A stretch of 64,000 nucleotides of DNA, taken from positions 17,519-81,518 of the forward strand of contig JACRCN010000054.1 in NCBI GenBank assembly GCA_016219005.1. The letters run 5' to 3'. Position numbers and translations under genes: made by a program. This document shows positions 1 through 64,000 of the stretch, piece by piece. The notes beneath the pieces were generated by a model, which had not been told where the DNA came from, made no database searches, and saw nothing but the letters and a program-made list of their open reading frames with translations. Each line of letters begins with the position of its first letter. Position 1 is the first letter of the stretch. Origin of the DNA: Deltaproteobacteria bacterium (GTDB lineage Bacteria > Desulfobacterota > Desulfobacteria > Desulfobacterales > SpSt-501).

Positions 1-1
1 C

Positions 2-943
2 TTCGATAACTACCTCGCCGAACCGCAACGCCGGAAGCTCTCCTCCATTTACCACACGGCCAAGGCTGAATTCTCCGATGTGCTGATGCTGCCGGGTGAG
101 CGGGTCTTCTTCATCTGCAGCAACCGTCCCCTTCAGACCGGTATCCCCGATCTGCTGCGGCGCAAAGGCATTTCGACCCTTTCCATCAGCGCTTACTACG
201 AGGGCAATGTCACGCCGGAGCGCATTTCATACCTGCGGGGCCAGATGGACCCGGCAGCACCGCCCAACACCGAACTGGCGCCCTACGTCATGCGCACTGC
301 GTTCTCGGAATGGTTCGCGAAGTATGACTCATCTCCGCTTTGGTTCATGGGTGCCCTCGCCTGTGTCCTGGGGTTTTACTTCTGGCACGCGAGCCGGGTG
401 GAGTTCGTGCTGTTTTCAACCGGATGGGTGGCTATGGGCAGCGAAATCCTGATCATTTTTGCGTTTCAGATTTTTTTTGGGTATATTTATTTCCAGATCG
501 GCCTCATCGTGACGGCCTTCCTGGCCGGCCTTCTCCCCGGAGCACTCTGGGGCCACCGACGCACTGCCCGGGCTCGGCGCGTTCTGGTTCTGTCGGATAT
601 TGCGCTCATCGGCCTGCTGGCCGCCACCTTCGCAGCCGTGCATGCGGGAGACCGCCTCGGGCAGGCGTTTTACCTCTTCCTCGGTTTCACGGTTTCATTT
701 GCCTGCGGCTTGCAGTTCCCGGCCGCATTGCGGTTGAGGGGGGACGACGGCCGCGCGGCCACCGGGGTTTTTTCTGCAGACCTGATCGGGGCCGCGCTCG
801 GCACACTGGTGACGAGCACGATTCTCATTCCCTTTTTGGGAATCACGGGGGCGATCGGCGCGTTGATGGGCTTGAAATTGCTGAGCCTCCTGATAGCGGG
901 CACGCTGCATGAAAACCTTGTCGCGCAGACAATTTCTGATTGA
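2..943 (+). CDS. Spermidine-synthase-like membrane protein, C-terminal part (5' end lies outside the window)
   Basis: Frame 2 is open from base 2 (FDNYLAEPQRRKLSSIYH...), so ORF 80..943 is only the visible part. It shows the tail of a SpeE/class-I methyltransferase-like fold followed by several hydrophobic helices (WFMGALACVLGFYFW, ILIIFAFQIFFGYIYFQIGLIV). The architecture matches the C-terminus of 4845..7253. Confidence 0.6.
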   Translation, partial: FDNYLAEPQRRKLSSIYHTAKAEFSDVLMLPGERVFFICSNRPLQTGIPDLLRRKGISTLSISAYYEGNVTPERISYLRGQMDPAAPPNTELAPYVMRTAFSEWFAKYDSSPLWFMGALACVLGFYFWHASRVEFVLFSTGWVAMGSEILIIFAFQIFFGYIYFQIGLIVTAFLAGLLPGALWGHRRTARARRVLVLSDIALIGLLAATFAAVHAGDRLGQAFYLFLGFTVSFACGLQFPAALRLRGDDGRAATGVFSADLIGAALGTLVTSTILIPFLGITGAIGALMGLKLLSLLIAGTLHENLVAQTISD

Positions 944-2090
944 CGGCACCGGCTGGGTCGCAGCCTGCGCTGCAGCGGCCGCGCTCGGGCCTTTCACGGC
1001 ATGCGGTTCCATGGCGTGGGCCCAGGAAGACATCAGCGGCAGCGTTTTCAAGGGGGACGGTCCGAAACAGGTCTGGAAATGGTCCCGGGAGGGATACAGC
1101 TACCAGAGCCTGGACGAAAACCGCGTCGCCTGCCTGATCTGCCCCAACCACTGTGTACTGTCCCCCGGAGACCGCAGCGTGTGCCGCTCCAAGGTCAACG
1201 TGAACGGCAAGCTCTACAGCCTGGCCTACGGCAATCCCTGCGCCATCCACATCGACCCGATCGAGAAAAAACCGCTCTACCATTTTGCGCCGCGATCGAC
1301 GGCGTTTTCACTGGCGGCCGCCGGCTGCAACTTCCGTTGTCTGAACTGTCAGAACTGGGAGATCTCCCAGGCGAAACCCCACGAGGTGCAGCACCGTGAA
1401 CTCTTTCCAGCCGATGTCGCCGGCAGCGCGAAACAGGCCGGCTGCCATTCCATCGCCTACACTTACTCCGAGCCGGTCACGTTCTACGAATACATGCTGG
1501 ACACGGCGCAGGCCGCCCGCGAGGCCGGCCTGCGCAATGTTCTGATTTCGAACGGCTACATCAACCGGGAGCCGCTGGTCGACCTCTGCCGGCGGCTCGA
1601 CGCCGCCAACATCAACCTCAAGGCCTACAGCGACGCCATTTACCGCAAGTTGAACGGAGGCCGGCTAGCGCCGGTGCTGACCACGCTAAAGACCTTGCAC
1701 GACCAGGGGATACACCTGGAAATCACCAACCTCGTGGTGCCTACCTACGTGGACGACGCAGACCTGGTCCGGCGTATGTGTGCCTGGATTCTGAAGGAGG
1801 TCGGGCCGGACCACCCCCTGCACTTCCTGCGGTTTCAGCCCCGCTACAGACTGGACCGCCTGCCGCAGACTCCCGTGTCCACCCTGGGGCGTTTCCGGGA
1901 GATTGCGGTCGCGGAAGGCATCCGCTACGCCTACATCGGCAATGTCCCCCACCATGATGGCAACCACACGTATTGCCACCATTGCCGCCGGCTGCTGATC
2001 GCGCGCGCCGGATACCACATCCGTGAGGTTCATCTCAACGCAAGCCGTTGCGAATACTGCGGCACCGCCATCCCTGGCGTTTGGGCATAG
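909..2090 (+). CDS. AmmeMemoRadiSam-system-type radical SAM enzyme (AmrS-like) with N-terminal twin-arginine signal
   Basis: CNFRCLNCQNW is the CxxxCxxC radical SAM cluster motif. There is an N-terminal Cys motif (CLICPNHCVLSPGDRSVCRSK) and a C-terminal Cys pair (YCHHC...CEYCG). The N-terminus MKTLSRRQFLIDG...AWAQ looks like a Tat signal. The gene overlaps the upstream gene by 35 nt. Confidence 0.85.
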   Translation: MKTLSRRQFLIDGTGWVAACAAAAALGPFTACGSMAWAQEDISGSVFKGDGPKQVWKWSREGYSYQSLDENRVACLICPNHCVLSPGDRSVCRSKVNVNGKLYSLAYGNPCAIHIDPIEKKPLYHFAPRSTAFSLAAAGCNFRCLNCQNWEISQAKPHEVQHRELFPADVAGSAKQAGCHSIAYTYSEPVTFYEYMLDTAQAAREAGLRNVLISNGYINREPLVDLCRRLDAANINLKAYSDAIYRKLNGGRLAPVLTTLKTLHDQGIHLEITNLVVPTYVDDADLVRRMCAWILKEVGPDHPLHFLRFQPRYRLDRLPQTPVSTLGRFREIAVAEGIRYAYIGNVPHHDGNHTYCHHCRRLLIARAGYHIREVHLNASRCEYCGTAIPGVWA

Positions 2091-2111
2091 AGCTCAAGGT
2101 TAACGCAACGC

Positions 2112-2159
2112 AAAAAAAAGAGGGCGGGGTTGATGCTCACCTCCTGCCCTCTTTTTTCT
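2112..2159. terminator. Bidirectional Rho-independent terminator between convergent genes
   Basis: A-tract, then stem agagggcgggg / cctcctgccctct, then T-tract (aaaaaaaagagggcggggttgatgctcacctcctgccctcttttttctttt). It lies between the radical SAM stop (2090) and the bactofilin stop (2295). Confidence 0.7.
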
Positions 2160-2294
2160 TTTCAGCCCTGCACCGTGTACCGTGCGCCGTGGGCCTTTCG
2201 GATGGTCGGCGACCTCCGGCAAAGCCGGGGGCTTACCTGAAGGAAGTCGCCGCTCGCGCCGAGACCGTCATCGGCGCGCGGCGGTCGACCGGAG

Positions 2295-2687
2295 CTATTT
2301 CTGGGTCTCGGGTGGGCTAACTATCGGCTGCAGCTTTCCCGGCCGGCGCGAGCGGTTGAGCATTTTGGATATCCCTTCGAAAACCGCACCGTCGCGGATC
2401 TCGTAGGATCCGGCCGTAGACTCGCCGTTGAAACACCCCGCCGTCTGCACTTCCAGCTGCACCCGGGCGAGCACCTTGCCCGTCAGCACTCCCTGAATGA
2501 CGATGTTGCGAGCTTCGACCTCGGCCTCGACTACTCCGTTTGCGCCGACAAAGAGGTCGCCGGCCAGCCGGATGCTGCCTTTCACCCGGCCGTCCACGTG
2601 CAGGTTTTCCTCGCCGCTGATCTCGCCTTCGACGACGATCTGCCGGCTGACCAGGGATGTCGTTCCGGAAGCTGCCTCTTTGACCAT
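2295..2687 (-). CDS. Bactofilin (polymer-forming cytoskeletal protein, DUF583 family)
   Basis: 130 aa with a repetitive beta-helix pattern (VVEGEISGEENLHVDGRVKGSIRLAGDLFVGANGVVEAEVEARNIVIQGVLTGKV) and a Pro-rich tail. It sits directly downstream of a second bactofilin. Confidence 0.8.
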   Translation of the reverse strand: MVKEAASGTTSLVSRQIVVEGEISGEENLHVDGRVKGSIRLAGDLFVGANGVVEAEVEARNIVIQGVLTGKVLARVQLEVQTAGCFNGESTAGSYEIRDGAVFEGISKMLNRSRRPGKLQPIVSPPETQK

Positions 2688-2710
2688 GAGCGGAATCTCC
2701 TTTACGGCGA

Positions 2711-3247
2711 TTACTTTTTTCCGGATGGTTTGGGCGCTGAGGGGCCTTCGGGGGGCTTCTTCATTTCGACCTCGCCGTTGAAATCGGCGCCGTCCACCAT
2801 GGAAAGCCGGGGGGGTGCGATCCGGCCGCTCACGTCGGCGGATGGTTCCGGCGCTGAGGGGCCTTCGGGGGGTTTCTTCATTTCGACCTCGCCGTTGAAA
2901 TCGGCGCCGTCCACCATGGAAAGCCGGGGGGTTGCGATCCGGCCGTTCACGACAGCGGTCTTCTCCAGATGAACCCTTTCGCGGGCGGCCAGGTTGCCGG
3001 TGACATTTCCGCTCACCGTGATGGTGACCGCCTTGATCTCGCCGGTCGCTGCTGCGGACGGCGCGAGAACGAGATCACCGTTCAGATCACACTCGCCTTC
3101 CAGCCTGCCCATCACGATCAGGTTGCCGCCCCCGGAGATCTTGCCCTTGACGCCGAGCTTGGCGCCGAAAAAACCGCTTTCGCTGCCGGTCCTCTGGGAA
3201 CCGCCCTGCGGAGCGGGGCCTGGCTCGGTTTTCGAAAAAAGTCCCAT
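2711..3247 (-). CDS. Bactofilin with duplicated C-terminal winding and Pro-rich tail
   Basis: I start the gene at the internal ATG 3247 (MGLFSKTEPGP...), which is preceded by GGAAAGGA. The longer ORF to 3394 would run through repeat element A1. Bactofilin pattern: KISGGGNLIVMGRLEGECDLNGDLVLAPSAAATGEIKAVTITVSGNVTGNL. The C-terminal 39-aa unit is repeated twice. Confidence 0.75.
   Translation of the reverse strand: MGLFSKTEPGPAPQGGSQRTGSESGFFGAKLGVKGKISGGGNLIVMGRLEGECDLNGDLVLAPSAAATGEIKAVTITVSGNVTGNLAARERVHLEKTAVVNGRIATPRLSMVDGADFNGEVEMKKPPEGPSAPEPSADVSGRIAPPRLSMVDGADFNGEVEMKKPPEGPSAPKPSGKK
2722..2955. repeat. Tandem direct repeat, 2 x 117 bp, in frame inside the bactofilin gene
   Basis: Unit 1 is 2722..2838 and unit 2 is 2839..2955. 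The 95-bp cores 2734..2828 and 2851..2945 differ at only a few bases. They encode GRIA(T/P)PRLSMVDGADFNGEVEMKKPPEGPSAP twice. Confidence 0.9.
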
Positions 3248-3280
3248 GGAAGGCGTCCTTTCCGGTTTTTGAACGCTTCG

Positions 3281-3423
3281 CAGGGTATTGAAAAACAAGC
3301 ATCCTGCCGTCAGCCAAGGTGCACGGCGTTTTGAAAAGCGCAGCATATTCACTGAGATGTGAGCATCTGCAAACGCCGCGCAACGCCGTATCACACCCTT
3401 ATGCGCCGTTTTTCAACAGCCTG
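3281..3423 (+). repeat. MITE-like palindromic repeat, family A, copy 1
   Basis: Terminal inverted repeats: cagggtattgaaaaac versus the reverse complement of gtttttcaacagcctg (14/16 match). It aligns along its whole length with 3751..3891 (shared core cgtcagccaagg(t/c)gc(a/g)cggcg...aaagcgcagcatat...gccgcgcaacgccg). Confidence 0.75.
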
Positions 3424-3750
3424 TCAGGTAATCGCAATTGATAATCGGTCTTTATTTGTATTTATTTATCACATCCGCAAAGAGAAATAAAGGAAAATGC
3501 CGCGGCCGCAAGCGGCAGAACCACCAACAGGACCGCCACAATTATGTTATGGCTTTGATGTGGGTATTTGCGTATTTTCTCCAGGAGCGCCGGAAAGGCG
3601 CCGCAGGTTGCAAACAACTTTCGATGTATAAGATTATTTAATACCCGGCTGTGGTCCGCATGGCATGCAACCCTGCATGACAACCTCGATTCACCTGTGC
3701 TATAGATGCAAATGGATCACGACTTCAGGCGCCGTCTTTCAACGCCCGGA

Positions 3751-3891
3751 CCGGGTGTTAAAAAAAGCATCGGTCCGTCAGCCAAGGCGCGCGGCGGATT
3801 GGAAAGCGCAGCATATCCCCTGATATTTGAGCCGTTGCAAGGGCCGCGCAACGCCGGATAACGGCGCGAAGAGCCGTTTTTCAACACTCTG
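3751..3891 (+). repeat. MITE-like palindromic repeat, family A, copy 2 (with an abutting right-end fragment at 3727..3750)
   Basis: Collinear with copy 1 and in the same orientation. Immediately to its left, ggcgccgtctttcaacgcccgg resembles another right terminus of the same family. Confidence 0.7.
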
Positions 3892-3900
3892 CCGGATCGC

Positions 3901-4635
3901 ATGAAGGCGGCACCCATGAAAATCACCGCAATCGCATGCGTGGTCTTTCTGCTCTGCCCGTTGGCGGCGTTCGCGGCGGGTACGGACACTCCTGCCACGC
4001 GGGCGGCCCGCGAACGCATGGTGGCCGAGCAAATCCAGGCTCGGGGAATCACCAGTCCGGCTGTTCTCGGCGCCATGCGCTCGGTCCCGCGGCATTTTTT
4101 CGTTCCCGAGGATCTCGCCTCCTCCGCCTATGCAGACCACCCTCTTCCCATCGGCGAAGGCCAGACGATCTCCCAGCCCTACATCGTCGCCCTGATGACC
4201 GAAGTCCTGAACCTCAAGAAAGGCGACCGCGTGCTCGAGATTGGCACCGGCTCAGGCTACCAGGCTGCGATTCTGTCGGCCGTGGGGGTTGACGTGCGCA
4301 CGATAGAAATTAAGCCTAAACTTTATGAAACATCATATAACACGTTAATAATAAATGGTTATAATAACGTAGTCTGCCGCCTCGATGATGGATATTTCGG
4401 CTGGCTGGAGGCAAGCCCGTTCGACGCCGTCATGGTCACCGCGGCAGTGGATCACATTCCTCCACCCCTGATCGCTCAACTCAAGGACGGCGGACGCCTG
4501 GTGCTGCCGTTGGGAAGCCCCTTCGGGTATCAGAACCTCGTGCTCGTGACCAAGCGCGGGGAAGAGGTTGTGCTGAGGAACATCATCGGCGTGCTCTTTG
4601 TTCCGCTGACGGGGCGCGCCATGGACAAACGCTGA
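3901..4635 (+). CDS. pcm: Protein-L-isoaspartate O-methyltransferase with N-terminal signal peptide
   Basis: Pcm hallmarks: SVPRHFFVPE, GEGQTISQPYIVALMTE, VLEIGTGSGYQAAIL, FDAVMVTAA. The N-terminus MKITAIACVVFLLCPLAAFAAG is Sec-signal-like. An alternative start ATG at 3916 has a better purine-rich spacer. Confidence 0.85.
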   Translation: MKAAPMKITAIACVVFLLCPLAAFAAGTDTPATRAARERMVAEQIQARGITSPAVLGAMRSVPRHFFVPEDLASSAYADHPLPIGEGQTISQPYIVALMTEVLNLKKGDRVLEIGTGSGYQAAILSAVGVDVRTIEIKPKLYETSYNTLIINGYNNVVCRLDDGYFGWLEASPFDAVMVTAAVDHIPPPLIAQLKDGGRLVLPLGSPFGYQNLVLVTKRGEEVVLRNIIGVLFVPLTGRAMDKR

Positions 4636-4668
4636 TGGCTTGGTAACAAGGCCAATGCCGGCGTTGCG

Positions 4669-4691
4669 CTTTCCCGCCTGCGGCGGGAAAG
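4669..4691 (+). terminator. GC-rich hairpin downstream of pcm (terminator-like, no clear U-tract)
   Basis: ctttcccgcc tgc ggcgggaaag forms a perfect 10-bp stem, 34 nt after the pcm stop. Confidence 0.35.
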
Positions 4692-4774
4692 ATCTTGACG
4701 GCTTTTGCTGCCATACCACGTGGAAGACTGATTGGTTTTATTGCCACAGCCGCAGCCTTAACACGGCGTTGCAA

Positions 4775-4823
4775 GACAAGCTTCCAACCGCCAGCCAAGG
4801 TGCATGGCGTTGCGGAAGAAGCC
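4775..4823 (+). repeat. Partial copy of repeat family A (left half only)
   Basis: gacaagcttccaaccgccagccaaggtgcatggcgttgcggaagaagcc aligns with the left half of copies 1 and 2. Confidence 0.55.
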
Positions 4824-4844
4824 TTGAGAGGCAGACATTCTCCT

Positions 4845-7253
4845 ATGCTGGCCGCCGTTTTCCTGATATCGGTTTCAACCCTTGCCTTCGAAGTCCTGCT
4901 GGCCCGGATGTTTGCCTTCACCCAGTGGAACCACCTCTCGTTCCTGGTAATCAGCATCGCCCTGTTCGGGTTTGCGGCGAGCGGCACGCTTTTCACCATG
5001 GCGGCACCTGCCGTTGCGAGATGGCGCGGGGTCCACTGGTCGCTGCTGGTGGTTCTGTTCTCGGCCTCGATGCTGGCGGCCGTGATCGGGATGACGCGGA
5101 TCCCCCTGGACTACCACCGCCTGGCTCTCCAGCCGCTTCAGGCCGTCTACCTGTTCGCCGTTTATCTGCTGCTGGCCCTGCCCTTCCTCTTCTCCGGCGG
5201 TCTCGTCTCCGCAGCCTACATGGCGCAGCCGCAGCACACCGCAGCCATCTACTTCGCCGTCATGGCTGGCTCGGCCCTGGGGGTTCTCCTGCCGGTGCCC
5301 CTGCTGTCCGTGGGCAGCGAACCCGGCCTGGTCGTAATCGCAGCCATGGTCCCGCTGGCAGCACCGGGGGTCATGCTCACAGACGATTGGCGCAGGCGCA
5401 GCCGGCATGACCGTGGCGCCGTCCTCGCCGTGTCCGCCGCCGGCCTCCTGGTTCTCATGGCGGCAGCGTGGCTGCTAACCCCGGGCGCGCAGGAGGTTCG
5501 CGACCCGAAGCCTTCCGAGTTCAAATTTCTTTCCCAGATCCAATCGCTGCCCGGCACGCGCATCGTGGCGACCACCGCAGACATCCGCGGCCGGGTGGAC
5601 CGCGTCCAGGGCCCGCACCTGCGTTTCGCCCCCGGCCTCAGTCTCAAGCACGCCGCCCCCTTGCCGCAAGCGACGGCGGTGCTCACGGACGGCGACCGGC
5701 CCGTCTTCCTCTACGATCGCAGCGCGGCTGCGAATGCGCACTTCGCCCGGGACACCCTGTCCTTTGCCGGCTACGAGCTGCACGGCCGCCCCGGCAGCGT
5801 TCTGGTGCTTCTGTCCGGCGGCGGGCAGGCCGTTGCCTGCGCGCTGGCCTCCGGCGCCGGCCGCATCCAGATTCAGCACGCCAACCCCCGCGTCGCGGAT
5901 CAGATCCGCAGCCACTACGGCCTGCCCGTGGCCGCGACCCCTGCCCGCTCCTACCTGGCGCAGTCGGCCGAGCGCTTCGACATCGTGCACGTCGAAAGCC
6001 CGGGGGCCTCGATGCCCGGCGCGGACGCCCTAGACCAGGACCATCTGCTCACCATAGAAGCCTTCGGCGAGTATCTGCGGCACCTCTCCCCGAACGGCGT
6101 GCTCATCGTGTCGCGCCGCTTGCTGCTGCCCCCCGCTGATTCGCTGCGGCTATGGGCCACCGCCCGGCAAGCCCTCGCGCGCGGCGGTGCGACCCATCCC
6201 GAGCGCAGCATCATCATCCTGCGGTCATGGGACACCTATACCCTGATGGTGTTCCAAGAACCGCCCGCCGATCCCGCCCTGATCCAGGAGGTCGCGCACC
6301 GGGGCAATTTCGACGTGGTCTATGCCGACGGCGCCGACGATTCGCTCAGCAACCGCTACAATGTCTTCGACGCCCCCTACCATTTCCGCGAGCATCTTCA
6401 GCTGGCGAGCGCCGTGCGCAAAGCCGCCGCCGAGGAATACTTCCGTGATTATGCGATGGACGTCGCGCCCCAAACGGACCGCCAGCCCTTCCCCGGGCAC
6501 TTTTTGAAATGGTCCCGTCTGCCGGACCTTTACCGGATGCTGGGCAGCCGCCTGCACGCCTTCGGATTATCGGGGGAAGTGGTGGTGGCTCTCGCCCTGG
6601 CGGAGGCGTTCGGGGTGTCCGCGATGCTGCTCCTGCTGCCGATCGCGGCGATCAAACGCAGGCGAGAACGGATCCCATGGCGGGTGACGATCTTCTTTCT
6701 CGGTATTGGCGCCGGCTTCATGCACGCTGAACTGCTTTTCGTCTACCTCGGCACCTATCTGCTGGGCGACCCGGTGATCAGCCTCACGCTCACTCTGGCG
6801 GGGACCCTGGTCTCCTCCGGGCTCGGAGGGCTCTGGAGCGGCATGCGGGGAGCAGGCTGCCTGCGCGCCTCCACGGGGGCAGCGGCCCTGGTGCTCGGGT
6901 TGGCGGCGGCTGGCCTCATGCTGTTTTCATCCCATGTGCTCGCGCTGCCGGCGCCGGTTCGGGGCGCCGTGCTCCTCGCGGCGGTCATGATACCCGGATT
7001 CCTGATGGGGATGCCCTTCCCCCTCGCCATGCGCCACCTGGCGCAGAGCACGGCCGTCAAGGCCTACGCCTGGTCCGCCAACGGGTGCGCCTCGGTGCTG
7101 GCCTCGATTCTCAGCGCGCAGATCGCAATCGCTGCGGGTTTTGAATGGGTCCTCGCCGCCGCCGTTATTACATATGGAATCGCCTTTATGGCGTTCCTGC
7201 GCACCCGGTTGACTATGGGCACTAAGACACATACGGTCATGCAAGGAAGTTGA
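4845..7253 (+). CDS. Spermidine-synthase-like protein flanked by N- and C-terminal multi-pass membrane domains
   Basis: I start the gene at ATG 4845 (MLAAVFLISVSTLAFEVLLARMF...), because the longer ORF from 4695 is built from repeat A sequence. It has an N-terminal block of hydrophobic helices, a central SpeE-like region (FDIVHVESPGASMPGADALDQDHLLTIEAFGEYLRHLSPNGVLIVSRRL) and a C-terminal hydrophobic block. Confidence 0.75.
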   Translation: MLAAVFLISVSTLAFEVLLARMFAFTQWNHLSFLVISIALFGFAASGTLFTMAAPAVARWRGVHWSLLVVLFSASMLAAVIGMTRIPLDYHRLALQPLQAVYLFAVYLLLALPFLFSGGLVSAAYMAQPQHTAAIYFAVMAGSALGVLLPVPLLSVGSEPGLVVIAAMVPLAAPGVMLTDDWRRRSRHDRGAVLAVSAAGLLVLMAAAWLLTPGAQEVRDPKPSEFKFLSQIQSLPGTRIVATTADIRGRVDRVQGPHLRFAPGLSLKHAAPLPQATAVLTDGDRPVFLYDRSAAANAHFARDTLSFAGYELHGRPGSVLVLLSGGGQAVACALASGAGRIQIQHANPRVADQIRSHYGLPVAATPARSYLAQSAERFDIVHVESPGASMPGADALDQDHLLTIEAFGEYLRHLSPNGVLIVSRRLLLPPADSLRLWATARQALARGGATHPERSIIILRSWDTYTLMVFQEPPADPALIQEVAHRGNFDVVYADGADDSLSNRYNVFDAPYHFREHLQLASAVRKAAAEEYFRDYAMDVAPQTDRQPFPGHFLKWSRLPDLYRMLGSRLHAFGLSGEVVVALALAEAFGVSAMLLLLPIAAIKRRRERIPWRVTIFFLGIGAGFMHAELLFVYLGTYLLGDPVISLTLTLAGTLVSSGLGGLWSGMRGAGCLRASTGAAALVLGLAAAGLMLFSSHVLALPAPVRGAVLLAAVMIPGFLMGMPFPLAMRHLAQSTAVKAYAWSANGCASVLASILSAQIAIAAGFEWVLAAAVITYGIAFMAFLRTRLTMGTKTHTVMQGS

Positions 7254-7356
7254 GCCTTCTTGCGGGAACGGCTTTCCAGCCGGGATCATCGAGCCTGAAG
7301 GTCTCTCCCACATGCCATGAGCGAAGAAGACGCGACAGCGTGCCATCATCTTCTTT

Positions 7357-7623
7357 ATGAACATTCGGGTCGAATGCTACAGCGGCTATCGCGGGGACGA
7401 AACCCCGCAGGCGATATGGATCGGAAACCGGCGGATCGCGGTCGCCGAAGTTCTCGATCGCTGGCTGGCGCCGGACCATCGCTATTTCAAATTCCGCGGG
7501 GACGACCAGGCCATTTACATCATTCGCCACGACGTGGCGTCGCTCGCGTGGCAGATCACCTTCTACCAGGACCCGAAAATGGGACCCGTCCCCGTCCGCG
7601 GCCCGACAGGCGGGAGTGCATGA
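7357..7623 (+). CDS. Small conserved hypothetical protein (88 aa)
   Basis: MNIRVECYSGYRGDETPQAIWIGNRRIAVAEVLDRWLAPDHRYFKFRGDDQAIYIIRHD resembles, from memory, a small domain seen in anaerobes. Its stop overlaps the next start as ATGA (7620..7623). There is no obvious SD. Confidence 0.5.
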   Translation: MNIRVECYSGYRGDETPQAIWIGNRRIAVAEVLDRWLAPDHRYFKFRGDDQAIYIIRHDVASLAWQITFYQDPKMGPVPVRGPTGGSA

Positions 7624-8612
7624 ACGTTTTGCCGCTCCGCCCCTGCACTACCCCGTTCGTGCTGCGCAACGGCCACCTGCAGACCTTCCTGGCGAGCAGC
7701 CGCTTCCGCGCCCGCGGCGCAAGTCCCATGCTGGAGGCAGCCCGGGATGTCGTCCTGGCGGCCGGGGACGGCATCCGCCTGCTGGGCTCCCATTCCCGTC
7801 ACCCGGGGACCGCCTCCAAAGGCCTGGTCGTGCTTCTGCACGGCTGGGAAGGCAGCATCAATTCCACCTACATGCTGTGCACCGGCAGGGCTCTTTACCG
7901 CCGCGGCTACGAGGTCTTCCGGTTGAACCTCCGGGACCACGGCCGCAGTCACCACTTGAACCGGGGCATATTTTATGCGGTTCTGCTGGACGAGGTCTTT
8001 GAGGCCATAGCTCAGGTTGCGGCCGCCGCTGCGGGGCTCAACGTGTTCCTGGTCGGCTTTTCGCTGGGAGGCAACTTCGCGCTGCGTATCGCGCGCCGCT
8101 GCGCAACGCACCCGATCCCCAACCTGAGGCAGGTCGTCGCCGTCAGCGCGGCGCTGGATCCAGAGGTGTCCACGGCCCGGGCGGACCGCCATCCCTTGAT
8201 CCGCCGCTACTTCCTTAAAAAGTGGCGCCGTTCTCTGGCCATCAAGCAGCAGCTTTACCCGGATCTTTACGATTTTTGCGATATCCTGCGTCTGCAAACC
8301 CTGCGCGAGATCACCGATGCCCTCTTGGAGCGTTACAGCCGATACCCATCCGCCCGCGCCTACTTCCAAGCCTACACCCTCACCGGCGATGTGCTGCTCT
8401 CGATTGCCGTGCCCACCACGCTCCTGACGTCTCAGGACGACCCCATCATCCCCGTGCGGGACTATCACGAACTGCGGACGAACGAACTGACCCGCGTCGT
8501 GGTCGAGCCGCATGGCGGACACAACGGATTTCTCGACGGGCCGCGGCTTCGCAGCCGCTATGAAACGTGGCTCGCCGACATGTTCGACGGCTATAGCGCC
8601 GCCCGGCCGTGA
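7620..8612 (+). CDS. Alpha/beta hydrolase, YheT-like
   Basis: I start the gene at ATG 7620 (MNVLPLRPCTTPFVLRNGHLQTF). Motifs: HGWEGS, the nucleophile elbow GFSLGGN, and a C-terminal HGGHNGF. The N-terminal 101 codons of ORF 7317..8612 are Arg/Pro-rich and overlap the 88-aa gene. Confidence 0.8.
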   Translation: MNVLPLRPCTTPFVLRNGHLQTFLASSRFRARGASPMLEAARDVVLAAGDGIRLLGSHSRHPGTASKGLVVLLHGWEGSINSTYMLCTGRALYRRGYEVFRLNLRDHGRSHHLNRGIFYAVLLDEVFEAIAQVAAAAAGLNVFLVGFSLGGNFALRIARRCATHPIPNLRQVVAVSAALDPEVSTARADRHPLIRRYFLKKWRRSLAIKQQLYPDLYDFCDILRLQTLREITDALLERYSRYPSARAYFQAYTLTGDVLLSIAVPTTLLTSQDDPIIPVRDYHELRTNELTRVVVEPHGGHNGFLDGPRLRSRYETWLADMFDGYSAARP

Positions 8613-8693
8613 TGCCGAGCTGGCTTGCGTTTCCGGCAGCAAGTGTCTATGTTGCAGGCAAACTTGATGGGCGTATTCTATGTCATGTGCTTC

Positions 8694-8818
8694 GATGACT
8701 TTGCAAGAAGTCCAATTTCAAGATGCGCGAATCTTGTGGATCGCGGCGTACTTAAAGTACGCCGCAGCGACAGCGAGATGAAGCGCCACGCCGAAATTGG
8801 GCTTTTTACAAAGTCATC
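8694..8818 (+). repeat. MITE/REP-like long-hairpin repeat, family B, copy 1
   Basis: The 26-nt arms gatgactttgcaagaagtccaatttc and gaaattgggctttttacaaagtcatc are reverse complements (23/26). There is an inner hairpin ggcgtact/agtacgcc. The element is collinear with 40228..40352 and the same length. Confidence 0.75.
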
Positions 8819-8840
8819 AAAATTATTCCAGGAGGATTCG

Positions 8841-9344
8841 ATGAACGAGGACAAGACCCTCGAAATTCTGAAGAATGCGATCCTGCTCGAAAAGCGCGGA
8901 CATGCGTTTTACGCAAAGGTCGCCCAACAGACTTCCGCCGAAGCCGTCAAGCAGTTTTTCAGCCTGATGGCGGAAGAGGAATTAAACCATGTCCGTGTCC
9001 TCTCCGAGCAGTTCAAGAACCACCGCGCCGGCAAAAAGTTCACGCCCGGCGCCTCTGCGGCCGATGCCACTTTTAAGACGGCCGCGAGCATTCTCACCCA
9101 GGATCTGAAACGGCAGATTTCCGCTGCGGACTACGAAGCGGCGGCCATCGCGGCGGCCATGTCCATGGAGAAGAACGCCATCCAGGTCTACGCCAGCCGC
9201 GCGGCGGAGGCCCAGGATGCCACCGAAAAGAGTTTCTACGAATGGCTGGCAAAATGGGAGACCGAGCACCTGAATTTTTTGTCCCGGCTCGACAAGGAAA
9301 TCACCGAGGCGATCTGGTACGACAACGCTTTCTGGCCTTTTTGA
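8841..9344 (+). CDS. Ferritin-like / rubrerythrin-family di-iron protein
   Basis: I start the gene at ATG 8841, preceded by GGAGGA. It has two E...ExxH-type motifs (MAEEELNHV, WETEHLNF) and a four-helix-bundle-like sequence. The longer ORF from 8625 is repeat B sequence. Confidence 0.75.
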   Translation: MNEDKTLEILKNAILLEKRGHAFYAKVAQQTSAEAVKQFFSLMAEEELNHVRVLSEQFKNHRAGKKFTPGASAADATFKTAASILTQDLKRQISAADYEAAAIAAAMSMEKNAIQVYASRAAEAQDATEKSFYEWLAKWETEHLNFLSRLDKEITEAIWYDNAFWPF

Positions 9345-9498
9345 GCTGCGCTCAAAAAAGTAGTGGATCACACCCGGTCGACGGGACCAAAAATCAAGGG
9401 CCTTGCCCGGAAAGCGTTTTCCGGAACAAAGCCCTGATGCCGTAACGAAAAGACTAAAAAAAACGCGAGAACCGATCGCTGTCGAAGCCTAAAACGCT

Positions 9499-9702
9499 TC
9501 AGTTCCCGGACCGGCCGTCGTCGCAGGCGTCGTCGTTTCCGGTGAACCGGCTGTGCTCGGCGGTGGTGCTCATTTCGCAGACCGGAAGCTTCTCGGCCGC
9601 CCGCATGGGCTTGCCGCAGCACTCCGGCACTTTGGCCCCGGTCGCTTCCAGTTCGTTCATCTTGCCGCAGGTTTCGCATTCGAATTTGCGCTTGTCAGCC
9701 AT
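9499..9702 (-). CDS. Small Cys-rich metal-binding protein with a desulforedoxin-like CxxC...CC motif
   Basis: FECETCGKMNELEATGAKVPECCGKPM matches the desulforedoxin / Dfx N-domain pattern CxxCG...CCGxxM. There is a strong SD (AAGGAGGG) and two additional Cys in the tail. Confidence 0.6.
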   Translation of the reverse strand: MADKRKFECETCGKMNELEATGAKVPECCGKPMRAAEKLPVCEMSTTAEHSRFTGNDDACDDGRSGN

Positions 9703-9815
9703 TGAGCCCTCCTTGGTGCATTCAGAATGAATCCGTCGCCGGTAGAATAGATAATCTGTGAAAGGGTGTCAAGGACATACGCGGATAACGCCAACGGCAT
9801 CCATGCCTCTCTCTA

Positions 9816-11060
9816 TCATGCCCCGATGACTGCGACCATGCTTCCGATCGTGCAGGAGGTCAGAGTGCCGGAGACGATGGACCGCAGCCCCAATTCGACG
9901 ATTTCGTTGCGGCGACCGGGGGCCATGGTGCTCATGCCGCCGATCATGATCCCCAGGCTTCCGGGGTTCGCGAACCCGCACAGGGCGTAGGTCATGATCA
10001 GGAGGCTGCGCGGGCTAAGGGTGCCGGCCGGCAGGCGGCTCATGTCCACGTAAGCGATCAATTCGTTCAAGACCGTCTTGGTCCCCATGAGGGCCCCGGC
10101 GGCCAGCGCTTCGGACCACGGCACCCCCATGAGCCAGCAGATCGGCGTCATGAGGGACCCCATGAACCGCTGCAGGGTGATCGGCCCGCCATAAACGTCC
10201 GGCAGAAGGCCGAGCGCAAGGTTGACCAGACTCACCAGGGCCACGAGCACGATCAGCATCGCCACGATATTGACGAGCAACTCCATTCCCTGCACCGTGC
10301 CTTTGGTGACGGCGTCCATCGAACTGGTGGCCGTTTCCGGCGCGCTCAATTCGCCCTCCGTGACGTCACCGGTTTCCGGAATCATGATTTTGGCAATCGT
10401 GATCGAAGCCGGCAGGCTGATGATGGAGGCAACCAGGATGTGCCCCATCGCATCCGGCACCCGGTTCCCGAGAACGGAGGCATATAGGGCCATGACCGTA
10501 CCGGCGATGTTGGACATGCCGCAGGTCATGACGGAGAAAAGCTCGCTGCGGGTCATGCGGCCGATATAGGGACGGATGAACAACGGCGCTTCCACCATGC
10601 CGACGAAGACATTGACTGAATTCGACAATCCTTCGGCGCCGCCCACCCCCATGGTTTTGTGCAGCCCCCAGGAAAACCCCCGCACCACCATGGGTAGCAC
10701 CTTCCAGTAAAAAAGCAGGGAGGACAACGCACTCATGAGGAGCACCAGGGGCAGGGCTTGAAACGCCAGAATGAAACTGCTGCCGTGGTAGCTTTCGGCG
10801 AACGGCAGCGGCCCTCCGCCCACGTATCCGAAAACGAAGGACGTGCCGGCAGCAGTGGCTTCCTGGAGGACCAGCACCATGCGGTTGAGAAAGACGAAAA
10901 CGTCCCGCGAAAACGGTACTTTGACAAGGACGAGACCTGTCGCAAAAGTCAGCAGGAGGCCCTTGGCGACCAGGCGGATGCTCACCCGGCGGCGGTTTTC
11001 GCTGAGCAGCCAGGCCAGGGCGATGAAGCTGCAGCATCCGAGCACGCTCTGCCAGATCAT
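9816..11060 (-). CDS. nupC: Concentrative nucleoside transporter (NupC/CNT family)
   Basis: 414 aa polytopic protein with CNT-family motifs (GTSFVFG, FQALPLVLLMSAL, VNVFVGMVEAPL, MTCGMSNIAGTVM, ALCGFANPGSLGI). SD GAAGGAG. Confidence 0.85.
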   Translation of the reverse strand: MIWQSVLGCCSFIALAWLLSENRRRVSIRLVAKGLLLTFATGLVLVKVPFSRDVFVFLNRMVLVLQEATAAGTSFVFGYVGGGPLPFAESYHGSSFILAFQALPLVLLMSALSSLLFYWKVLPMVVRGFSWGLHKTMGVGGAEGLSNSVNVFVGMVEAPLFIRPYIGRMTRSELFSVMTCGMSNIAGTVMALYASVLGNRVPDAMGHILVASIISLPASITIAKIMIPETGDVTEGELSAPETATSSMDAVTKGTVQGMELLVNIVAMLIVLVALVSLVNLALGLLPDVYGGPITLQRFMGSLMTPICWLMGVPWSEALAAGALMGTKTVLNELIAYVDMSRLPAGTLSPRSLLIMTYALCGFANPGSLGIMIGGMSTMAPGRRNEIVELGLRSIVSGTLTSCTIGSMVAVIGA

Positions 11061-11172
11061 CCCGACTCCTTCACTACAGCTTTTATAACAATAAACCGGA
11101 ACGCTTCCGGAATAATTTCAGCCTTCGGGCGAGCCGATCTGGCCGCACCCGCTGTGTTGCGGGCCATTTGCT

Positions 11173-11817
11173 TTACGGGAGGACAGCCTCATGGCCCGAC
11201 GCCGCGCGGCTGCAGCCGCCTCGGCTCGTGAAATGCCCATGCGGGCGCACCGCCACCAGCGAAGCCAACCGCCGGTGCTCATCCTGGCCGGTGTCGTACT
11301 CCTCGCGGTAGTGCAGGATTCGCAGGGACAGAAAGCTGTGCAGCAGTTCGTTTGGCCTCAGAAAATAATCCCGGCAGCGCTCGCCGTGACCCGCACCACC
11401 CGGCATCTCGATCAGAGTTTCGAAAATAAGCATGCCGCCGGGCCGGAGTCCTTCGCGGATCTGAGGGAACAGCCGCCGGTTGAGGAATAGGATGTTCAGG
11501 ATCAGGTCGTAGCGCTCGATGGGGATGTCAAAGGTGTCCAAGTCCGCACAGATAGGACGAATCCCCGGGTGCCGGCCGGCAAACAAGGCCAAGCCCTCTT
11601 CCGAGATATCGACTGCGTCCACCGCAAACCCCCGCTCTGCCAGGAAAAGCGCGTTGCGCCCGCTGCCGGCCGCTAAGTCGAGGGCCGTACCGCCCAGTGC
11701 CATGCTGAAAAAATCCTTCAAGATGCGGGAAGGCTCGGTGGGGTAGTCCTGTCGTCGATATTTTTCATTCCATTTGATGCGGTCGCGATGCATGGCCTGG
11801 TTCTTTTTGTCGGTCAA
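11173..11817 (-). CDS. Class I SAM-dependent methyltransferase (TehB-like)
   Basis: ALDLAAGSGRNALFLAERGFAVDAVD is methyltransferase motif I; also LRPGGMLIFE. The start is uncertain: TTG at 11817 or ATG at 11793. Confidence 0.75.
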   Translation of the reverse strand: MTDKKNQAMHRDRIKWNEKYRRQDYPTEPSRILKDFFSMALGGTALDLAAGSGRNALFLAERGFAVDAVDISEEGLALFAGRHPGIRPICADLDTFDIPIERYDLILNILFLNRRLFPQIREGLRPGGMLIFETLIEMPGGAGHGERCRDYFLRPNELLHSFLSLRILHYREEYDTGQDEHRRLASLVAVRPHGHFTSRGGCSRAASGHEAVLP

Positions 11818-11859
11818 CCCGTTTCCGGCCGATGTAACCTTTTTGGCTAAAGCGGCTCA

Positions 11860-11913
11860 CTAAATGTGGTTCGAGTGGGATTCGAACCGTTGAGAAGTTC
11901 CAAATCCAAACAT
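11860..11913 (-). CDS. Candidate 17-codon sORF (MFGFGTSQRFESHSNHI) behind a strong SD
   Basis: AAAAGGAGGAGG lies 7 nt upstream of the ATG. The sORF spans the tRNA-like fragment and a long hairpin (GTTGAGAA...TTCTCAAC), upstream of the methyltransferase gene. There is no other support. Confidence 0.2.
   Translation of the reverse strand: MFGFGTSQRFESHSNHI
11867..11888 (-). other. tRNA 3'-end-like fragment (T-loop plus acceptor arm), not an intact tRNA
   Basis: The minus strand reads GGTTCGAATCCCACTCGAACCA (TTCGAAT T-loop, CCCAC, 7-nt acceptor-like arm, discriminator A). No matching 5' acceptor, D arm or anticodon arm can be folded upstream. Confidence 0.4.
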
Positions 11914-12012
11914 TCTCAACCTCCTCCTTTTCTCGCCGGGTGGTCCACAGCAACGTGGGCCACCTTGTTCATTTTAAGACCCCTTGGCCGCGGATAAAAA
12001 ACCACCGCGCTC

Positions 12013-13098
12013 TCACGACGTTTTCCGACCAACTGCCAGCTTCGCCGCCAGCTTGATGGCCTCGATCATGGATTGGGGGTTTGCGCGACCTTCACCCGCC
12101 TTGCCGAAGGCCGTCCCGTGGTCGACCGATACGCGAATGATCGGCAGGCCCAGGGTGATGTTCACCCCTGCCAACTGGCCCCAGGTCCCGGTCGTGTCGT
12201 CGTATTGGAAGCCGATCAGCTTGGTCGGGATGTGGCCCTGGTCGTGGTACATCACGACGACGAGGTCGTACATGCCGCCGCGCATTTTTGAAAAAACGGT
12301 GTCGGCCGGCAGGGGGCCATCGGCGGCAATGTGCTCCGCCCTGGCCGCTGCCACCGCCGGCGCGATCTCTTGATCGTCCTCGTTGCCGAAGAGCCCTCCC
12401 TCTCCGCAATGCGGGTTCAGCCCGGCCACCCCGATCTTGGGCGATTGAATTCCAAGTTGCCGAAGGGCTTGGTGGGCCAGGCGGATTACGTTGAAAACGC
12501 GCTCCTTCTTCACGCGCTCGCAGGCCTCCCGCAGCGCTACGTGGGTGGACACGTGCGCAACCCTGAAGTTCCCATCCGCCAGCATCATGGAGTAATTCCG
12601 GGTCTTGGTGAGATCGGCGTAGATTTCCGTGTGCCCGGCATAGTGGTAGCCGGCGGCGTTGATGGCGGCCTTGTTGATGGGGCCGGTCACGGTGGCGTCG
12701 ACCTCATCGGCCATGGCCAGTTCGATCACCTTGGCCACGTATTCGAAGGAGGCCCGGCCTTGCGCCGCGGTAACCTGCTTGTGCCGCAGCTGATCCAGCG
12801 GCAGGTTTTTCAGGTCGAACACGTCGAGACCGCCGAGGGCGAAGCTCGCCTCGGAAACCGCTTGTCTTCCCGCCACTTCCAGCTTCAGGCCGCAAAAGCG
12901 CACGGCGTTGGCCATGACCCCGGCGTCGCCGATCACGATCGGTCGGCACATGTCATAAATTTCCTTCAGCGCCAGCGTCTTGGCGCAAACCTCCGGCCCG
13001 ATCCCGGCCGGGTCGCCCATGGATATGCCGATGATCGGCAGCTGTTCAGATGCCACGAAGACCCCCTTTTCCTTTGGTTGCTTTTTCAATACTGCCAT
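12013..13098 (-). CDS. PdxA-family 4-hydroxythreonine-4-phosphate dehydrogenase-like oxidative decarboxylase
   Basis: Motifs MGDPAGIGPE, GHTEIYADL, GLNPHCGEGG and VDHGTAFGKAG. I start at ATG 13098 (MAVLKKQ...). Confidence 0.85.
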   Translation of the reverse strand: MAVLKKQPKEKGVFVASEQLPIIGISMGDPAGIGPEVCAKTLALKEIYDMCRPIVIGDAGVMANAVRFCGLKLEVAGRQAVSEASFALGGLDVFDLKNLPLDQLRHKQVTAAQGRASFEYVAKVIELAMADEVDATVTGPINKAAINAAGYHYAGHTEIYADLTKTRNYSMMLADGNFRVAHVSTHVALREACERVKKERVFNVIRLAHQALRQLGIQSPKIGVAGLNPHCGEGGLFGNEDDQEIAPAVAAARAEHIAADGPLPADTVFSKMRGGMYDLVVVMYHDQGHIPTKLIGFQYDDTTGTWGQLAGVNITLGLPIIRVSVDHGTAFGKAGEGRANPQSMIEAIKLAAKLAVGRKTS

Positions 13099-13205
13099 AG
13101 TGAAGCCGATTTGCTTTTCCCGTGGGAGTGGCTTCCAGCTGCGATGGCATTGCCAACTGCAGTCGATTTTCAAGCGCGGCCCCGTCATCGGCGACGTTGG
13201 GCGTT

Positions 13206-14483
13206 TTACGGAGCCGACACGTTGATCGGGAGAAGATCCGGCGCATGGCTCAGCACCGTCACGCGTGCGTTCTTCCCCTGCCGCCGCAGCGCCTCATCCA
13301 CCGCCCACTGCACGCTGGGCGCGTGAGTGTGGCCCAGCTTTTCCTTGTGCTCGGCCGGGATGCCCGGCGAATAGGTGACCACCGTGGCTTTTTCGCGGAC
13401 CAGGGCCCAGGCGGTGGCCAGTGCCGCGGCAACACCGTTCTTCAGCCGTCCGGCCCGATAGGCGGCCTTGATCTGCGCCGACGACCAGGCCGTGTAGGAC
13501 AGCAGATCGGTGTGCACCGGGCTCACTCCCTCCGGCGCCGGCGTGCATACGACGATGGTCCCGCCGGGCTTGACCATGCGTTGGGCCGGGTATTGCGCTT
13601 TGTGGGATTGCCAGAAATCCAGGTCGCAGGGATACGAGTTGGCGACCACGATATCGGGTGTTTCACGGTATTCGACGCCGTAGATCTTCCGTGCGGCCTG
13701 AACCCCCTTCCGGAAGGCGGCACGCATCTCGCCATAGAAGACATCGGTGACTCTGCCTTCGCTGTCCATGACGACGTTGAAGATGGTCTGCATGCCGACG
13801 CGATCGGCCATGTCGTCCATGTCCCGGCGGACCGGGTTGTCTTCGATCCCCAGCAACGAATCCCCGCCGCCCTCGCAGGAGAGCATGTGCGTCGCTGCGG
13901 TCGTTCCGGGGCCGCTAACCCCCGGTTGAATGATCTTGGAGCTGCCGGAATAGCCGGGGATGTGGTGCGGGACGATGGCGCCCAGTCCGATGACGACGTC
14001 GGCCTCGACCACCGCGCGGTTCACCTGCAGCGGAGTCCCGGCGCTGGAGGCGCCGAGATCCACAAGGTTTTCAGCCTCTCGCCAGGCATGGTTGAAGACG
14101 CGGATGCGGCGCCAGACTTCCTGCCCCACCTTGTCTATCATCTCGCCATCGGTCATAGCGCGGTGGGTGCCCAGGGCCATGATGCAGGCAATGTTGCGGT
14201 CGGGCAGGCCGGCGGCATTCAGCCGGGCGAGCAGCGGAGGGATCATGCGGTCTGCCGGTGTCAGCCGCGTGTTGTCGTCGCTCACCAGGAGCACCCGATC
14301 CGAGGGCTTGATCCACTGTTCGATGGGCGGCTGCCCGATGGGGTTGGCCAAAGCCGCATGGATGGCCGCATCCAGATCCGGGAGGGGGGTGGTGACATTG
14401 GGTTTCAGAACCTGCGCCAGGTTCCGTTCGGGCACCTCGAACCGCAGAGGGTTGCCGCCGAAGGGTATCGTGACGGTTGTCAT
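13206..14483 (-). CDS. LarA-like nickel-pincer-dependent 2-hydroxyacid racemase/epimerase family protein (DUF2088)
   Basis: VLLVSDDNTRLTP, and GAIVPHHIPGYSGSSKII, which matches the LarA His...GxSGGxK region containing the cofactor-tethering Lys. I start at ATG 14483 (MTTVTIPFGG), preceded by GAGGA. Confidence 0.8.
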   Translation of the reverse strand: MTTVTIPFGGNPLRFEVPERNLAQVLKPNVTTPLPDLDAAIHAALANPIGQPPIEQWIKPSDRVLLVSDDNTRLTPADRMIPPLLARLNAAGLPDRNIACIMALGTHRAMTDGEMIDKVGQEVWRRIRVFNHAWREAENLVDLGASSAGTPLQVNRAVVEADVVIGLGAIVPHHIPGYSGSSKIIQPGVSGPGTTAATHMLSCEGGGDSLLGIEDNPVRRDMDDMADRVGMQTIFNVVMDSEGRVTDVFYGEMRAAFRKGVQAARKIYGVEYRETPDIVVANSYPCDLDFWQSHKAQYPAQRMVKPGGTIVVCTPAPEGVSPVHTDLLSYTAWSSAQIKAAYRAGRLKNGVAAALATAWALVREKATVVTYSPGIPAEHKEKLGHTHAPSVQWAVDEALRRQGKNARVTVLSHAPDLLPINVSAP

Positions 14484-14560
14484 ACAGGATCCTCGTGAAT
14501 GATATAGGGCATCTTGAATTACTCGATTCGGCAAGGTGAGTCAACAGGGGCTGGCTCGGC

Positions 14561-15394
14561 TCAGTCGCTGTCGGGTCCCGGGCCGGCCCGCAGCATCTCG
14601 CCCACGGTAACGAGACGGAACCCCTTGCGGCGCAGTTCGCCGATGATGTCGGGCAGCGCTTGCGCGGTGTTCCAGCCGCGGCCGTTCATGTGCATGACGA
14701 CAATCGAGCCGTTGCGCGCACCCGTCGTCACGGAGCGCAGCAAACGCTCCTTCGATGTGCCCGGATCCGGGTCGCCGGAAGCAAGATCGAACTGAACGGT
14801 TATCAACCCGGCTTCGGCAGTGATCCGCGAGATGCGCTCGTCATGCTCCCCGTACGGGGGCCGATAGAGGGACGCCTGCCGCCCGGTCAACGAATACATG
14901 ACGATCTGGGTCCAGCCGAGTTCCTGGCGCACCTGGTCATCCGGGCTCCGGGTCATGTGCGGGTGCAGAAACGAGTGATTCCCGAGCTCGAACAAATCGA
15001 CCGCGGCCAGCCGGCGGGTCTGATCCGGATGCTCCAGCATCCACTTCCCGCCCAGGAAGAGGGTCGCCGGGGTTCGGGTCTCGATCAAGACCCGGATGAC
15101 CTCCTCATCGTATCCGCTCGCAATTTTCGTGGCGCAGGCATCAAACGTGAGAGCGACCCGTTTTCGCCTTCGATCGCCGTGGAAAACCACCTGAGGTTTC
15201 ACCGGCGCGGGCGACGGCGGATGATCCAGAGCCAGGGGCGAAGTCGCATAACGGCGCACGGCTTCCTTGAGGCTCTCCAATGGAGCCTCCGCCATCACGA
15301 CCGAGGAGGCACCGGCCGCCGTCCCGGCGAGCGCGATGATCAGAGCCCACCGGATGAACTTTCGTTTCAAGTCATTGACCGCTTTGCCGACCAT
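14561..15394 (-). CDS. Polysaccharide deacetylase (NodB homology domain), secreted
   Basis: VALTFDAC, the HSFLHPHM His motif and LYRPPYGE. The N-terminus has a hydrophobic signal (WALIIALAGTAAGASSVVMAEA). Confidence 0.8.
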   Translation of the reverse strand: MVGKAVNDLKRKFIRWALIIALAGTAAGASSVVMAEAPLESLKEAVRRYATSPLALDHPPSPAPVKPQVVFHGDRRRKRVALTFDACATKIASGYDEEVIRVLIETRTPATLFLGGKWMLEHPDQTRRLAAVDLFELGNHSFLHPHMTRSPDDQVRQELGWTQIVMYSLTGRQASLYRPPYGEHDERISRITAEAGLITVQFDLASGDPDPGTSKERLLRSVTTGARNGSIVVMHMNGRGWNTAQALPDIIGELRRKGFRLVTVGEMLRAGPGPDSD

Positions 15395-15439
15395 GGGCTA
15401 TCATAACGCACGTTTCCGAAACTGGCGAGACCGCAGCGA

Positions 15440-16732
15440 ATGAATGCTATCCTCCAGCACTTGAGAGCGAATCACCTGGCCGGGCGGCGCGGCGGCCTGT
15501 ACGCCGTTTGTTCGGCGCGCCGCGAGGTGATCGAAGCGGCGATGGCATTGGCCCGGGACCACGGTGAGCCCCTTCTGGTGGAGGCTACGGCCAACCAGGT
15601 CAACCAATTCGGCGGCTACACCGGGATGACGCCCTCGGAGTTTGCGTCCGGCCTCCTATCCATCGCCGCCGCTCTGGGATTGCCCCGCAAAGACCTGCTT
15701 TTGGGAGCCGACCACTTGGGGCCTTACGCGTGGAGAAAAGAGCCGGCCGCGGCGGCCATGGCCAAGGCGGCTGAACTGGCCCGCCGATGCGTGGAAGCCG
15801 GTTTCCACAAACTGCACCTGGACGCCGCTTGCGGGTGCCGCGACGACCCGCCGCAGGGCCTTGCCCTGGAAATCGCCGCCGAGCGCACGGCGACCTTGTG
15901 CCAGGCTGCCGAAACAGCCGCCGAGCGTCTGCCCGGCCGCCGGCAGAGGCCTTATTATGTCATCGGGGCCGAGGTCCCGATTCCGGGAGGCACCTTGGAG
16001 AACCCGGAGAACATTCAGGTCACGCAGCCAGAGGACGTGGCGGAGTTCATTGCGCTGGCTGAATCGCGATTCCAGAAAGTCGCCCTGTCCGGTGCGTGGG
16101 AGCGGCTGCTCGCGGTGATCGTCCAACCCGGTGTTGAGTTCGGAAATCTCGGCGTCGCCCGCTATGTGCCCGCGAAGGCCCGTGCGCTCTCGGCGTTTCA
16201 TCGGAACCTGCCGGGGATCATGACCTACGAGATTCACTCCACCGACTACCAGACGCCCGCGTCACTGGCACGCATGGTTGCGGATCATTTCACCCTGCTC
16301 AAGGCCGGACCCTGTTTGACCGACGCCTTCCGCGAAGCGGTGTTCTCCCTGGAAGAGATTGAAGCCGAGCGCCTAAAATCCAGGCGGGATGCCGTTGCGT
16401 CCGATCTGCGCCGGGTCATGGAGCGGTTGATGCTGCAACACCCGGTGCATTGGCCGTCCCATTATCGCGGCACCGAAGAAGAGTGCCGCCGCATGCGTCT
16501 TTCCAGCCGGCTCGACCGGATCCGCTACTACTGGGGATATCCGGAGGCGCAGGCGGCCCTCGACCGCCTGCACCGGAACCTTGCGCCCTCGGTGCCCGCC
16601 GACCTGGTTGAGCGGTACTTTGCGGACCACGCCTCGATCCTATCGTCCGGCGAGCCGGTCCTGAACTCCGCTGAGATCATCCGGCGCCGGATCCAGAAAA
16701 CGCTGCGGCCTTATCTCGACGCCTGCCGATAG
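15440..16732 (+). CDS. GatZ/KbaZ/AgaZ family protein (class II tagatose-bisphosphate aldolase accessory subunit / tagatose-6-P kinase-like)
   Basis: Strong resemblance to GatZ: LVEATANQVNQFGGYTGMTPSEF, LGADHLGP, GFHKLHLDA. Confidence 0.85.
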   Translation: MNAILQHLRANHLAGRRGGLYAVCSARREVIEAAMALARDHGEPLLVEATANQVNQFGGYTGMTPSEFASGLLSIAAALGLPRKDLLLGADHLGPYAWRKEPAAAAMAKAAELARRCVEAGFHKLHLDAACGCRDDPPQGLALEIAAERTATLCQAAETAAERLPGRRQRPYYVIGAEVPIPGGTLENPENIQVTQPEDVAEFIALAESRFQKVALSGAWERLLAVIVQPGVEFGNLGVARYVPAKARALSAFHRNLPGIMTYEIHSTDYQTPASLARMVADHFTLLKAGPCLTDAFREAVFSLEEIEAERLKSRRDAVASDLRRVMERLMLQHPVHWPSHYRGTEEECRRMRLSSRLDRIRYYWGYPEAQAALDRLHRNLAPSVPADLVERYFADHASILSSGEPVLNSAEIIRRRIQKTLRPYLDACR

Positions 16733-19473
16733 GGTGGCAGAATTGTCAGAAACGAGGATTGCCGGGGATCTTTTTCGATGAACCGGCGGATCCACTCCTG
16801 GCCTGAAGGTGACGCCACCACCTCGCCGAAGAGCTTGGCATCGTTTTTCAGACCCTTGCGGAACCCGGCCCGGTAGCCGTATTCGAGCGCCCGGATTGCG
16901 TATCCGGACGCGAACCTGCGCGCGGCAGGAAGATCTTTTACTTCATCCTCTTGCACCTCTCCCGCGGACAGCAGTTCCTGGACCGTGGAGCTCTTCAGCA
17001 AGGATTTCAACTGACCCTTCTGACGCGCGGCCAGCGCATCCCACTCCCTGCACGGTGGTTTTTTCCTGCCTTCGATGAAAGCCCGAGCCGCGCGGAACGC
17101 GACGCGCAGCGCCGTCCCCGGGGGGGCCATCTCATCCACCAGCCCCATCCGGAGGGCCTCTCTGGCGCCGACCGGCTCGCCGTTCACGCTCATTTCGACA
17201 GCTTTGCGGGGACCGACCAGCCGCGGAAGGCGCTGCAGGCCGCCGTAGCCCGGAATGATCCCCAGCTTGATCTCCGGCTGGCCGATCACGGCGTTCTCGG
17301 TCGCGATGCGATAGTGGGCGGACATGCCCAGCTCGTTGCCTCCGCCCAGGGTGAAACCGTCCAGAACGGCGATGACCGGGATCTTGAGATTCTCGATCTC
17401 GGAGAAGAGCCTGAGGACCGACAGCGCAATCTCCTCGATGCGCTGGGCGCTGCGGCCGGCAAACTCCGTCACGTCCGCGCCGGCCACGAAGGCCCGCCCT
17501 GCCCCTCTGAGGATGAGGCCGCGCACCCGCCGGCCTTGAATGCCCCTGCGGGTTCTGAGCTCTGCGACCACCTCCCCCAACCCGCGGATGAGATCGTGGT
17601 TGAGGGCATTCAGGGCCTCGGGTCGGCACAAAGTCAGAATGCCCACCTCGCCTGCCAGGTGGAAATCGACATGGCGCCTTTTTCCGGCGTCGGACCGGAT
17701 CAGGTGCTCGCCCAGATAGCCGTCCTCGAAGGCTGCGATGCTGCGGCCGGCGCGGTCGGCCTGCACCAGCGCAACGCCCTTGGGTTTATCCATTCGTCCG
17801 TCGAGCATTTTCTGCTGGATTTCCGGCAATCCTTCCAGACCGACCACATCCAGATCTGCCTGCTCCATCACCAGCGCCTTCCGGGAGAGCAGCCGGACGA
17901 CATCGCGGGCCTGGGATGAGCGATACATGTGGGAGCCGAGAATGGAGAGATTCGACGAACCGCGGACAACGACAAACCCGCAGGGCATGTCGTCCTGCTC
18001 GGTGAAGTCCCTCAGCAGGAACGTGCTGAAGTGCAGTGTGCTCTGATCGGTCCGCTCCGCAATGAAATCCGGGCTCACCTTCGGCCCGAACACATCCCAC
18101 ACCGCCTTGCCCAGGGCGCGGGCGGAGGCCATGTAATCCCGGCCGTAGGCGGGGTTGGGCCGTCCGGCCTCGGTAAGGGGATCCGGCATGTCCTGCGGCA
18201 GCACGAATCGGTCGCGGTCGATGATCTGGGAGTCGGCGATCCCGAGGGCCTGCATGTCCCGGATGCCCGCCGTCTCCCTGGAGCGCGATGCCACCACAGC
18301 CAGGCGCGCCTGCCGCTCCAGCGCCGCCCGGGCAAAATCCAGCGCGTAGCCGTCGGCGCCCCAGATCAGTCCGTTGCGGCCCGCCGGCAAGCGGATCTCG
18401 GTGAAGATCTCGCGCGGAGTCCGGTTGCGGAAGATGATCTGCTTCTGCCGCATCCAGACCCACCGGGCATCCATGACGAACCGTCGGCCCCCGTAGAAAA
18501 AGCTTTCCTTATACTCGCCTTTCATGCCCCGGCCGGTCGCGCCGAAGAAGGCCAGCCGGCCGTTTTCAGCCAGCACCGACACCAGCAGAGGGAAATTGCG
18601 GCCGCCGGTGTGCTCGAAGATCCTGTCAACGGGTTGACCGTGATTGGCCGCCAGCACGATCTCCCGGAATGGCGCGGTTTTCTCCAGCCACTCATCCGCC
18701 GAAAGATCGGCAGGAACAACCCCGAAGGCGCTTTCCGGGACTCGCCGCCGGTCGATGAAGGCATCGGCGATCCCGCGCTCGATGAGCGCACGGCCGAGCC
18801 CGGCGTTGGAACCCATGAGGATCACGCGAGCCCCCAGCGCCTTGGCGATCTGGGCGCCCGCGAAACTGGTCCCCTTCCCGCCGCCCATCAACAGCACGCT
18901 GTCCCCCGGCGCCACCGCCAGCCGTTCGACCACGGCCCGATAGGCGGTGGCGTAAGTAAGCAGTGTAGCGGCCATACGCTCGGGACTTTGGGACTTGAGC
19001 TCATCCGGCACCGCCAGCGCGCGCTCCTCGTCGACCATGGCGAACTGGGCGTTGAAGCCGTCATGGGTCTCGTAGCCGCGGACGATGTTCCGTCCCGTCC
19101 AGGAATCCAGGATGACCGCCTGCCCGACTTTGACGTTCTTAACGCCGGCGCCGGCGTCCACGACGATGCCGAGAGCGTCGCTGCCGGGCACGTGAACCGT
19201 GCCGGCATCCCCTCTGCCGAACACCGGAACCGGAAGCCCCAGGCTGGCGAAATTGGTGTTGAAATTGGGGCCCGTGGCCAGGACGGCGACGAGGACCCGG
19301 TTGGCGTCCTCCGGGTGCAGGCGAGGCACCGCCACGTCTTCGAGATGGATTGCACGTGAGGGTGGCCCGTAGAGATCTCTTCGAATCGTGAGGGCGTCCA
19401 TCCGCTCCGGGATGGCGGCGGAGACACAGGGAGCCGACCCCAGGGGCCATTTTGAGGCGATCTTTCCTGCCAT
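16711..19473 (-). CDS. Large fusion protein: MDR-type (crotonyl-CoA-reductase-like) oxidoreductase, extra Rossmann-like middle region, C-terminal enoyl-CoA hydratase
   Basis: I start at ATG 19473, preceded by GAGGAGG. The N-terminal part is an MDR zinc-ADH-like fold (GSDALGIVVDAGAGVKNVKVGQAV, LLMGGGKGTSFAGAQIAKALGARVI). The C-terminal part is crotonase-like (FVAGADVTEF, LDGFTLGGGNELGMSAHYRIA, IKLGIIPGYGGLQRL). Confidence 0.8.
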   Translation of the reverse strand: MAGKIASKWPLGSAPCVSAAIPERMDALTIRRDLYGPPSRAIHLEDVAVPRLHPEDANRVLVAVLATGPNFNTNFASLGLPVPVFGRGDAGTVHVPGSDALGIVVDAGAGVKNVKVGQAVILDSWTGRNIVRGYETHDGFNAQFAMVDEERALAVPDELKSQSPERMAATLLTYATAYRAVVERLAVAPGDSVLLMGGGKGTSFAGAQIAKALGARVILMGSNAGLGRALIERGIADAFIDRRRVPESAFGVVPADLSADEWLEKTAPFREIVLAANHGQPVDRIFEHTGGRNFPLLVSVLAENGRLAFFGATGRGMKGEYKESFFYGGRRFVMDARWVWMRQKQIIFRNRTPREIFTEIRLPAGRNGLIWGADGYALDFARAALERQARLAVVASRSRETAGIRDMQALGIADSQIIDRDRFVLPQDMPDPLTEAGRPNPAYGRDYMASARALGKAVWDVFGPKVSPDFIAERTDQSTLHFSTFLLRDFTEQDDMPCGFVVVRGSSNLSILGSHMYRSSQARDVVRLLSRKALVMEQADLDVVGLEGLPEIQQKMLDGRMDKPKGVALVQADRAGRSIAAFEDGYLGEHLIRSDAGKRRHVDFHLAGEVGILTLCRPEALNALNHDLIRGLGEVVAELRTRRGIQGRRVRGLILRGAGRAFVAGADVTEFAGRSAQRIEEIALSVLRLFSEIENLKIPVIAVLDGFTLGGGNELGMSAHYRIATENAVIGQPEIKLGIIPGYGGLQRLPRLVGPRKAVEMSVNGEPVGAREALRMGLVDEMAPPGTALRVAFRAARAFIEGRKKPPCREWDALAARQKGQLKSLLKSSTVQELLSAGEVQEDEVKDLPAARRFASGYAIRALEYGYRAGFRKGLKNDAKLFGEVVASPSGQEWIRRFIEKDPRQSSFLTILPPYRQASR

Positions 19474-19601
19474 AAGAACCTCCTCTGAATGTGGACAAGG
19501 TGTCAGGGGTTGGAGACTCGGACGCAATGAATTAAGAATCCGGCTTCACGCCTGGAGCGAAATTTTCTGCCCCCCTGCCGTATCAATTCTCCCACAGCTC
19601 A

Positions 19602-20519
19602 TTATTCCTGCTCACCCAGGCGCACGTGGGCCAATTGCTCGAACCAGCGCGCCACGTCGGTATGGTCCAAGCCCCTGCCCAACGACGACTGGGCGGCCGC
19701 CCACAGCTCGCGGCAGGCGTTGCAGAACGGGGTCGGAACCTCTAGCTCGCGGGACAGGTCTACCGCGGTGTTCAGGTCCTTGAGCATTAGATCCAGGGAA
19801 AAGCCCGAGGAAAAGGACCTGGATAAGACGTACTTTTCTATTTTATTCTCAGTGCTATTGTTACGGCCGGTGGAGGCATTGAGAATGTCATTCATGACCT
19901 TGGGATCCACACCGAAACGACGCCCCACTAACAAGACCTCGGCCGCCGCGATAAACCCGGCCGCCGATAGCATGTTGTTCAGAGCTTTCACCGCGTGCCC
20001 CGAACCCAGCGGGCCGCTGAAGAAAATACGCTCACCCATTGCCGCAAAAACCGGTCGGCAACGCTCCAGCACTTCCGGGCTGCCACCCGCCATGATGGCC
20101 AGAGTGCCGTCACGGGCCTTGGAAACACCGCCAGAAACCGGTGCGTCCATCAATTGGACGCCCCTTGAAGTCAACCATTTTCCCAATTCTCGGGTGGCCA
20201 AGGGTGACGAAGAACTCATGTCCACCAGAATTGACCCCGGTGCCATGGAGGAGGCCATGCCAACCTTTTCGCCCGACCCCAGGACGACGGCCTGAACTGC
20301 CTTGCTGTCGGGCAGCATCGTGATGATCAACTCGCTCCGCCGGGCCACTTCCGCTGGGCTTTCGCATCCCACCGCCTTATGCTCCGCCATAAACTGCTCC
20401 TTAACCCTGCGGTCGAGGTCATATACCTGCAATGCAAAGCCGGCGGCGGCCAGCCGGCCCGCCATGGGAAAGCCCATTTTACCCAGGCCTACGAAACCTA
20501 TTTGCTGCGGCGTTGGCAT
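19602..20519 (-). CDS. NAD(P)-dependent beta-hydroxyacid dehydrogenase (HIBADH / tartronate-semialdehyde-reductase family)
   Basis: IGFVGLGKMGFPMAGRL Rossmann motif; also DAPVSGG and GSGHAVKALNN. ATG 20519 is preceded by ACAGGAG. The ORF-track start at 20534 is a GTG. Confidence 0.85.
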   Translation of the reverse strand: MPTPQQIGFVGLGKMGFPMAGRLAAAGFALQVYDLDRRVKEQFMAEHKAVGCESPAEVARRSELIITMLPDSKAVQAVVLGSGEKVGMASSMAPGSILVDMSSSSPLATRELGKWLTSRGVQLMDAPVSGGVSKARDGTLAIMAGGSPEVLERCRPVFAAMGERIFFSGPLGSGHAVKALNNMLSAAGFIAAAEVLLVGRRFGVDPKVMNDILNASTGRNNSTENKIEKYVLSRSFSSGFSLDLMLKDLNTAVDLSRELEVPTPFCNACRELWAAAQSSLGRGLDHTDVARWFEQLAHVRLGEQE

Positions 20520-20570
20520 GCGTGCTCCTGTCACTTGATCGCGTTTGGCACGAAAAGCGTATCCGGTTGG

Positions 20571-21470
20571 TTACAAGGCTCCGATTGCGACGAGAGCACG
20601 CCGGACCTCCTCAATGCCGTCCGGTGGCAGCGGGGCCTGGGGTAACAATGGAGCACCCACGGCATAACCCTGAAGCTCGAGGCCCCCCTTGATGCAAGCA
20701 GCGAGGTTGTATTTGGCGAAAGCTTGGTTCAGGGCCCACAGACGTCGTTGAAGGTTCATTGCCGCCTCCCAGGACCCGCGACGGCAGAGTTCATAGAGTT
20801 CAACACTCTGCCGTGGTGCAATGCAAGCTGGCCCGGCCATCCAGCCCACTCCGCCTATCAGCATCACGCACGCCGGAATGTGCGCGGAGGCGGAAAAAAC
20901 TTTCATCCGTTCTCCCACCTGGTTGATGATCGCAAGCAACCGTCCCGTATTGGAGGAGGCATCCTTGATGTAGCCGATGTTCGATATGTGGCTCAGCCGG
21001 TCTATGATGGGCAGGCTCAAATCCGAACGCTGGAAGTTAGGATTCGTGTAAAGCACCAATGGGACAGAAACGGCTTTGGCAATCGCACTGAAGTACGCGA
21101 ACACACCTTCGTCGGATACGGGAAAATAGGACTCAAGGATAGCGAGGATGCCGCTGCAGCCGAGACGTTCGAATTCGCGTGATTGTGCGACGGCATCAGC
21201 AGTAGTGGTCGCAGCGACGCCTGCGATCACCGGAACACGGCCGCGCGCCGAATCGATGACGATTTGCACGATACGCCGGCGTTGCGGCCAGGACAGATAG
21301 GCGAACTCGCCGGTCGAACCTAAGGGAGTCAGGCCATGCACACCCGCTTGGATGAGATCCTCGCAGAGACGCGCAAGGACGTCTGCTTTTATTTCGCCGG
21401 AGGAGTCAATGGGTGAGACGAGATACGGAAAGACGCCATGAAACCCCATTTCAGTCAATGCTGACCTCAC
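20571..21470 (-). CDS. DapA/DHDPS-family pyruvate-dependent class I aldolase/lyase
   Basis: [20 protein letters not shown], and GYIKDASS with the Schiff-base Lys context. The GTG start overlaps the upstream stop (GTGA). An alternative ATG is at 21449. Confidence 0.8.
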
Positions 21471-23119
21471 TTTTCGATCAACGGCCGCGCGGGTTCGATT
21501 GGCCCGGCATCGATGGACCCGTCGCCTTTTGGGATGGGTTTAAACTGCCAGATATTTTCACCACCGGGGGAAAGACGGACCTGAAGGTGTCCCTGCCACT
21601 GCGCATCGTTCTGGCCCGGGAAGTCTTCCCTGAAATGGGCTCCCCGGCTCTCGCGACGCATTAAGGCGGCTTCGAGAATAAGCGTCGCCACCCCTGCCGC
21701 GGAACGAAGTTCGATCAAATCGAGCAACGCTTTACCGTTTAACCTGGATTTGGATGATGGCGCTGGTGTTTCATTTTGAATGTCCTTCACGGCGTCCAGC
21801 GCCCGGGAGAGCCCCCTTTCCTCCCTAATAATCCCTCCGTCCTCCCACATTATCTTTCTGAGGCGGTCTTTATGCTCAACTCCGATAGGCGTGCCGCTTG
21901 ACCATTTGCGGGCCCTTTCACGCAACGCCTTCACGAGGGCCTGACGGTCGCCACCACCCGAGCGCTTTGCCCAAGCAGCCGCTGCGCTTCCCGCTCTGGC
22001 CCCAAAGACGAGCGTCTCGCTCAATGCGTTTCCTCCCATCCGGTTGGCTCCGTGCAGCCCCCCCGCCGCCTCGCCGGCCGCGAAGAGTCCCGGCACCGTG
22101 GTGGCCCCCGTGGCATCAATTCTCGCGCCCCCCATGCTGTGATGGGCCGCCGGCGCTACGCGCACAGGTCGGCTGCCGGCCGCATAGCGCTCCGAGAGCA
22201 AGCCTCTCAAGGAAACAGCGAATGGGTCAACCCGCCAGTCTTCTTCGGACAGGTTGCGGAGGTCCAGCCAGACATTCTTATGGTTTCGGTAAATCTCTTT
22301 GAAAAGTGCCTGAGAAAGGCGGTCTCTTGCCCTCTCGCCGGCCGGACGTTCCGTAATCCCGTATTTTTCCAGGATATCTTCTTTGTCGTCATTGAGGAGT
22401 CGACCGCGGTCCGCTAATCTCGGGGGGATCACGAGCGGTGTCGTACCGGGATCGGATAGGCATAGCGGATAAAACTGGATGAATTCCATGTCCTGAAGCA
22501 TGGCCCCGGCCTCTAAAGCCAACCGGTAACCCTCACCGAGAATCCGTCTGGGGTTATCGGTACGGAGGTAGAGCGCGGATGCTCCGCCCGCCGCCATGAT
22601 GACGGCCCCGGCCGTAAGAGCAACCCAGTTGCCCGACGACTTCTCATAGGCGTTCACTCCGCCGGCGTCATGGCTGACTAAAACGTCCGTGACCATCAGG
22701 TTGCCCCAAAAACGAGTGCCAAGCGCTTCATTTCTTCTCAAAAGACAGCGAACGATCTCCTCTCCGGGCACCGGAGAGCGGCCCTTGGCGTAGAGATATC
22801 CATTTAAAAAATCCGCATGAATCCCCCAGCGCATGAGTTCATCCAACCGGCAAGGTGCCTCCTCGACCAGAATCGCGGCGAGGTTACTCTCATTCAGACC
22901 CCTGCCGGCTGTAAGGGTATGCTCCAGATGGGTGTCGCGTATTTCCCCGCCTGGACTGCCGGCCATCACGCCGGCACTGAAACCGGTGCATGTGGATTTG
23001 CCGGGACTACCCTTCGATACCACGCAGACCGAAAGCCCCGCCGCGCGCACCGATAGGGCCGCGCGCAACCCCGCTGCGCCGCTTCCAATCACGATCACGT
23101 CGAAAGAGACCTGTCGCAT
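21467..23119 (-). CDS. FAD-dependent oxidoreductase of the L-aspartate oxidase / fumarate reductase flavoprotein family (no covalent-His motif)
   Basis: [16 protein letters not shown]; HSMGGARID; [14 protein letters not shown]. The position of the SDH covalent-FAD His is [12 protein letters not shown] start at ATG 23119. Confidence 0.75.
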
Positions 23120-23257
23120 ATACTGTCTGCCAATCCCCCAGCGGTGCAAGCCGGATCAGGCCTTCATCGCCAATCGGTCAATTTCATTTCATTGCAGGAG
23201 TGAAACCGAGCTGGCGGTCCATTTCGAGGAAATCCGCAAAGAGCCCGCTCCCTCTGA

Positions 23258-23815
23258 CTATTCCCGGCGGTATCTCATCCGCCCGTCACGGTAAAGGTCG
23301 TTGCCGCGCACATCGCCGACGACGATGGCGGGGAATTCCTCCACTTCCAGTCTTCGAATAGCCTCGGTGCCCAAATCCTCATAGGCCACGACCTCGGCGC
23401 GCTTGATCGTTTTGGATATCAGGGCTCCAGCGCCCCCGGTGGCGGCGAAATAGACCGCTCGGTACCGCTTCATAGCCTCGATTACCGCATCCCCCCGGGC
23501 GCCCTTGCCGATCATGCCCTTGAGGCCCTTTTCGATGAGAATCGGGGCGTACGGGTCCATGCGGTAGCTCGTGGTAGGGCCGGCAGCCCCGATGGGCATG
23601 CCGGGTTGCGGCGGAGTTGGGCCCACATAGTAAATAATTTGCCCGGCGAGGTCCATCGGGAGCGGGCGGTTTTCACGAATCAGCTCCACGAGACGCTTGT
23701 GAGCCGCATCGCGCGCGGAGTAGATGACCCCGCTGATTAGAACCCGGTCGCCTATCGCGAGTTTATCAACCGTATCGTCGGAAAGGGGGGGGTGGATGAC
23801 GACGCTGCCAGGCAT
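23258..23815 (-). CDS. Fe-S type hydro-lyase beta subunit (class I fumarase / tartrate dehydratase / mesaconase family)
   Basis: GVIYSARDAAHKRL, GPTTSYRMDPY, MIGKGARG, YFAATGGAGAL. Confidence 0.85.
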   Translation of the reverse strand: MPGSVVIHPPLSDDTVDKLAIGDRVLISGVIYSARDAAHKRLVELIRENRPLPMDLAGQIIYYVGPTPPQPGMPIGAAGPTTSYRMDPYAPILIEKGLKGMIGKGARGDAVIEAMKRYRAVYFAATGGAGALISKTIKRAEVVAYEDLGTEAIRRLEVEEFPAIVVGDVRGNDLYRDGRMRYRRE

Positions 23816-23834
23816 CGGTTAGCTCCTTGCTGGT

Positions 23835-24680
23835 CTAAATAATGGACTCTTTGTGACGGCCACTGTGGCATTGCAGATTGACGGCCACGGGGATGCTGCC
23901 GATATGAGTCGGGTAGGTTTCGATATGCACATCGAGGGCCGTGATCCGGCCGCCCAACCCTTGGGGGCCGATTCCCAGGTTGTTGATCTCTTTGAGGAGC
24001 TCCAATTCCAATTGGGAGATATCAGGGTTCGGATGGCGATGGCCAATCGGTCGCAGGAGAGATTCTTTGGAGAGAATGGCCGCTTTTTCCATCGTCCCGC
24101 CAATACCGACTCCGACCACAACCGGCGGGCACGGATTGGGTCCTGCGGCGTCGACTCGTCCCACCACGAATTTTTTAATGCCGTCGATTCCATGAGACGG
24201 CGGGAACAAGGCCACCTGGCTCATGTTTTCACTTCCGAAACCCTTGGCTGCCAGCGCCACCTTGATGCGATCTCCGGGAACAATGCGCGTGTGAATCACG
24301 GCCGGCGTATTGTCGCCAAAGTTCTTCCGGGTCAGTGGATCCAGAGTGGAGGCGCGCAGGTACCCGTCCCGATATCCCTGCCGCACTCCCTCGTTCACGG
24401 CTGTTTCGAGGTCTCCTCGCGTTAAATGGACATCCTGACCGATTTCGAGAAAGACTACGACCATGCCGGTGTCCTGACACAAGGGGATGCCTTCGGTCCG
24501 GGCAATATCCGCATTGCGGATCAACTGACGGAAGACGTCCTGGCCGACCGGGGATTCTTCGATGGCGAGCGATGTTTCCAACGCCGCCACCACATCGTCA
24601 CCAAGGATAGTATTGGCTTCGATACAGAGTCGGCGGACGACCTCGGTGATCCTGTCAACGGGAATTTCTCGAACCCCCAT
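23835..24680 (-). CDS. Fe-S type hydro-lyase alpha subunit (class I fumarase family)
   Basis: Motifs: CQDTGMVVVFLEIG, NTPAVIH, GFGSENMS, CPPVVVGVGIGG. I start at ATG 24680 (MGVREIPVD...). Confidence 0.85.
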   Translation of the reverse strand: MGVREIPVDRITEVVRRLCIEANTILGDDVVAALETSLAIEESPVGQDVFRQLIRNADIARTEGIPLCQDTGMVVVFLEIGQDVHLTRGDLETAVNEGVRQGYRDGYLRASTLDPLTRKNFGDNTPAVIHTRIVPGDRIKVALAAKGFGSENMSQVALFPPSHGIDGIKKFVVGRVDAAGPNPCPPVVVGVGIGGTMEKAAILSKESLLRPIGHRHPNPDISQLELELLKEINNLGIGPQGLGGRITALDVHIETYPTHIGSIPVAVNLQCHSGRHKESII

Positions 24681-24758
24681 ATCGATTGTCCTTTTGGCAG
24701 CTCCGCCGGTTTCACGTTCAGACTCGATCGTAGATATGCAACCCGTGATCTTCACGCC

Positions 24759-26735
24759 CTATGCGGTTGCGTATACTGGATTTTTATTCCGCGCCATTTG
24801 GAGCGATACAATCGCGCCCATTATGATCGCCCCGATCAGATCGGTGATCCAACCCGGTTTGATCAGGCATAAGGCTCCGACAAACAGCGCGACGCGCTCC
24901 CACCTGCTGCAACGCGTCAAAAGCCAACCTTGCACCGAACCCGCAAGCGCCGCCGTACCGAAACCGCCGGTGACAACTGCAAGAGCTATTTCCCACGGTT
25001 CGCCGATCAACACCATAGCGGGCCCTAAGACGAACATGTAAGGTATCAGGAAACCGCCAATAGCAAAACGCATCCCTTGCCATCCAACCTGCCAGCTGGG
25101 GGCGTTGGCGATAGCTGCAGCTGCAAAGGAGGCCAGAGCGACCGGAGGGGTCAATGCCGATAAGCATGCGAAATAGAAAATGAAGAGGTGAGCGGCGATG
25201 GGTGGAACCTGCATCTGGATCAGGGCCGGAGCTAAAACGGAAGCGCAGATGGCGTAGGCGGCGGTGGTTGGCATACCCATGCCGAGAATAATCGCAATGA
25301 TCATCGTGAAGAAGAGGGCAAGATATAGGTTTCCGCCCGAGTAATTAAAGATAATCATCGCAAATTTGGTCCCAAGCCCCGTCTGCGTCAGAACGCCCAC
25401 GATGATCCCGGCGGCTGCGCAGGTCGCAGCGATTTCCATGGATCCGCGAGCTCCTTTAGCCAATGTCCGGACGATTGCGGAGACTCCCATTCGAGTTGAA
25501 GGCTTGACCCAGCTGACGACGATAAGCGAGACGATGCCCAGCATCGCTGCCCGATAGGCCGACCAGTCGAAAACCATAAGAGACACCAGCAGAACCACGA
25601 TCGGTACCAGTAGGTATCCTTTTTCCGCCATGATTTTCCGAAAATCGGGCAGGTCTTCGCGACTGATCCCCTTGAGCCCGGCCGCGGCGGAGTAGAAATC
25701 GATCATCCAATAGGCTGCAAGAAAATAAAATAAGGCCGGGATGATGGCCGCAGTGGCGACCTTGGCGTACGGCACGGCGAGGATCTCGGCCATTAGGAAG
25801 GCGCCAGCTCCCATAACGGGCGGCATGACCTGCCCCCCTGAGGAATTCATGGCCTCGATCGCTCCAGCAACTGTAGCGCGATAGCCGCTAGCCTTCATCA
25901 GCGGGATGTTCAACACTCCGTCCACCACGACATTGGCTACGGACGATCCAGAGGCGGTGCCGATCAAGGCCGATGACAGGATGGAAACCTTAGCCGGTCC
26001 ACCCCGATAGCGCCCGGCAATGCAGCGCGCGAAATCCACAAAGAACCTTCCCGCCCCCGAAGATTCCACGAATGCTCCGAACAGAACAAAGAGGAAAATG
26101 TAGTGGGCTGATGCCTGGGTCGGCAGCCCTAAGATGCCATCTAAACTGAAGAGATAGGTGATCATCCGCTCCCAGTTGTACCCGCGGTGGTAAAACAAGC
26201 CTGGCATGTAGGATCCGAAATGCCCGTACAGGATGAAGGCCGCTGTCAAGAGAGCCAGCGGAAGCCCCGTCGCCCGGCGCGCCATCTCCCACACGGCCCC
26301 CACGAACATAAGGGAAATGACAAAATCCCAGGTCGTCGGCAGAACCCCTACCCGATAAATCCACTCGTCGAAATCGATAAAGATGTAAATGGCTGGTGCG
26401 ACCAAGATTCCAACAAAGATCCAGTCGACGACATGAACCCTGCACTTGTCCTTTTGCTTCCAGCCGGGGATCAGCAGGAACAGGAGCACACCGGCAAAAA
26501 CGACGTGCAGCGTTCGGAAGTACCACGGGTCGATGGCCCTGATCGTCAATACCCAAATATGAAATAGGCTCATGGCGAGACCAATGAGGAAAATCGCCAG
26601 CGCCAGAGGGCTGTTGGGTTTGAACTCACGCATGCCGCCGATCTCGAGGTCTTTGATGTTCATCTCCTCGAGTTTTCTTTCGACAATTTTGATGTCTACA
26701 GCTAACTCGTCGATGTTCGCCTTCCGCTCTGGCAT
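24759..26735 (-). CDS. TRAP transporter fused permease (4TM/12TM fusion, TAXI-associated type)
   Basis: 658 aa polytopic protein with typical stretches (GGPAKVSILSSALIGTASGSSVANVV, GGQVMPPVMGAGAFLMAE). It is adjacent to a TAXI receptor gene. Confidence 0.85.
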   Translation of the reverse strand: MPERKANIDELAVDIKIVERKLEEMNIKDLEIGGMREFKPNSPLALAIFLIGLAMSLFHIWVLTIRAIDPWYFRTLHVVFAGVLLFLLIPGWKQKDKCRVHVVDWIFVGILVAPAIYIFIDFDEWIYRVGVLPTTWDFVISLMFVGAVWEMARRATGLPLALLTAAFILYGHFGSYMPGLFYHRGYNWERMITYLFSLDGILGLPTQASAHYIFLFVLFGAFVESSGAGRFFVDFARCIAGRYRGGPAKVSILSSALIGTASGSSVANVVVDGVLNIPLMKASGYRATVAGAIEAMNSSGGQVMPPVMGAGAFLMAEILAVPYAKVATAAIIPALFYFLAAYWMIDFYSAAAGLKGISREDLPDFRKIMAEKGYLLVPIVVLLVSLMVFDWSAYRAAMLGIVSLIVVSWVKPSTRMGVSAIVRTLAKGARGSMEIAATCAAAGIIVGVLTQTGLGTKFAMIIFNYSGGNLYLALFFTMIIAIILGMGMPTTAAYAICASVLAPALIQMQVPPIAAHLFIFYFACLSALTPPVALASFAAAAIANAPSWQVGWQGMRFAIGGFLIPYMFVLGPAMVLIGEPWEIALAVVTGGFGTAALAGSVQGWLLTRCSRWERVALFVGALCLIKPGWITDLIGAIIMGAIVSLQMARNKNPVYATA

Positions 26736-26784
26736 ATCCGCCTCCGTTCATGCGGTTTGAGTGGTATATCTTGTGTGTGCGGTG

Positions 26785-26798
26785 ACGTTTGCAAACGT
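26785..26798. promoter_or_regulatory. Perfect 14-bp palindrome ACGTTTGCAAACGT in the TAXI-permease intergenic spacer
   Basis: acgtttgcaaacgt equals its own reverse complement. It lies between the TAXI stop (26847) and the permease start (26735). It could be an operator or an intercistronic RNA hairpin. Confidence 0.35.
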
Positions 26799-26846
26799 TC
26801 AGCTGTATACGCCTAATGAGCGCTCAAATCGTTTTGATCGGGTGTG

Positions 26847-27830
26847 CTATTTCGAAATCATCTTGTCCGAAAGCTGGATGCCTTTTTCCTTATAATACTT
26901 CACAGCGCCGGGATGCAGCGGGATGGGGCTATATACAATGCTCTCGATCTTAATCTCGGATGCGGATGGATGGGCAGCAATGAGGATGTCAATGTTTTCA
27001 AATGTCTTTTTGACGACCTCGTAGATAAAATCATCCGGGGTGTCCTTGTGGGCCGTCATAAAATTCCATACTGTTACAGTGTGCAGATCCACCTCTTTAT
27101 TGGCCTTGTAAGTCCCTTTAGGAATTACACCCGGCGACAGATAAGGGTATTTGGCGACACACTGCTCCACCTGCTCCTTGGACAGGGCAAAGACCGACAT
27201 CTCCTGGAGCACTTCCATTTCGGTGAGGCCGCCCCATGGGAGCCCGCTGATAGTAGCGACGGCATCAAGCATCCCATCCTTCATTTGCGAGCCCAGATCC
27301 GACCACCCGGCGTTCACAGTTCGTTTAGGCTTGACGCCCACCTCCTCGAATACGACGGGCCAGTAAACGGCCGGTGTCGTTCCGACCGCACCGATGCCGA
27401 CCGCTTTACCGCCCAGGTCCTTGACTTCCCTAATGCCCGTCTTCTTGGGGGCATAGGCATGGGCGTAGGACGTAAACATGGGGAATATGACTCGGACGTT
27501 CTGGTATTTTTCACCCTTTGCCCAACCTTGTCCGAACCAGCCTTCATAGATGGGAGCTGCCGTTGTAAGGCCGAAGTCCAGCTGCTTGGATGATACCAAC
27601 TTGACATTGGCGACCGGTCCGGCGGTGACTTCCACGGAGGCCTGGACCCCGACCTTGTCGTTTAGCAGTTTGGCGAATCCACCACCCCAGACGAAATAAA
27701 CTCCGCCGATACCGGATGTACCAATGGTCGCGCCCTTCGGCCAGCCGGCTTTGGTTTGGGCATTCGCAAAATCCATGATCATTGGAGTGCAAAGTAGCAG
27801 CAGCGTGATCACGAGGGTCAAACGTTTCAT
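26847..27830 (-). CDS. TAXI-family TRAP transporter solute-binding protein
   Basis: Signal peptide MKRLTLVITLLLLCTPMIMDFANA. TAXI-like GTSGIGGVYFVWGGGFAKLL and AHPSASEI. Confidence 0.85.
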   Translation of the reverse strand: MKRLTLVITLLLLCTPMIMDFANAQTKAGWPKGATIGTSGIGGVYFVWGGGFAKLLNDKVGVQASVEVTAGPVANVKLVSSKQLDFGLTTAAPIYEGWFGQGWAKGEKYQNVRVIFPMFTSYAHAYAPKKTGIREVKDLGGKAVGIGAVGTTPAVYWPVVFEEVGVKPKRTVNAGWSDLGSQMKDGMLDAVATISGLPWGGLTEMEVLQEMSVFALSKEQVEQCVAKYPYLSPGVIPKGTYKANKEVDLHTVTVWNFMTAHKDTPDDFIYEVVKKTFENIDILIAAHPSASEIKIESIVYSPIPLHPGAVKYYKEKGIQLSDKMISK

Positions 27831-27912
27831 TGCTAACCTCCTGTCTTTTGAGTGTTCTCATAAAATGGGCGCCGGATTATTTCGTTGCCCAGACTGAGGA
27901 TCCGGTTGCGGA

Positions 27913-28626
27913 TCACGTGAAATCTCTCTCCTTTGCCAACCCGACGAAGTGCGCCACATCGATATGCTTGGGACAGACATGCGAACAGGCTTTCGAAGTA
28001 TGGCAGCGGTAGACGCCCTCCTCGCTGTATAGCTGCTTGAGGCGGTCTTCCGTCGCATCTTCGCGGGGGTCCATGATGCGCACCACGCTGGCCATGACCG
28101 CGTTGGGCCCCAGAAATCCCTTGTGAGAGCTGATGCAGGCGGTGGCGCAGCAAAAGCAGTTGATGCAGCGGGTGGCATCCAGATAGCCCTCCATCCGGCG
28201 GGGGGAGATTCGATACTCCTGCCCCTGATTCGGGTTCTTGGACGGCTGGATGATGAAGGGGCGGATCCGATGAACCCGATCATAGGCCTTTTCCAGATCC
28301 ACCACCAAGTCCCGCAGCACCGGCGCCACGCTGATCGGTTCGATCGTAAAGGTGGTCGTTCCAAAATATACGACGGCGTTTTCAACGAGCAGCTCACAGG
28401 CCAGCATGGGCTTGCCGTTAATCACGACCGAGCAGGAGCCGCATTGAGCGTGCTCGCACGACGAGTTCCATGCGAGGGTCGGGTCCAATTCCTTGTTGAT
28501 TTTCCGCAGCACGTCGGTGAAGCGCAGGATGCGACCGGCCTCGATCCGATAGGTTTGCATCCAGGATTTGTGTGCCTCCGGATCGTGGCGCTTGATATTG
28601 AAAACCAGCGAATAGCTCTCCTTCAT
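27913..28626 (-). CDS. sdhB: Succinate dehydrogenase / fumarate reductase iron-sulfur subunit
   Basis: Three Cys clusters: SCEHAQCGSCSVVINGKPMLAC, CINCFCCATAC and CHTSKACSHVCP. Confidence 0.85.
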   Translation of the reverse strand: MKESYSLVFNIKRHDPEAHKSWMQTYRIEAGRILRFTDVLRKINKELDPTLAWNSSCEHAQCGSCSVVINGKPMLACELLVENAVVYFGTTTFTIEPISVAPVLRDLVVDLEKAYDRVHRIRPFIIQPSKNPNQGQEYRISPRRMEGYLDATRCINCFCCATACISSHKGFLGPNAVMASVVRIMDPREDATEDRLKQLYSEEGVYRCHTSKACSHVCPKHIDVAHFVGLAKERDFT

Positions 28627-28674
28627 GATGTTGCTCCGTATTTGGTTAAGAAATCGGGTCTTCAGGCATCAATC

Positions 28675-30471
28675 CTAATACTTCCGCTCGATCAGACCGA
28701 ATTTTTCATAGTTATCGCCTTTGGCCTCAAAAATGCTCATGTCGACGGGCCGACTCGCGAATTGGATTTTTCCGAATTCCGTCATGCACGCCAGGGTGTG
28801 CGCATTGAATTCATCGCGGCGCTGCGGGAAATCGACCCGGGCGTGGCCGCCGCGTGATTCCCGGCGCCGGAGGGCCCCCTGAGCGATCACCATGGATACG
28901 CTCAGGAGATTGTCGATCTCCCAGCGCTGCACCAGCTCCTGGTTCATTTGCAGGCTCCGGCAGCGGAGCGCGGCGCCGCGGACGCGTTCCGCGGAAACGG
29001 TTAAGGCGTGGATCGCCGTGTTCAGCCCTTCCTCCGCCCTGAACACCCCGACGTTTTCCGTCATCATGCGCCGCATGTCTTCGCGGATCTGGTCGATGTT
29101 CTCCTCTTTTTTATTCTCCAGATACCCGGCAAAACGGGAAAAGGTCTTATCACCAGCATCCGCGGGAAGACCTTCCGCTGCCTCGTCCATGGACAGGACG
29201 ACGCGCTCCCCGACAAAGCGCCCCATGGTGATCAGCTCCAGGATAGAGTTCGTCCCCAGGCGGTTGAAGCCGTGAAAGCTGGAGCAGCCGCATTCGCCGG
29301 CCGCATAGAGTCCGAATATGACCGTGTCGGGAGACCTCTGCACCTCTCCAAAAGCGTTGGTCGGGATTCCTCCCATCTGGTAGTGGTTGCTGGGCCTGAC
29401 CGGGCAAAGCTGTGTCCGGGGGTCCAGATTCATGAACTGCTTGAAAAACCCGCTGACCTCGGGGATCTGGACCTCGTGCACGTAATCGGAGAGGTGACGC
29501 AAGTCGATCCAGATATGCTCGATGTTGTGGTCCGGGTTCAGGATGCCGCGCCCCTCGCGGATTTCCGTTTCAATGGCACGGGCCACTAGATCCCGCGGCG
29601 CCAGCTCTTTCATTTTCGGCGCGTACCTGGCCATGAACGGATCCAATTCCTTGTTGCGCAGGATGCCGCCCACGGAACGGAGCGTCTCGCTGGCCAATAT
29701 CCCCGGACCCACAATGCCGGTGGGGTGAAATTGGACCGCCTCCATGTCAATCAGGGGCAGGCCGGCCTGCAGGGCGACGGCGTGGGCATCGCCGGTGTTC
29801 TGGCGGCAATTGGTCGTCACCCGAAAGACCTGGCCGCAACCGCCGGTAGCCAGTACCGTGGCCTTGGCTGAAACAGCCACGAACTCGCCCGTTTTCTCCA
29901 TGAACAGCACGGCCCCGACGCAACGGTCGTTCCGAATAAGCAATTCGGTCAGAAGCGTTTGATCCAGAAAGGCCACTCCGCCCTTGAGGGCTTCCCCCCA
30001 CACGTTGTCCATGATGCCCTTGCCCGTGCGGTCGGCTTCGAACACGGCCCGGAAAGCCGACGCCTCGCCGAAACGCACCGTGTGGCCTCCGAAGGTCCGC
30101 TTGCTCAAGCGCCCTTCCTCGTCCCGGGTGAAGTGCATGCCCCTGTTTTCCAGCCAGACGATTTCCTCCCAGGCCGCATCGACGATCTTCTGGACCACAT
30201 CTTGGTCCGCCATGCAATCGGAACCCTTCCAGGTGTCAAACATATGATAGATGGGTCTGTCCACGGCGTCTTTGGGATCTACCGCCGCAAGGCCCCCCTG
30301 AGCCGTGCTGGTGTGAGATTTTTGGGGATGCGAAACCTTGGTCACCGCAATGATATGGGTCCCGGGGCGTTTTTCCAGGATGTGGGCGGCGCATCGGAGA
30401 CCGGCACCCCCCGCCCCGATGATGAGCACGTCGCATTGGATCGTGGAAGACAACTTGAACTTTTTTTGCAT
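28675..30471 (-). CDS. sdhA: Succinate dehydrogenase / fumarate reductase flavoprotein subunit
   Basis: DVLIIGAGGAGLRCA; SHTSTAQGG, the covalent-FAD His context; HYQMGGI; RRESRGGHARVDFP. Confidence 0.9.
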   Translation of the reverse strand: MQKKFKLSSTIQCDVLIIGAGGAGLRCAAHILEKRPGTHIIAVTKVSHPQKSHTSTAQGGLAAVDPKDAVDRPIYHMFDTWKGSDCMADQDVVQKIVDAAWEEIVWLENRGMHFTRDEEGRLSKRTFGGHTVRFGEASAFRAVFEADRTGKGIMDNVWGEALKGGVAFLDQTLLTELLIRNDRCVGAVLFMEKTGEFVAVSAKATVLATGGCGQVFRVTTNCRQNTGDAHAVALQAGLPLIDMEAVQFHPTGIVGPGILASETLRSVGGILRNKELDPFMARYAPKMKELAPRDLVARAIETEIREGRGILNPDHNIEHIWIDLRHLSDYVHEVQIPEVSGFFKQFMNLDPRTQLCPVRPSNHYQMGGIPTNAFGEVQRSPDTVIFGLYAAGECGCSSFHGFNRLGTNSILELITMGRFVGERVVLSMDEAAEGLPADAGDKTFSRFAGYLENKKEENIDQIREDMRRMMTENVGVFRAEEGLNTAIHALTVSAERVRGAALRCRSLQMNQELVQRWEIDNLLSVSMVIAQGALRRRESRGGHARVDFPQRRDEFNAHTLACMTEFGKIQFASRPVDMSIFEAKGDNYEKFGLIERKY

Positions 30472-30568
30472 CTGACAATCTCCAGCGTATCGGCAGGTCC
30501 TGGTTCGGAATACGTCTCAAGGCACCATCGTCTCAACCGACATCCACGCGAACCCGTCGTGAGCGGGC

Positions 30569-31396
30569 TCAGATCGCTATCACCAACTTCAGGCCGGCCC
30601 AGGCGGCGACCATCATGGCGGCGATAACCGCTGCCATGCCGGCCATCCGCAGTTCTTTCGAGGCGGCGTAATCCTTCAGGATCGAGATCAGGCCATAGCT
30701 GCCGTGGTAAAGGGCGGAAGCCAGGAGGGCCATATCAACCAGTTTGATCCACAGGTTCTGCATTCGCAGCGCCACCTGACCGGCGTCCTTGGCGACCTGA
30801 GGGCTCAGGTGCATGAACAGAAAATGGGCCGGCACCATCACCAGAAGAAAAGCACCGCTGATCCGCTGGAGCTTCCAGCTTAAGCGATGCGGAGTGCGCC
30901 AGATGCGGGCAAAGAGGCCATAGGCCGCGGACAATGCGGCCGCTGCCGCCATCAGCCAGAAGAACCCTGCGGATACGTTCTGGTTGCCCATCCGCATCAG
31001 CACGGCCAGAAGTCCAGCGTAGAGAATGGACAGGCCGGCCACCCATTTCAGCAGCACCTCGTCGCCCCGGAAGCGAAAGCTCTCATACAGGGTGAGCCGC
31101 CCGCCGTTCAACGCATGGAAGATGACCGGTAAGGCCAGCGCCCACTCGATGAAAGCGAAAACAGGCAGCTCGTATAGCTTCATCTTGTCGGCATACGCAC
31201 CGGCCGGCACGAGAAACGACAGGGTGTAAATATGGAACCAGGTAAAAAGGACCAGCAACACTCCGGATAGCCGGTGGGCCCAACTGATGATAAACGGCAG
31301 CCCCCGGTTACGGGTGCAGCGGGCGAGCGGAGGTATCATGTCCAGCAGCCTGAAAAAACCTTTATCGATTCCATTTCCGGAAGTGCGAGCGATCAT
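30569..31396 (-). CDS. SDH/FRD membrane anchor, apparent SdhC-SdhD fusion (cytochrome b type)
   Basis: The N-half has SWAHRLSGVLLV and FHALNGG (SdhC-like). The C-half has LQRISGAFLLVMVPAHF and YHGSYGLISILKDY (SdhD-like). About six hydrophobic helices in one 275-aa ORF. Confidence 0.65.
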   Translation of the reverse strand: MIARTSGNGIDKGFFRLLDMIPPLARCTRNRGLPFIISWAHRLSGVLLVLFTWFHIYTLSFLVPAGAYADKMKLYELPVFAFIEWALALPVIFHALNGGRLTLYESFRFRGDEVLLKWVAGLSILYAGLLAVLMRMGNQNVSAGFFWLMAAAAALSAAYGLFARIWRTPHRLSWKLQRISGAFLLVMVPAHFLFMHLSPQVAKDAGQVALRMQNLWIKLVDMALLASALYHGSYGLISILKDYAASKELRMAGMAAVIAAMMVAAWAGLKLVIAI

Positions 31397-31420
31397 CTGA
31401 TTCCTCTTTTCCCGACGCCT

Positions 31421-32182
31421 TCAACTGAATTTCTTCTTGATCGGCATGCGCCGTACCCGCTTGAAGGGGACCGGCTCCGCGGGCCCCTCAATTTTCTCCT
31501 GCGCATCGAGGTAGCCCATGAACTTATTGACGGCCTCGTCGATGTGATTTCTCACCACCGCTTCAAGCTTAGCCGGATCGGTGTTCTTGTTTTTGAAAAG
31601 CCCCAGTATTTCTTCATGGGTCCGGTAGGATTTTTTGAAGTCCTCCTGGTAATACTGGTAGGACAGCCGATACCACATGATCTGCATCCGCAGGATTTTC
31701 ACCAGGTTGATCAGCAGTCGATTTCCACTGCTATCGATGAAAATCTCATGAAAGAGAATATGCTGCTTCCAGTAATTCTTCGCATCTCCGTTTTCAGCGG
31801 CAACTTTCATTCGAGCGAGCGCCCGCTCCATCATCTCGAGCGTGCTGGCGTTCATGTTCGGATAGGCCTGTTTGGCGGCGAGCCCCTCGAGCACCGATCG
31901 GACCGGGAAATGCTCCTCAATATCCCGAGGGAAAATGCGTTTGACAAAAGTACCTTTGCGCGGGACAACCTCCACCAGGCCTTTTTTCTCGAGCACCCGA
32001 AAAGATTCTCGAATGGGGGTCCGGCTGATGCCGAACTGCTTCTGCAGATCGACTTCAATCAACTGGTCTCCCTCCTTGAAAATCCCTTCCAGGATGGCCT
32101 CGGTCAGCGTCTCGGAAAGTTTTTCCACCAGCCCGGTCGGTCTGAAATCAATGCTTCTGAGCTTGGATGCCAGTTTTTCCAT
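31421..32182 (-). CDS. GntR-family transcriptional regulator with FCD ligand domain
   Basis: GISRTPIRESFRVLEKKGLVEVVPRKGTFV is a winged HTH. The C-terminal helical domain has FCD-like His residues (HILFHEIF, THEEIL). Confidence 0.85.
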   Translation of the reverse strand: MEKLASKLRSIDFRPTGLVEKLSETLTEAILEGIFKEGDQLIEVDLQKQFGISRTPIRESFRVLEKKGLVEVVPRKGTFVKRIFPRDIEEHFPVRSVLEGLAAKQAYPNMNASTLEMMERALARMKVAAENGDAKNYWKQHILFHEIFIDSSGNRLLINLVKILRMQIMWYRLSYQYYQEDFKKSYRTHEEILGLFKNKNTDPAKLEAVVRNHIDEAVNKFMGYLDAQEKIEGPAEPVPFKRVRRMPIKKKFS

Positions 32183-32241
32183 TTCTGCAATCCTTCGCCT
32201 CCAGCGAGCACCCGCTCCGCCGGCAGCCTCTGCGGCCGGGA

Positions 32242-32469
32242 TCAGGCCTCGTACAATTTCCGGATGGTGATGGCCTCAGGACCACAGGACTGAAGACAAC
32301 GTTCGCATAGAATACATTCATCCAGATTTTTTTCCACCACCGCCGGCTTGTCGCCGCTCTTCTGAAAAATGCTCACGGGGCAGACCCGAACACACCCCCC
32401 GCATCGGGCAAGGCCTGCACAGGCGGCCATATCCACTTCCACAACAATGAACTCGCTGGGTGAACTCAT
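32242..32469 (-). CDS. Small 2x[4Fe-4S]-type ferredoxin
   Basis: Two Cys clusters, CAGLARCGGCVRVCP and CILCERCLQSCGP, in 75 aa. Confidence 0.8.
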   Translation of the reverse strand: MSSPSEFIVVEVDMAACAGLARCGGCVRVCPVSIFQKSGDKPAVVEKNLDECILCERCLQSCGPEAITIRKLYEA

Positions 32470-32596
32470 GACGCGTAAACTCCTTTCACAATCAGGAACT
32501 TTCTCTTAAATTCCACGCTGCATCCCAAATCGTCGTCGCAAGCCCGGTCTGGGATGGCTTCTTTTAAATGGTTTCCAGGATGACCGCGGGTTTCGT

Positions 32597-33493
32597 CTAA
32601 CCGATCGATTCCCCCACCCGAATGATCCTGCGGCAACGCTCCACCACGGGATAGTCGATGAACTTGCCGTCCAGTTGCAGCGCCCCAATCCCTTCGGCTT
32701 CACTTTTCTCGAAAGCCCCCACCACCCGACGGGCATATTGAATCTCTTCGGCGGTGGGTGAAAAAATCTCGTTGCAAGGCCCGACTTGATTGGGATGGAT
32801 GCAAAGCTTGCCCTGAAAACCGAGCTGCTTGGCCCGGCGAGCATCGGTCTTGAGGCCATCCAGGTCCTTCAGGTCGATCATAAAAGGAGTGTCGATCGGC
32901 GGCTCCCGTCCGGCCGCCCGACATGCCACCGCGATCCGGGACCGGGGGTAGTGCAATTCCGCGCCGTCTCGGCTGATGTCGATACCCATGTCCAAACTGT
33001 AATCGGCCGCACCGAAGGCCGCTAAAAACGCGCGGGCCGGACCGGGCGCTTCGGACAATATCCGGAAAATGTTTTGAACCCCCCGCGCCGACTCTATCAA
33101 CGCCACCACGCCCAACGATCCCGGCGGCATGCCACAGTGACGTTCGCAGCCCAGCAGGCGTTCGTGAATCTCCCGGATATGTTCGCCGGATTCCACTTTG
33201 GGCAGCATGATGCCGGCCGGTGCCGCGCCTACGATCGCTTGAAGATCGCTCTGGTTGTGCCCGCTGCCCAGTGCATTCACACGCACCATGAGCCTTCGTG
33301 ACGCGTGCTCCATCACCTTCTTCCGCGCGGTTTCCCGTGCTTCGCCTTTCAGCGTCTGGGCCACGGCATCCTCCAGGTCGATGATAACCACATCCGCACC
33401 CGCGTCCAACGCCTTGTCGACACGGTCGGGCCGTGTGGCCGGCACAAAGAGTGCTGTTCGTAACGGGCCGATCGGTTTCATTTCATTCCTCAT
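32597..33493 (-). CDS. HpcH/HpaI-CitE family acyl-CoA lyase (malyl-/beta-methylmalyl-/citramalyl-CoA lyase-like)
   Basis: RTALFVPATRPDRVDKAL, VIIDLEDAV, GFQGKLCIHPNQV. The start overlaps the stop of the SucD-like gene by 4 nt. Confidence 0.8.
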   Translation of the reverse strand: MRNEMKPIGPLRTALFVPATRPDRVDKALDAGADVVIIDLEDAVAQTLKGEARETARKKVMEHASRRLMVRVNALGSGHNQSDLQAIVGAAPAGIMLPKVESGEHIREIHERLLGCERHCGMPPGSLGVVALIESARGVQNIFRILSEAPGPARAFLAAFGAADYSLDMGIDISRDGAELHYPRSRIAVACRAAGREPPIDTPFMIDLKDLDGLKTDARRAKQLGFQGKLCIHPNQVGPCNEIFSPTAEEIQYARRVVGAFEKSEAEGIGALQLDGKFIDYPVVERCRRIIRVGESIG

Positions 33494-34383
33494 AGATAGC
33501 GTTTCGCAATATCGACGATCTCAGAAAAGGATTCCGCCACGTGGATTCCGGCCTTTCGGAACATCTCGATTTTGCTCTTCGTGGTGCCTCGATCTCCCTC
33601 GACAATCGTGGCCGCATGGCCAAAACGAACTCCCGGCATGTTGTCTACAAATCGGCCGGCGATGAAACCGATGATCGGAATCGACAGCTTCTCGGCCATG
33701 ACCAATTCCGAGAGTTTTTCTTCGATGACCCCGCCGGGCTCGCTGAAAAGCACCACGACCTTGGTCTCCGGATCCCGGTCAAACAGGGGGATCAAATCCA
33801 GGAAATTGGATCCCACCACCGGGTCTCCTCCAATTCCGATGCAGGTGCTCTGTCCGATGCCCCGGGTGGTCAGCAGGTTGGCGATTTCGGTGGTCATGCC
33901 ACCGCTGCGAGAGGCGATACCCACCGGCCCCGGCATGTAGGCTTTGCGAACATCGGCGGCCGGCCCGCCCGCCATTCCCAGTCTGACCTTTCCCGGAGAT
34001 ATCAGCCCCAGGGTGTTCGGGCCGATGACCCTGGCGTTCCGGGATTTAGCCACTTCCAGGAATTCAATCGTGTCCTTGCGCGGCACCCGTTCGGATACCA
34101 CCACCGCCAAGGTAATACCATTATCCAGGGCCTCGATCACCGCGTCCTTGACCAGGGCCGGCGGCACCGATATCACCGCCGCCTCAGCCGGATGGTCCCG
34201 CAACGCCTGGCGGACGGTGTCGTAAACCGGAACGCCGTGAACGCGTTGCCCCCCTTTACCCGGGGTGATGCCGGCGACGACCTTCGTGCCGTAGTCCAGC
34301 ATGTCTTTGGTGAAGGAGGTTGCTTCCCTTCCGGTGATACCTTGTACAATAACCTGAGTATGTTCATCGGCTAAAATGGCCAC
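33490..34383 (-). CDS. Succinyl-CoA-synthetase alpha-subunit-like protein (acid-thiol ligase, CoA-binding subunit)
   Basis: VIVQGITGREATSF, SRSGGMTTE, IGIGGDP, and FGHAATIV, the phosphohistidine context. Confidence 0.8.
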   Translation of the reverse strand: MAILADEHTQVIVQGITGREATSFTKDMLDYGTKVVAGITPGKGGQRVHGVPVYDTVRQALRDHPAEAAVISVPPALVKDAVIEALDNGITLAVVVSERVPRKDTIEFLEVAKSRNARVIGPNTLGLISPGKVRLGMAGGPAADVRKAYMPGPVGIASRSGGMTTEIANLLTTRGIGQSTCIGIGGDPVVGSNFLDLIPLFDRDPETKVVVLFSEPGGVIEEKLSELVMAEKLSIPIIGFIAGRFVDNMPGVRFGHAATIVEGDRGTTKSKIEMFRKAGIHVAESFSEIVDIAKRYL

Positions 34384-34416
34384 TGCCTGCCCCCTCTCTA
34401 TGGCGATGATCAGCGA

Positions 34417-35598
34417 TTAGTGGGTGTTTGTTACGGCGATCCTGGCGGCCTCGTCGATGGAAACCGTTCGGTCCTGAATTGGGACTCCATATTTCGACAA
34501 TATTTTATGGCCTTCCTCTTCCCACGCCCCGGGCACCCTGAAAACGGCAACCGTTTGGGCCGGATTCTTACCGGACTCGAGAATACCTTTGACAATCCCG
34601 CGGGCCATCATATCGACCCGAGTGTTGCTGACCACATTCATGATGACGGCAATTTTATCAACCCCCGGCTTGGAAAGAATCAGCCGGGTCAGCTCCTTGA
34701 CCTTGAGCACGGATGGATTGCCGCCGACTTCACAATAATTGGCGGGCCGCCCGCCATGGGCCCGAATGGCATCGAAAGCGGTCAGAGATGCCCCGCCGCC
34801 GCCGATGATGAGGCCCAGGTTGCCGTCAAACTCGATCACCCGTCCAGCCACCCCGCGGTGGTCCAGGTTGTCGATGTTGAAAGCCAGCCGCTCAAAATCC
34901 GACATGCGCCGTTCGCCCTCGACCCGGCCGGTGTCCTTTTCCATGGCCGCGATGTCGGCATGCCGCGGCACGGCGTCGTCGTCGATCTCCAGATGGCAAT
35001 CCAAGGCGACGAGACGCCCGTCATCCATCAGCGCGAGCGGATTGACTTCAACCACCGTTGCATCATAGTCCAGGAAGACCTCCGCGATGGTGGCCAGCGC
35101 GACAGACAATCCGAGGAGTAATTTTCCGGAGACTCCGGCTTCGGCGACGATCTCGCGGGCCCGGTGGAGCGGCAACCGAGAGTGAACCGTGAAATGCTCC
35201 TTGCGGACGAGAGCCGGCTTGCGCTGCGCCAATTCCTCTATGTCCACTCCCCCCTCAGCCGAAAAAATAGCCACCGGTGCTTTGGCCACGGTGTCGTAGG
35301 TGATGCCCATGAAGAACTCCTGCTTCACGGCTTTTTTTTCTTCCATGTAGACGGCTTTCGGGATGTATCCCCGGATGTTGCTCTTCAGCAGATGCGAGAC
35401 CTTCTGCCGGGCCTCTTCGGCCTGCGTGGCGGCGAGGATGCCTCCCGCCTTTCCGCGTCCACCGATCGGAATTTGCGCTTTGAGCATGACGGGCCCATCG
35501 ATCGTCAGAGGTTCGCCTTGGCCTACCAACCTCCCGACCGGCAGAGCAATCCGGTACTTTTCCAATATTCGTTTGGATTCGTGTTCAAGCAGCCTCAT
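34417..35598 (-). CDS. Succinyl-CoA-synthetase beta-subunit-like ATP-grasp protein (divergent from canonical SucC)
   Basis: MRLLEHESKRILEKYRI, GGRGKAGGI, VEVNPLA, HGGRPANYCEVGGNP. Several canonical SucC stretches are altered (IIGGGGASLTAFD in place of MVNGAGLAM). Confidence 0.75.
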   Translation of the reverse strand: MRLLEHESKRILEKYRIALPVGRLVGQGEPLTIDGPVMLKAQIPIGGRGKAGGILAATQAEEARQKVSHLLKSNIRGYIPKAVYMEEKKAVKQEFFMGITYDTVAKAPVAIFSAEGGVDIEELAQRKPALVRKEHFTVHSRLPLHRAREIVAEAGVSGKLLLGLSVALATIAEVFLDYDATVVEVNPLALMDDGRLVALDCHLEIDDDAVPRHADIAAMEKDTGRVEGERRMSDFERLAFNIDNLDHRGVAGRVIEFDGNLGLIIGGGGASLTAFDAIRAHGGRPANYCEVGGNPSVLKVKELTRLILSKPGVDKIAVIMNVVSNTRVDMMARGIVKGILESGKNPAQTVAVFRVPGAWEEEGHKILSKYGVPIQDRTVSIDEAARIAVTNTH

Positions 35599-35652
35599 CG
35601 CATTCTCCTAAAAATAAGTTGTGGCGGGTTCAGTCCGCCGCCCTCTCCGGTC

Positions 35653-37005
35653 TCACCGCGTCAGAAGCCTCGATACATCGGGTGCACTTTCCAACGCCAT
35701 GACCCGTTGGCAGAGCGCCTCCGCCCAGGCGTCCGTGATCAGCCCCCGCGTGAGCGACTTGAATTTTCCAAGCACTTCGGATTCGCTCAGGGGGTTTTCG
35801 GGATCGCCCTTCGGATAGTCGGCGGCCCCTGTCAGACGCTCGCCCGAACGCATGACGATTTCCACCCGCGCCGGCCACTTCCGCGGGTAGGCGGCACTCA
35901 GTTCCGGATCGGACCGGATCTCAATTTTCGGCATCATCCGTTTCATCTCGGGATCCCGAATCCGCTCGAGCGTAAAGTCCGCCACGTTGGCATGCCCGAA
36001 CCTCAGGGCCGAGGCCACACAAAATGGCAGGTTGAATTTGGCCAAATAGGGGGTTGTGGGCTCGATGTTCATCAGCAGGTCCAGGCTGCCCTGGTAAAGC
36101 GAGACGCTGACGCGTTCTACGTCTTGCGGGGCGAGGGCGGCCCCGTGGGTGGCCTGCAGCACCGCATCAATGGCGGAATGCGTGTGCCCGCACGAGGCGT
36201 GGTATTTGATGGAATTGCGTTCGAAATAAAATTCCTTGCCCAACTTGGCCAGGCATTTGGCCCCGTCAAAATCGCCGGAAGTGGCTTTGAAAAATCCTTT
36301 TTCTCCTTCCAGAATCCTGCGCGCGCCCGTGAATCCCCTCTGGGCCAAAAGCGCTGAAAGCAGCCCATTGAGCGCCGCCTTTCCCGGATGCAGCTGCTTG
36401 CTCATGGCATTGTTCGTCAAAAACTCCCATAGACCGCCGGCCTGCGTCCCCGCCGACCCATAGGCGGAGATGGTCTGCTCCTCATCCAATCCGAGCAGCC
36501 GGGCGGCACCGGCGGCGGCCCCAAACGTTCCGCAGGTGGCCGTGGTATGCCAGAATCGGTAGTGACTCGGGCCGACGCCGAGAGCCACCCGGATGGCCGC
36601 CTCGTAGCCCACGGCGATGGCCAGCAAAACGTCCGCCCCGCTGGCCTTCTCACGCTCGGCCAGCGCAAACACCGCCGGAATAATCGCGGCCGCCGGATGC
36701 AAAATGGACTCGCGATGCAGATCGTCCATTTCCATCACGTGGGAGGAAGCCCCATTGGCCAGCGCCGCCAAAAGGCAGTTGCCAAGGGATTGACTTGCAA
36801 TGATGGTGGATTCCGGCGTGCCCCCCAGATCACGGATGAGGTCCAGGATGATCCGGACTGGTTTTTCGCCTTTCCCGGCGATCGCCGACCCGAGCCAGTC
36901 CAGGAAATAAATTTTGAGTTTTTTCACCTGGCACTGGGTAAGATCATGGTAGGACAGGCGCGCGAGGAATGCTCCAAGCTCGGCGGAAATGGTGGGTTCG
37001 TGCAT
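35653..37005 (-). CDS. MmgE/PrpD-family protein
   Basis: I start at ATG 37005, preceded by CAGGAGA. Typical family stretches: ANGASSHVMEMDD, HPAAAIIPA, YRFWHTTATCGTFGAAAGA. The 53 upstream codons of the ORF track begin at the TTG of a TTGACA promoter hexamer. Confidence 0.85.
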   Translation of the reverse strand: MHEPTISAELGAFLARLSYHDLTQCQVKKLKIYFLDWLGSAIAGKGEKPVRIILDLIRDLGGTPESTIIASQSLGNCLLAALANGASSHVMEMDDLHRESILHPAAAIIPAVFALAEREKASGADVLLAIAVGYEAAIRVALGVGPSHYRFWHTTATCGTFGAAAGAARLLGLDEEQTISAYGSAGTQAGGLWEFLTNNAMSKQLHPGKAALNGLLSALLAQRGFTGARRILEGEKGFFKATSGDFDGAKCLAKLGKEFYFERNSIKYHASCGHTHSAIDAVLQATHGAALAPQDVERVSVSLYQGSLDLLMNIEPTTPYLAKFNLPFCVASALRFGHANVADFTLERIRDPEMKRMMPKIEIRSDPELSAAYPRKWPARVEIVMRSGERLTGAADYPKGDPENPLSESEVLGKFKSLTRGLITDAWAEALCQRVMALESAPDVSRLLTR

Positions 37006-37130
37006 GGTGAGAGTCTCCTGCGTTGCGACCATGGGTGTTCGTATAAGATCAATCCGTCGAACGTGCGCCGGAACCGGAGCGCGCACCCGCGTGATCGTCC
37101 GATCATCACGGATCACCACGATCCGATCTA

Positions 37131-37164
37131 TGTCGACAATATACAATCGTCCACCATATGTCAA
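37131..37164 (-). promoter_or_regulatory. Candidate sigma70 promoter with adjacent TGTCGACA palindrome upstream of the PrpD-family gene
   Basis: The minus strand reads TTGACA (37164..37159), a 15-nt spacer, TATATT (37143..37138), then immediately the 8-bp palindrome TGTCGACA (37138..37131). The spacer is shorter than optimal. Confidence 0.35.
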
Positions 37165-37314
37165 GCATGATCCCGGCCCGCTTTCCGGGCGGGTTCGGAT
37201 CCTGCGTTTCAGGCTATCCCGTCGGTCGAAAGGGATGGGAGATCTTGCGAGGACGGTCGTGGTCGCGGTTGATCGCCGGCGGTGCCGACCGGTCGAAGCC
37301 GCTGGCGTCTCGGG

Positions 37315-38238
37315 TTATGCCGCCACCGGGGTGAAAAGTTTCCCGTCCGTGCAGGTCACGATGCGGCGGTGGATAAGCCCGGCCATGACCTCATCGAATT
37401 TGCGGCGGTGCTCCCCGTTGAAAAAGAAAGCGCACGTCTCGGGGAACCAGACGGTGTTCATCAGGTGATCGAAGAAGGTCGCCTGCTCCCGACCGGGCCG
37501 CATGAGCAGGGTGTAGACGATGATGCGCTTGAGCTGATCATCGCCGAGGCTCTCCCGGCGCTCGAGATAGCCGCGGATACGCTTTTTCCAGCGCGATACG
37601 GCCTCTGGCATGTCCTCAAAAGGCCTGCCGTGGCCCGGGCAGACCAGCCGCACGTCCAGGCAGCGGATCTTCTCGAGCGAGTCAAGGCAGTCAAACAGCG
37701 CCCGGCTGCCTTCGACCCGCAGGGTGATCACCGGCATGTCCCGCTCCCACAAGGCATCTGCGGAGATGAGGAGCTTTTCCCGTGGATGGTAGAGCACGAT
37801 GCCGTCGGCGGCGTGTCCCGGGGTGTGGATCACCCGAAATTCGTGCGGGCCGATGGCGAGGGGCTCTCCGTCTTCCAGGCTGTGGGTGCATTGGAAAAAC
37901 TCCGCCTCCTGGTCGTAATACCGCCACCAGGTGGACCAGTCGTCCCGTGCTTCGATGAAGTGCCGGCCGATCCTGTGAAGCGCGATGTCGCAGCCCGAGA
38001 GCTCCTGGATCCGGCGGTTGCCGCCGATGTGGTCGCAGTGGGTGTGAGTGTTGACGATGAGAGCGGTCCGCGCGAGGTCCGCGCCCAAATCGGCGATCGA
38101 CTGGCGAGTGCGGTCGAAGTGGGCCAGATAGGCCGTGTCGATGAGCACCGGGCGGTCCGATCGGTAGACGAAATGGTTTCCGTTGAGGTAGCCTCTTTGA
38201 ACGAAGAACAGGTCCGGCAGGATTTCGGGGTGAGCCAT
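37315..38238 (-). CDS. MBL-fold metallo-hydrolase
   Basis: NTHTHCDHIGG is the HxHxDH motif; also TPGHAADG and CPGHG. Confidence 0.85.
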   Translation of the reverse strand: MAHPEILPDLFFVQRGYLNGNHFVYRSDRPVLIDTAYLAHFDRTRQSIADLGADLARTALIVNTHTHCDHIGGNRRIQELSGCDIALHRIGRHFIEARDDWSTWWRYYDQEAEFFQCTHSLEDGEPLAIGPHEFRVIHTPGHAADGIVLYHPREKLLISADALWERDMPVITLRVEGSRALFDCLDSLEKIRCLDVRLVCPGHGRPFEDMPEAVSRWKKRIRGYLERRESLGDDQLKRIIVYTLLMRPGREQATFFDHLMNTVWFPETCAFFFNGEHRRKFDEVMAGLIHRRIVTCTDGKLFTPVAA

Positions 38239-38250
38239 GATTTTTACGTG

Positions 38251-38388
38251 TTACCGGTACGGGTGCTTGGTTCGCCAGCCATGGGCCGGCGCGTGGGGCG
38301 GCGGGTCGGCCAAGGCCTCCATCGGGAAGGCGCCGCGGATCAACAGGGCGCGGCCGATTGCAAGCGCTGCGGGAACCTGTTTCTTCAT
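38251..38388 (-). CDS. Candidate small secreted peptide (45 aa)
   Basis: ATG 38388 is preceded by AAGGAAG. MKKQVPAALAIGRALLIRGAFPMEALA is signal-like, followed by a Pro/His-rich tail DPPPHAPAHGWRTKHPYR. It forms the 3' end of a long antisense ORF that I otherwise reject. Confidence 0.3.
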   Translation of the reverse strand: MKKQVPAALAIGRALLIRGAFPMEALADPPPHAPAHGWRTKHPYR

Positions 38389-38490
38389 GGTGTTGCTTCC
38401 TTTCCGAGCCGAGCTTTGATAGGGTGAGTAATTGGATAAAATGGAGTTTACCACGAATCCGGCCCAAGTGGAATCGGAAGGAGGAAATGC

Positions 38491-40170
38491 ATGATACGCC
38501 CGGAACGTCATCGATGGCTCGCCGCCGGCTTGCTGGCGCTGTTGGCAATCGCGATCTTGGGGGTCGCACCGGTTTTGGCAGCCGCCAAGGCCAGGAACGT
38601 AATTGTGCTCATCGCCGACGGCTGCGCGAGCGAGCAGCACACCTTCGCCCGCTGGTTCAAGGGCGCCCCGCTCTCCTACGACCCCTACCAGGTCGGCGCG
38701 ATCAAGACCTACATCGCTGACTCGGTGATCGCCGACTCGGCCCCGGCCGCAAGCGCCTTTGCCACCGGGGTCCGGACCAACGACAAGTTCATTAGCGTGG
38801 GTCCGAACCAGAACACCTTGTCCGTGGTCCCGCCGCCGCCCGAGGAGCTGTGGTACAAACCCGTAGCCACCGTCCTGGAGGGGGCCAGGCTCATGAAGAA
38901 AGCAACCGGCATCGTCGCCACCTCGCGCGTGACCCACGCCACTCCGGCCGCCTATATTGCGCACGCACCCTCCCGCGGCGACGAGGACGACATCATGGAG
39001 CAGGCCGTACACCAGGGAATCGACGTCGTGTTCGGCGGAGGCAAACGCCACCTGGTGCTCAAGGAGTTCAAGGGGCGGCGCACGGACGGCGACAACCTTT
39101 ACGAACATCTGAAAACCTGGGGCTATCAGATCGTCGAGAACCGGGAGCAAATGCAGAGCCTCGCATCGGGCCGGGTCTACGGGATGTTCGCCGCCAGCCA
39201 CATGGACCCCGAGATCGACCGGCCGCGGCTGCACCCGGGCCAGCCGACGCTCGCGGAGATGACCCGCAAGGCCATCGAGATCCTCGCCCGGAACAAGAAT
39301 GGATTCTTCCTGATGGTGGAGGGCAGCCAGGTCGACTGGGCCTGCCACGCCAACGATCCGGCCTACCTCTTGAGCGACCTGCTCGCTTTCGACATGGCCG
39401 TACAGGCCGCCCTGGACTTCGCCCGCAAGGACGGGAACACCCTGGTCCTGGCCATGTCGGACCACAACACCGGCGGGTTCTCCATCGGCAACTACGCAAC
39501 CGACGGCCTCTACCCCCGGATGAAGGTGGAGAAATTTCTGGAACCGTTCCGCAGGATGCAGGCTTCCTCCATTGCCATGATGGCGCAGATCGAAAAGGAC
39601 AAAACCCCCGCCCGGGTGCAGGCGGTGATCAAGGACGGCTGGGCACTGGAGATCACCGATGAGGAGGCCCGTAAAATTCTTGCCGCCGCCGCCCCGCGCG
39701 CGGACGACGCATATTATGCCATCGGCGAGGTGCTCTGCCCGAAATACACCTATGTCGGCTGGACCACCCACGGCCATACCGGCGGCGACGTGCCGCTGTT
39801 TGCCTTCGGCCCCGGCAAGCCCGGCGGGATCGTGGAGGCGCCGGACATCGCCCGGGTCTGCGCCAGTGCCATGGGCCTGGACCTGGCCCGGCTGAACGAG
39901 CGACTCTTCGTCGATGCCGCCAAGGCCTTCGCCGACGGCAAGGTCGGCGTGGACAAGTCCGACCCGGCCAACCCGGTCGTGAAAATCGATTACCGCGGCA
40001 GGCCCGCGGAGCTGCCGGTGAACAAGAACTTCCTCAAGCTGGGAGAGCGCCTGTTTCCGCTCGAGGGCGTGGTGGTATACGCCCCGGCCACCGGCCGGGC
40101 CTACATCCCCCTGCAAGCGGTCCGGATGATCCGGGGAGAAAAGGCAGCCCTGCCCGGGATCGCCAACTGA
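38491..40170 (+). CDS. Alkaline phosphatase (PhoA family), secreted
   Basis: The N-terminus has a hydrophobic signal. VIVLIADG; IADSAPAASAFATG, the active-site Ser context; MVEGSQVDWACH; MSDHNTGG; HGHTGGDVP. SD GGAAGGAGG. Confidence 0.9.
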   Translation: MIRPERHRWLAAGLLALLAIAILGVAPVLAAAKARNVIVLIADGCASEQHTFARWFKGAPLSYDPYQVGAIKTYIADSVIADSAPAASAFATGVRTNDKFISVGPNQNTLSVVPPPPEELWYKPVATVLEGARLMKKATGIVATSRVTHATPAAYIAHAPSRGDEDDIMEQAVHQGIDVVFGGGKRHLVLKEFKGRRTDGDNLYEHLKTWGYQIVENREQMQSLASGRVYGMFAASHMDPEIDRPRLHPGQPTLAEMTRKAIEILARNKNGFFLMVEGSQVDWACHANDPAYLLSDLLAFDMAVQAALDFARKDGNTLVLAMSDHNTGGFSIGNYATDGLYPRMKVEKFLEPFRRMQASSIAMMAQIEKDKTPARVQAVIKDGWALEITDEEARKILAAAAPRADDAYYAIGEVLCPKYTYVGWTTHGHTGGDVPLFAFGPGKPGGIVEAPDIARVCASAMGLDLARLNERLFVDAAKAFADGKVGVDKSDPANPVVKIDYRGRPAELPVNKNFLKLGERLFPLEGVVVYAPATGRAYIPLQAVRMIRGEKAALPGIAN

Positions 40171-40227
40171 GCCCAGGACCGGAACCAGCCAAGGCGGATG
40201 GACTCGTACAAAGCCGACCGATCTGCA

Positions 40228-40352
40228 GACGACTTCGTAACAAGGTAGAAATCAAGGCGCGAGAGTCCCGTGTCAAGAGGTGTGCTTATCTTACGGCGCA
40301 GTGACAACGAGATGAGGCGCAAGGCCGAAGTTGGACTTTTTCCGAAGCCTTC
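40228..40352 (+). repeat. MITE/REP-like long-hairpin repeat, family B, copy 2
   Basis: It has the same 125-bp length and collinear similarity to 8694..8818 (for example gcgcagtgacaacgagatgaggcgcaaggccgaagttggacttttt versus gccgcagcgacagcgagatgaagcgccacgccgaaattgggcttttt). Confidence 0.7.
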
Positions 40353-40540
40353 AAGGTTCAAGAGATGGAATTTCAACCCCGGTCCGCGGTCCCTGTGCCT
40401 GGCATTTTGTCTCTTGGGCCGTGACCCTTGCTTCCTTTCCGGTTCGTGGTTCTTGACACCCTGATAATTTCCCACTAAAAGCCTAAGAATTCGGACGGGG
40501 ATTTCAGACGACAACCATTCAGACGGCAGGAGGGATTTTT

Positions 40541-40864
40541 ATGGCAGACTATCTGATCAATGTTTTCCTTGACGATGCGAAAATGAAAATCATCGAGGGC
40601 GCCGGCCTCGCCGGGCAGGTGAAGGACCTCGGCGGGAAAAAAGCGGTCCAGGTGCCGCTTGGAGAAAAGGAGCAAAAAAAACTCGCCAAGGGTTTTCCGA
40701 GCATGGCTTTTGACGCCTCGAATGCCTGCGTTCTACCGCCCGAAGCTGAAACCAAGCTGGTCGACATCATCGGCCAGATGAAAACCATCGATGTCATGAA
40801 AGTGGCCATCATGAAACTCTACAACCCCCTGGCCGGAAAACAGATTCGCTCCGCCCAGCACTGA
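40541..40864 (+). CDS. Hypothetical protein (107 aa), no recognisable family
   Basis: Strong SD (AGGAGGG, 7-nt spacer) and its own strong terminator. The protein is Lys-rich and the gene is visibly lower in GC than its neighbours. Confidence 0.55.
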   Translation: MADYLINVFLDDAKMKIIEGAGLAGQVKDLGGKKAVQVPLGEKEQKKLAKGFPSMAFDASNACVLPPEAETKLVDIIGQMKTIDVMKVAIMKLYNPLAGKQIRSAQH

Positions 40865-40912
40865 GAACCAGCCGCGCCTTCGGGAAATCACCCTGAATAG
40901 TCTTTCGGGTCC

Positions 40913-40963
40913 AGAGCGCTCTTTCCATCTGTTTTTTACGGAGGGGAAAAGCGCTCTTTTTTT
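40913..40963 (+). terminator. Rho-independent terminator of the 107-aa gene
   Basis: The long stem agagcgctctttcc / ggggaaaagcgctct is followed by a run of T residues. Confidence 0.75.
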
Positions 40964-41017
40964 GATCCACCGCGACCTCCGGCGACTCCGCTTTGCCAGC
41001 ATTTCCGCCCATTTCAA

Positions 41018-41046
41018 TTGACAGTCCAGCGGCTTGCCTCTAATAT
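41018..41046 (+). promoter_or_regulatory. Near-consensus sigma70 promoter (TTGACA-N17-TAATAT)
   Basis: TTGACA at 41018..41023, a 17-nt spacer, then TAATAT at 41041..41046. It reads into the decayed efflux operon. Confidence 0.55.
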
Positions 41047-41092
41047 CAAAATCGTGCAATCGACCATCGAGCAGCGGGAGAAATTCGCAAGC

Positions 41093-41317
41093 ATGCCCCT
41101 CACCCACGCGGCCAACCCGACCACCCGGGGGCGGGTCTATGTGGCGGACGAAGACGGGCGGCCGGCGGCGGTAGACATCGTCCTCGGTCTCAACGACGGC
41201 ATGTTCACCGAGGTGGTGAGCGGGAATCTCAAGGACAGACAGCCGGTCGTCGTCGGCTCCGGCCCGGCGGGCCAGAAACCCTCTGCCCGGCCGTCCCTTC
41301 GTTTCGGGTTCTTATAG
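41093..41317 (+). pseudogene. Remnant of a MacA/HlyD-type periplasmic adaptor (C-terminal beta-barrel end only)
   Basis: RVYVADEDGRPAAVDIVLGLNDGMFTEVVSGNLKDRQPVVVG is the typical C-terminal end of RND/ABC efflux adaptors. The several hundred N-terminal residues expected are absent. Confidence 0.7.
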
Positions 41318-41318
41318 A

Positions 41319-41594
41319 ATGGCCGATCGCCACCCGGTGCTGGTGCTCGCGGATGAGCCCACCGGCGCCCTGGACTCCCAGACCAGCGTCGAAATCATGC
41401 AGCTCTTCCAGCGCCTGAACCGCGAGGGCATCTCGGTCGTGCTGGTCACCCATGAGCCCGACGTGGCCGGCCTCGCCCGGCGCCTGCTGCGCTTCCGGGA
41501 CGGGCGCGTCGTTCGAAGCAAACCCGTTGCCGGTTCGGCGGCGTCGCTCCCCCCGGGAGCAGTATCCCCGGCCTGCGAGGAGACGGCGCCATGA
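41319..41594 (+). pseudogene. Remnant of a MacB/LolD-type ABC ATPase (Walker B to C-terminus only)
   Basis: VLVLADEPTGALDSQTSVEIMQLFQRLNREGISVVLVTHEP contains Walker B, the D-loop and the H-loop. Walker A, the Q-loop and the signature motif are missing. The start lies 2 nt after the adaptor stop, as in an intact operon. Confidence 0.75.
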
Positions 41595-42059
41595 TGATCT
41601 TCGAACCGATGCGGGACGCCCTGCGGGCGCTGTGGGTGAACATCCTGCGCAGCGTCCTGACGACCCTCGGCATCATCATCGGTGTGGCTGCCGTGATCGT
41701 CATGGTCTCGGTCGGCTCAGGCGCCGAGGCCAACATGAACATCATGCTGGTGTCGGTCACCGAGCGCACGCTCGAGATCGGGCTGCGCATGGCCGTGGGG
41801 GCCCGCAGCCGCGACATTCTCGCCTAAGTTTCTGACCGAAGCGGTGGCACTTTCCATGATCGGCGGCATGGTCGGGATCACGCTCGGGGTCGGGGGGTCC
41901 CTGGCGTTCACGGCCTTCGGCAAATGGCCGGCCATCATCAAGCCAGCTGCGGTGCTGCTGGCTTTCTCCGTTTCCGCGGCCGTGGGGATTTTTTTCGGGT
42001 TTTATCCGGCGCGCAAGGCCTCCCGGTTGGATCCGATCGAGGCGCTGCGGCGCGAATAA
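41591..42059 (+). pseudogene. Remnant of a MacB/FtsX-type ABC permease (internal deletion plus frameshift near 41825)
   Basis: The N-terminal TM1 (LRSVLTTLGIIIGVAAVIVMVSVG) is joined directly to the C-terminal region (MLVSVTERTLEIGLRMAVGARSRDIL). The large periplasmic domain is absent. The reading frame then shifts at gcc-t-aag (KFLTEAVALSMIGG...FYPARKASRLDPIEALRRE). Confidence 0.75.
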
Positions 42060-42100
42060 CATTCTGCTGGCTTGACTACTCGCACTGTTAGAAAAATTCG

Positions 42101-43393
42101 ATGAACATCATCTTCCTCGGAATCGTTTTGCTCGCCTTCGCCACTGCCGGCTGGCGCCAGTTTTTGGCCGCCCCGGCGACCGGCCAACTCGCGCCCATGG
42201 AGGCACTCTCCAAGGCCATGGTGGACTCCGCCGCCGGTTCGGTGGAACTGGCCTTCGGCCTGGTCGGCGTGATGACGCTCTTTCTAGGGCTCATGAAGGT
42301 CGCCGAGCAGGGCGGCCTGCTGACGGTGATCGCCCGCCTGATCCGGCCCATGATGGCGCGGTTGTTTCCAGAGGTCCCGCCCGAGCACCCGGCGATGGGT
42401 GCTATGATCCTGAATCTGTCGGCCAACGTGCTCGGCCTCGGGAATGCCGCGACCCCTTTCGGTATCCGGGCCATGCAGGAGCTGAACCGACTGAATCCGA
42501 CGCCGGGGACCGCGACCGACGCCATGGCCCTCTTCCTGGCGATCAACACCTCGAGCGTGACCGTCCTGCCCACTGGCGTCATCGCCTTGCGGGCTGCGGC
42601 CGGCTCTGCCGACCCCGCCGGCATCCTTCCGACCACGCTCTTCGCCACGGCATGCTCCACCGCGACCGCCATCATCGCCGTCAAGCTCCTCCGCCGGCTT
42701 GCCCGGAAACCGCTACCCTGCCCGACCGATGCGCCGTCGGCCGACGCGGGGCCGGCCGAACCGCCCGGGGTTCTGCCGGATACGGTCCAGGGCGCCTACC
42801 CGGTGTGGGCGAGCGGGCTGGCGCTGGCCGGCATCCTGACCCTGATTCCCGTGACGGTGGTCTACGGCCGCTCCATCTCGCCGTGGATCCTGCCGGGACT
42901 CATGGCGGCATTTCTCATTTTTGGCCTCTGCCGCCGCGTGCGTGTGTACGAGGCCTTCGTCGACGGCGCCAGGGACGGCTTCCAGGTGGCCGTCAAGATC
43001 ATCCCCTACCTCGTGGCCATCCTGGTGGCGGTGGGCATGCTGCGCGCCAGCGGCGCCATGGATCTCATGGTGGGAGCACTCGGGCCATGGACCGCCCGGG
43101 TGGGCCTTCCGGCGGAGGCCCTGCCCATGGCGCTGATGCGGCCGCTTTCGGGTTCCGGGGCATTTGCCATTCTGGCCTCCGTGATCAACGACCCCGCCAT
43201 CGGCCCGGACAGCTACACGGGTTACCTGGTGTCCACCCTGCAGGGGTGCACCGAAACCACGTTTTATGTGCTCGCCGTCTATTTCGGCGCCGTCCAGGTC
43301 CGGCGCATCCGCTACACCCTGGCAGCCGGGCTGCTGGCCGACCTGGCCGGGGTCGCGGCCAGTGTCACTGCGTGCACGTATCTGTTGCGGTGA
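42101..43393 (+). CDS. Nucleoside-recognition-domain membrane protein (fused SpmA/SpmB-like)
   Basis: LMKVAEQGGLL, NLSANVLGLGNAATPFGIRAM, INTSSVTVLPTGVI. The second half repeats the gate-domain pattern. Confidence 0.7.
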   Translation: MNIIFLGIVLLAFATAGWRQFLAAPATGQLAPMEALSKAMVDSAAGSVELAFGLVGVMTLFLGLMKVAEQGGLLTVIARLIRPMMARLFPEVPPEHPAMGAMILNLSANVLGLGNAATPFGIRAMQELNRLNPTPGTATDAMALFLAINTSSVTVLPTGVIALRAAAGSADPAGILPTTLFATACSTATAIIAVKLLRRLARKPLPCPTDAPSADAGPAEPPGVLPDTVQGAYPVWASGLALAGILTLIPVTVVYGRSISPWILPGLMAAFLIFGLCRRVRVYEAFVDGARDGFQVAVKIIPYLVAILVAVGMLRASGAMDLMVGALGPWTARVGLPAEALPMALMRPLSGSGAFAILASVINDPAIGPDSYTGYLVSTLQGCTETTFYVLAVYFGAVQVRRIRYTLAAGLLADLAGVAASVTACTYLLR

Positions 43394-43475
43394 TGGACAC
43401 AATGGACTCACCCCGACGCGCGGGTTGATCCGCAGGACCGATCGGGTGTATGGTTCGCAGCGGGAGACTGACGAC

Positions 43476-44072
43476 ATGCAACGTTGCAGACGAATTGAAA
43501 TTCTTTTCGGGGCGGCGGTTTTCGGGTTGGCAATTTTCAGCGCGGCTTGGCCGGCCGTGGCGGCCGGGCTGTTCTCGCCAACCGGCGGTAGCGCTTCGAA
43601 CGAACCCACCGAGATCGTCTCCGACCGCCTGGTCAGCAACAACACCGAGAAGGTGGCCGAGTTCACCGGCGCGGTCAAGGCCACGCAGGGGAACTTCTCC
43701 ATCACGACCGACACCCTGCGCATCCACTACGAGGGCGACCTGATCAACCCCCCGAAGGATAAGTCCGCCAAAAGCCAAGTGACGAAAATGGTGGCCACCG
43801 GCCGCGTGCACATCGTGAGCGACCAGTACATCGCCGACTCGGACCGGGCGGAGTACGACCCCGCCACGGACGTCCTGACGCTGATCGGAGAGAACTCCCG
43901 CGTGACCAGCGGCCAGAACTCCATCACGGGCTCCAAGATCATCCTCAACCGGCGCGACGGGAAATCGTTTGCCGAGAGCAACGGCACCTCCCGCGTGAAG
44001 GCGGTGCTGCACCAGGAGCCAAAGGAGGGCGAAGGGTCGAAAACGGACAAGCCGGCGGAGAAAAAGCAGTGA
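43476..44072 (+). CDS. LptA/OstA-family periplasmic protein
   Basis: I start at ATG 43476 (MQRCRRIEILFGAAVFGLAIFSAAWPAVAA signal). OstA-like beta-jellyroll pattern (IVSDRLVSNNTEKVAEFTGAVKATQGNFSITTDTLRIHY...VATGRVHIVSDQYIADSDRAEYD). Confidence 0.6.
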   Translation: MQRCRRIEILFGAAVFGLAIFSAAWPAVAAGLFSPTGGSASNEPTEIVSDRLVSNNTEKVAEFTGAVKATQGNFSITTDTLRIHYEGDLINPPKDKSAKSQVTKMVATGRVHIVSDQYIADSDRAEYDPATDVLTLIGENSRVTSGQNSITGSKIILNRRDGKSFAESNGTSRVKAVLHQEPKEGEGSKTDKPAEKKQ

Positions 44073-44082
44073 GTTGCAGGCT

Positions 44083-44358
44083 TTAAAGTGTCCGGCTGAG
44101 GCGGCGCAGCTGCCGCAGGCGCTTGTACTTGAAAAGCAGATCGATCCACTCTTGAAAAAGCGGGACGAGTTCCGCCGCGGTTTTCGGCGAACTCTCCCGG
44201 ACTCGGCGCTCGGCTTCGGCCAGCGCCTCCGCCACATCCTCCCGCCCGGGTTGGGTCTGCAGCAGGCGGCGGCAAATCTCGGCCGCCCGTTGCCAGTGCC
44301 CCTGCTCGGAGAGAAGCCTCGCCATCGTCAGCGTGTCGTGCTGCCGTTCGTCCGTCAT
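44083..44358 (-). CDS. Small hypothetical protein with a TPR-like helix pair
   Basis: 91 aa; ARLLSEQGHWQRAAEICRRLLQTQPG is TPR-like. Same strand as murJ-ftsB and immediately downstream of them. Confidence 0.45.
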   Translation of the reverse strand: MTDERQHDTLTMARLLSEQGHWQRAAEICRRLLQTQPGREDVAEALAEAERRVRESSPKTAAELVPLFQEWIDLLFKYKRLRQLRRLSRTL

Positions 44359-44371
44359 CGCGCGTGTCCCC

Positions 44372-44665
44372 TCAGCGGTCGGAGGCGCGTTGCGGCTTCA
44401 CCACTATCTCGTTCTGCCCGATCATCCCGAACTCCTTGCGCGCCACGCTCTCGATGTAGTGGGGGTCGTTCTTCAGCCGGTCGATCTCAACGCCGAGCCT
44501 GAGATTCTCCTGGGTGAGCTGCTGGTTGTGCTCCTTGATGCGGTCCCGCTCTTTTTTCGACAGGCTGAGCTCGGCGAGCCCCCGTTCGCTGAAAACGATG
44601 AAAAACAGCAGTGCGATCAGAAGCAGCACCGCCGCGCCGAGCAGCATGCCTTGTTTCTGGCTCAT
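44372..44665 (-). CDS. ftsB: Septum formation initiator (FtsB/DivIC family)
   Basis: One TM helix (LLGAAVLLLIALLFFIVF), then a coiled coil (RIKEHNQQLTQENLRLGVEIDRLKNDPHYIESVARKEFGM). ATG 44665 overlaps the murJ stop as ATGA. Confidence 0.75.
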   Translation of the reverse strand: MSQKQGMLLGAAVLLLIALLFFIVFSERGLAELSLSKKERDRIKEHNQQLTQENLRLGVEIDRLKNDPHYIESVARKEFGMIGQNEIVVKPQRASDR

Positions 44666-46266
44666 CGTGCGCGCAGACTCCTTTTGACCAAGCCGCAAAT
44701 TCCGGCGAGCTCAGGGCTTCTCAGGGCGAGTGCCGACCCGGCATAGATCAGTACCCCGGCGGCCATGCACACGACCAATCCGACGGCCGTGGCAGGCCGG
44801 TTGCCCATCACCGTCCGCGCCGTGAACTCGACCCCAGCGGCCATGACCAGGCTGCTCACCAGGGAGCGGCCGAACGAGGCCCCGATCGCGCGCCCGTCGA
44901 CGCCGGCCAGCTTTTTGCGCAGCGCCAGGAAGAGCAGCGCCAGATTGAGAAACGATGCCAGCGAGGCGGCCAGGGCGATCCCGCCGTGGGCCAGCGGGCG
45001 CATGAGCACGACACCGAGAACCACGTTGGCCAGGATGGACACGGCCGCCACCCGGATCGGGGTACGCGAATCCTGCAGTGCGAAAAACGCCGCCACCACG
45101 ATGCGCACAGCCGAAAATGCCCACAGGCCTAAAGCATAGTATGAAAGCGCCTGGGACGTCAACCGGGCCGATTCCGCCCCGAACTCCCCCCGCTGAAACA
45201 GTACCGCCACCACCGGCTCTCCCAGCAGGATCAACCCGGCCATCGCCGGCAGCGTGAGGAAAGAGACCATCCGAAACGCATACCCGAAGGTGGACCGCAG
45301 GGCCTCCGCGTCGCCCGCCGCCGCCTCGCGCGCCAGGCTCGGCAGCACCGCCGTCGCGCCGGCCATCGCGACGACCCCCAGGGGAAACTCCAGGAGCCGC
45401 TCCGCGTAGTAGAGATAGCTCACGCTGCCTTCCGGCAGAAACGATGCGAGCAGGGTTCCGACCAGCACGTTAATCTGGTACACGGCGCCGCCGAGCACGG
45501 CCGGGACCATCAGGCGGGCAACCCGCTTCAGCGCCGGGTGGAAAGCCCGGGCCCGGCGCCAGACCTGCAGGCGGTGACGGGCGAGAAAAGGCAACTGCAG
45601 GGCCAGCTGTCCCGCTCCGCCGACCAGCACGGCGAGGGCCAGGCCGTATTCGGGCCTTCCCGCGATCGGCGCGGCGGCCAGCATGGAAACGATCATGGCG
45701 ATGTTGAGCAACGCCGGCGCCAGAGCCGGCGCGGCGAAGTTGCCGAAAACGTTGAGGGTGCCCATGCAAAGCGCAGCCATCCCGGCGGCGAACAGGTAGG
45801 GGAACATGATGCGGGCCAGGGAGACGGTCAGTTCGAGCTTTGGCCCGGCAAATCCGGGGGTCATCAGCCGCAAGATCCAGGGGCAGGCCGCCATCCCCGC
45901 CAGACACAGGACGATCAGCAGGCCGGCCAGCAAGCGCGCGGCCGCAGCCGCCAGCGACCGGGCCTCGGAGTGGCCGCTTTTCCACAGCGTCTCGGTGAGG
46001 ACCGGCACGAAGGCCGAGCTCAAGGTCCCCTCCCCGAACAGCCGCCGGAAGAGGTTGGGAATCCTGAAAGCGGCCAGAAAGGCATCCGAGCCGAACCCGG
46101 TGCCAAAGTACCAGGCGATCATGGCGTCGCGCACAAAGCCCAGCAGTCGGCTCAAAAGGGTCGCCAGGGCCACGGTGACGGCTGCCCGGGTCAGGCGGAT
46201 GTTTTCAGCCGCCCCGCCGGGCGGAGGGCATGTCGTTGCAGGATGCCTGTGGGGTGGCCGTTCCAA
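44662..46266 (-). CDS. murJ: Lipid II flippase MurJ (MviN)
   Basis: TLLSRLLGFVRDAMIAWYFGTG, AFRIPNLFRRLFGEG, about 14 hydrophobic helices. The exact start is uncertain; the ORF-track start is a TTG. Confidence 0.85.
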   Translation of the reverse strand: MERPPHRHPATTCPPPGGAAENIRLTRAAVTVALATLLSRLLGFVRDAMIAWYFGTGFGSDAFLAAFRIPNLFRRLFGEGTLSSAFVPVLTETLWKSGHSEARSLAAAAARLLAGLLIVLCLAGMAACPWILRLMTPGFAGPKLELTVSLARIMFPYLFAAGMAALCMGTLNVFGNFAAPALAPALLNIAMIVSMLAAAPIAGRPEYGLALAVLVGGAGQLALQLPFLARHRLQVWRRARAFHPALKRVARLMVPAVLGGAVYQINVLVGTLLASFLPEGSVSYLYYAERLLEFPLGVVAMAGATAVLPSLAREAAAGDAEALRSTFGYAFRMVSFLTLPAMAGLILLGEPVVAVLFQRGEFGAESARLTSQALSYYALGLWAFSAVRIVVAAFFALQDSRTPIRVAAVSILANVVLGVVLMRPLAHGGIALAASLASFLNLALLFLALRKKLAGVDGRAIGASFGRSLVSSLVMAAGVEFTARTVMGNRPATAVGLVVCMAAGVLIYAGSALALRSPELAGICGLVKRSLRAR

Positions 46267-46276
46267 CAGAAATATC

Positions 46277-46305
46277 TTGACAGGTCAGGTTGAATTTATT
46301 AATAA
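46277..46305 (+). promoter_or_regulatory. Candidate sigma70 promoter of rpsT (TTGACA-N17-TAATAA)
   Basis: TTGACA at 46277..46282, a 17-nt spacer, then TAATAA at 46300..46305, about 40 nt upstream of the rpsT start. Confidence 0.55.
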
Positions 46306-46342
46306 AACTGATTCATCAAAAAAACGGAAAGGAGTCATCAGC

Positions 46343-46606
46343 TTGGCCAATCACAAATCCGCAATCAAACGCGCGCGCCAGAGCGAAGATCGGCGCCTGC
46401 GCAACCGCATGACCAAGACACAGGTCAAGAACATCGTCAAGAGCGTGCGCCTGGCGGCGGACGAGAAGTCGCCCGAGACGGCCGCCACACTGAAACACGC
46501 CCAATCCATCATCGACAAGGCCGCCAAGAAGGGCACGCTTCACAAGCGCACCGCCGCCCGCAAGATCTCGCGCTTGTCCAAACTGGTGAAAGCCCAGGGT
46601 TCCTGA
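46343..46606 (+). CDS. rpsT: 30S ribosomal protein S20
   Basis: TTG start preceded by AAAGGAG. (M)ANHKSAIKRARQSEDRRLRNR...HKRTAARKISRLSKLV is typical S20. Confidence 0.9.
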   Translation: MANHKSAIKRARQSEDRRLRNRMTKTQVKNIVKSVRLAADEKSPETAATLKHAQSIIDKAAKKGTLHKRTAARKISRLSKLVKAQGS

Positions 46607-46633
46607 TTCGAACCGACAGGTGGCTTGCAGTCT

Positions 46634-46686
46634 TGGATCCCCGGTGAACCGGGAGCCACCCGGTCCATGGGGGATCCATTTATTCC
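46634..46686. terminator. Hairpin terminator between convergent rpsT and lptE
   Basis: The 9-bp outer stem tggatcccc / ggggatcca has an inner GC-rich hairpin and is followed by tttatt. Confidence 0.55.
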
Positions 46687-46696
46687 ATGCGGCAAT

Positions 46697-47281
46697 TCAG
46701 AAATTGTCGATGAGACGGTCGTACACCCGCTCGGCAATTCGCGTGGATACCGTACCGAGAGCCGCTCTTTGTCGTTCGTCGGTCAGGAATTTGTCGTTCG
46801 ATACGGGAAAGGCCTCTTGGCCGGATAGATTTTTCGCCGCCCATTTCACCTTGCCGTCCGCGGCCACCAGCTGGACATCGATTCGCATCGTCACTTGCCG
46901 CTCGCCGGCCACATCCCTTCCGCGTGTGGAAATGGTCTGAAGCTCCACGGACCGGATCACACCCTTCATGACGACGCTCGCATCCGCGGCATTATGCGTC
47001 AGTGCGGCTTCGTTGCGCTTGACGAATTCAAAGACAATGGCGTTGGTCACCGTCGTTTCCAGCCCGGCTTGGTTGGTGCGGTTCTCGAAAACCTCAATGA
47101 AGATGGGCGCAAGTCCCTCGGGAATTACCCCGGCCGTCTGAAAATGGTATCCGCATGCGACCATGGCCCAGATGCCGACCGGGATCAGCGCGAACCGTGT
47201 GATGGAGGTGAGCACGCGCGGCATCGAATTCCTCATTGAAAAGGCCCCCCTTGCTTCGCGCGGATTCGTCCGGCCGTTCAT
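46697..47281 (-). CDS. lptE: LPS-assembly lipoprotein LptE-like
   Basis: Lipobox-like IWAMVAC. The position immediately downstream of leuS is the conserved leuS-lptE arrangement. ATG 47281 overlaps the leuS stop (ATGA). An alternative start at 47236 gives a more typical signal peptide. Confidence 0.6.
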
Positions 47282-49905
47282 ATCACGATGTTCACCAGCT
47301 TGTTTTTCACCACAACGACCTTCTTGACGGGCTTGCCCTGGATGAACTTCCGGACGTTTTCATCCGCCAGGGCCTGGGCTTTCAGCGCCTCGTCGGCGGC
47401 GTCGACCTCAACGGTCATGCGGGCGCGCAGTTTGCCGTTGACCTGGATCACGACCAGGGCTGTCGCCTGCTCAAGCGCCTCTTCGCGCCATTGCGGCCAC
47501 CGGGCAAGCAGGATGCTCTCGGGGCGGCCCAACGCAGCCCACAGCTCCTCGGCGATGTGCGGTACGATCGGTGAAAGCAGCAGCGTCAGCGACTCGAAGG
47601 CCAGGCGCATCACGCCGGCCTGCTCCGGGTGACGGGCTTCCCTGCCCACCAGCGCCATCTCGTTGAACAGCTCCATAATGGCGCTGATGGCCGTATTAAA
47701 GTGAAACCGCTCCTCGATGTCCCGCGTGACCTTGCGGATGGTCTGGTGCGTCTTGCGAAAAACCGCTTGGAGCGCCCCGTCCAAGGAATTGATCCCCCCA
47801 TCGTAGGCCGGCACGCCCTGCATGGTTTCCATCCAGTCGGCCGCCAGGCGCCAGATCCGGTTCAGGAAACGGTACCCGCCGTCGACCCCCTGATCGCTCC
47901 ACTCGAGGTCCTTCTCGGGGGGGGCTGCGAACAGGCAGAACAACCGGGTGGTGTCGGCACCGTAGCGATCGAGCAGCGTGTTGGGGTCGATCACATTCTT
48001 CTTGGACTTGGACATTTTCTCCACCCGGCCCAGCACCACCGGTTTTCCGCACACACTGCAGGTCCTGGCCCCGTCCCCGGCGCCGACATCGGTCGGAAAG
48101 AGGAAACCGTGCTCCGGGCAGCAGACCGTCTCCTTGCAGACCATCCCCTGGGTCAGCAGCCGCGTGAACGGCTCCGGGTAGGTCACCAGGCCCTCGTCCT
48201 TGAGCACGCGGGTGTAGAAACGCGAATAGAGCAGGTGCAGAATGGCGTGCTCGACTCCCCCGATGTACTGGTCGACCGGCATCCAGTAATCCACGGCGGC
48301 CTGCGCGAACATGCCCGTGTCGCAGCGCGGGCTGCAGAAGCGCTCGAAATACCAGGAAGACTCGACAAAGGTGTCCATCGTGTCGGTCTCGCGGCGCGCC
48401 TCGCCGCCGCAGTTTGGGCAGGGCACCCGCACGAACTTTTCCAGCTCGGGCAGCGGCGAGCGGCCGCCCTCGAGCAGATCTGCGTCCTCCGGCAGGACCA
48501 CCGGCAGGTCCTGCTCCGGCACCGGTACGATGCCGCAGCGGCCGCAGTGGATCATCGGGATGGGCGCCCCCCAGTAGCGCTGCCGGGAGATGCCCCAGTC
48601 CCGCAGCCTAAAGCTCACCGCACGTTTGCCGTGGCCTTGCGTTTCCAGATGGTCGGCGATCTCCTCTTTGGCCTGGACGTTCGGCAGGCCGTCGAAGCGG
48701 CCGGAGTTCGTCATCGTCCCCGTGCCGGTGTAAGCCTCGGTCATGGCGGCGGGGTTCAGGCCGCCCTCCGGCGACTGGACCACCACGATGATCTCCAGCC
48801 CGTATTTCTTCGCAAACTCGAAATCGCGCTGATCGTGGGCCGGCACCGACATGACGGCCCCCGTGCCGTAGGCCATCAGCGCAAAATTGGCGGTGTAGAT
48901 GGGCATCCGGCGTCCATTCAAGGGATTGAGGCAGAAGGCGCCGGTGAAAACGCCCTCCTTTTCGTAACTCTCCAGGGCCTTGTCGGAGCGGTCCTGGCGG
49001 GAGGTCCGCTCTACAAATGCCAGGACCTCGGCCGCCTGGGGTTTGCCCTGGCACAGCTGCGGCACCAGGGGGTGCTCCGGCGCCAAGCACATGAAGGTCG
49101 CCCCGCACACGGTGTCCTGACGCGTGGTGAAGACCGGGATGAACCCCTGCCCGTCCTCGAGCGGGAAACGGATCTCCGCGCCAGCGCTGCGGCCGATCCA
49201 GTTCTTCTGCATGGTGATGACTTTTTCGGGCCACCCGGGCAGCCGGTCGCAGTATACCAGCAGGTCCTCGGCGTAACGCGTGATCCGGAAAAACCACTGC
49301 GAGAGCTTTTTCTGGCGCACCGGCTTGCCGCAGCGCCAGCAGGCCCCAGCCTCCACCTGCTCGTTGGCGAGCACCGTCTGGCAGGGGTCGCACCAGTTGA
49401 CGTAGGACTCCTTGCGGAAGGCCAGGCCCTTTGCGTACATCTTCAGGAACAGCCACTGTTCCCAGCGGTAGTACTCCGGCCGGCAGGTGGCGATCTCCCG
49501 CTCCCAATCGTAGCTGAAGCCCAGGCGTTTGAGCTGGGAGCGCATGTTGGCGATGTTGGCGTACGTCCACGTCGCGGGGTGGGTCCGGTTGGCGATGGCG
49601 GCGTTCTCAGCCGGCATGCCGAAGGCGTCCCATCCCATGGGGTGCAGCACATTGAACCCGCACATGCGCTTATAGCGTGCCACCACGTCGCCGATGGTGT
49701 AGTTGCGCACGTGGCCCATGTGGATGTTACCGGAGGGGTAGGGGAACATTTCCAGCAGGTAATACTTGGGGCGGCTTGCGTCCTCGGTGACCCTGAACAG
49801 GTTCTCGGCCTGCCACCGGACCTGCCACTTACGCTCGACCACCTGCGGCTCGTACCTTTCGTCCATACGCGGCGTCGTTTCCCTTCGATAAGTGATGGTG
49901 GTCAA
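47278..49905 (-). CDS. leuS: Leucyl-tRNA synthetase
   Basis: [15 protein letters not shown] (HIGH-type motif), [14 protein letters not shown] (KMSKS motif), and a CP1 editing domain region. Confidence 0.95.
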
Positions 49906-50115
49906 TCCATGGACCGGTTGCGCGCCCGCCCGGCAGACGGACTACCGTGTCGCCATATTCTTTATACCATGATTGATAAAAAATCTTTATTGCCATAATA
50001 TGACACAAAGTGCAAGTTATGCGGGAGGCCGCTCCGGAGCCCGCGTCGCCGTCGGGCCCGTGGCGGCAGGCCGCGACCGCTTGCCTCAGCGCCCGGCCGG
50101 CGGGGGAAAAATCGA

Positions 50116-50144
50116 TTGACTTGTGCGCGGCAATCTCATATGGA
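50116..50144 (+). promoter_or_regulatory. Candidate sigma70 promoter of rng (TTGACT-N17-TATGGA)
   Basis: The hexamers are separated by 17 nt, leaving a 5' UTR of about 130 nt before ATG 50279. Confidence 0.4.
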
Positions 50145-50242
50145 AGCAGGACTTTCATTTCAGGAACAGCCCGAATTGATTCACCCTTTTATAAAAAAAT
50201 ACGCCTTCGCCGGACACCTATGGATTTTCTCGCATTTCTCGA

Positions 50243-50264
50243 GTGGGACAATAGTGGGACAATA
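50243..50264 (+). repeat. Tandem 11-mer GTGGGACAATA x2 abutting the rng Shine-Dalgarno
   Basis: gtgggacaata gtgggacaata is followed directly by gaggaa (the SD) and ATG 50279. Confidence 0.8.
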
Positions 50265-50278
50265 GAGGAACATCATTT

Positions 50279-51742
50279 ATGAACACCAAAATCCTGATCA
50301 ACGCCAGCGATCCGGGGGAATGCCGTGTGGCCACGGTCAAAGACGGCCGGCTGGAAGATTTCCGGATCGAAAGCGCGGCGCGGGAGATCACCCAAGGCAA
50401 CATCTACAAGGGAATCATCACCCGCGTCGAGCCCAGCCTTCAGGCCGTTTTCGTCGACTACGGGGCCGATCGGCACGGCTTCCTGCAGAAACATGACATC
50501 CACCCCGACTACTACCACGAGGACGATGCGGGCAGCGCCCCCTTGCAGCGGCTGGTCAAACGCGGCCAGGAGCTTCTGGTCCAGGTCGCCAAGGATCCGA
50601 TCATGAACAAAGGCGCCATGCTTACCACCCTGATCTCCCTGCCGGGGCGGCACGTGGTGCTGATGCCGGGACACTCCGTCAAGGGGGTCTCGCGCAAGAT
50701 CGAGGACGAACCCGAGCGCCTGCGTCTGAAGGGCGTCGTCGGCGAGCTCGAGATTCCCGAAGGCTATGGTGTCATCGTGCGCACGGCGGGCCTGGGCTGC
50801 TCGAAGACCATGATCTCCAAGGATCTGAAAGATCTCATGCGGCTGTGGAAGACCATCAGGGGCAAGGTGATGCAGGAGAAATCCCCGGCCCTCCTGTACA
50901 AGGAGCGAACCCTTGTGCTGCGCTCCATCCGCGACTCATTGACGCCGGAAGTCTCCGAGATCCTCATCGACGAGCCCAACACGTTCAACGAAGTTCAGGA
51001 ACTTCTGAACATTTTCTCGAGCAAGCAGGGGCAGACCGTGAGGCTCTACCAGGGTGAAAAACCCCTGTTCTCGAAGTTCCAGCTCGAGGAGCAGATCGGC
51101 TCCATTTTCGAAAACCGCGTGCGCCTGAAATCCGGCGCCTCGATCGTGATTGAACCGACCGAGGCATTGGTGACCATCGACGTCAACTCCGGCAAAGCGA
51201 CCCACGAAAAATCCGTGGAGCAGACCGCCTTCCAGACCAACCTGGAGGCCGCCGAGGAGGTCGCCCGGCAGTTGCGCCTGCGCGATTTAGGAGGTCTCAT
51301 CGTCATCGACTTTATCGACATGAAAGATGCCAAACATCGCGCCGAGGTCGAGCGCGAACTGAAGAACCACCTGAAGCAGGACAAGGCCCGCACCAAGGTG
51401 GGTCGAATCTCCAAGTTCGGTCTTTTAGAGATGTCCCGGCAACGCATCCACCCCTCGATCGAGTTCGGCAGCCACATCGTATGCCGGCAGTGCCAGGGCA
51501 AGGGCCTGATCCCCTCCACCGAAACCCTGGGGATCGGCTTTCTGCGAAAACTCGGCATGGAGGCGCTTAAAAACGACGTCACGCGAGTCAAGTGCGTCGT
51601 GCCCACGGCCGTTGCGGAATTCCTTCTCAACAAGAAGCGCCGGGACATCGTGGAGTTCGAAACCCGCCGCAACATCGCGATCGAGATCGAGGGTGACGAC
51701 GGCCTGGTGCCCGGCGAAAGCCGCATCGTCTGCAGCCCCTGA
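50279..51742 (+). CDS. rng: Ribonuclease G / E-family endoribonuclease
   Basis: S1 domain GNIYKGIITRVEPSLQAVFVDYG. Catalytic region TIDVNSGK and GGLIVIDFIDM. 487 aa, lacking an RNase E scaffold tail. Confidence 0.85.
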   Translation: MNTKILINASDPGECRVATVKDGRLEDFRIESAAREITQGNIYKGIITRVEPSLQAVFVDYGADRHGFLQKHDIHPDYYHEDDAGSAPLQRLVKRGQELLVQVAKDPIMNKGAMLTTLISLPGRHVVLMPGHSVKGVSRKIEDEPERLRLKGVVGELEIPEGYGVIVRTAGLGCSKTMISKDLKDLMRLWKTIRGKVMQEKSPALLYKERTLVLRSIRDSLTPEVSEILIDEPNTFNEVQELLNIFSSKQGQTVRLYQGEKPLFSKFQLEEQIGSIFENRVRLKSGASIVIEPTEALVTIDVNSGKATHEKSVEQTAFQTNLEAAEEVARQLRLRDLGGLIVIDFIDMKDAKHRAEVERELKNHLKQDKARTKVGRISKFGLLEMSRQRIHPSIEFGSHIVCRQCQGKGLIPSTETLGIGFLRKLGMEALKNDVTRVKCVVPTAVAEFLLNKKRRDIVEFETRRNIAIEIEGDDGLVPGESRIVCSP

Positions 51743-51806
51743 GCGGCTCCGGGGCGAGCCTGCCGGCGCGTTCCTGCTCCGGCACTCACGCGGTTTCAAT
51801 TAGGAT

Positions 51807-51835
51807 TTGACGAGGGCGCGGATTTCAAGTATACC
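51807..51835 (+). promoter_or_regulatory. Candidate sigma70 promoter of yajC-secDF (TTGACG-N17-TATACC)
   Basis: Hexamers at 51807..51812 and 51830..51835, separated by a 17-nt spacer. Confidence 0.4.
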
Positions 51836-51870
51836 AGCGCCACTTCACCATCTATTAAGGAGGTTACCTC

Positions 51871-52215
51871 TTGGTCAGTATCGCTTACGCTATGGGACAG
51901 GGTGGCGCCCCGGAAGGCGGCGCCGCAGGGTATGCCAGTTTCATCCCGCTGGTTCTGATGTTCGTGATCTTCTACTTTTTGCTCATCCGCCCCCAGCAGA
52001 AACGCAGCAAAGAGCACCGCACCTTGATCGCCAATCTGAAGAAGGGTGACCGCATCATCACCAGCGGCGGCCTGCACGGGCGCGTCACCGGAATGGACGA
52101 AACCACCCTCACGGTGGAAATCGCCGACAAAGTCCGGGTGAAGATCAACCGCGCCAATGTGGCGGGTGTCATCGCTGGGGCTACCCCAGCCCCCGCCGAA
52201 ACCAAGACGGAATAA
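51871..52215 (+). CDS. yajC: Preprotein translocase subunit YajC
   Basis: TTG start 7 nt after AAGGAGG. FIPLVLMFVIFYFLLIRPQQKRSKEH...GDRIITSGGLHGRV. Confidence 0.85.
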   Translation: MVSIAYAMGQGGAPEGGAAGYASFIPLVLMFVIFYFLLIRPQQKRSKEHRTLIANLKKGDRIITSGGLHGRVTGMDETTLTVEIADKVRVKINRANVAGVIAGATPAPAETKTE

Positions 52216-52234
52216 TTCCGGTTTTCCCGCGTTC

Positions 52235-52265
52235 GGCCGCGCCGCCCTGCAGGGCCGGCGCGGCC
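52235..52265 (+). other. GC-rich intercistronic hairpin between yajC and secD
   Basis: ggccgcgccg / cggcgcggcc is a 10-bp stem with an inner ccctgcaggg palindrome. There is no U-tract. Confidence 0.5.
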
Positions 52266-52336
52266 GCGGTCTATCGTTGTGGCTTTACGCGCGGGGCTGC
52301 CGTTCATTCCGTGATGAAACTTATAAGGATGAAGCC

Positions 52337-53914
52337 TTGAAACGCTTTTCTGTCAGACTGGTGATCGTTCTGGCGGCGGTCGTTGCCGCAATCGTCTTGT
52401 GCCTGCCCACATTCCGACCCGAGCTCTGGCCCCACAAGAAGATCAATCTCGGCCTGGATCTGCAGGGCGGCATGCACCTGGTTCTGGAAGTCAACACCGA
52501 AAAGGCCGTCGAATCCTCCGTCGAGCGCAATTTCCAGGAAGTCCGGGAACTGGTGAAAAAGAACCAGATCCAAAACGTTTCCGTGGAGCGCCCCAGCCCG
52601 CTGAAGATCGCGATCCAGGTGCAAGGCAAAGAAAGCGTCGACAAGTTTAAAACCCTCCTGGACAAGGACCTGCGCGACCTTCGGATAAGCAGCCGGCGCG
52701 AAGACACGGAGAGCTATGCGGCGGTTCTCGACCTGCCGGACAAGGAAAGTGATCATATCAAGAAAATGTCGGTGGACCAGGCGCTCGAAACGATCCGCAA
52801 CCGCGTCGACCAGTTCGGCGTGTCCGAACCGGACATCCGTCGCCAGGGCGAAAACCGGATTCTGATCCAGCTGCCGGGGATCACGGACACCCAGCGGGCC
52901 AAGGACCTGATCGGTCGCACGGCGCTGCTGGAATTCAAACTGGTGGACGAGGCCCATGACCTCAACTCCGCCCTGCAGGGCAGTGTCCCGGCCGGCAGCG
53001 AAATCCTCTATAAGTTCGACGAGGACCGCAGTACCCATAAAACCGGTAAGACCCCTTTCCTGCTGAAGAAAGGCACTCTGCTCACCGGCGCGTCGCTCAC
53101 GGACGCCCGGGTTCAACTCGACTCCCAATACGGCGAGCCCTACGTTTCGATCGAGTTCGACCGCAAGGGCGCCCGGGCGTTCGAGCGCGTCACCGGCGAG
53201 AATGTCAACAAGCGTCTGGCCATCGTGCTCGACAACAAGGTCTACTCCGCCCCGACGATCCAGGAGCGTATCGCGGGCGGTAAGGCCCGCATCACCGGCC
53301 GCTTCACCATGGAAGAGGCGCGCGATCTCGCTATCATCCTGCGGGCCGGCGCCCTGCCCGCTCCGGTCACCATTTTGGAAGAGCGGACCGTGGGGCCATC
53401 CCTGGGCTACGACTCCATCCGCCAGGGGCTGATCGCCATGTCGGTCGGCGGCGCCTTGCTTCTGATCTTCATGGGCATTTACTACCGGCTTTCCGGCCTG
53501 CTCGCCGACTTTGAGGTCCTTCTCAACGTCGTGCTCACGGGGGCCGGGCTGGCGGCGTTGGGCGCGACCCTCACGCTGCCGGGCATTGCCGGTACCATTC
53601 TCTCGGTCGGTATGGCGTTGGACAACAACATTCTGATTTACGAGCGCATCCGCGAGGAGCTGCGGGTCGGCAAGACACCGCGCGGTGCGGTGGACGCGGG
53701 GTTTGACCGCGCCACCCTCACCATCCTGGACGCCAACGTGACCACGCTGATTGCGGCCGCCGTGCTCTACCAGTTCGGGACAGGGCCGGTGAAGGGCTTT
53801 GCCGTCACGTTGAGCCTGGGGGTGGTCGCCAGTATCTTCACCGCCGTCGTCGTGTCACGTGTGGTGTTCGACTACATCCTGGACACGTACAAGGTCAAGA
53901 AGATCAGCATCTGA
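52337..53914 (+). CDS. secD: Protein translocase subunit SecD
   Basis: I start at TTG 52337 after AAGGATG ((M)KRFSVRLVIVLAAVVAAIV). Motifs: LGLDLQGG, RVDQFGVSEP, ILRAGALPAP, and a C-terminal 6-TM domain. The upstream 60 codons of the ORF track cover the hairpin spacer. Confidence 0.85.
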   Translation: MKRFSVRLVIVLAAVVAAIVLCLPTFRPELWPHKKINLGLDLQGGMHLVLEVNTEKAVESSVERNFQEVRELVKKNQIQNVSVERPSPLKIAIQVQGKESVDKFKTLLDKDLRDLRISSRREDTESYAAVLDLPDKESDHIKKMSVDQALETIRNRVDQFGVSEPDIRRQGENRILIQLPGITDTQRAKDLIGRTALLEFKLVDEAHDLNSALQGSVPAGSEILYKFDEDRSTHKTGKTPFLLKKGTLLTGASLTDARVQLDSQYGEPYVSIEFDRKGARAFERVTGENVNKRLAIVLDNKVYSAPTIQERIAGGKARITGRFTMEEARDLAIILRAGALPAPVTILEERTVGPSLGYDSIRQGLIAMSVGGALLLIFMGIYYRLSGLLADFEVLLNVVLTGAGLAALGATLTLPGIAGTILSVGMALDNNILIYERIREELRVGKTPRGAVDAGFDRATLTILDANVTTLIAAAVLYQFGTGPVKGFAVTLSLGVVASIFTAVVVSRVVFDYILDTYKVKKISI

Positions 53915-53961
53915 GTCTCCTCCGACGAAGGCCCTAACTTTCGCATAAAGGAACACGTTGT

Positions 53962-55005
53962 ATGTCATTCGAATTCATCAAAGCCAACATCAATCTGGAC
54001 TTCGTGGGCAAGCGCAAGCTCGCTTACACCTTTTCCGGGATCCTGCTTCTGCTCAGCATCCTTTCTCTGATCATTCGCGGTCCCAACTACGGGGTCGATT
54101 TTGCCGGAGGGTCCATCATCCAGATCAGGTTTTCGGGAGCCGCCCCGATCGAAAAAATCAAGGACGGCCTGCGCACGATCAACATCGAAAATGTCTCGGT
54201 TCAGAGTATCGGTGATGCAAAAGACAATGAATACCTGATCCGCACCGATGCGAACATCAGCGGCCAGGAGCTCAATCGCGAGCTGAAAAAAGTGCTGGAA
54301 ACCAGCGTGGGGGCCAGCGCAGATATCCGCCGGGTCGAGATGGTCGGACCGCAGGTCGGCAATGACTTGAAGGAAAAAGCCCTGCTGGCGATCCTGTTCT
54401 CGCTGCTGCTGACCGCCGTATACATTTCAGGACGTTTTGAGTTCAAGTGGCACCAGAGCGCAATCATCGCGGTCGTTCTGGGAGGGGCCGTTTATTTTCT
54501 GTACACCTCCGGCGTACCCATGCCGTATATCATCCCCGCCGCCCTTGCGGTCACACTGGTCACTTTTTGGGTGTTCGGGCTCAAGTATGCCCTCGGCGCC
54601 ATCGTGGCCCTGATCCACGACGTCACGATCTCGGCCGGCGTGCTCTCGTTCCTCGGCAAAGAATTCACCATCACGGTCATCGCGGCCCTGCTCACCATCA
54701 TCGGCTATTCACTGAACGACACGATCATCGTCTACGACCGTATCCGAGAAAACGTCAAAAAGCTCCCCAAAACATATCTGGGAATCATCATCAACCGCAG
54801 TGTCAACGAGACCCTGAGCCGGACGATCATGACCCAGGGACTGACCCTTGTCATGGTCGTCTCCCTGTACTTTCTAGGGGGCGACATCATACATGATTTC
54901 GCCCTCGCGCTCCTCGTTGGGTTCATGGTGGGCACCTATTCCTCAATCTACGTGGCCAGTCCCATCGTGCTCACCTGGGAGGAACGCTCTAAAATGAAGA
55001 AATGA
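53962..55005 (+). CDS. secF: Protein translocase subunit SecF
   Basis: NYGVDFAGGS, GYSLNDTIIVYDRIRE, and SecF-type TM helices. Confidence 0.9.
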   Translation: MSFEFIKANINLDFVGKRKLAYTFSGILLLLSILSLIIRGPNYGVDFAGGSIIQIRFSGAAPIEKIKDGLRTINIENVSVQSIGDAKDNEYLIRTDANISGQELNRELKKVLETSVGASADIRRVEMVGPQVGNDLKEKALLAILFSLLLTAVYISGRFEFKWHQSAIIAVVLGGAVYFLYTSGVPMPYIIPAALAVTLVTFWVFGLKYALGAIVALIHDVTISAGVLSFLGKEFTITVIAALLTIIGYSLNDTIIVYDRIRENVKKLPKTYLGIIINRSVNETLSRTIMTQGLTLVMVVSLYFLGGDIIHDFALALLVGFMVGTYSSIYVASPIVLTWEERSKMKK

Positions 55006-55044
55006 TCGCTGCCGCATCGAGATCAGCCCGGATGACCCATACCA

Positions 55045-55071
55045 CCCCCCTTGGCCCCCAAGGGGGGTTTT
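55045..55071 (+). terminator. Rho-independent terminator after secF
   Basis: ccccccttgg ccc ccaagggggg followed by tttt. Confidence 0.75.
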
Positions 55072-55115
55072 CACGTGCCGGCGGCGAATAACCTCATCGG
55101 ACGGCAGCAGGCGAC

Positions 55116-56237
55116 TTGGACGACATTCTTTCCTGGTTTCAGTTGAAGAGCGTACCGGGAGTCGGCAATCTCCTTTTCAAAAGGCTGATCGAGCGGTTCG
55201 GCACCCCCGCCGCCGCACTGTCGGCCGCCCGGGTCGACCTTCTGGCCGTGGAGGGGGTCGGCGAGCACCTGGTCGATGCCATCCGGCACCCAGCGCAGCC
55301 CGCGGGGGCGGCGGCGGAAATCGAGCATGCCCTGTGCCAGGGCTGTCGCCTGGTCACCCTGACGGACCCGGATTTTCCGCCACTGCTGAAGGAAATCCCC
55401 GATCCGCCGCCGTTTCTTTACGTGCGCGGCGATCTGGCCGGCTGCCCGAGGCCCATCGCCGTGGTCGGCTCCCGCAACGCCACGGCCTATGGATTGGAAA
55501 CGACCCACCGGATCTGCAAGGGTCTGGCCGGGCTGGGCTTTACGGTAGTGAGCGGCATGGCGCTGGGGATCGACGCGGCGGCCCACGAAGGCGCGCTCAG
55601 CGGGCATGGCCGGACGGTGGCCGTGCTGGGCAGCGGCCTTGACAACATCTACCCGCCGCAGCATCGTAGACTCGCCGAGCGGATTGCAGCCGGCGGGGCG
55701 GTAATTTCGGAGTTCCCGCTCCAGGCCGGACCCGAGGCGCATCACTTCCCGGTCCGCAACCGCATCATCAGCGGGATGTCGCTCGGCACCGTCGTGGTGG
55801 AGGCCACCAAGAACAGTGGATCGCTCATCACCGCGCGGCTTGCCGCCGAGCAGAACCGCGAAGTGTTCGCGGTTCCGGGCAGCATCCAGTCGTTCAAGAG
55901 CATGGGCACCCATACCCTCATCAAGGAGGGTGCGAAGCTCGTGGAAAACGTTCAAGACATCGTCGCGGAACTGGGGCATTTTCTCGAGGATGACGCCCCG
56001 CCCCGGCGTGAAAGCGCTTCGGATGCACCTTGGCACCGGCTCACGGCGGCGGAAGCCGTGGTGGCCGCGGCCCTGACGGCCTATCCCGTGCACATCGACG
56101 ATCTGGTACGACGGCTGGCGATGGAAACCGGAAGCCTTTCCGGCATCCTGCTGCAGCTGGAACTGAAGGGGATCGTGACGCAACTGCCCGGCAAGCTCTT
56201 TGTGGCGGCAGGCGTTGACCGGTCACGGACCCCGTGA
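55116..56237 (+). CDS. dprA: DNA-processing protein DprA (Smf)
   Basis: VVGSRNATAYGLETT, SGMALGIDAAAHEGAL, FPVRNRIISG. TTG start. Confidence 0.9.
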   Translation: MDDILSWFQLKSVPGVGNLLFKRLIERFGTPAAALSAARVDLLAVEGVGEHLVDAIRHPAQPAGAAAEIEHALCQGCRLVTLTDPDFPPLLKEIPDPPPFLYVRGDLAGCPRPIAVVGSRNATAYGLETTHRICKGLAGLGFTVVSGMALGIDAAAHEGALSGHGRTVAVLGSGLDNIYPPQHRRLAERIAAGGAVISEFPLQAGPEAHHFPVRNRIISGMSLGTVVVEATKNSGSLITARLAAEQNREVFAVPGSIQSFKSMGTHTLIKEGAKLVENVQDIVAELGHFLEDDAPPRRESASDAPWHRLTAAEAVVAAALTAYPVHIDDLVRRLAMETGSLSGILLQLELKGIVTQLPGKLFVAAGVDRSRTP

Positions 56238-56257
56238 CATCGAGGACCTGAAATCTC

Positions 56258-58531
56258 ATGACGAAGCCGTTGGTCGTGGTGGAATCGCCGGCAAAAGTCC
56301 GGACCATCAAAAAATACCTGGGCAATGGTTACACCGTGGCCGCCACCGTCGGCCATATCCGGGACCTGCCTCAACGTGAAATGGGGATCGACGTGGACGC
56401 CGGCTTCACGCCCAAGTACACGACCATCCCCGGCAAGCAGAAGGTGCTCCAGGAGCTCAAACGGGCCGCCGCGGACGCAAAGGACATCTACCTCGCCTCC
56501 GACCCAGACCGCGAGGGCGAGGCCATTGCCTGGCATACGGCCGACGTGCTCAAGCAAAAGGGCCGGCGCTTTCACCGGGTCCTCTTCCATGAACTCACGA
56601 AAGACGCCATCGAAAAGGCCATGACCCGGCCGCTGGAGCTGGACCGCCACAAGTTCGAGGCGCAGCAGGCGCGCCGGATATTGGACCGCCTGGTGGGCTA
56701 CCAGGTCTCCCCGCTCCTGTGGCGCAAGGTCAAGGGCGGGCTGAGTGCGGGCCGGGTGCAGTCCGTGGCCGTGCGTATCATCTGCGAGCGCGAGCGTGCG
56801 ATCCAGGCCTTCGTGCCCGAGGAGTACTGGTCGATCACGGCTCATCTGCAGGCCGGCGCGCCCCCGCCGTTTGCCGCCAAGCTCGTCAAAAAGGGCAAGG
56901 AGAAGATAAGCATACCGAACGAAGCGGCGGCCCGCCAGATCCTGGACGAAATCAACGGCGCGCCCTTCATCGTGGAGAAGGTCCAGAAGAAGACCGTCCG
57001 CAAGAACCCCGCACCCCCGTTCACGACGAGCAAGCTGCAGCAGGAGTCCATCCGCAAGCTGCGGTTCACCGCCAAGAAAACCATGATGCTGGCCCAGCAG
57101 CTCTATGAGGGCATCGACTTGGGGCCCGGGGAGCCGGTGGGCCTCATCACCTACATGCGCACCGATTCGGTGCGGATCGCGGAGGTGGCCGCCGCCGAGG
57201 CGCAAGAGATCATCCGCGAGCGCTTCGGCAATAATTTCGCTCTGGAAAAGCCCCGCACCTTCAAGAACTCGAAACAGTCCCAGGATGCGCACGAAGCCAT
57301 CCGCCCCACCTCGGTCTTCAACACGCCGGAAAAAGTGGCTCCCCATCTCAGCGCCGACCAACTGGCGCTCTACCAGCTGATATGGCAGCGCTTCATCGCC
57401 TCCCAGATGCCGGAGGCCCTGATCGACCAGGTGACCGCATCCATCAAGGCCGGGGCGTACCTCTTCACCGCCACCGGCTCCGCCGTCAAGTTTGCGGGCT
57501 TCATGACGCTGTACCGCGCGGAGGAGGAGGATGGCAACGGCGACAAGGGCCGGGAGCAGCTCCCGGACCTGAACGAGGGCACCCGCCTGGATCTTCACCG
57601 TCTGGAGCCCAAACAGCATTTCACCCAGCCGCCGCCGCGCTTCTCGGAGGCATCGCTCGTGAAGGAGCTGGAGGAGAACGGCATCGGCCGCCCAAGCACC
57701 TACGCCTCCATACTGTCCACCATTCGGGACAAAGGCTACGTGGACTTGCTGCGGGGCTACTTCCGGCCGAGCGAGCTCGGCTTCATCGTGAACGACCTGC
57801 TGGTGATGAGCTTCTCGGATGTCTTCGACGTCGAGTTTACCGCGAAGATGGAAAACAACCTGGACCTGGTCGAAACCGACCAGGTCAACTCCCAGGAGAT
57901 CCTGAGCCAGTTCTACACACCGTTCAAGAAGGACCTCGACACCGCGGCCGAGAAGATGGTGAGCATCAAGGGGGTGGGCTTCGCCACGGACCTGAGCTGC
58001 CCGGAATGCGGAAGCATCCTGCACATCAAGATCGGGAAAAACGGCCACTTCATCGCCTGCAGCGCTTACCCCGAGTGCCGGTACTCGCGCGACTACACCC
58101 GCGACGAGAGAGGCCACATCCAGCCGGTGTCGCCGCCGACCGACGAGGTGACGGACAAGGTCTGCGAGAAGTGCGGCAAACCCATGGTCATCAAGAGGGG
58201 CCGCTACGGAGATTTCATAGCCTGCAGCGGCTTTCCGGATTGCAAGAACACTCAGTCCCTGTCCGTCAACGGCGGGGCCAAAAGCACCGGCGTTGCATGC
58301 CCGGAGTCGGGCTGCACCGGCGAGATCCTGGAAAAGACCTCCAAGCGCGGCAAGGTGTTCTACGGCTGCAACCGCTACCCGGACTGCGGCTTCGCCACCT
58401 GGGACAAGCCCGTCGCCCGGGAGTGCCCGGCCTGCGGGGCCAAATTACTGGTGGAGCGCACGACCAAGAAGCAGGGGACCGTCCATTCGTGCCTGAATCC
58501 GGATTGCGGGTTCAAGGAGCAGGTCGGGTAG
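56258..58531 (+). CDS. topA: DNA topoisomerase I
   Basis: Toprim VVVESPAKVRTIKKYLG, DPDREGEAIAWH, the active-site Tyr region YMRTDS, and four C-terminal CxxC...CxxC zinc ribbons. Confidence 0.95.
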   Translation: MTKPLVVVESPAKVRTIKKYLGNGYTVAATVGHIRDLPQREMGIDVDAGFTPKYTTIPGKQKVLQELKRAAADAKDIYLASDPDREGEAIAWHTADVLKQKGRRFHRVLFHELTKDAIEKAMTRPLELDRHKFEAQQARRILDRLVGYQVSPLLWRKVKGGLSAGRVQSVAVRIICERERAIQAFVPEEYWSITAHLQAGAPPPFAAKLVKKGKEKISIPNEAAARQILDEINGAPFIVEKVQKKTVRKNPAPPFTTSKLQQESIRKLRFTAKKTMMLAQQLYEGIDLGPGEPVGLITYMRTDSVRIAEVAAAEAQEIIRERFGNNFALEKPRTFKNSKQSQDAHEAIRPTSVFNTPEKVAPHLSADQLALYQLIWQRFIASQMPEALIDQVTASIKAGAYLFTATGSAVKFAGFMTLYRAEEEDGNGDKGREQLPDLNEGTRLDLHRLEPKQHFTQPPPRFSEASLVKELEENGIGRPSTYASILSTIRDKGYVDLLRGYFRPSELGFIVNDLLVMSFSDVFDVEFTAKMENNLDLVETDQVNSQEILSQFYTPFKKDLDTAAEKMVSIKGVGFATDLSCPECGSILHIKIGKNGHFIACSAYPECRYSRDYTRDERGHIQPVSPPTDEVTDKVCEKCGKPMVIKRGRYGDFIACSGFPDCKNTQSLSVNGGAKSTGVACPESGCTGEILEKTSKRGKVFYGCNRYPDCGFATWDKPVARECPACGAKLLVERTTKKQGTVHSCLNPDCGFKEQVG

Positions 58532-58609
58532 ACGTGTCGACTGAGCCGATCGAACCCTTTGAGTCGGTTGCGATGGACTGACCGCCGTCAGCCGTATGCT
58601 ACAATTCCC

Positions 58610-58638
58610 TTGACATTGCTTCGGCGGCCTGTTAGCGT
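58610..58638 (+). promoter_or_regulatory. Candidate sigma70 promoter of the ilv leader (TTGACA-N17-TAGCGT)
   Basis: Perfect -35 at 58610..58615, a 17-nt spacer, then a -10 at 58633..58638 with T1, A2 and T6 conserved. Confidence 0.45.
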
Positions 58639-58671
58639 TAAGGAAAATTCAACTTCAACGAATAGCGTTTT

Positions 58672-58773
58672 ATGCAGAAGCTGATCGCCATTATCAACGT
58701 AATCGTACTTAGGCTCATTCTTATCGTCGGCCTCATTACCGGCGATGAGAAACAGGGGTTGGTAATGGTGTAA
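58672..58773 (+). CDS. ilv operon leader peptide (33 aa; 18 residues are Ile, Leu or Val)
   Basis: MQKLIAIINVIVLRLILIVGLITGDEKQGLVMV has 7 Ile, 6 Leu and 5 Val. It is followed by alternative pairing segments and a terminator directly upstream of ilvB. There is no strong SD. Confidence 0.65.
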   Translation: MQKLIAIINVIVLRLILIVGLITGDEKQGLVMV

Positions 58774-58791
58774 GCAAAGCATCCCGAAAAT

Positions 58792-58837
58792 AAAAAAATC
58801 CGTTACCAGCCCTGGAGGCGGTAACGGATTTTTTTTT
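58792..58837 (+). terminator. Attenuator (Rho-independent terminator) between the leader peptide and ilvB
   Basis: aaaaaaatccgttacc (12-nt loop) ggtaacggattttttttt forms a 10-bp stem plus a U-tract. The upstream segment ggtaatgg (58761..58768) can pair either with tcattacc (58733..58740) or with ccgttacc (58800..58807), giving 1:2 / 2:3 / 3:4 alternatives. Confidence 0.75.
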
Positions 58838-58866
58838 GCTCAAACTCGGCACGGAGACGACGGCTT

Positions 58867-60549
58867 ATGATGACAGGCGCCCAGATCCTGATGAACATCC
58901 TGAAAGACGAGAACGTGGATACCATTTTCGGATTTCCCGGAGGAGCCGTCATCGACATTTATGACGAGCTTGCCCGGACCGGCATCCGTCACATACTGGT
59001 CCGGCATGAGCAGGGTGCGGTGCACGCCGCCGACGGCTATGCCCGGGCGAGCGGCAAGGTGGGGGTGTGCCTGGTCACCTCCGGGCCCGGGGCCACCAAC
59101 ACGGTGACCGGGATCGCCTCGGCCTTCGCCGACTCCATTCCCATCGTTGTGCTCACCGGCCAGGTGCCGACCCATCTCATCGGCAACGACGCCTTCCAGG
59201 AAGTGGACATCGTCGGCATCACGCGCTCCTGCACCAAGCACAACTACCTCGTAGAGTCGATCACCGACCTGGCCCGGATCCTCAAGGAGGCCTTCTACCT
59301 CGCCCGCTCGGGCCGGCCCGGTCCGGTGCTCGTCGATATCCCGAAAAACATCGCCAGCGCCAAAACCGACTTCACGCCCCCCGGGGACGTGCGCCTGCGC
59401 TCGTACAACCCGACCTACCGACCGAACCAGAAGCAAATGCGCGAAGTCGTCCGGCTCCTCCAGGCGGCCGAGCGCCCGCTGATCTTCGCCGGAGGGGGGG
59501 TAATTCTCTCCAAGGGTGCGGCCGAGCTGACGCACCTGGCGCAGACGGCCCGCATCCCCGTCACGACCTCGCTGATGGGCCTGGGAGCGTTCCCGGGCTC
59601 GGATCCGCTCTTTCTCGGAATGATCGGGATGCACGGCACCTACGCGGCCAACATGAGCGCATCGACCTGCGACCTCATGCTGGCCGTCGGCGTGCGCTTC
59701 GACGATCGCGTGACCGGGAAAACCGACGCGTTCGCGCGCCAGGCCGCCATCGTGCACATCGACATCGACCCGACCTCGATCCGCAAGAACATCCCGGTCA
59801 GCGTTCCCCTCGTCGGCGACTGCCGCATCAGCCTGCAGATGTTGAACGAGATGACCGGGACCGCGGCGGGCGATGCGCCCAGCCCCGCGCGCGTCGAGTG
59901 GCTCGGCCGGATCGCGGAATGGAAGCGGACCCAGCCGCTGTCGTATCATCAGGGGGAGTCCATCAAGCCCCAACACGTCGTCGAAAAAGTGTGCGAGCTA
60001 ACCCGGGGAGAGGCGATCATCACCACCGAGGTCGGTCAGAACCAGATGTGGGCCGCCCAGTTCTACCGGTTCGATCACCCCAACCGATTCATCACCTCCG
60101 GCGGGCTGGGCTGCATGGGCTTCGGGCTGCCGGCGGCCATCGGCGCCCAGATCGCCTGCCCGGACCAGGTGGTAGTGGACATCGCCGGCGACGGCAGCAT
60201 CCAGATGAACATCCAGGAGATGGCCACCGCTGTCCAGTACAACCTGCCCATCAAGATCGTCATCCTCAACAACGGCTACCTCGGCATGGTGCGCCAGTGG
60301 CAGGAGCTATTCTACGGCCGGCGCTACAGCTCCACCCGCATGAATCACGCGCCGGACTTCGTCAAGCTTGCCGAGGCTTACGGCGCGGTGGGCCTGCGGG
60401 CGACCCGCCCCGAGGAGATGGAGCCGGTGCTGAAGCAGGGCCTGGCGGAACGCAAGCCGGTGATCATGGACATCGTGGTCGAAGCCGAAGAGGGCGTCTA
60501 TCCGATGGTCCCGTCCGGCGCGCCGATCACCGAAATGCTTTTGGTGTGA
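58867..60549 (+). CDS. ilvB: Acetolactate synthase large subunit
   Basis: GFPGGAVIDIYDEL, VTSGPGATN, and the TPP motif GGLGCMGFGLPAAIGA...GDGSIQMNIQE. Confidence 0.95.
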   Translation: MMTGAQILMNILKDENVDTIFGFPGGAVIDIYDELARTGIRHILVRHEQGAVHAADGYARASGKVGVCLVTSGPGATNTVTGIASAFADSIPIVVLTGQVPTHLIGNDAFQEVDIVGITRSCTKHNYLVESITDLARILKEAFYLARSGRPGPVLVDIPKNIASAKTDFTPPGDVRLRSYNPTYRPNQKQMREVVRLLQAAERPLIFAGGGVILSKGAAELTHLAQTARIPVTTSLMGLGAFPGSDPLFLGMIGMHGTYAANMSASTCDLMLAVGVRFDDRVTGKTDAFARQAAIVHIDIDPTSIRKNIPVSVPLVGDCRISLQMLNEMTGTAAGDAPSPARVEWLGRIAEWKRTQPLSYHQGESIKPQHVVEKVCELTRGEAIITTEVGQNQMWAAQFYRFDHPNRFITSGGLGCMGFGLPAAIGAQIACPDQVVVDIAGDGSIQMNIQEMATAVQYNLPIKIVILNNGYLGMVRQWQELFYGRRYSSTRMNHAPDFVKLAEAYGAVGLRATRPEEMEPVLKQGLAERKPVIMDIVVEAEEGVYPMVPSGAPITEMLLV

Positions 60550-60564
60550 CAAAGGAGGCCCCGG

Positions 60565-61053
60565 ATGGCGGAAGACAAACATGTCATGACCATGCTGGTA
60601 GACAATCAGCCCGGCGTCACGTCGCGGGTGACGGGACTTTTCAGCAGCAAGGGCTTCAACATCGAAAGCATCTGCGGCAGCCCGACCAACGACCCCAACG
60701 TGTCGCGCATCACCATTGTGACGGCGGCCAATCCGCCGGTCATCGAGCAGATCGAAAAACAGCTGCGCAAACTCGTCAACGTCATCAAGCTGCGCAGCCT
60801 CAACGGTCCCAAGTCGGTCCGGCGCGAGCTCGCCCTCATCTGCGTCCATGCCAAGGCCGAGCAGCGCGCGGAGGTGCTCCGGATCGTAGACATTTTCCGA
60901 GGCAAAATCGTCGACGCGGGCCTCGAGCACTTCATCATCGAAGTGACCGGTGAAGAGGCGAAGATCCAGGCCGTCCTGAACCTGCTCAAACCCATCGGAA
61001 TCAAGAAGCTCGCCCGGACGGGCATGATCGGGTTGATCCGGGAACCGAAATGA
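60565..61053 (+). CDS. ilvN: Acetolactate synthase small (regulatory) subunit
   Basis: ACT domain LVDNQPGVTSRVTGLFSSKGFNIESI, with a C-terminal AHAS small-subunit domain. Confidence 0.9.
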   Translation: MAEDKHVMTMLVDNQPGVTSRVTGLFSSKGFNIESICGSPTNDPNVSRITIVTAANPPVIEQIEKQLRKLVNVIKLRSLNGPKSVRRELALICVHAKAEQRAEVLRIVDIFRGKIVDAGLEHFIIEVTGEEAKIQAVLNLLKPIGIKKLARTGMIGLIREPK

Positions 61054-61191
61054 AAGCGTCGAGGGGCCGGGGGAGCCTGGGTTCACGTGCCGGACAACCT
61101 GCTTTTCACATGGAACCTTGAAGCCTCGTAACGCACAGAATCGAGAAGTCACCCATAGAGAAATTAAACCACAAAACGAAGGAGCAATCAG

Positions 61192-62241
61192 ATGGCAACA
61201 TTCGATTTCGGCGGAATGATGGAAGAAGTGGTGAAGGACGACGAGTTCCCCCTGCAGCGTGCCCGGGAAGTACTGAAAAACGAAGTGGTGGCCGTGATCG
61301 GCTATGGCGTCCAGGGGCCGGGGCAGGCGCTCAACATGCGCGACAACGGCATCCGGGTCATCGTGGGACAACGCACGGGCGGAAAGTCCTGGCAGCGGGC
61401 GATGGACGACGGGTTCGTCCCCGGCGAGACGCTCTTTTCACCGGAAGAGGCGGCCCGGCGCGCCACCGTCGTGCAGTACCTGCTCTCGGATGCCGGGCAG
61501 GTGGCCATGTGGCCGAAGATCAAAGCCTGCCTGACGGAGGCCAATACGCTGTATTTCTCCCACGGCTTTTCCATCGTCTACAAGGACCAGACCGGGATTA
61601 TCCCGCCGCCCAACGTGGATGTCGTCCTGGTGGCGCCCAAGGGCTCCGGCCGCACGGTGCGCACGAACTTCCTGAACGGCTCCGGCATCAACGCGAGCTT
61701 CGCCGTCTTCCAGGACTACACCGGCAAGGCCCGGGAGAAGACCCTGGCCCTGGGGATCGCCATCGGCTCGGGTTACCTCTTCCCCACCACCTTCGAGCGC
61801 GAAGTCGTGAGTGACCTCACCGGCGAGCGGGGTATCCTGATGGGCGCTCTCGCCGGGGTCATGGAGGCCCAGTACACCCTGCTGCGCAAGCACGGCCACA
61901 CCCCGAGCGAGGCGTTCAACGAAACCGTGGAGGAGCTCACCCAGAGCCTCATCGGGCTGGTGGGCGAAAAGGGCATGGACTGGATGTTCGCCAACTGTTC
62001 CACCACGGCCCAGCGCGGGGCACTGGACTGGGCGCCCCGGTTCCGGGACGCGGTGGCCCCGGTCTTCGATGAGCTCTACCAGCGGGTCACGAGCGGCCAG
62101 GAGACGCGGCGGGTGCTCGAGGCCAACAGCACCCCGGACTACCGCGAAAAACTCGACCGGGAGCTTGCCGCCATGCACAACTCCGAGATGTGGCGGGCAG
62201 GGGCTGCCGTGCGCTCGCTCAGGCCCGAAAACCGGAAATAA
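61192..62241 (+). CDS. ilvC: Ketol-acid reductoisomerase (class I)
   Basis: VIGYGVQGPGQALNMRDNG, APKGSGRTVR, ERGILMGAL, and a knotted C-terminal domain. SD AAGGAG. Confidence 0.9.
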   Translation: MATFDFGGMMEEVVKDDEFPLQRAREVLKNEVVAVIGYGVQGPGQALNMRDNGIRVIVGQRTGGKSWQRAMDDGFVPGETLFSPEEAARRATVVQYLLSDAGQVAMWPKIKACLTEANTLYFSHGFSIVYKDQTGIIPPPNVDVVLVAPKGSGRTVRTNFLNGSGINASFAVFQDYTGKAREKTLALGIAIGSGYLFPTTFEREVVSDLTGERGILMGALAGVMEAQYTLLRKHGHTPSEAFNETVEELTQSLIGLVGEKGMDWMFANCSTTAQRGALDWAPRFRDAVAPVFDELYQRVTSGQETRRVLEANSTPDYREKLDRELAAMHNSEMWRAGAAVRSLRPENRK

Positions 62242-62276
62242 CCGATCGGGGGTTTTCCACCCCGGTGGAGACACCG

Positions 62277-63911
<1,635 letters not shown>

Positions 63912-63916
63912 CTTCC

Positions 63917-64000
63917 ATGACCGACCGCGTCATCATTTTCGACACCACGCTCCGGGATGGCGAGCAAAGCCCGGGGGCGAGCATGAACACCGCGGAGAAG
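63917..64000 (+). CDS. leuA: 2-isopropylmalate synthase, N-terminal 28 codons (3' end outside the window)
   Basis: [28 protein letters not shown] is the canonical LeuA N-terminus. SD CAAGGAG. Confidence 0.85.

What the first reader, a model, noticed from the sequence alone, without database searches (positions are those of the whole stretch)
16711..19473. 920-aa fusion of an MDR enoyl-reductase-like domain, an extra Rossmann-like region and an enoyl-CoA hydratase
A single ORF with a strong SD joins a crotonyl-CoA-reductase-like MDR fold (N-terminal), a second nucleotide-binding-like middle segment, and a complete crotonase fold (C-terminal: FVAGADVTEF, LGGGNELGMSAHYRIA). Hydratase-reductase fusions are known from the three-domain propionyl-CoA synthase of the 3-hydroxypropionate bi-cycle. 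Here, however, the order is reversed and there is no ligase domain. This suggests substrate channelling between hydration/dehydration and reduction of an enoyl-CoA, possibly acting on products of the neighbouring dicarboxylate genes.
Basis: partly seen in the sequence, partly recalled or inferred. Interest (0 to 1): 0.55.

Follow-up and report, generated by a model that had tools for sequence, protein, structure and literature searches.

The report
Two-domain relative of propionyl-CoA synthase
This is a real 920-residue enzyme that joins an enoyl-CoA reductase to an enoyl-CoA hydratase. It most likely turns 3-hydroxypropionyl-CoA into propionyl-CoA without releasing toxic acrylyl-CoA, and it belongs to a widespread, unstudied family found almost only in uncultured bacteria.

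Summary
Window 16711-19473 (minus strand) is one intact 920-aa gene with a GAGGAGG ribosome-binding site. It is identical to NCBI MBI5579901.1, which carries only a generic hydratase name.

Residues ~20-590 are a crotonyl-CoA-carboxylase/reductase-type (ECR) reductase with a ~160-residue degenerate second Rossmann-like module inserted. Residues ~597-906 are a complete crotonase-fold hydratase. Both halves match the three-domain propionyl-CoA synthase (PCS, PDB 6eqo) best, by sequence and predicted fold. Here the ligase is missing and the two domains are swapped.

The architecture is a conserved family: more than 400 protein clusters, about 145 species-level genomes, nearly all MAGs. In one clade the unit is fused to, or followed by, a malonyl-CoA-reductase-like module (~2,580-aa proteins). 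That clade also has a neighbouring relative of archaeal 3-hydroxypropionate/4-hydroxybutyrate-CoA ligases. Distant relatives carry ligase-reductase-dehydratase in one chain.

Best reading: 3-hydroxypropionyl-CoA to acrylyl-CoA to propionyl-CoA, using NADPH. The reductase keeps every CO2-pocket residue of true carboxylases, so methylmalonyl-CoA as product is not excluded.

I found no publication on the family.

The parts
16711..19473 (-). Complete CDS, 920 aa plus stop codon (16711-16713). Two-domain reductase-dehydratase.
   Evidence: exact match to NCBI MBI5579901.1; near-full-length homologues
19479..19485 (-). Shine-Dalgarno sequence GAGGAGG, 5 nt upstream of the ATG
   Evidence: read directly from the sequence
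18919..19416 (-). Reductase, N-terminal catalytic (GroES-like) part, residues ~20-185. Carries the ECR CO2-pocket equivalents N72, T73, S98, Y134 and E135.
   Evidence: Pfam ADH_N 58-157; alignments to CCR 4gi2 and K. setae ECR 6na3; invariant or nearly invariant in the family
18424..18918 (-). Reductase, canonical NADPH Rossmann domain, residues ~186-350. Has the glycine loop GGGKGTS (197-203), S222, R242 and the CCR-like motif DARWVWMRQKQI (335-346).
   Evidence: Pfam ADH_zinc_N 205-316; alignment to 4gi2; invariant columns
17938..18423 (-). Inserted degenerate second Rossmann-like module, residues ~351-512. Its loop reads WGADGYA in place of a glycine-rich motif. PCS has the same insert; stand-alone CCR/ECR enzymes do not.
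   Evidence: DSSP beta-alpha-beta units; ECRs of ~430 aa align over ~600 columns; in-register self-similarity to residues 203-249; second half matches CCR ~292-387; aligned with PCS up to residue 1730
17704..17937 (-). Reductase, C-terminal return to the catalytic domain, residues ~513-590. Has the GSH motif (H515, inferred equivalent of ECR H365) and KPKGVALVQ (563-571).
   Evidence: alignment to AntE 'LQGSH' and to the ADH1 C-terminal strand; same column in PCS-type relatives; invariant
17074..17685 (-). Crotonase-fold 3-hydroxyacyl-CoA dehydratase / enoyl-CoA hydratase core, residues ~597-800. Has the oxyanion-hole motif FVAGADV and catalytic Glu714 (GGGNELGM) and Glu734 (QPEIKLG).
   Evidence: Pfam ECH_1 151.5 bits; PCS 908-1103 and crotonase alignments; E714 and E734 invariant
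16756..17073 (-). Helical C-terminal extension of the dehydratase, residues ~801-906. It is of the PCS and FadB/FadJ type.
   Evidence: aligned to PCS 1104-1203 and to FadB/FadJ profile positions up to ~295; helices 811-906 in the model

Best explanation
The gene encodes a bifunctional, ligase-less and domain-swapped relative of propionyl-CoA synthase.

Proposed mechanism:
1. The C-terminal crotonase domain dehydrates 3-hydroxypropionyl-CoA to acrylyl-CoA, using the Glu714/Glu734 pair.
2. The N-terminal ECR-type reductase reduces acrylyl-CoA with NADPH to propionyl-CoA.
3. The reactive, toxic acrylyl-CoA is passed between the two fused active sites rather than released.

The substrate must be supplied as a CoA thioester by a separate ligase or CoA-transferase.

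Shown here: the domain identities, intact catalytic and cofactor motifs, the closest relatives, and the recurrent fusion and neighbourhood partners.

Inferred: the substrate, the product, the direction and the channelling.
For: - Both halves match PCS (6eqo) best among solved structures. By sequence, query 612-902 aligns with PCS 908-1203 and query 15-491 with PCS 1242-1730. By fold, 655 columns align at E 2.7e-33. The match includes the PCS-type insert in the reductase and the helical extension of the dehydratase.
- Catalytic and cofactor residues are intact and invariant across 46 homologues: E714, E734, GGGKGTS, S222, R242, H515.
- Rosetta-stone evidence. In about 18 of 80 genome loci the unit is fused to, or directly followed by, a ~1,660-aa module. 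That module's best PDB matches are the bifunctional malonyl-CoA reductases 8hjw, 8hi4 and 6k8v/6k8s. Their known product is 3-hydroxypropionate.
- In 11 loci of that clade an ADP-forming acyl-CoA synthetase lies 1-2 kb upstream. Its best PDB matches are the 4-hydroxybutyrate-CoA ligase (8wzu) and 3-hydroxypropionate-CoA ligase (9y43).
- Distant relatives put an AMP-forming ligase, the reductase and the dehydratase in one chain in this same order: P0148 (2,388 aa) and P0145 (6,910 aa).
- The window protein is 61% identical over 890 residues to the N-terminal part of a giant fused form.
- A crotonase acts on 3-hydroxyacyl-CoA, not on 4-hydroxyacyl-CoA. Of the two hydroxyacids suggested by the ligase match, only 3-hydroxypropionate fits. 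This step rests on established crotonase chemistry.
Against: - There is no biochemical data for any family member.
- The window has no ligase, CoA-transferase or MCR-like gene. The MCR-like module was found only in other lineages. So the source of 3-hydroxypropionyl-CoA in this organism is unknown.
- Stand-alone copies have no conserved neighbours in any phylum examined.
- Over its first 346 residues the reductase is closer to true crotonyl-CoA carboxylase/reductase (4gi2, 116 bits) than to PCS (65 bits). It also keeps the whole CO2 pocket. The product may therefore not be propionyl-CoA, and the acyl chain may not be C3.
Confidence: 0.45

Rival explanations
1. Same two steps, but the reductase domain is a true reductive carboxylase. 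The path would be 3-hydroxypropionyl-CoA to acrylyl-CoA, then + CO2 + NADPH to (2S)-methylmalonyl-CoA. This would skip ATP-dependent propionyl-CoA carboxylase.
For: - The four residues that define the ECR CO2 pocket (N81, F170 with Tyr tolerated, E171, H365) and the second-shell T82 and S119 (PMC6628652) map to N72, Y134, E135, H515, T73 and S98. N72, Y134, E135 and H515 are invariant in the family; T73 and S98 are nearly so.
- The two PCS representatives examined have Asp at the T82 position.
- The first 346 residues score higher against a genuine CCR (4gi2, E 1.5e-32) than against PCS. The DARWVWMRQKQI motif is almost identical to the CCR DARYVWMRQKRI.
- PCS itself has a latent carboxylase activity that a few engineered changes raised to 97% (PMC10266731 and PMC10176493).
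Against: - The two PCS representatives aligned here also keep most pocket residues. PCS is described as having only a promiscuous carboxylation activity (PMC10176493), so these residues are necessary but not sufficient.
- The score against the curated CCR model TIGR01751 is 168.6, against a cut-off of 378.55.
- The H365 equivalence rests on a weak alignment (E about 0.03).
- No solvent-shielding geometry could be checked.
Confidence: 0.25
2. The enzyme acts on other acyl-CoAs. One option is 3-hydroxybutyryl-CoA to crotonyl-CoA to butyryl- or ethylmalonyl-CoA. Another is C5-dicarboxylyl-CoAs (itaconyl-, mesaconyl-, citramalyl-CoA) made by the upstream PrpD-like, SucCD-like and CitE-like genes.
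For: - The reductase resembles crotonyl-CoA carboxylase/reductases. One marine family member was auto-labelled K14446, which I recall is the ccr orthologue.
- The dehydratase matches short-chain enoyl-CoA hydratases as well as it matches 3-hydroxypropionyl-CoA dehydratase.
- In the window the gene ends a co-directional string that includes a CitE/RipC-like lyase and a SucCD-like CoA ligase. It lies 128 nt after a 3-hydroxyacid-dehydrogenase-like gene, with no terminator-like site found on its strand.
Against: - The upstream genes are unique to this window among 76 loci, including close relatives at 78-89% identity.
- The partners that recur across the wider family are an MCR-like module, hydroxyacid-CoA ligase relatives and PCS-type ligases. 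All point to C3 chemistry.
Confidence: 0.2
3. Acrylyl-CoA detoxification module. Both domains independently consume acrylyl-CoA that arises from acrylate/DMSP or from side reactions, by hydration to 3-hydroxypropionyl-CoA and by reduction to propionyl-CoA. There is no obligatory sequential flux or channelling.
For: - Separate acrylyl-CoA reductases and hydratases both protect bacteria against acrylate toxicity (PMC4029986).
- The stand-alone gene is an orphan without pathway neighbours in most genomes.
Against: - The fused and adjacent MCR-like and ligase partners imply pathway flux towards the unit.
- pTM of 0.82 over 920 residues suggests a fixed inter-domain arrangement rather than beads on a string.
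- Identity of 58-93% across phyla suggests a constrained, integrated machine.
Confidence: 0.08
4. Assembly or annotation artefact: two genes joined by a missed stop or frameshift.
For: None found.
Against: - The 2,760-nt frame is uninterrupted.
- The identical protein is in NCBI.
- Hundreds of homologues of ~914 aa from independent assemblies share the same architecture.
Confidence: 0.01

Closest known systems
Propionyl-CoA synthase (PCS) of the 3-hydroxypropionate bi-cycle; structure 6eqo (Erythrobacter sp. NAP1)
   Same: - Best solved match for both halves, by sequence and by fold.
- Same crotonase-type dehydratase with a helical C-terminal extension.
- Same ECR-type reductase carrying an extra Rossmann-like insert of about 160 residues.
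- The same two consecutive reactions are expected.
   Different: - No AMP-forming ligase domain.
- Domain order is reductase then dehydratase, not dehydratase then reductase.
- 920 aa against about 1,850 aa.
- The reductase has Thr at the ECR T82 position where PCS has Asp.
- It has an extra CCR-like WMRQK element placed before the insert.
- Identity to PCS is only about 24-36%.
Crotonyl-CoA carboxylase/reductase and other enoyl-CoA carboxylases/reductases (ECR; e.g. 4gi2, 6owe/6na3, AntE)
   Same: - MDR fold.
- NADPH motif.
- All CO2-pocket and second-shell residues conserved.
- Near-identical DAR(W/Y)VWMRQK motif.
   Different: - Contains an insert of about 160 residues.
- Is fused to a hydratase.
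- Scores below the curated TIGR01751 cut-off (168.6 against 378.55).
- The substrate is probably C3 rather than C4.
Stand-alone 3-hydroxypropionyl-CoA dehydratase plus acryloyl-CoA reductase of the archaeal 3-hydroxypropionate/4-hydroxybutyrate cycle (e.g. 5zai)
   Same: The same pair of reactions is proposed. The crotonase domain is similar to 5zai (E 1.7e-33).
   Different: The archaeal enzymes are separate proteins. From my own knowledge (not tested here), their reductase belongs to a different MDR subgroup and lacks the PCS-type insert.
Bifunctional malonyl-CoA reductase (MCR; 8hjw, 8hi4, 6k8s/6k8v). This is relevant to the giant relatives, not to the window protein itself.
   Same: The extension fused to this unit in other genomes has two SDR modules. 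Their best PDB matches are the MCR C-terminal and N-terminal domains.
   Different: - The two modules are in swapped order relative to MCR.
- They are preceded by a ~530-residue segment with no detectable relatives or fold match.
- Absent from the window.

Membership tests
Propionyl-CoA synthase (three-domain PCS) | N-terminal AMP-forming acyl-CoA ligase domain (ACAS_N / AMP-binding) | tested here: not met
   No AMP-binding hit in the 920-aa protein. The canonical PCS representative P0147 has it.
Propionyl-CoA synthase (three-domain PCS) | Domain order ligase - dehydratase - reductase | tested here: not met
   The query has the reductase at 15-591 and the dehydratase at 597-906. In PCS the dehydratase is at 908-1203 and the reductase at 1242-1730 and beyond.
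Propionyl-CoA synthase (three-domain PCS) | Crotonase-fold dehydratase with both catalytic glutamates and a helical C-terminal extension | tested here: met
   E714 and E734 are invariant. The alignment to PCS 908-1203 includes the extension.
Propionyl-CoA synthase (three-domain PCS) | ECR-type reductase carrying an extra alpha/beta insert relative to stand-alone ECRs | tested here: met
Propionyl-CoA synthase (three-domain PCS) | Closed multicatalytic chamber that sequesters acrylyl-CoA | not testable with these tools
   No model coordinates were accessible. No oligomer prediction was possible. The PCS structure paper is not held.
Enoyl-CoA carboxylase/reductase (CCR/ECR; NCBIfam TIGR01751) | Score at or above the curated family cut-off | tested here: not met
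   168.6 bits against a cut-off of 378.55.
Enoyl-CoA carboxylase/reductase (CCR/ECR; NCBIfam TIGR01751) | CO2-binding pocket N81, F170 (or Tyr), E171, H365, with second-shell T82 and S119 (PMC6628652) | tested here: met
   The equivalents are N72, Y134, E135, H515, T73 and S98. The H515 equivalence comes from a weak alignment.
Enoyl-CoA carboxylase/reductase (CCR/ECR; NCBIfam TIGR01751) | Reductive carboxylation activity | not testable with these tools
   Needs an enzyme assay with labelled CO2.
Crotonase / enoyl-CoA hydratase superfamily (Pfam PF00378) | Profile score above the gathering threshold, and both catalytic Glu residues present | tested here: met
   ECH_1 151.5 bits against 27. E714 and E734 are present.
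Medium-chain dehydrogenase/reductase superfamily (Pfam ADH_N, ADH_zinc_N) | Both profile hits above gathering thresholds, and a glycine-rich nucleotide loop | tested here: met
   ADH_N 27.6 against 23.5 and ADH_zinc_N 35.0 against 31.8. GGGKGTS at 197-203 is conserved (G197-G199, G201-S203 invariant; K200 nearly so).
FadB/FadJ-type multifunctional beta-oxidation enzyme | 3-hydroxyacyl-CoA dehydrogenase domain following the hydratase | tested here: not met
   Only profile positions ~15-295 of the FadB/FadJ models are matched, far below their cut-offs. There is no 3HCDH Pfam hit.

The most novel reading that the evidence does not exclude
The reductase domain is a genuine reductive carboxylase, so the enzyme converts 3-hydroxypropionyl-CoA plus CO2 and NADPH directly into methylmalonyl-CoA. 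Some lineages also carry the fused MCR-like module and the neighbouring ADP-forming hydroxyacid-CoA ligase. There it would form an unrecognised, ATP-saving 3-hydroxypropionate carbon-assimilation module in uncultured anaerobes. That would be a natural counterpart of the 'Ccr variant' of the synthetic HOPAC cycle, which its designers call new-to-nature (PMC10266731).
Probability: 0.2. Interest if true: 0.9.

Novelty: new variant of a known kind. Interest (0 to 1): 0.6.

Why it matters
PCS is the textbook case of a natural enzyme that encloses a toxic intermediate, and it is a key marker of the 3-hydroxypropionate bi-cycle. This finding matters for four reasons.

- The same chemistry appears to exist in at least three more architectures: reductase-dehydratase alone, ligase-reductase-dehydratase, and a giant reductase-dehydratase-X-MCR-like chain.
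- These forms occur in about 145 species-level genomes of mostly uncultured Desulfobacterota, Acidobacteriota, Deferrimicrobiaceae and others. Marker-gene surveys would miss them, because no curated model reaches its cut-off and sources give only generic names. One source auto-labelled a family member K14446, which I recall is ccr.
- A compact 920-aa unit that accepts a CoA ester is an attractive part for synthetic CO2-fixation pathways.
- The fully conserved CO2 pocket gives a directly testable question: did nature already make the 'carboxylating PCS' that had to be engineered?

Tried and rejected
- Conserved operon search. ORFs of 76 loci (±10 kb) were clustered by all-against-all BLASTP. 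Nothing is conserved across the family. Downstream synteny (GatZ-like, deacetylase, LarA-like, PdxA-like) holds only among close Desulfobacterales-type relatives. The upstream dicarboxylate-type genes are unique to the window.
- Neighbours of stand-alone copies in Gammaproteobacteria, Methylomirabilis, Acidobacteriota, Actinomycetota and Propionivibrio are unrelated to each other.
- No MCR-like, ADP-forming or AMP-forming ligase sequence is in the window.
- NCBIfam labels for the window neighbours are all below curated cut-offs, except the fumarate hydratase alpha subunit.
- The promoter and terminator scan around the gene was not informative. There is no Rfam family in the window.
- Literature: seven full-text searches found no description of this architecture. 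The PCS structure paper and the carboxylase-engineering paper are not held. My recollection that PCS Asp1302 was an engineering target therefore remains unverified memory.
- The ~530-residue X segment of the giant relatives has no Pfam hit, no PDB sequence match and no Foldseek match, despite a confident model.
- Internal duplication of the Rossmann module is only marginally supported statistically.

Full report
OBSERVATION

The feature lies on the minus strand. The mechanical ORF is 16711..19527. The biologically sensible start is the ATG at 19473, which follows GAGGAGG (19479-19485) after a 5-nt spacer. This gives 920 residues and a stop codon at 16711-16713. The identical 920-aa sequence is in NCBI as MBI5579901.1, 'MAG: enoyl-CoA hydratase/isomerase family protein [Deltaproteobacteria bacterium]', on an 83-kb contig. 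GC3 of the ORF is 0.80, within the range of its neighbours. The best 120 homologues come from NCBI, ENA, JGI and Logan assemblies. Nearly all cover 93-100% of the query at 60-93% identity and carry the same Pfam set; one listed hit is a shorter fragment. A missed stop or frameshift is therefore excluded.

ANATOMY

Pfam finds ADH_N (58-157), ADH_zinc_N (205-316) and ECH_1 (610-799), all above their gathering scores. No NCBIfam model reaches its curated cut-off. The best are an enoyl-CoA hydratase model (171 bits against 313) and crotonyl-CoA carboxylase/reductase TIGR01751 (168.6 against 378.55). No curated family therefore covers this protein.

Among solved structures the top sequence hit is 6eqo, the three-domain propionyl-CoA synthase (PCS). 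It matches in two stretches: query 612-902 with PCS 908-1203 (dehydratase), and query 15-491 with PCS 1242-1730 (reductase). An AlphaFold2 model built on 46 homologues is confident (mean pLDDT 86.4, pTM 0.82). Its best Foldseek match in the PDB is again 6eqo (655 aligned columns, E 2.7e-33). ECRs follow (4gi2, AntE, 9kva, 6owe): they are about 430 aa but align across about 600 query columns, with TM about 0.75 normalised to the target.

The reductase is therefore an ECR fold with an insert of about 160 residues (~351-512). The model shows repeated beta-alpha-beta units there. The first half of the insert aligns in register with the canonical Rossmann segment: LLMGGGKGTSFAGAQIAKALGARVILMGS...GIADAFIDRR against LIWGADGYALDFARAALERQARLAVVASR...GIADSQIIDRD. 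The statistics are marginal (E 0.05-0.09). The second half matches the second half of the CCR Rossmann domain. It looks like a degenerate duplicated Rossmann module, it lacks a canonical glycine motif, and PCS has it too.

The true cofactor site is intact: GGGKGTS at 197-203, S222 and R242, conserved across the family. The dehydratase has the oxyanion-hole motif and both catalytic glutamates, E714 and E734, which are invariant. It also has a helical C-terminal extension that aligns with PCS 1104-1203 and with the N-terminal ~295 positions of FadB/FadJ models.

DISTRIBUTION

A scan of one genome per species found 145 loci that encode a relative. Of the 80 retrieved, nearly all are MAGs. They include Desulfobacterales/Desulfatibacillum-like bacteria (the closest, at 70-89% identity), Acidobacteriota, Desulfuromonadales, Deferrimicrobiaceae, Methylomirabilis, Actinomycetes, Gemmatimonadota and Gammaproteobacteria. 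In an exhaustive search of 1.84 billion representative proteins clustered at 50% identity, the family collapses to one ~920-aa representative (P0115) plus one giant form (P0121), with fragments. The family is thus unusually well conserved across phyla, at 58-93% identity.

WHAT IT IS ASSOCIATED WITH

There is no family-wide conserved neighbourhood. The window's upstream genes have no counterpart in any other locus, even in relatives at 78-89% identity. Those genes are a 3-hydroxyacid-dehydrogenase-like gene, a DHDPS-family gene, a TfrA/NadB-like flavoprotein, class I fumarase, a TAXI-TRAP transporter and SdhCAB. Only the downstream block is syntenic in that close clade: GatZ-like, polysaccharide deacetylase, LarA-like and PdxA-like.

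Three kinds of association recur elsewhere.

(a) In ten loci the unit is the N-terminal third of an ORF of about 1,800-2,700 aa, most near 2,580 aa. About 18 loci have the same ~1,660-aa extension, either fused or directly downstream. The extension has two SDR modules. Its best PDB matches are the bifunctional malonyl-CoA reductases 8hjw and 8hi4, with 6k8v/6k8s also matched. The first module aligns to the MCR C-domain (571-780) and the second to the MCR N-domain (5-213). This module family has 111 clusters, fused or stand-alone, in Deferrimicrobiaceae, 'Deltaproteobacteria', Actinomycetota, Gemmatimonadota and Verrucomicrobiota.

(b) In 11 loci of that clade an ADP-forming acyl-CoA synthetase lies 1-2 kb upstream and divergent. 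Its best PDB matches are the 4-hydroxybutyrate-CoA ligase (8wzu, 2.6e-121) and the 3-hydroxypropionate-CoA ligase (9y43, 8.5e-113). An AMP-forming ligase lies directly downstream in two further loci.

(c) Distant relatives (~28-30% identity) keep the reductase-dehydratase order in other contexts:
- P0149 and P0164 are two-domain proteins.
- P0148 (2,388 aa) is ECH_2 + ACAS_N/AMP-binding + reductase + dehydratase, that is, a PCS with its last two domains swapped.
- P0145 (6,910 aa) contains a hydratase-like domain, the ligase motif FTSGSTGKPKG, reductase-dehydratase and MCR-like modules.
- P0167 fuses the PCS-type reductase to a MaoC dehydratase.

The window protein is 61% identical over 890 residues to the N-terminal part of a giant form.

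MECHANISM

All recurrent partners make or activate 3-hydroxypropionate. A crotonase handles 3-hydroxyacyl-CoA, not 4-hydroxyacyl-CoA. The best-supported function is therefore the last two PCS steps: dehydration of 3-hydroxypropionyl-CoA to acrylyl-CoA, then NADPH-dependent reduction to propionyl-CoA. A separate enzyme would supply the CoA ester. The fusion would limit release of acrylyl-CoA, as described for PCS (summarised in PMC10266731).

The domain identities, motifs, relatives and partners are shown here. The substrate, product and channelling are inferred.

One open point is the product. Stoffel et al. (PMC6628652) define the ECR CO2 pocket as N81, F170 (Tyr tolerated), E171 and H365, with second-shell T82 and S119. 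I aligned to the K. setae enzyme and checked the register against the published N81-T82 adjacency and the F170-E171 pair. The equivalents are N72, Y134, E135, T73 and S98. H515 in the GSH motif is the equivalent of H365, from a weaker alignment. N72, Y134, E135 and H515 are invariant in the family; T73 and S98 are nearly so. The two PCS representatives examined have Asp at the T82 position. The N-terminal 346 residues score higher against a genuine CCR (4gi2) than against PCS. PCS has a latent carboxylase activity that was raised by engineering. Reductive carboxylation to methylmalonyl-CoA is therefore a serious rival.

The gene is last in a co-directional string, 128 nt after the 3-hydroxyacid-dehydrogenase-like gene. 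No terminator-like site was found on its strand, so co-transcription is possible. The upstream PrpD-like, SucCD-like and CitE/RipC-like genes all fall below curated cut-offs and could act on C4/C5 dicarboxylates. Because this adjacency is unique to the window, I treat it as coincidental. A role on such substrates stays as a minor rival.

COMPARISON AND NOVELTY

The protein works like PCS minus its ligase but fails two defining PCS features: the ligase domain and the domain order. It also fails the curated CCR threshold. It is best described as a new architectural variant of the PCS/ECR kind. Seven full-text searches found no description of it. A genome paper on a related lineage (candidate phylum MBNT15) reported that key 3-hydroxypropionate-pathway enzymes were not identified (PMC9386147). 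A 2026 survey selects its 3-hydroxypropionate bi-cycle markers as malonyl-CoA reductase (K14468) and malyl-CoA lyase, and notes that other studies used PCS. The library is incomplete, so prior description elsewhere cannot be excluded.

LIMITS

- There is no biochemistry for any family member.
- No coordinates were available for chamber geometry.
- The two key PCS papers are not held.
- Genome-wide co-occurrence could not be computed.

Noticed in passing
L076 9968-17716 (also L050, L065, L066, L067, L070, L072, L077, L079, L081; proteins P0121, P0270-P0298): Giant proteins of about 2,580 aa: the reductase-dehydratase unit, then a ~530-residue unknown segment, then two MCR-like SDR modules in swapped order (C-domain-like, then N-domain-like). 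Together they could carry malonyl-CoA most of the way to propionyl-CoA in one chain.
   Followed up: partly
L076 12728-14332 (X segment, first ~535 residues of the extension; alignment A3): This segment is well conserved (46-73% identity among 8 sequences, with many invariant residues, e.g. HPxxEW...PH...CE). The AlphaFold2 model is confident (pLDDT 83.5). It has no Pfam hit, no PDB sequence match and no significant Foldseek match (best E 0.25). Fold and function are unknown.
   Followed up: yes
L050 1466-3529 (minus); also L027, L029, L039, L045, L055, L058, L059, L062, L066, L070: An ADP-forming acyl-CoA synthetase lies 1-2 kb upstream of, and divergent from, the reductase-dehydratase gene. 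Its closest solved relatives are the 4-hydroxybutyrate-CoA ligase (8wzu) and 3-hydroxypropionate-CoA ligase (9y43). An alanine-dehydrogenase-like gene (15 loci) and an aldehyde-dehydrogenase-family gene that by eye resembles methylmalonate-semialdehyde dehydrogenase (5 loci) also recur there.
   Followed up: partly
P0145 (6,910 aa) and P0148 (2,388 aa), from the representative library: P0148 is ECH_2 + AMP-forming ligase + reductase + dehydratase, a PCS-like enzyme with its last two domains swapped. P0145 is a 6,910-residue protein that adds MCR-like modules and long unassigned regions. Its origin is unknown.
   Followed up: partly
P0167 (711 aa): A PCS-type reductase fused to a MaoC-fold dehydratase instead of a crotonase. 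This looks like an independent solution to coupling hydration and reduction.
   Followed up: no
Cluster of P0115 (member P0394, Tara Oceans mesopelagic): A marine family member was automatically assigned COG0604 and K14446, which I recall is crotonyl-CoA carboxylase/reductase. Such labels could produce false ethylmalonyl-CoA-pathway calls in metagenome surveys.
   Followed up: no
window 32597-37164 (minus): A PrpD/MmgE-family protein, a SucC-like/SucD-like CoA ligase pair and a CitE/RipC-like acyl-CoA lyase, all well below NCBIfam cut-offs. Next come a GntR/FCD regulator, SdhCAB, a TAXI-TRAP transporter and class I fumarase. This is probably an uncharacterised CoA-dependent dicarboxylate pathway.
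   Followed up: partly
window 19602-23149 (minus): A tightly packed trio (4-nt overlap, then a 36-nt gap): a TfrA/L-aspartate-oxidase-like flavoprotein, a DHDPS-family enzyme and a tartronate-semialdehyde/3-hydroxyisobutyrate-dehydrogenase-like enzyme. It sits immediately upstream of the target, and none of the three reaches a curated cut-off.
   Followed up: partly
window 12013-16732: A GatZ/KbaZ-like gene (plus strand, convergent with the target), then polysaccharide deacetylase, a LarA-like gene (closest to nickel-dependent malate racemases) and a PdxA-family dehydrogenase. This block is syntenic downstream of the target only in close Desulfobacterales-type relatives.
   Followed up: partly
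window 16711-16732: The 3' ends of the target (minus strand) and of the convergent GatZ-like gene (plus strand, ending at 16732) overlap by 22 nt.
   Followed up: no
window 4695-7253 (plus): An 852-aa ORF with high GC3 (0.81) and no Pfam hit.
   Followed up: no

Follow-up and report, generated by a model that had tools for sequence, protein, structure and literature searches.

A putative GntR-controlled gene cluster for the catabolism of 2-substituted succinates as free acids in a member of the Desulfobacterales

Introduction

The stretch of DNA analysed here (the window; 64,000 nucleotides of contig JACRCN010000054.1, Deltaproteobacteria bacterium, an uncultured organism of the sulfate-reducer type) carries a run of genes resembling those of the succinate-fumarate-malate segment of central metabolism, interspersed with a PrpD-like, a CitE-like and a GntR-type gene. 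Do these genes form a dedicated catabolic pathway and, if so, for which acid? The original prediction was of a route importing a C4 or C5 dicarboxylate and degrading it by dehydrogenation, hydration, CoA activation and cleavage.

Results and Discussion

Organization of the cluster

The 13 predicted genes were all found at the positions first assigned to them, on the minus strand, each of the 13 identities is supported by family searches, and the 4-nt overlap between the SucD-like and CitE-like genes was confirmed. The cluster had been ended at position 23258, which proved too narrow downstream, as the same-strand run continues into four further genes and the flavoprotein-DHDPS block among these recurs after FumA-FumB in the related locus L089. 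In order of transcription, the genes are as follows.

35653-37005, minus: MmgE/PrpD-family protein, 450 aa (Pfam MmgE_PrpD_N and _C)
34417-35598, minus: SucC-like beta subunit (acid- and ATP-binding) of an ADP-forming acyl-CoA synthetase (profile scores)
33490-34383, minus: SucD-like alpha subunit, CoA-binding, phosphohistidine (Pfam CoA_binding, Ligase_CoA, Succ_CoA_lig)
32597-33493, minus: CitE/HpcH-family beta-hydroxyacyl-CoA lyase (Pfam HpcH_HpaI, full length, 154.6 bits)
32242-32469, minus: ferredoxin, 75 aa, 8 Cys, 2x[4Fe-4S] type (Pfam Fer4 families)
31421-32182, minus: GntR/FCD regulator (Pfam GntR and FCD)
30569-31396, minus: fused SdhC-SdhD membrane anchor (TIGR02970 59.6, cut-off 52.3, residues 35-103; TIGR02968 45.6, cut-off 41.8, residues 173-271)
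28675-30471, minus: SdhA, complex-II-type flavoprotein subunit (TIGR01812 573.8, cut-off 567.3)
27913-28626, minus: SdhB, iron-sulfur subunit (TIGR00384 192.6, cut-off 88; Pfam Fer2_3, Fer4_8)
26847-27830, minus: TAXI-type TRAP solute-binding protein (TIGR02122 228.5 vs 84)
24759-26735, minus: fused TRAP permease, DctQM type (TIGR02123 666.9 vs 320.65)
23835-24755, minus: FumA-type alpha subunit of a two-subunit class I (Fe-S) fumarate hydratase (NF004885 408 vs 276)
23258-23815, minus: FumB-type beta subunit of the class I fumarate hydratase (NF005310 271 vs 238)
21467-23149, minus: soluble NadB/TfrA-like flavoprotein (Pfam FAD_binding_2, Succ_DH_flav_C)
20571-21470, minus: DHDPS-family protein, pyruvate-dependent class I aldolase type (Pfam DHDPS; 4-nt overlap with the flavoprotein gene)
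19602-20534, minus: tartronate-semialdehyde-reductase/3-hydroxyisobutyrate-dehydrogenase-like protein (Pfam NAD_binding_2, NAD_binding_11)
16711-19527, minus: enoyl-reductase/crotonase fusion, 938 aa, at the end of the extended co-directional string

The FumA-type gene may start about 25 codons within the open reading frame: on L001, an identical contig, it was called at 281 aa. The lower GC content ascribed to the transporter genes is real (TAXI 0.536, TRAP 0.559) but modest; the GntR (0.521) and ferredoxin (0.548) genes are as low.

Conservation of the core genes

Gene content was counted in 18 related loci of a close clade, each with complete flanks; most of them come from metagenome-assembled genomes (MAGs) of Desulfobacterota, and every relative found is an uncultured MAG. 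SucD and the ferredoxin are present in 18/18 loci, the CitE-like lyase in 16, SdhA in 13, the PrpD-like protein, fused SdhCD and GntR in 12 each (the GntR gene in an unchanged position), and SdhB in 11. The order in relatives is PrpD, SucC, SucD, CitE, ferredoxin, GntR, SdhCD, SdhA, SdhB, and because this core synteny is maintained over many species-level genomes the arrangement reflects more than chance. The neighbouring transporter, on the other hand, varies by locus (MFS, Liv-type ABC, DctPQ or TAXI-TRAP). Fortuitous grouping of housekeeping genes of the TCA cycle or the methylmalonyl-CoA pathway is contradicted by the core synteny in diverged MAGs, the swapped transporters, a conserved operator and a thiokinase beta subunit that is of neither the succinyl-CoA synthetase nor the malate thiokinase kind (see below). 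As originally proposed, the cluster is predicted to be a dedicated, regulator-controlled catabolic unit.

Two parts counted with the cluster at the outset, the TAXI-TRAP transporter and the fumarase, are indeed present but do not belong to the core: linkage of fumarase genes to the cluster is confined to L021, L032 and L089 (2-3/18 related loci), TAXI was found in 0 of the 35 related loci scanned, and the TRAP permease had a single weak match among related loci (L023, about 27% identity). Both are accessory, and the TAXI binding protein is lineage-specific. Its best solved relative, a glutamate-specific TAXI, scores just 137 bits, too low to point to a ligand.

Promoter region and regulator

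A promoter-like site and a candidate operator lie upstream of the first gene.

37129..37164, minus: promoter-like site (TTGACA 37164-37159, 17-nt spacer, TATTGT 37141-37136) and candidate operator

The promoter-like site matches at 10/12 positions, the top sigma-70-like match within 19-38.5 kb, and the candidate GntR operator, ATTGTCGACATA (37140-37129), extends over part of it. A 19-nt conserved block, CGATTGTATATTGTCGACA (37149-37131), described as holding both promoter-like site and operator, is also found 5' of the first cluster gene in L002, L009, L010, L011, L021, L024, L089 and L090, despite diverged flanks. The palindrome ATTGTCGACAAT, which covers the -10 element of this promoter-like site, occurs 19 times with at most one mismatch in related loci totalling about 1.4 Mb, vs about one expected, mostly immediately 5' of the PrpD-like or SucC-like gene. 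The GntR/FCD protein is presumed to repress the operon, with the conserved palindrome as its candidate operator.

The thiokinase and its ferredoxin partner

The SucCD-like pair had been called divergent, and the scores agree. The beta subunit falls below the cut-offs for succinyl-CoA synthetase (SCS; 245 vs 375.55) and malate thiokinase (175 vs 604), on which grounds both identities were rejected; the alpha subunit reaches 299 in SCS-alpha models with cut-offs of 336 and 353. Within Pfam, the beta subunit passes Citrate_bind (29.4, cut-off 26.8) and fails Ligase_CoA (23, cut-off 24.5), while among the controls E. coli and Thermus SucC match Ligase_CoA (107 and 77 bits) and CcsA matches Citrate_bind (49 bits). 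A DHRG-AG insertion and an NTR(V/I)D motif are common to the beta subunit and CcsA. The acid-binding domain is of the citryl-CoA synthetase (CCS) type, not the SCS type. The citrate-binding Arg (Arg379 of ACLY, the second Arg of 'RR' in CcsA) is Val or Ile throughout the thiokinase family, which makes citrate unlikely and favours a dicarboxylic hydroxy acid. The GHA histidine motif is visible in the alpha subunit, which among solved proteins is most similar to the alpha subunits of archaeal SCS (270 bits), with CcsB scoring 207.

A ferredoxin-like gene follows SucD in 64/64 of the loci holding enough sequence, and overlaps it by 4 nt in L091. Its motifs are conserved family-wide, with Cys lost in a distant clade. 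The ferredoxin is invariably tied to this thiokinase family and is not incidental.

The PrpD-like protein

The protein reaches just 45 and 20 bits in the NCBIfam models, far under the cut-offs, and the identity of PrpD proper was rejected. Among solved proteins IDS epimerase (158 bits) and B. subtilis 'IRG1' (146 bits) come closest, at only 28-30% identity in an alignment of partial reference sequences. The catalytic residues of IDS epimerase and of the methylsuccinate isomerase Msi (PMC12290011) have counterparts in H89, E92, H103, Y149, H153 and two Lys; the second-base Tyr is present as in these enzymes, whereas CAD has Pro there, and Glu is found as in Msi. The PrpD-family protein of the Pseudomonas itaconate cluster, initially regarded as being of unassigned role, is now known to be an (S)-(R)-methylsuccinate isomerase (PMC12290011). 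We propose that the PrpD-like protein is of the IDS-epimerase/methylsuccinate-isomerase type and acts as isomerase for the dehydrogenase substrate. Retention of this catalytic set would narrow the substrate toward a chiral 2-substituted succinate; an epimerase has a use only where the substrate is chiral. PrpD-like and SDH genes occur together in 11 loci, are both missing from 5 and are discordant in 2.

The dehydrogenase and the lyase

SdhA scores 529 vs 727 in the sdhA_forward model; among solved proteins it comes closest to M. smegmatis Sdh (410 bits) and E. coli SdhA (384 bits). It retains all catalytic residues, with the covalent-FAD His and counterparts of H242, E255, R286, H354 and R399, and has Gln at the SdhA-Q50/FrdA-E49 position, which we take to mark the oxidation type. 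Family-specific changes are seen at LASETLRSVGG, PSNHY and HGFNRL. E. coli reportedly gained F119L for improved methylsuccinate use; Phe is kept at this position, and no methylsuccinate-specificity signature was found in SdhA. We propose that it is the flavoprotein of a (methyl)succinate:quinone dehydrogenase.

The CitE-like protein remains below the cut-offs of NCBIfam citE (202 vs 443) and RipC_Ccl (196.5 vs 375). Its nearest solved relatives, P. aeruginosa Ccl (152 bits) and Yersinia RipC (141 bits), are citramalyl-CoA lyases of itaconate clusters, and it is proposed to be a citramalyl-CoA (or malyl-CoA) lyase.

Proposed pathway and alternatives

The originally predicted sequence of steps remains the best fit. 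The substrate is most likely (R,S)-methylsuccinate or one of the related acids mesaconate and citramalate, and we tentatively suggest, as a reading that falls a little short of probable, a GntR-repressed operon converting (R,S)-methylsuccinate via mesaconate, citramalate and citramalyl-CoA to pyruvate and acetyl-CoA. The acid would be imported by the transporter (TAXI-TRAP here; MFS, ABC or DctPQ in relatives), its enantiomers would be interconverted by the PrpD-like protein through a His/Tyr two-base mechanism, and the accepted enantiomer would be oxidised to mesaconate by membrane-bound SdhCD-A-B, with electrons passing to the quinone pool. A class I Fe-S hydratase would then yield (S)-citramalate; this may be the linked FumAB in the window, a proposed mesaconase/fumarase, and in most relatives a copy encoded away from the cluster. 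Citramalyl-CoA would be formed, at the cost of one ATP, by the CCS-like ADP-forming thiokinase together with its ferredoxin-like partner, and the CitE-like lyase would split it into acetyl-CoA and pyruvate, so that the substrate would stay a free acid up to the last two steps. We infer the substrate, the direction of flux and the order of steps from the genes, as we would any role of the ferredoxin, second flavoprotein or DHDPS-like protein. An acid-level module of this kind has been engineered in E. coli, where Sdh converts methylsuccinate to mesaconate and FumA mesaconate to citramalate (bioRxiv 10.64898/2026.01.16.699985), and anaerobic itaconate respiration yields methylsuccinate (bioRxiv 10.1101/2022.12.26.521950). 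If true, the cluster would encode a free-acid methylsuccinate route of which engineered E. coli offers the only known example to date.

Evidence from the wider family counts for a C5 substrate, since in other phyla the same thiokinase family adjoins a mesaconyl-CoA hydratase (PF19315), an acyl-CoA dehydrogenase and a CitE/Mcl-like lyase, a C5 context. Against the proposed route count the CitE-like protein, which is about equidistant from Ccl, CitE and Mcl references, the low identity of the PrpD-like protein to its solved relatives, the Phe kept in SdhA, the genes left without a part in the scheme, and the absence here of methylsuccinyl-CoA dehydrogenase, which bona fide Msi was always found to adjoin (Gonner et al.). 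The small number of loci with a linked hydratase also weighs against the route, which would lean on an unlinked enzyme in most genomes. A C4 version with succinate or malate as substrate is possible, as is a C6 version acting on tricarballylate or citrate. The DHDPS-like and tartronate-semialdehyde-reductase-like genes would suit the handling of glyoxylate, in favour of the C4 version; the family-wide replacement of the citrate-binding Arg by Val or Ile speaks against citrate.

Downstream genes

The ferredoxin, second flavoprotein, DHDPS-like and reductase-like genes have no place in the main scheme of methylsuccinate oxidation. The tartronate-semialdehyde-reductase-like gene, 36 nt downstream on the same strand, is under the cut-off of every NCBIfam equivalog and had one weak match among relatives (39%, L032); its membership of the system is tentative. 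The NadB/TfrA-like flavoprotein is under the cut-off in all NCBIfam models, is without the covalent-FAD His and has Tyr at the H242 position and no Thr-Glu; with the order FumA-FumB-flavoprotein-DHDPS found again in L089, it belongs to a conserved sub-block. The DHDPS-like protein (dapA 152 vs 206; PDB entry 3eb2, itself uncharacterised, 424 bits) is encoded in that fumarase block in L089 and directly after SdhB in L009, L030, L036 and L090, and is a recurrent accessory of the cluster.

Gene content, extent and setting of the cluster

ORF listing and translation place the cluster within an uninterrupted run of minus-strand genes, separated by short gaps of -4 to 127 nt. The gene assignments of the original prediction are each backed by a Pfam or NCBIfam match. 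The gene content that it proposed for the cluster was likewise upheld, while its lower boundary at 23258 has to be abandoned, since the same-strand string runs on below this point with, in order, a NadB/TfrA-like flavoprotein, a DHDPS-like protein (4-nt overlap), a tartronate-semialdehyde-reductase-like protein and a 938-aa fusion of Ccr-like and crotonase parts. At the other end, the PrpD-like gene starts with the ATG at 37005, giving a 450-aa product as in the homologues, with a promoter-like site upstream. Terminator-like sites occurred at chance-level frequency, all within genes and none between genes, and thus gave no operon boundaries. The features of the cluster and its surroundings that are referred to by position are the following.

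34417-35598, minus strand: SucC-like protein, beta subunit of the thiokinase
33490-34383, minus strand: SucD-like protein, alpha subunit of the thiokinase
32597-33493, minus strand: CitE/HpcH-like lyase, whose start overlaps the stop of the upstream gene by 4 nt
32242-32469, minus strand: ferredoxin-like protein
16711-19527, minus strand: Ccr-like/crotonase fusion, 938 aa (TIGR01751 168 bits, cut-off 378)
15440-16732, plus strand: GatZ/KbaZ-like protein
13206-14534: homologue of LarA-like nickel-pincer 2-hydroxyacid (malate) racemases, below cut-off
12013-13188: PdxA-like dehydrogenase
4695-7253, plus strand: 852-aa ORF in a GC-rich stretch (about 70%)

The fusion protein, directly downstream on the same strand, joins an enoyl reductase resembling crotonyl-CoA carboxylase/reductase to a crotonase-type enoyl-CoA hydratase; a fusion of this kind beside the cluster was found in no relative. 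The LarA-like, PdxA-like and GatZ/KbaZ-like genes are three more organic-acid or sugar-acid genes near the cluster (12013-16732), and the 852-aa ORF had no NCBIfam match at E <= 1e-10. Housekeeping genes fill the right half of the window (MurJ, LeuRS, RNase E/G, SecD, TopA), and we therefore consider the setting to be chromosomal. An identical copy of the region was found in one metagenome assembly only.

The thiokinase has a citryl-CoA synthetase-like beta subunit and a constant ferredoxin-like partner

The alpha subunit of the thiokinase is of the ordinary succinyl-CoA synthetase (SCS) type. It matches the Pfam domains CoA_binding, Ligase_CoA and Succ_CoA_lig, carries a GHA motif in translation and, among solved relatives, scores 270 bits with archaeal SCS alpha and 207 with CcsB of citryl-CoA synthetase (CCS), while remaining below the SCS equivalog cut-offs (299 vs 336 and 353). 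The beta subunit falls below the cut-offs for SCS-beta (TIGR01016, 245.4 vs 375.55; NF001913, 238.1 vs 370) and for malate-CoA ligase (NF010647, 175.2 vs 604). Its C-terminal domain reaches the cut-off of Citrate_bind (29.4 vs 26.8) and not that of Ligase_CoA (PF00549, 23.0 vs 24.5). As controls, Ligase_CoA was the only hit for SucC of E. coli (107 bits) and Thermus (77 bits), and Citrate_bind (49 bits) the only one for Hydrogenobacter CcsA. Three further members of the beta family also gave Citrate_bind only, above the cut-off for the related locus L021 and below it for the distant-clade loci L055 and L041. Alignment to CcsA (6hxq_B) revealed a common insertion (DHRG-AG), IDNLDHRGVAGRVIEFDG in the window protein vs IDRDDHRGKAGSYVEVDG in CcsA; the motifs NTR(V/I)D and GGNP are also common to both proteins and, like the insertion, are absent from SCS proteins. 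These CCS-type motifs are nearly invariant in the beta family, from Desulfobacterota to Actinomycetota. On model scores and domain controls, we rejected the reading of the thiokinase as a housekeeping SCS.

In human ATP-citrate lyase (ACLY) the citrate site comprises residues 280-281, 307-310, 343-348 and 379 (PMC11365397), and the identities of its residues have been described (PMC9504748). A by-eye motif match places V377-R378-R379-G380-G381-P382 of ACLY on VRRNGP of CcsA. The whole beta family has FR(V/I)PG where CcsA has VRRNG, so that the second Arg (ACLY R379) is Val or Ile and is missing as in SCS; the position of ACLY N346 is occupied by Ser in the beta subunit. Because a CCS-type scaffold is here combined with the absence of the citrate-binding Arg, we read the beta subunit as a CCS-like scaffold that would be adapted to a dicarboxylic hydroxy acid, not to citrate. 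Our literature searches found no dedicated itaconate-, mesaconate-, citramalate- or methylsuccinate-CoA ligase, and on the combination of citryl-CoA synthetase, CitE and ferredoxin they returned general reductive-TCA papers only.

A ferredoxin-like gene follows the SucD-like gene in all 64 loci with enough sequence, across several phyla, often with a gap of 0-30 nt and in L091 with a 4-nt overlap; translational coupling of the two genes is frequent. The Desulfobacterota copies have eight Cys (75 aa in the window). Copies outside Desulfobacterota lack four of the eight, with enough left for one cluster (CPV and CxxCxxC in Chloroflexota and Actinomycetota), and these reduced copies keep the non-Cys motifs F-I, CPVxIF, NlDECxLCxLC and a C-terminal KLY. 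From this pattern of linkage and retention, the ferredoxin-like protein seems to be a partner dedicated to the thiokinase, perhaps as the third subunit of the enzyme. We know of no succinyl-CoA synthetase, citryl-CoA synthetase or ATP-citrate lyase with a small ferredoxin-like third subunit.

Related loci show two modules

In order to compare related loci, we searched one genome per species with an alignment of the SucC-like protein, which returned 80 loci; gene orders were derived from tblastn of all window proteins against these loci and from ORF clustering. At least 585 stretches with motifs of the SucC-like family were found in the one-genome-per-species scan. In a close clade, consisting mostly of Desulfobacterales-type MAGs, the SucC-like protein is 58-94% identical to that of the window and the recurring order is PrpD-like, SucC, SucD, CitE, ferredoxin, GntR, SdhCD, SdhA and SdhB.

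Table. Genes of the cluster in the 18 close-clade loci with full flanks
SucD: 18/18
Ferredoxin: 18/18
CitE-like: 16/18
SdhA: 13/18
PrpD-like: 12/18
GntR: 12/18
SdhCD: 12/18
SdhB: 11/18

From the gene counts and orders across related loci, the system is made of two modules, one universal (thiokinase, ferredoxin-like protein and CitE-type lyase) and one of Desulfobacterota (SDH, PrpD-like protein and GntR regulator). In one third of the close-clade loci, the first of these modules is present and SDH is missing altogether. The PrpD-like gene and SDH are both present in 11 of the 18 loci and both absent from 5, with 2 discordant; the PrpD-like protein tracks SDH, and we therefore place its function at the dehydrogenase step. 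The transporter adjoining the core varies by locus: MFS in L004-L007, DctPQ in L089, Liv-type ABC in others and TAXI-TRAP in the window only. Fumarase genes are linked to the core in few loci only (L021, L032 and L089), and a DHDPS-like gene lies beside the cluster in five related loci. L089 (14426-17835) has the order FumA-FumB-flavoprotein-DHDPS seen in the window at 20571-24755 (minus strand), but convergent with the core.

Protein searches and the genome scan gave no cultured or characterised relatives, only MAGs and metagenomes with generic names, among them the complete MAG chromosomes OY764894.2, CP070746.1 and CP070694.1, which carry the cluster. Many members of the thiokinase beta family bear the JGI label 'succinyl-CoA synthetase beta subunit/citryl-CoA synthetase large subunit'. 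A distant clade of the family occurs in Chloroflexota, Solirubrobacterales, Binatia and Myxococcota. There the thiokinase genes share one operon with a longer CitE/Mcl-like lyase, and the surroundings encode mesaconyl-CoA hydratase (PF19315), acyl-CoA dehydrogenase, B12 mutase, and CoA ligases or transferases; this neighbourhood is one of C5-branched dicarboxyl-CoA chemistry. The lyase-thiokinase operon lies near PEPCK in Actinomycetota, and near mesaconyl-CoA hydratase in Actinomycetota and Chloroflexota.

Companion genes of the cluster, including VOC/glyoxalase, LUD, CMD, HD and DUF1847 genes, differ by relative. VOC/glyoxalase genes, with a LUD-domain or SDR gene, adjoin the PrpD-like gene in L007 (18124-20454) and, upstream of it, in L011 and L024. 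An OAD_beta gene (Na+-translocating decarboxylase beta subunit) is found divergently upstream of the PrpD-like gene in L002 (7034-8179) and L089 (3802-4947). In L090 (2479-6990), and at the same position in L009, a second GntR gene and the genes for an 805-aa glycyl-radical enzyme and its activase precede the PrpD-like gene immediately, with a TAXI gene further upstream in L090; all three are absent from the window. The glycyl-radical enzyme reaches the broad PFL2-3 subfamily model (681, cut-off 678) and gives a HypD-like score of 762 bits vs 1100. It was considered as an X-succinate synthase and rejected, being of the HypD/PFL2 eliminase type and below all named equivalog cut-offs, with only PFL2-3 reached. 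Two loci from Proteobacteria MAGs (L026 and L028) show the variant order SucC-SucD-(CitE)-ferredoxin followed by a lone SdhA-like flavoprotein (35% identity), which carries the Frd-type Glu (SHSCAAEGG) and is accompanied by neither SdhB nor SdhCD; in these loci the ferredoxin might serve as redox partner of the flavoprotein.

The PrpD-like protein carries an isomerase-type residue set

The nearest solved relatives of the PrpD-like protein are IDS epimerase (28% identity) and B. subtilis 'IRG1' (30%, both from alignment of partial reference sequences), and not 2-methylcitrate dehydratase or cis-aconitate decarboxylase (CAD). It scores far below the PrpD equivalog cut-offs (NF042438, 45 vs 950; NF006943, 20 vs 575). 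The original prediction pointed to a PrpD-family gene in the Pseudomonas itaconate-degradation cluster; the gene is indeed there, but its role, described as unknown, has since been assigned, the Pseudomonas/Cupriavidus protein being an (S)-(R)-methylsuccinate isomerase (Msi) with a His/Tyr two-base mechanism (Gonner et al. 2025, PMC12290011). The carboxylate-binding set shared by IDS epimerase is H85, D88, H99, Y145, H150, K198 and K266 (PMC12290011), with which H89, E92, H103, Y149, H153 and two Lys of the window protein align. The Asp/Glu position is Glu in the window protein, as in Msi, and CAD has Pro at the Tyr position. Both PrpD-like subtypes of the related clusters keep the catalytic set. 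The Msi gene always adjoins methylsuccinyl-CoA dehydrogenase (Gonner et al., PMC12290011); the window cluster has no acyl-CoA dehydrogenase, and the partner of its PrpD-like protein is a complex-II SDH instead. As epimerisation calls for a chiral substrate, methylsuccinate, or a succinate with some other 2-substituent, is favoured over succinate or tricarballylate.

Dehydrogenase, hydratase, lyase and transporter

In motif columns set against E. coli SdhA and M. smegmatis Sdh, the window SdhA shows the His for covalent FAD attachment and residues equivalent to H242, E255, R286, H354 and R399 of E. coli. It is above the cut-off of TIGR01812 (573.8 vs 567.3) and below that of the forward SdhA model TIGR01816 (529.2 vs 727.35). 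The SdhA-Q50/FrdA-E49 position is Gln, which in the E. coli enzymes marks the succinate-oxidising type. Substitutions of its clade near the active site are LASETLRSVGG for LVTEGCRGEGG, PSNHY for PTCHY and HGFNRL for HGANRL. No positive methylsuccinate signature was found in SdhA, and the clade keeps Phe at the position of the E. coli F119L change. SdhB is well above its cut-off (TIGR00384, 192.6 vs 88), and the membrane anchor is a single polypeptide whose first half matches the SdhC model and whose second half matches the SdhD model, both above cut-offs. FumA and FumB exceed the equivalog cut-offs for class I fumarate hydratase (NF004885, 408.2 vs 276 for alpha; NF005310, 271 vs 238 for beta) and stay below those of the tartrate dehydratase models.

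The lyase belongs to the CitE/HpcH family: the full PF03328 profile (positions 1-221 of 221) aligns at 154.6 bits, PF15617 hits the C-terminal region, and the motifs DxED, IES and AADY are present by inspection. It scores below the cut-offs of the NCBIfam models for citE (TIGR01588, 201.9 vs 443), RipC_Ccl (196.5 vs 375) and Mcl (62.5 vs 500), and its bit scores with PDB entries lie close together (Ccl 152, RipC 141, CitE 131, Mcl 128).

The TAXI binding protein and the permease, a fused DctQM, match their models clearly (TIGR02122, 228.5 vs 84.35; TIGR02123, 666.9 vs 320.65). Solved structures were uninformative as to the TAXI ligand, the nearest being a glutamate binder at only 137 bits. The NadB/TfrA-like flavoprotein below the cluster has no covalent-FAD His, no His242 equivalent and no Thr-Glu pair, and was for these reasons rejected as a classical fumarate reductase or L-aspartate oxidase. 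The DHDPS-like protein closely resembles PDB 3eb2 (424 bits), a protein from structural genomics that is itself uncharacterised.

A conserved palindrome precedes the cluster

The regulator gene product matches both the wHTH and the FCD domain, as a GntR/FadR-type protein does. The best promoter-like match in the region, TTGACA-17-TATTGT, lies about 130 nt upstream of the PrpD-like ATG, and its -10 element is overlapped by the block CGATTGTATATTGTCGACA. Eight other loci carry the same block ahead of their first cluster gene, within flanks that have fully diverged, from GC-rich to AT-rich. Its core is a perfect palindrome, ATTGTCGACAAT, of the GT...AC form that is typical of FadR-type GntR operators; the candidate operator stretch is ATTGTCGACA(AT). 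The related loci, about 1.4 Mb in total, contain 19 copies of ATTGTCGACAAT with at most one mismatch, where about one is expected; most copies lie directly before the PrpD-like or the SucC-like gene, and additional copies face divergent fumarase genes in L021. Generic repeat and palindrome searches within the window gave nothing usable, and the candidate was found only by comparing upstream regions across relatives. We infer, with good support, that the GntR protein controls the cluster through this candidate operator.

A possible free-acid route for methylsuccinate

The four conserved enzyme types all fit one general scheme, in which a 2-R-succinate would be oxidised to a 2-R-fumarate, hydrated to a 2-R-malate, converted to its CoA ester and cleaved to acetyl-CoA and R-CO-COOH. 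We favour R = CH3, by which methylsuccinate would yield pyruvate and acetyl-CoA, because the epimerase-type PrpD-like protein is linked to SDH, the citrate Arg is missing from the thiokinase and the thiokinase family has a C5 context; the nearest relatives of the lyase and the useful end products argue in the same direction. E. coli Sdh has basal methylsuccinate dehydrogenase activity, which the F119L change improves with respect to methylsuccinate use, and FumA hydrates mesaconate; Sdh and FumA have been combined with citramalate lyase into an engineered acid-level module described as novel (bioRxiv 10.64898/2026.01.16.699985). Anaerobic itaconate respiration yields methylsuccinate (bioRxiv 10.1101/2022.12.26.521950), and Gonner et al. 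noted that the anaerobic use of acids of the itaconate/methylsuccinate type is unknown (PMC12290011). In its full form, the proposal is that anaerobic Desulfobacterota would have a natural free-acid methylsuccinate pathway comprising a PrpD-type isomerase, a complex-II methylsuccinate:quinone dehydrogenase, a class I mesaconase, an undescribed ADP-forming citramalate-CoA ligase that needs a ferredoxin-like third subunit and belongs to a large family spanning several phyla, and a citramalyl-CoA lyase; with all these parts taken jointly, we regard it as possible but doubtful.

Other values of R deserve consideration. The scheme fits any R group, docking suggests that the Msi pocket may take larger substituents (PMC12290011), and the cluster could accordingly serve ethylsuccinate, a hydroxylated or sulfur-substituted succinate or an itaconate-derived acid, or run partly in a reductive, energy-conserving manner, in which mesaconate or itaconate would accept the electrons and the CoA ester would yield ATP. 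The glycyl-radical enzyme without assigned specificity in L009 and L090, the Frd-type Glu in L026 and L028, and the VOC/glyoxalase, LUD, CMD, HD and DUF1847 companions would suit such variants, the P. aeruginosa itaconate cluster also having a VOC gene beside Msi. These accessory genes, however, differ across loci and are not conserved, the Gln of the window SdhA is of the oxidation type and nothing speaks positively for any one alternative substrate, which makes this a rather unlikely reading. With R = H, succinate, or imported fumarate or malate, would pass through fumarate and L-malate to malyl-CoA and be cleaved to acetyl-CoA and glyoxylate, by an MtkAB/Mcl-like module from a different thiokinase lineage. 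We keep this alive because the DHDPS-like aldolase and the tartronate-semialdehyde-reductase-like enzyme would suit glyoxylate handling: the former recurs beside the cluster, the latter follows in the window, and both belong to families with members that handle glyoxylate and pyruvate. SdhA and FumAB seem in every respect equipped for succinate and fumarate, CitE-family lyases cleave malyl-CoA, a thiokinase beside a lyase is the serine-cycle pattern, a thiokinase without the Arg for a third carboxylate fits malate as well as citramalate, and the Actinomycetota and Chloroflexota neighbours resemble an ethylmalonyl-CoA-type lower pathway ending in malyl-CoA. It is nevertheless unlikely, as succinate is achiral and the association of an epimerase-type PrpD-like protein with SDH is left unexplained; moreover, an anaerobe able to use malic enzyme would gain little by ending its catabolism in glyoxylate, the window has neither glyoxylate carboligase nor malate synthase, and the malate thiokinase model scores just 175 against its cut-off of 604.

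The CCS-like scaffold and the CitE ancestry keep alive R = CH2COOH, by which tricarballylate (2-carboxymethyl-succinate) or aconitate would be processed via aconitate, citrate and citryl-CoA to oxaloacetate and acetyl-CoA, with the thiokinase as citryl-CoA synthetase, CitE as citryl-CoA lyase and the PrpD-like protein as aconitate hydratase or isomerase. The acid domain and motifs of the thiokinase are of the CCS type, many family members are labelled 'citryl-CoA synthetase large subunit' by JGI, CitE is by origin a citryl-thioester lyase with TIGR01588 marginally the best NCBIfam match (202 bits), and aconitate-acting members exist in the PrpD family (NCBIfam names; CAD). This route is quite improbable given that every family member has Val or Ile where ACLY has its citrate-binding Arg ('RR' in CcsA), that Ser takes the place of ACLY N346 in the window protein, that the PrpD-like protein has the epimerase-type Tyr absent from CAD, that the neighbours in other phyla point to C5-CoA and not C6 chemistry, and that tricarballylate is achiral. 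Finally, the alternative raised by the original prediction, that ordinary succinate-fumarate-malate and succinyl-CoA enzymes of the TCA cycle or the methylmalonyl-CoA propionate pathway are clustered by chance, could appeal to SdhA, SdhB and FumAB, whose scores exceed the general family cut-offs and whose catalytic residues are retained. Against it speak the beta subunit, which falls short of the SCS models and whose acid domain is not of the SCS type, the CitE-like and PrpD-like proteins, core members with no role in those pathways, a pathway-specific GntR with a conserved operator candidate inside the operon, the swapping of the transporter between relatives and the third of close-clade loci that have the thiokinase, lyase and ferredoxin without SDH; we consider it very improbable.

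Comparison with known systems

The itaconate-methylsuccinate cluster of Pseudomonas and Cupriavidus (Ict, Ich, Ccl, Mcd, Msi; PMC12290011) and the window cluster both pair the isomerase-type His/Tyr set of a PrpD-family protein with a CitE-family lyase, the Pseudomonas lyase being the nearest solved relative of that in the window, and both are expected to end in acetyl-CoA and pyruvate. In some relatives a VOC gene adjoins the PrpD-like gene, as PA0880 adjoins PA0881 (Msi) in P. aeruginosa. The window cluster, in contrast, lacks CoA transferase, MaoC hydratase and acyl-CoA dehydrogenase; oxidation and hydration would act on the free acids, through a membrane complex-II and a class I fumarase, and CoA would come last, via an ATP-dependent thiokinase. 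The hosts also differ, being anaerobic Desulfobacterota here, while 96% of known Msi are in Pseudomonadota (PMC12290011).

The genes of the serine-cycle MtkAB-Mcl system likewise set an ADP-forming SucCD-type thiokinase beside a lyase of the CitE family, which splits acetyl-CoA off a 2-hydroxy-dicarboxylate, but the window beta subunit (175 vs 604 on the MtkA model) is of a separate lineage, with CCS-type motifs and a constant ferredoxin-like partner. With CcsA of Hydrogenobacter CcsAB and CCL (PDB 6hxq) it shares the DHRG-AG insertion, NTR(I/V)D, GGNP and a Citrate_bind-type domain. Unlike in the CcsA motif VRRNGP, however, the second Arg (ACLY R379) is Val or Ile in the window thiokinase family; the Hydrogenobacter partner lyase is of the citrate-synthase type and that of the window of the CitE/HpcH type, and the context there is the reductive TCA cycle, whereas here it would be a catabolic, GntR-regulated operon with transporters. 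In clostridial glutamate fermentation (mesaconase and citramalate lyase), a class I Fe-S hydratase converts mesaconate to (S)-citramalate and a CitE-type beta subunit cleaves the C-C bond, as proposed here, but the lyase is an acyl-carrier-protein complex and the pathway has no thiokinase, SDH or PrpD-like protein.

The engineered E. coli module (Sdh F119L, FumA and citramalate lyase; bioRxiv 10.64898/2026.01.16.699985) follows the same logic in its first two steps with the same enzyme families, a complex-II dehydrogenase acting on methylsuccinate and then a class I fumarase as mesaconase. It is synthetic and ends with citramalate lyase, giving acetate and pyruvate, while in the window a thiokinase and a CoA-ester lyase would give acetyl-CoA; the window also adds an isomerase, and its SdhA keeps Phe at the F119 position. 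Anaerobic itaconate reduction has recently been recognised to yield methylsuccinate commonly, and aerobic Pseudomonadota have been found to grow on it via a CoA-ester route. If true, the favoured methylsuccinate reading would provide the first natural acid-level methylsuccinate route, one only recently built in E. coli and presented as new. It would also give a function to an unannotated and very large family of thiokinases, labelled succinyl-CoA synthetase by pipelines, to a complex-II paralogue and to one more branch of the MmgE/PrpD family, which is poorly characterised.

What the first reader, a model, noticed from the sequence alone, without database searches (positions are those of the whole stretch)
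58610..58837. Classical leader-peptide transcription attenuator upstream of ilvBN-ilvC-cimA-leuA
Between topA and ilvB there is a promoter-like TTGACA-N17-TAGCGT. It is followed by a 33-codon ORF, MQKLIAIINVIVLRLILIVGLITGDEKQGLVMV, in which 18 of 33 residues are Ile, Leu or Val. Next come four segments capable of 1:2, 2:3 and 3:4 pairing: tcattacc (58733..58740), ggtaatgg (58761..58768), ccgttacc (58800..58807) and ggtaacgg (58820..58827). The last pair forms a 10-bp terminator stem with a long U-tract 30 nt before the ilvB ATG. This is the enterobacterial ilv/leu attenuation logic. It is seldom annotated outside Gammaproteobacteria and is not captured by the ORF track, because the peptide is below the size cut-off and an antisense 64-aa ORF masks it.
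Basis: partly seen in the sequence, partly recalled or inferred. Interest (0 to 1): 0.6.

Follow-up and report, generated by a model that had tools for sequence, protein, structure and literature searches.

The report
Branched-chain amino acid leader-peptide attenuator
A short, isoleucine/leucine/valine-rich upstream reading frame followed by mutually exclusive RNA hairpins sits in front of the ilvB-ilvN-ilvC-cimA operon. It is very probably a classical ribosome-sensing transcription attenuator: a textbook mechanism, found here as an unannotated sequence family conserved across Desulfobacterales.

Summary
They hold a 33-codon ORF (58672-58773, 18/33 Ile/Leu/Val), a 16-bp perfect terminator stem plus T9 (58792-58837), and overlapping alternative pairings.

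The same element occurs in 18 related Desulfobacterales loci, always at the 5' end of the ilv operon. The first gene there is ilvB in 13 loci and ilvD in 5, and the upstream gene varies. A profile built from the relatives alone hits the window once on the sense strand, at 58672-58836 (E 7e-33).

The antiterminator (58756-68 with 58800-12) is paired in 94.7% of cells and shows compensatory changes. One position covaries three ways, between the antiterminator arm and both terminator arms.

The geometry is conserved:
- The Ile/Leu/Val codons end 12-18 nt before region 2.
- The stop codon lies inside region 2 or 3-6 nt after it, in two different frames.

- The partner of region 2 used in the predicted fold is 58688-58698.
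- A conserved extra hairpin lies inside the ORF.
- The leader ORF has no clear Shine-Dalgarno sequence.

No Rfam, Pfam or NCBIfam family matches. Where the peptides have been called at all, they are unnamed or 'hypothetical protein'. The mechanism is well known and function was not tested, so this is a new member of a known kind.

The parts
58610..58615 (+). -35 hexamer TTGACA
   Evidence: Read. TTGAC[A/T] occurs at the equivalent position in 18 of 19 family leaders.
58630..58638 (+). Extended -10 element (TGt + TAGCGT), 17-nt spacer; inferred transcription start near 58645
   Evidence: A TAnnnn hexamer lies 17 nt after the -35 (18 nt in two loci). About three quarters of the 18 promoters have TG immediately upstream of it. 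The -10 ends 27-46 nt before the leader ATG. The hexamer matches TATAAT at only 3 of 6 positions, so the consensus scan did not report it. The transcription start is inferred, not mapped.
58645..58671 (+). Short A/U-rich 5' UTR of the leader, with no Shine-Dalgarno sequence near the ATG
   Evidence: Only weak or no AGGA-like motifs occur in the window and in most relatives. This is the main caveat for translation of the leader.
58672..58773 (+). Leader peptide ORF (33 codons): 7 Ile, 5 Leu and 3 Val within codons 4-22
   Evidence: Enrichment is frame-specific across 19 leaders: 0.51 in frame, against 0.22 and 0.06 in the other frames. Seven of the 15 Ile/Leu/Val codons are ATT, CTT or GTA, each of which makes up 6-8% of its amino acid's codons in neighbouring genes.
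58688..58698 (+). Region 1 (CCAUUAUCAAC, codons 6-9): 5' strand of the anti-antiterminator, pairs with 58758-58768
   Evidence: (repeat I3) and the predicted fold. 80.4% of cells are paired in 19 sequences, against 35-54% for the slid controls computed jointly with the terminator helix.
58718..58751 (+). Inner hairpin inside the ORF (13 bp, -19.2 kcal/mol).
Evidence: An equivalent hairpin of -13 to -25 kcal/mol, with different sequences, occurs in 17 of 19 leaders, usually with Ile codons AUUAUU in the loop.
58756..58768 (+). Region 2 (GGGUUGGUAAUGG): shared strand that pairs with region 1 or with region 3. The stop codon (58771-58773) follows 2 nt later
   Evidence: In the family the stop codon starts +4, +7, +15 or +18 from the start of region 2.
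58800..58812 (+). Region 3 (CCGUUACCAGCCC): pairs with region 2 to form the antiterminator (-21.6 kcal/mol), or with region 4 to form the terminator
   Evidence: 94.7% of cells are paired, 4 pairs show compensatory changes, 0 of 500 shuffles reach the observed score, and slid controls give 25-54%.
58792..58837 (+). Intrinsic terminator: 16-bp perfect stem plus 3 further pairs, an A-tract 5' of it and T9 3' of it (58829-58837); -24.7 kcal/mol
   Evidence: 92% of cells are paired, and one position covaries as CG/UA/GC. The consensus scan missed it because its loop limit is 8 nt.
58867..63911 (+). Regulated operon: ilvB 58867-60549, ilvN 60565-61053, ilvC 61192-62241, cimA 62277-63911
   Evidence: NCBIfam equivalog matches above their curated cut-offs.

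Best explanation
This is a ribosome-mediated (leader-peptide) transcription attenuator that controls ilvB-ilvN-ilvC-cimA in response to charged Ile, Leu and Val tRNAs.

Proposed sequence of events:

1. Transcription starts near 58645 from a conserved TTGACA / extended -10 promoter.
2. A ribosome translates the 33-codon leader ORF.
3. When supply is good, the ribosome runs on to the last codons and the stop (58771-58773) and covers region 2 (58756-58768). Region 3 then stays free until region 4 emerges. The terminator (58792-58835 plus T9) forms and RNA polymerase stops about 30 nt before ilvB.
4. When Ile, Leu or Val is short, the ribosome stalls somewhere in codons 4-22. It melts or blocks region 1 (58688-58698) and the inner hairpin but leaves region 2 exposed. 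Region 2 then pairs with region 3 as soon as region 3 is made (13 bp, -21.6 kcal/mol). This sequesters the terminator's 5' arm, so polymerase reads into ilvB.
5. Without translation, region 1 pairs with region 2 and the inner hairpin forms first (-36 kcal/mol together). This would favour termination kinetically.

Shown here: the sequence anatomy, the conservation, the covariation of the alternative helices and the codon geometry. Inferred: the transcription start, translation of the leader, actual termination and its response to amino acids.
For: Anatomy in the window:
- The ORF, the terminator, the antiterminator and the anti-antiterminator are all present.
- Their stabilities are ordered roughly -17 (region 1 with region 2) < -21.6 (antiterminator) < -24.7 kcal/mol (terminator).

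Family:
- There are 18 homologous leaders in Desulfobacterales genomes and metagenomes.
- A profile built from the relatives alone hits the window at 58672-58836 with E 6.8e-33. The only other hit is the palindromic terminator on the opposite strand.

Association with the ilv operon:
- The element precedes ilvB in 13 loci and ilvD-ilvB in 5.
- The upstream gene is topA in most loci. In L011 it is a divergent membrane protein, in L024 an unrelated gene on the same strand, and in L105 an ilvB/ilvN paralogue pair.
- A scan of all 160 fetched loci for Ile/Leu/Val-rich sORFs followed by a T-run gave 19 hits on the ilv strand. The opposite strand gave 1, which is the antisense of a leader.

Structure:
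- Antiterminator: 94.7% of cells paired, 4 pairs with compensatory changes, 0 of 500 shuffles reach the score.
- Terminator: 92% paired. Region 1 with region 2: 80% paired.
- One position covaries three ways. Region 2 / region 3 / region 4 read G/C/G in 6 sequences and A/U/A in 11.

Geometry:
- The last sensing codon lies 12-18 nt before region 2 in all 19 leaders.
- The stop codon lies inside region 2 or 3-6 nt after it.
- In masked folding, a ribosome at the stop leaves 0 antiterminator pairs in 18 of 19 leaders (3 in L002). A ribosome at the sensing codons lets at least 9 pairs form in most cases.
- The reading frame relative to region 2 differs between members. The C-terminal 'GLVMV/GLIMA' is therefore constrained as RNA, not as peptide.

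Coding signal:
- Ile/Leu/Val enrichment is frame-specific (0.51 against 0.22 and 0.06). Ile exceeds Leu, which exceeds Val; this fits an operon that includes cimA, the citramalate route to isoleucine.
- Rare codons are enriched.

Promoter: conserved in 18 of 19 leaders.

Precedent: experimentally proven ilvBNC leader-peptide attenuation exists in Corynebacterium glutamicum, where the leader mRNA also lacks a Shine-Dalgarno sequence (PMC11857589).
Against: - No Shine-Dalgarno sequence lies within about 15 nt of the leader ATG in the window, and it is weak or absent in most relatives. Efficient translation of the leader is therefore assumed.
- At equilibrium the transcript truncated at 58814 prefers the antiterminator even without a ribosome. 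Termination in the untranslated state rests on kinetic arguments.
- Three Leu/Val codons (30, 31 and 33) lie inside region 2. Stalling there would favour termination.
- No transcript 3'-end, transcription-start or ribosome-profiling data were available.
- The covariation statistics come from related sequences and from a MAFFT alignment. The shuffle control does not correct for phylogeny, although the slid controls do.
Confidence: 0.87

Rival explanations
1. The hairpin is simply the intrinsic terminator of the upstream topA gene, and the Ile/Leu/Val-rich ORF and alternative pairings are fortuitous.
For: topA ends at 58531 and I saw no terminator of its own between it and the leader. dprA-topA-ilvB synteny is common among relatives. 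The terminator may therefore also stop topA read-through.
Against: The terminator lies 261 nt past the topA stop, with a conserved promoter in between. The whole element recurs upstream of ilvB or ilvD where the upstream gene is not topA or is divergent. The sORF, the antiterminator covariation and the stop-codon geometry are conserved.
Confidence: 0.03
2. The sORF encodes a functional small hydrophobic (membrane) peptide with its own terminator, and is not a regulatory sensor.
For: The peptide is strongly hydrophobic. Gene callers sometimes predict relatives as 'hypothetical protein'.
Against: The C-terminal frame is not conserved: the stop falls in two frames relative to region 2. Enrichment is specific to Ile/Leu/Val, with few Phe, Ala, Trp or Met. 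The position is strictly at the head of ilv operons. The conserved 'peptide' motifs coincide with RNA helices.
Confidence: 0.03
3. The terminator/antiterminator switch is real but is set by something other than a translating ribosome, such as a protein, an uncharged tRNA or a metabolite binding the leader RNA. The ORF would then be incidental or secondary.
For: No Shine-Dalgarno sequence precedes the leader ATG. A well-conserved inner hairpin has no assigned role.
Against: No T-box or other Rfam family reaches E <= 10 in 58400-59000. The ATG, the open frame, the frame-specific Ile/Leu/Val richness and the fixed spacing of sensing codons and stop to region 2 are conserved in all 19 leaders. Nothing but translation explains those features.
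Confidence: 0.05

Closest known systems
Escherichia coli ilvL, the ilvXGMEDA operon leader peptide and attenuator (NC_000913.3 3950322-3950420)
   Same: Both have a leader ORF of 32 or 33 codons rich in Ile, Leu and Val, so the sensing is multivalent. In both, an intrinsic terminator with a long T-run follows about 55-65 nt after the stop. Both sit at the head of a branched-chain amino acid operon. The mutually exclusive hairpin logic of the E. coli element is textbook knowledge.
   Different: No detectable homology. The profile-profile comparison gives probability 17% over 15 columns. Pfam IlvGEDA_leader matches 1 of 14 peptides at E 0.15 and does not match the window peptide. The RNA arms have unrelated sequences. 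The first regulated gene here is ilvB (or ilvD in some relatives). The element here has a nested inner hairpin and no obvious Shine-Dalgarno sequence.
Corynebacterium glutamicum ilvBNC leader (IlvL, MTIIRLVVVTARRLP), three-hairpin attenuator and ilvB-II motif
   Same: The regulated operon is the same (ilvB-ilvN-ilvC). It uses anti-antiterminator, antiterminator and terminator hairpins. It senses Ile, Leu and Val. Its leader mRNA also lacks a Shine-Dalgarno sequence, because the transcription start is 1 nt from the start codon. It has been proven experimentally (PMC11857589; PMC10272879).
   Different: It has a 15-codon leader and a 292-nt leader region, with unrelated sequence, in a different phylum. 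Here the ORF spans region 1, the inner hairpin and region 2, and the terminator lies only about 30 nt from ilvB.
ilvB-OMG and Leptospira ilvB RNA motifs (candidate uORF attenuators upstream of ilvB)
   Same: These are conserved structured leaders upstream of ilvB. They carry an in-frame uORF rich in branched-chain amino acid codons and are proposed to act by attenuation (PMC10272879).
   Different: They are different sequence families in different lineages. The alignment rows of another ilvB leader motif printed in that paper's supplement share no motif with this element; the motif label was not in the stored text, and I take them to be ilvB-OMG. No Rfam family was hit in the window region.

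Membership tests
Classical ribosome-mediated (leader-peptide) transcription attenuator (trp/his/leu/ilv type) | Short ORF in the 5' leader of an amino acid biosynthetic operon, enriched in codons for that pathway's end products | tested here: met
   33 codons, 18 of them Ile/Leu/Val, upstream of ilvBNC-cimA. Enrichment is frame-specific in 19 leaders. It is the top-ranked of 407 sORFs in the window.
Classical ribosome-mediated (leader-peptide) transcription attenuator (trp/his/leu/ilv type) | Intrinsic terminator between the leader ORF and the first structural gene | tested here: met
   A 16+3-bp stem of -24.7 kcal/mol with T9, 29 nt before the ilvB ATG. It is conserved, with 92% of cells paired. 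This is sequence-level evidence only.
Classical ribosome-mediated (leader-peptide) transcription attenuator (trp/his/leu/ilv type) | Antiterminator helix mutually exclusive with the terminator | tested here: met
   58756-68 pairs with 58800-12. 94.7% of cells are paired, with compensatory changes and three-way covariation with the terminator's 3' arm.
Classical ribosome-mediated (leader-peptide) transcription attenuator (trp/his/leu/ilv type) | Ribosome position decides the fold: the sensing codons sit upstream of region 2 and overlap its competing partner, and the stop codon is close enough for a terminating ribosome to cover region 2 | tested here: met
   Masked folding gives the antiterminator with the A site at codons 1-24 and blocks it at codons 25-34. 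The gap from the last sensing codon to region 2 is 12-18 nt. The stop starts at +4 to +18 from the start of region 2 in all 19 leaders.
Classical ribosome-mediated (leader-peptide) transcription attenuator (trp/his/leu/ilv type) | The leader ORF is translated (start codon with a ribosome-binding site) | tested here: inconclusive
   Each of the 19 leaders has an ATG-initiated open frame, but the scan looked only for ATG starts. The Shine-Dalgarno sequence is absent or weak, and the 5' UTR is short and A/U-rich. There is precedent for Shine-Dalgarno-less ilv leaders.
Classical ribosome-mediated (leader-peptide) transcription attenuator (trp/his/leu/ilv type) | Premature termination in vivo that is relieved by starvation for the cognate amino acids | not testable with these tools
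   No transcriptome, Term-seq or reporter data are available for this organism.
Pfam IlvGEDA_leader (PF08046) and other curated leader-peptide families in Pfam and NCBIfam | Peptide matches the family profile above threshold | tested here: not met
   The window peptide matches no family. One of 14 relatives hits PF08046 at E 0.15. NCBIfam returned only weak matches (E >= 0.14) to unrelated families and no leader-peptide family. hhalign against E. coli IlvL gives probability 17%.
Rfam leader and riboswitch families (amino acid operon leaders, T-box and others) | Covariance-model match | tested here: not met
   The only matches at E <= 10 in 58400-59000 fall far below their gathering scores and are driven by the terminator hairpin (miRNA and sRNA models). 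None is a leader or T-box family. Eleven related loci gave no matches at gathering scores.
Desulfobacterales ilv leader family defined here (19 sequences) | Full-length match to a profile built without the window sequence | tested here: met
   nhmmer with the 18-relative profile matches window 58672-58836(+), model positions 1-163 of 163, E 6.8e-33.

The most novel reading that the evidence does not exclude
The element may be a distinct design variant rather than a copy of the trp/ilv scheme.

- Region 2 (GAUAAUGG) is complementary to Ile codon pairs (CC-AUU-AUC). These occur twice in the ORF, once in region 1 and once in the loop and 3' arm of a conserved, strong inner hairpin. The sensed codons would then themselves form two redundant anti-antiterminator strands.
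- The inner hairpin could act as a polymerase pause or a ribosome-timing device.
- The same terminator may also end topA transcripts. That would tie read-through from the conserved dprA-topA unit into ilv expression to branched-chain amino acid supply.
Probability: 0.2. Interest if true: 0.45.

Novelty: new member of a known kind. Interest (0 to 1): 0.35.

Why it matters
It gives a concrete and testable regulatory annotation for the branched-chain amino acid operon of Desulfobacterales. These are sulfate reducers known mostly from metagenome-assembled genomes. I found no published description of leader-peptide attenuation in them, and where the peptides were found in a protein collection they are unnamed or labelled 'hypothetical protein'.

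The 19-sequence alignment, with its covarying alternative helices, could seed an RNA-family model. Such a model would stop gene callers from emitting the spurious antisense ORF. It also adds another independent solution to the list of uORF attenuators of ilvB, which supports the view that this logic has evolved repeatedly.

It does not change understanding of the mechanism.

Tried and rejected
- Rfam, in E-value mode on the region and at gathering scores on 11 related loci: nothing relevant.
- Pfam and NCBIfam on the peptides: no leader family.
- Homology to E. coli IlvL: rejected.
- The promoter-like site reported by the consensus scan (58578-58605, CTGACC-16-TACAAT): not conserved. In relatives that stretch is simply A/T-rich sequence upstream of the -35, so it was not adopted.
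- Close relatives that seemed to lack the leader:
  - L004, L007, L008, L013 and L017 turned out to carry it in front of ilvD.
  - L009, L012 and L084 have leuD directly upstream, so ilvB or ilvD is mid-operon there.
  - L083, L085 and L086 are cut inside ilvD by the fetched flank.
  None of these is evidence of absence.
- Other T8 runs in the window (471 and 35332): no leader-like sORF or hairpin around them, and they read as coding sequence.
- Literature searches for attenuators in Deltaproteobacteria, Desulfobacterales, Desulfovibrio or Geobacter: nothing specific.
- The broad survey by Lopatovskaya et al. 2010 (PubMed id 20198868) is not held in the library. I cannot exclude that it lists such candidates.

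Full report
**1. What is in the sequence**

The 335-nt spacer between topA (56258-58531) and ilvB (58867-60549) holds the following features, in order.

- A TTGACA hexamer at 58610-58615.
- A 17-nt spacer ending in TGT, then TAGCGT at 58633-58638.
- A short A/U-rich stretch.
- An ATG-initiated ORF at 58672-58773. It encodes MQKLIAIINVIVLRLILIVGLITGDEKQGLVMV, with 18 of 33 residues Ile, Leu or Val.
- An A-tract.
- A perfect 16-bp inverted repeat, 58792-58807 with 58820-58835.
- T9 at 58829-58837.

The repeat finder extends them as follows.

- The antiterminator is 13 bp, 58756-58768 with 58800-58812, including two G-U pairs.
- Region 2 has a second and longer upstream partner at 58688-58698.

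Downstream genes are ilvN, ilvC and citramalate synthase cimA (62277-63911). leuA is beyond the window.

**2. Is it more than chance?**

- The leader folds at -70 kcal/mol (z = -6.0).
- The individual elements are each z = -4.3 to -6.3 against shuffles:

| Element | Free energy (kcal/mol) |
|---|---|
| Terminator | -24.7 |
| Antiterminator | -21.6 |
| Region 1 / region 2 plus inner hairpin | -36.2 |
| Inner hairpin alone | -19.2 |

- Of 407 ATG-initiated sORFs of 12-60 aa in the 64-kb window, this one has the highest local Ile/Leu/Val density (9 of 10; the runner-up has 7).
- 15 of codons 4-22 are Ile/Leu/Val, against about 24% in flanking genes (P about 7e-7).
- Seven of those 15 codons are ATT, CTT or GTA. 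Each makes up only 6-8% of its amino acid's codons in the neighbouring genes of this 61.5% G+C window.

**3. Comparative evidence**

I used IlvB to fetch 80 loci from genomes and 80 from metagenomes. The closest relatives are Desulfobacterales metagenome-assembled genomes with 70-79% IlvB identity.

An Ile/Leu/Val-rich sORF followed by a long T-run lies directly upstream of ilvB in L001, L002, L003, L005, L006, L011, L014, L015, L024, L081, L082, L095 and L105.

Five loci at first seemed to lack it: L004, L007, L008, L013 and L017. They carry the same terminator motif and sORF about 1.8 kb further upstream, in front of ilvD, which precedes ilvB there.

The remaining close relatives are uninformative.

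- In L009, L012 and L084, leuD abuts ilvD or ilvB, so these genes are mid-operon.
- In L083, L085 and L086 the fetched flank ends inside ilvD.

The element therefore marks the start of the ilv operon whatever its first gene. It is also independent of the upstream gene. That gene is topA in most loci, but a divergent membrane protein in L011, an unrelated gene on the same strand in L024 and an ilvB/ilvN paralogue pair in L105.

Two specificity checks support this.

- A blind scan of all 160 loci gave 19 hits on the ilv strand. The opposite strand gave 1, which is the antisense of a leader.
- A profile built from the 18 relatives alone matches the window only at 58672-58836, full length, E 6.8e-33. 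The one other match is the palindromic terminator on the minus strand.

**4. Structure**

These counts are from the 19-sequence alignment A3.

- Antiterminator: 94.7% of cells paired, 4 of 13 pairs with changes on both sides, and no shuffle out of 500 reaches the covariation score. Sliding the partner by 1-3 columns drops pairing to 25-54%.
- Terminator: 92% of cells paired.
- Region 1 with region 2: 80% of cells paired.

One position is especially diagnostic. The same column of region 3 pairs with region 2 as C-G or U-A, and with region 4 as C-G, U-A or G-C. The triplets read G/C/G in 6 sequences and A/U/A in 11. In two sequences only the terminator pairing is kept. Selection has therefore maintained both mutually exclusive helices.

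A further hairpin lies inside the ORF between regions 1 and 2. It reaches -13 to -25 kcal/mol in 17 of 19 leaders, with quite different stem sequences. Its loop usually holds Ile codons AUUAUU.

It keeps pairing potential with region 2 (84%) because AUUAUC is complementary to GAUAAU, but it shows no covariation beyond shuffles. Region 2 may thus have two Ile-codon partners. The one used in the predicted fold is 58688-58698.

**5. Geometry and mechanism**

I folded the nascent transcript up to the end of region 3 with a 29-nt ribosome footprint masked. The antiterminator forms for every A-site position from codon 1 to 24. It is blocked from codon 25 through the stop codon.

All 15 sensing codons lie in the permissive zone, and a six-codon spacer free of Ile/Leu/Val (TGDEKQ) follows them.

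Across the family:

- The gap from the last sensing codon to region 2 is 12-18 nt in all 19 leaders.
- The stop codon starts at +4, +7, +15 or +18 from the start of region 2. It is therefore inside region 2 or 3-6 nt after it, in two different frames.
- With a ribosome at the stop, no antiterminator pairs form in 18 of 19 leaders (3 form in L002).

The frame difference shows that the 'GLVMV/GLIMA' tail is conserved as RNA, not as peptide. Likewise, the conserved 'AI(I/Y)N' motif near the N-terminus coincides with region 1 (CCAUUAUCAAC, codons 6-9), which suggests an RNA constraint rather than a peptide one.

Ile/Leu/Val richness is frame-specific: 0.51, against 0.22 and 0.06 in the other frames. 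Its order is Ile 24% > Leu 17% > Val 10%. That order fits an operon containing cimA, the citramalate route to isoleucine.

Together this is the classical attenuation logic. A stalled ribosome gives the antiterminator and read-through. A ribosome at the stop gives the terminator.

**6. Promoter**

Eighteen of 19 leaders have TTGAC[A/T], a spacer of 17 nt (18 nt in two loci) and a TAnnnn hexamer. About three quarters of them have TG immediately upstream of that hexamer. The region upstream of the -35 is A-rich. The -10 ends 27-46 nt before the ATG.

The consensus scan missed this promoter in the window because TAGCGT matches TATAAT at only 3 of 6 positions. It flagged instead CTGACC-16-TACAAT at 58578-58605, which is not conserved.

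**7. Caveats**

- The leader ATG has no nearby Shine-Dalgarno sequence in the window, and it is weak in most relatives. ilvB itself has GGAG. The proven C. glutamicum ilvBNC leader is essentially leaderless, so this is not disqualifying, but translation is inferred.
- At equilibrium the truncated transcript prefers the antiterminator even without a ribosome. Termination in the untranslated state must be kinetic.
- No transcript-end or expression data exist for this organism.
- The shuffle control ignores phylogeny.

**8. Comparison with known systems and novelty**

No Rfam family matches the region. No Pfam or NCBIfam leader family matches the peptides.

E. coli ilvL, fetched for comparison, has the same size and logic but no detectable homology. 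The alignment rows of another ilvB leader motif printed in the supplement of PMC10272879, which I take to be ilvB-OMG, are unrelated.

The literature shows that leader-peptide control of ilvB is established or proposed in several phyla. I found nothing for Desulfobacterota.

In the protein collection, six of the ten family peptides I looked up are present and are unnamed or 'hypothetical protein'. The window's own peptide is absent. The antisense 64-aa ORF is not conserved.

**Verdict.** This is a real, well-supported and previously unannotated family. It is a new member of a well-known kind.

Noticed in passing
L016:644-843, L093:1134-1331, L090:1295-1474: A second, unrelated leader family lies upstream of ilvB in more distant loci, including a Syntrophaceae genome. 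Its sORFs are Val-rich, for example MFLKDLTGGNDLIINSVVVLVVVLTGSAALYL and MIYQRKQARNLMVVAVVVAVPKGSAAWFL. Two tandem terminator-like hairpins with shared sequence follow (..AAGCCGCGGGCCCC..CCGCGGCUUUGUUGUUU.. then AAGCCGC..GCGGCUUUUUU).
   Followed up: partly
L109:1225-1389 and L107 (sORF about 180-315 nt upstream of ilvB): A third type of Leu/Val-rich sORF occurs upstream of ilvB (MGQAGSILTVIILQLMGLLLVLVLKGCPLPG...). In L109 a strong hairpin and T7 follow it. Leader-peptide control of ilvB therefore seems to have several independent forms in this part of the tree.
   Followed up: partly
L004:1072-1233, L007:1050-1216, L008:1102-1269, L013:1113-1273, L017:900-1053: In these relatives the same leader family precedes ilvD, which is inserted ahead of ilvB. 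The attenuator stays at the operon's 5' end while the first gene changes.
   Followed up: yes
window 58531-58610: I saw no terminator of topA's own between its stop codon and the leader promoter, and dprA-topA-ilvB synteny is conserved in many relatives. Read-through from topA would enter the leader and meet the attenuator's terminator.
   Followed up: partly
window 58718-58751 and the equivalent position in 17 of 19 relatives: A conserved, strong hairpin lies inside the leader ORF, with Ile codons AUUAUU in its loop. Its role is unassigned; it could be a polymerase pause site, a ribosome timer or a scaffold that brings regions 1 and 2 together.
   Followed up: partly
window 58578-58605: This is the only site in 57500-60000 that the consensus scan called promoter-like (CTGACC-16-TACAAT with an upstream TG). 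It lies just upstream of the conserved -35 and is not conserved in relatives.
   Followed up: yes
L105:5-1189: A partial second ilvB and an ilvN-like gene lie immediately upstream of the leader-ilvB unit. This locus therefore has tandem acetolactate synthase gene pairs. The leader precedes the second pair; the start of the first pair lies outside the fetched DNA.
   Followed up: no
window 58588-58782 (-): A 64-aa antisense ORF overlaps the leader. Its counterparts in relatives range from 18 to 101 aa with no sequence conservation, so it is a spurious call.
   Followed up: yes
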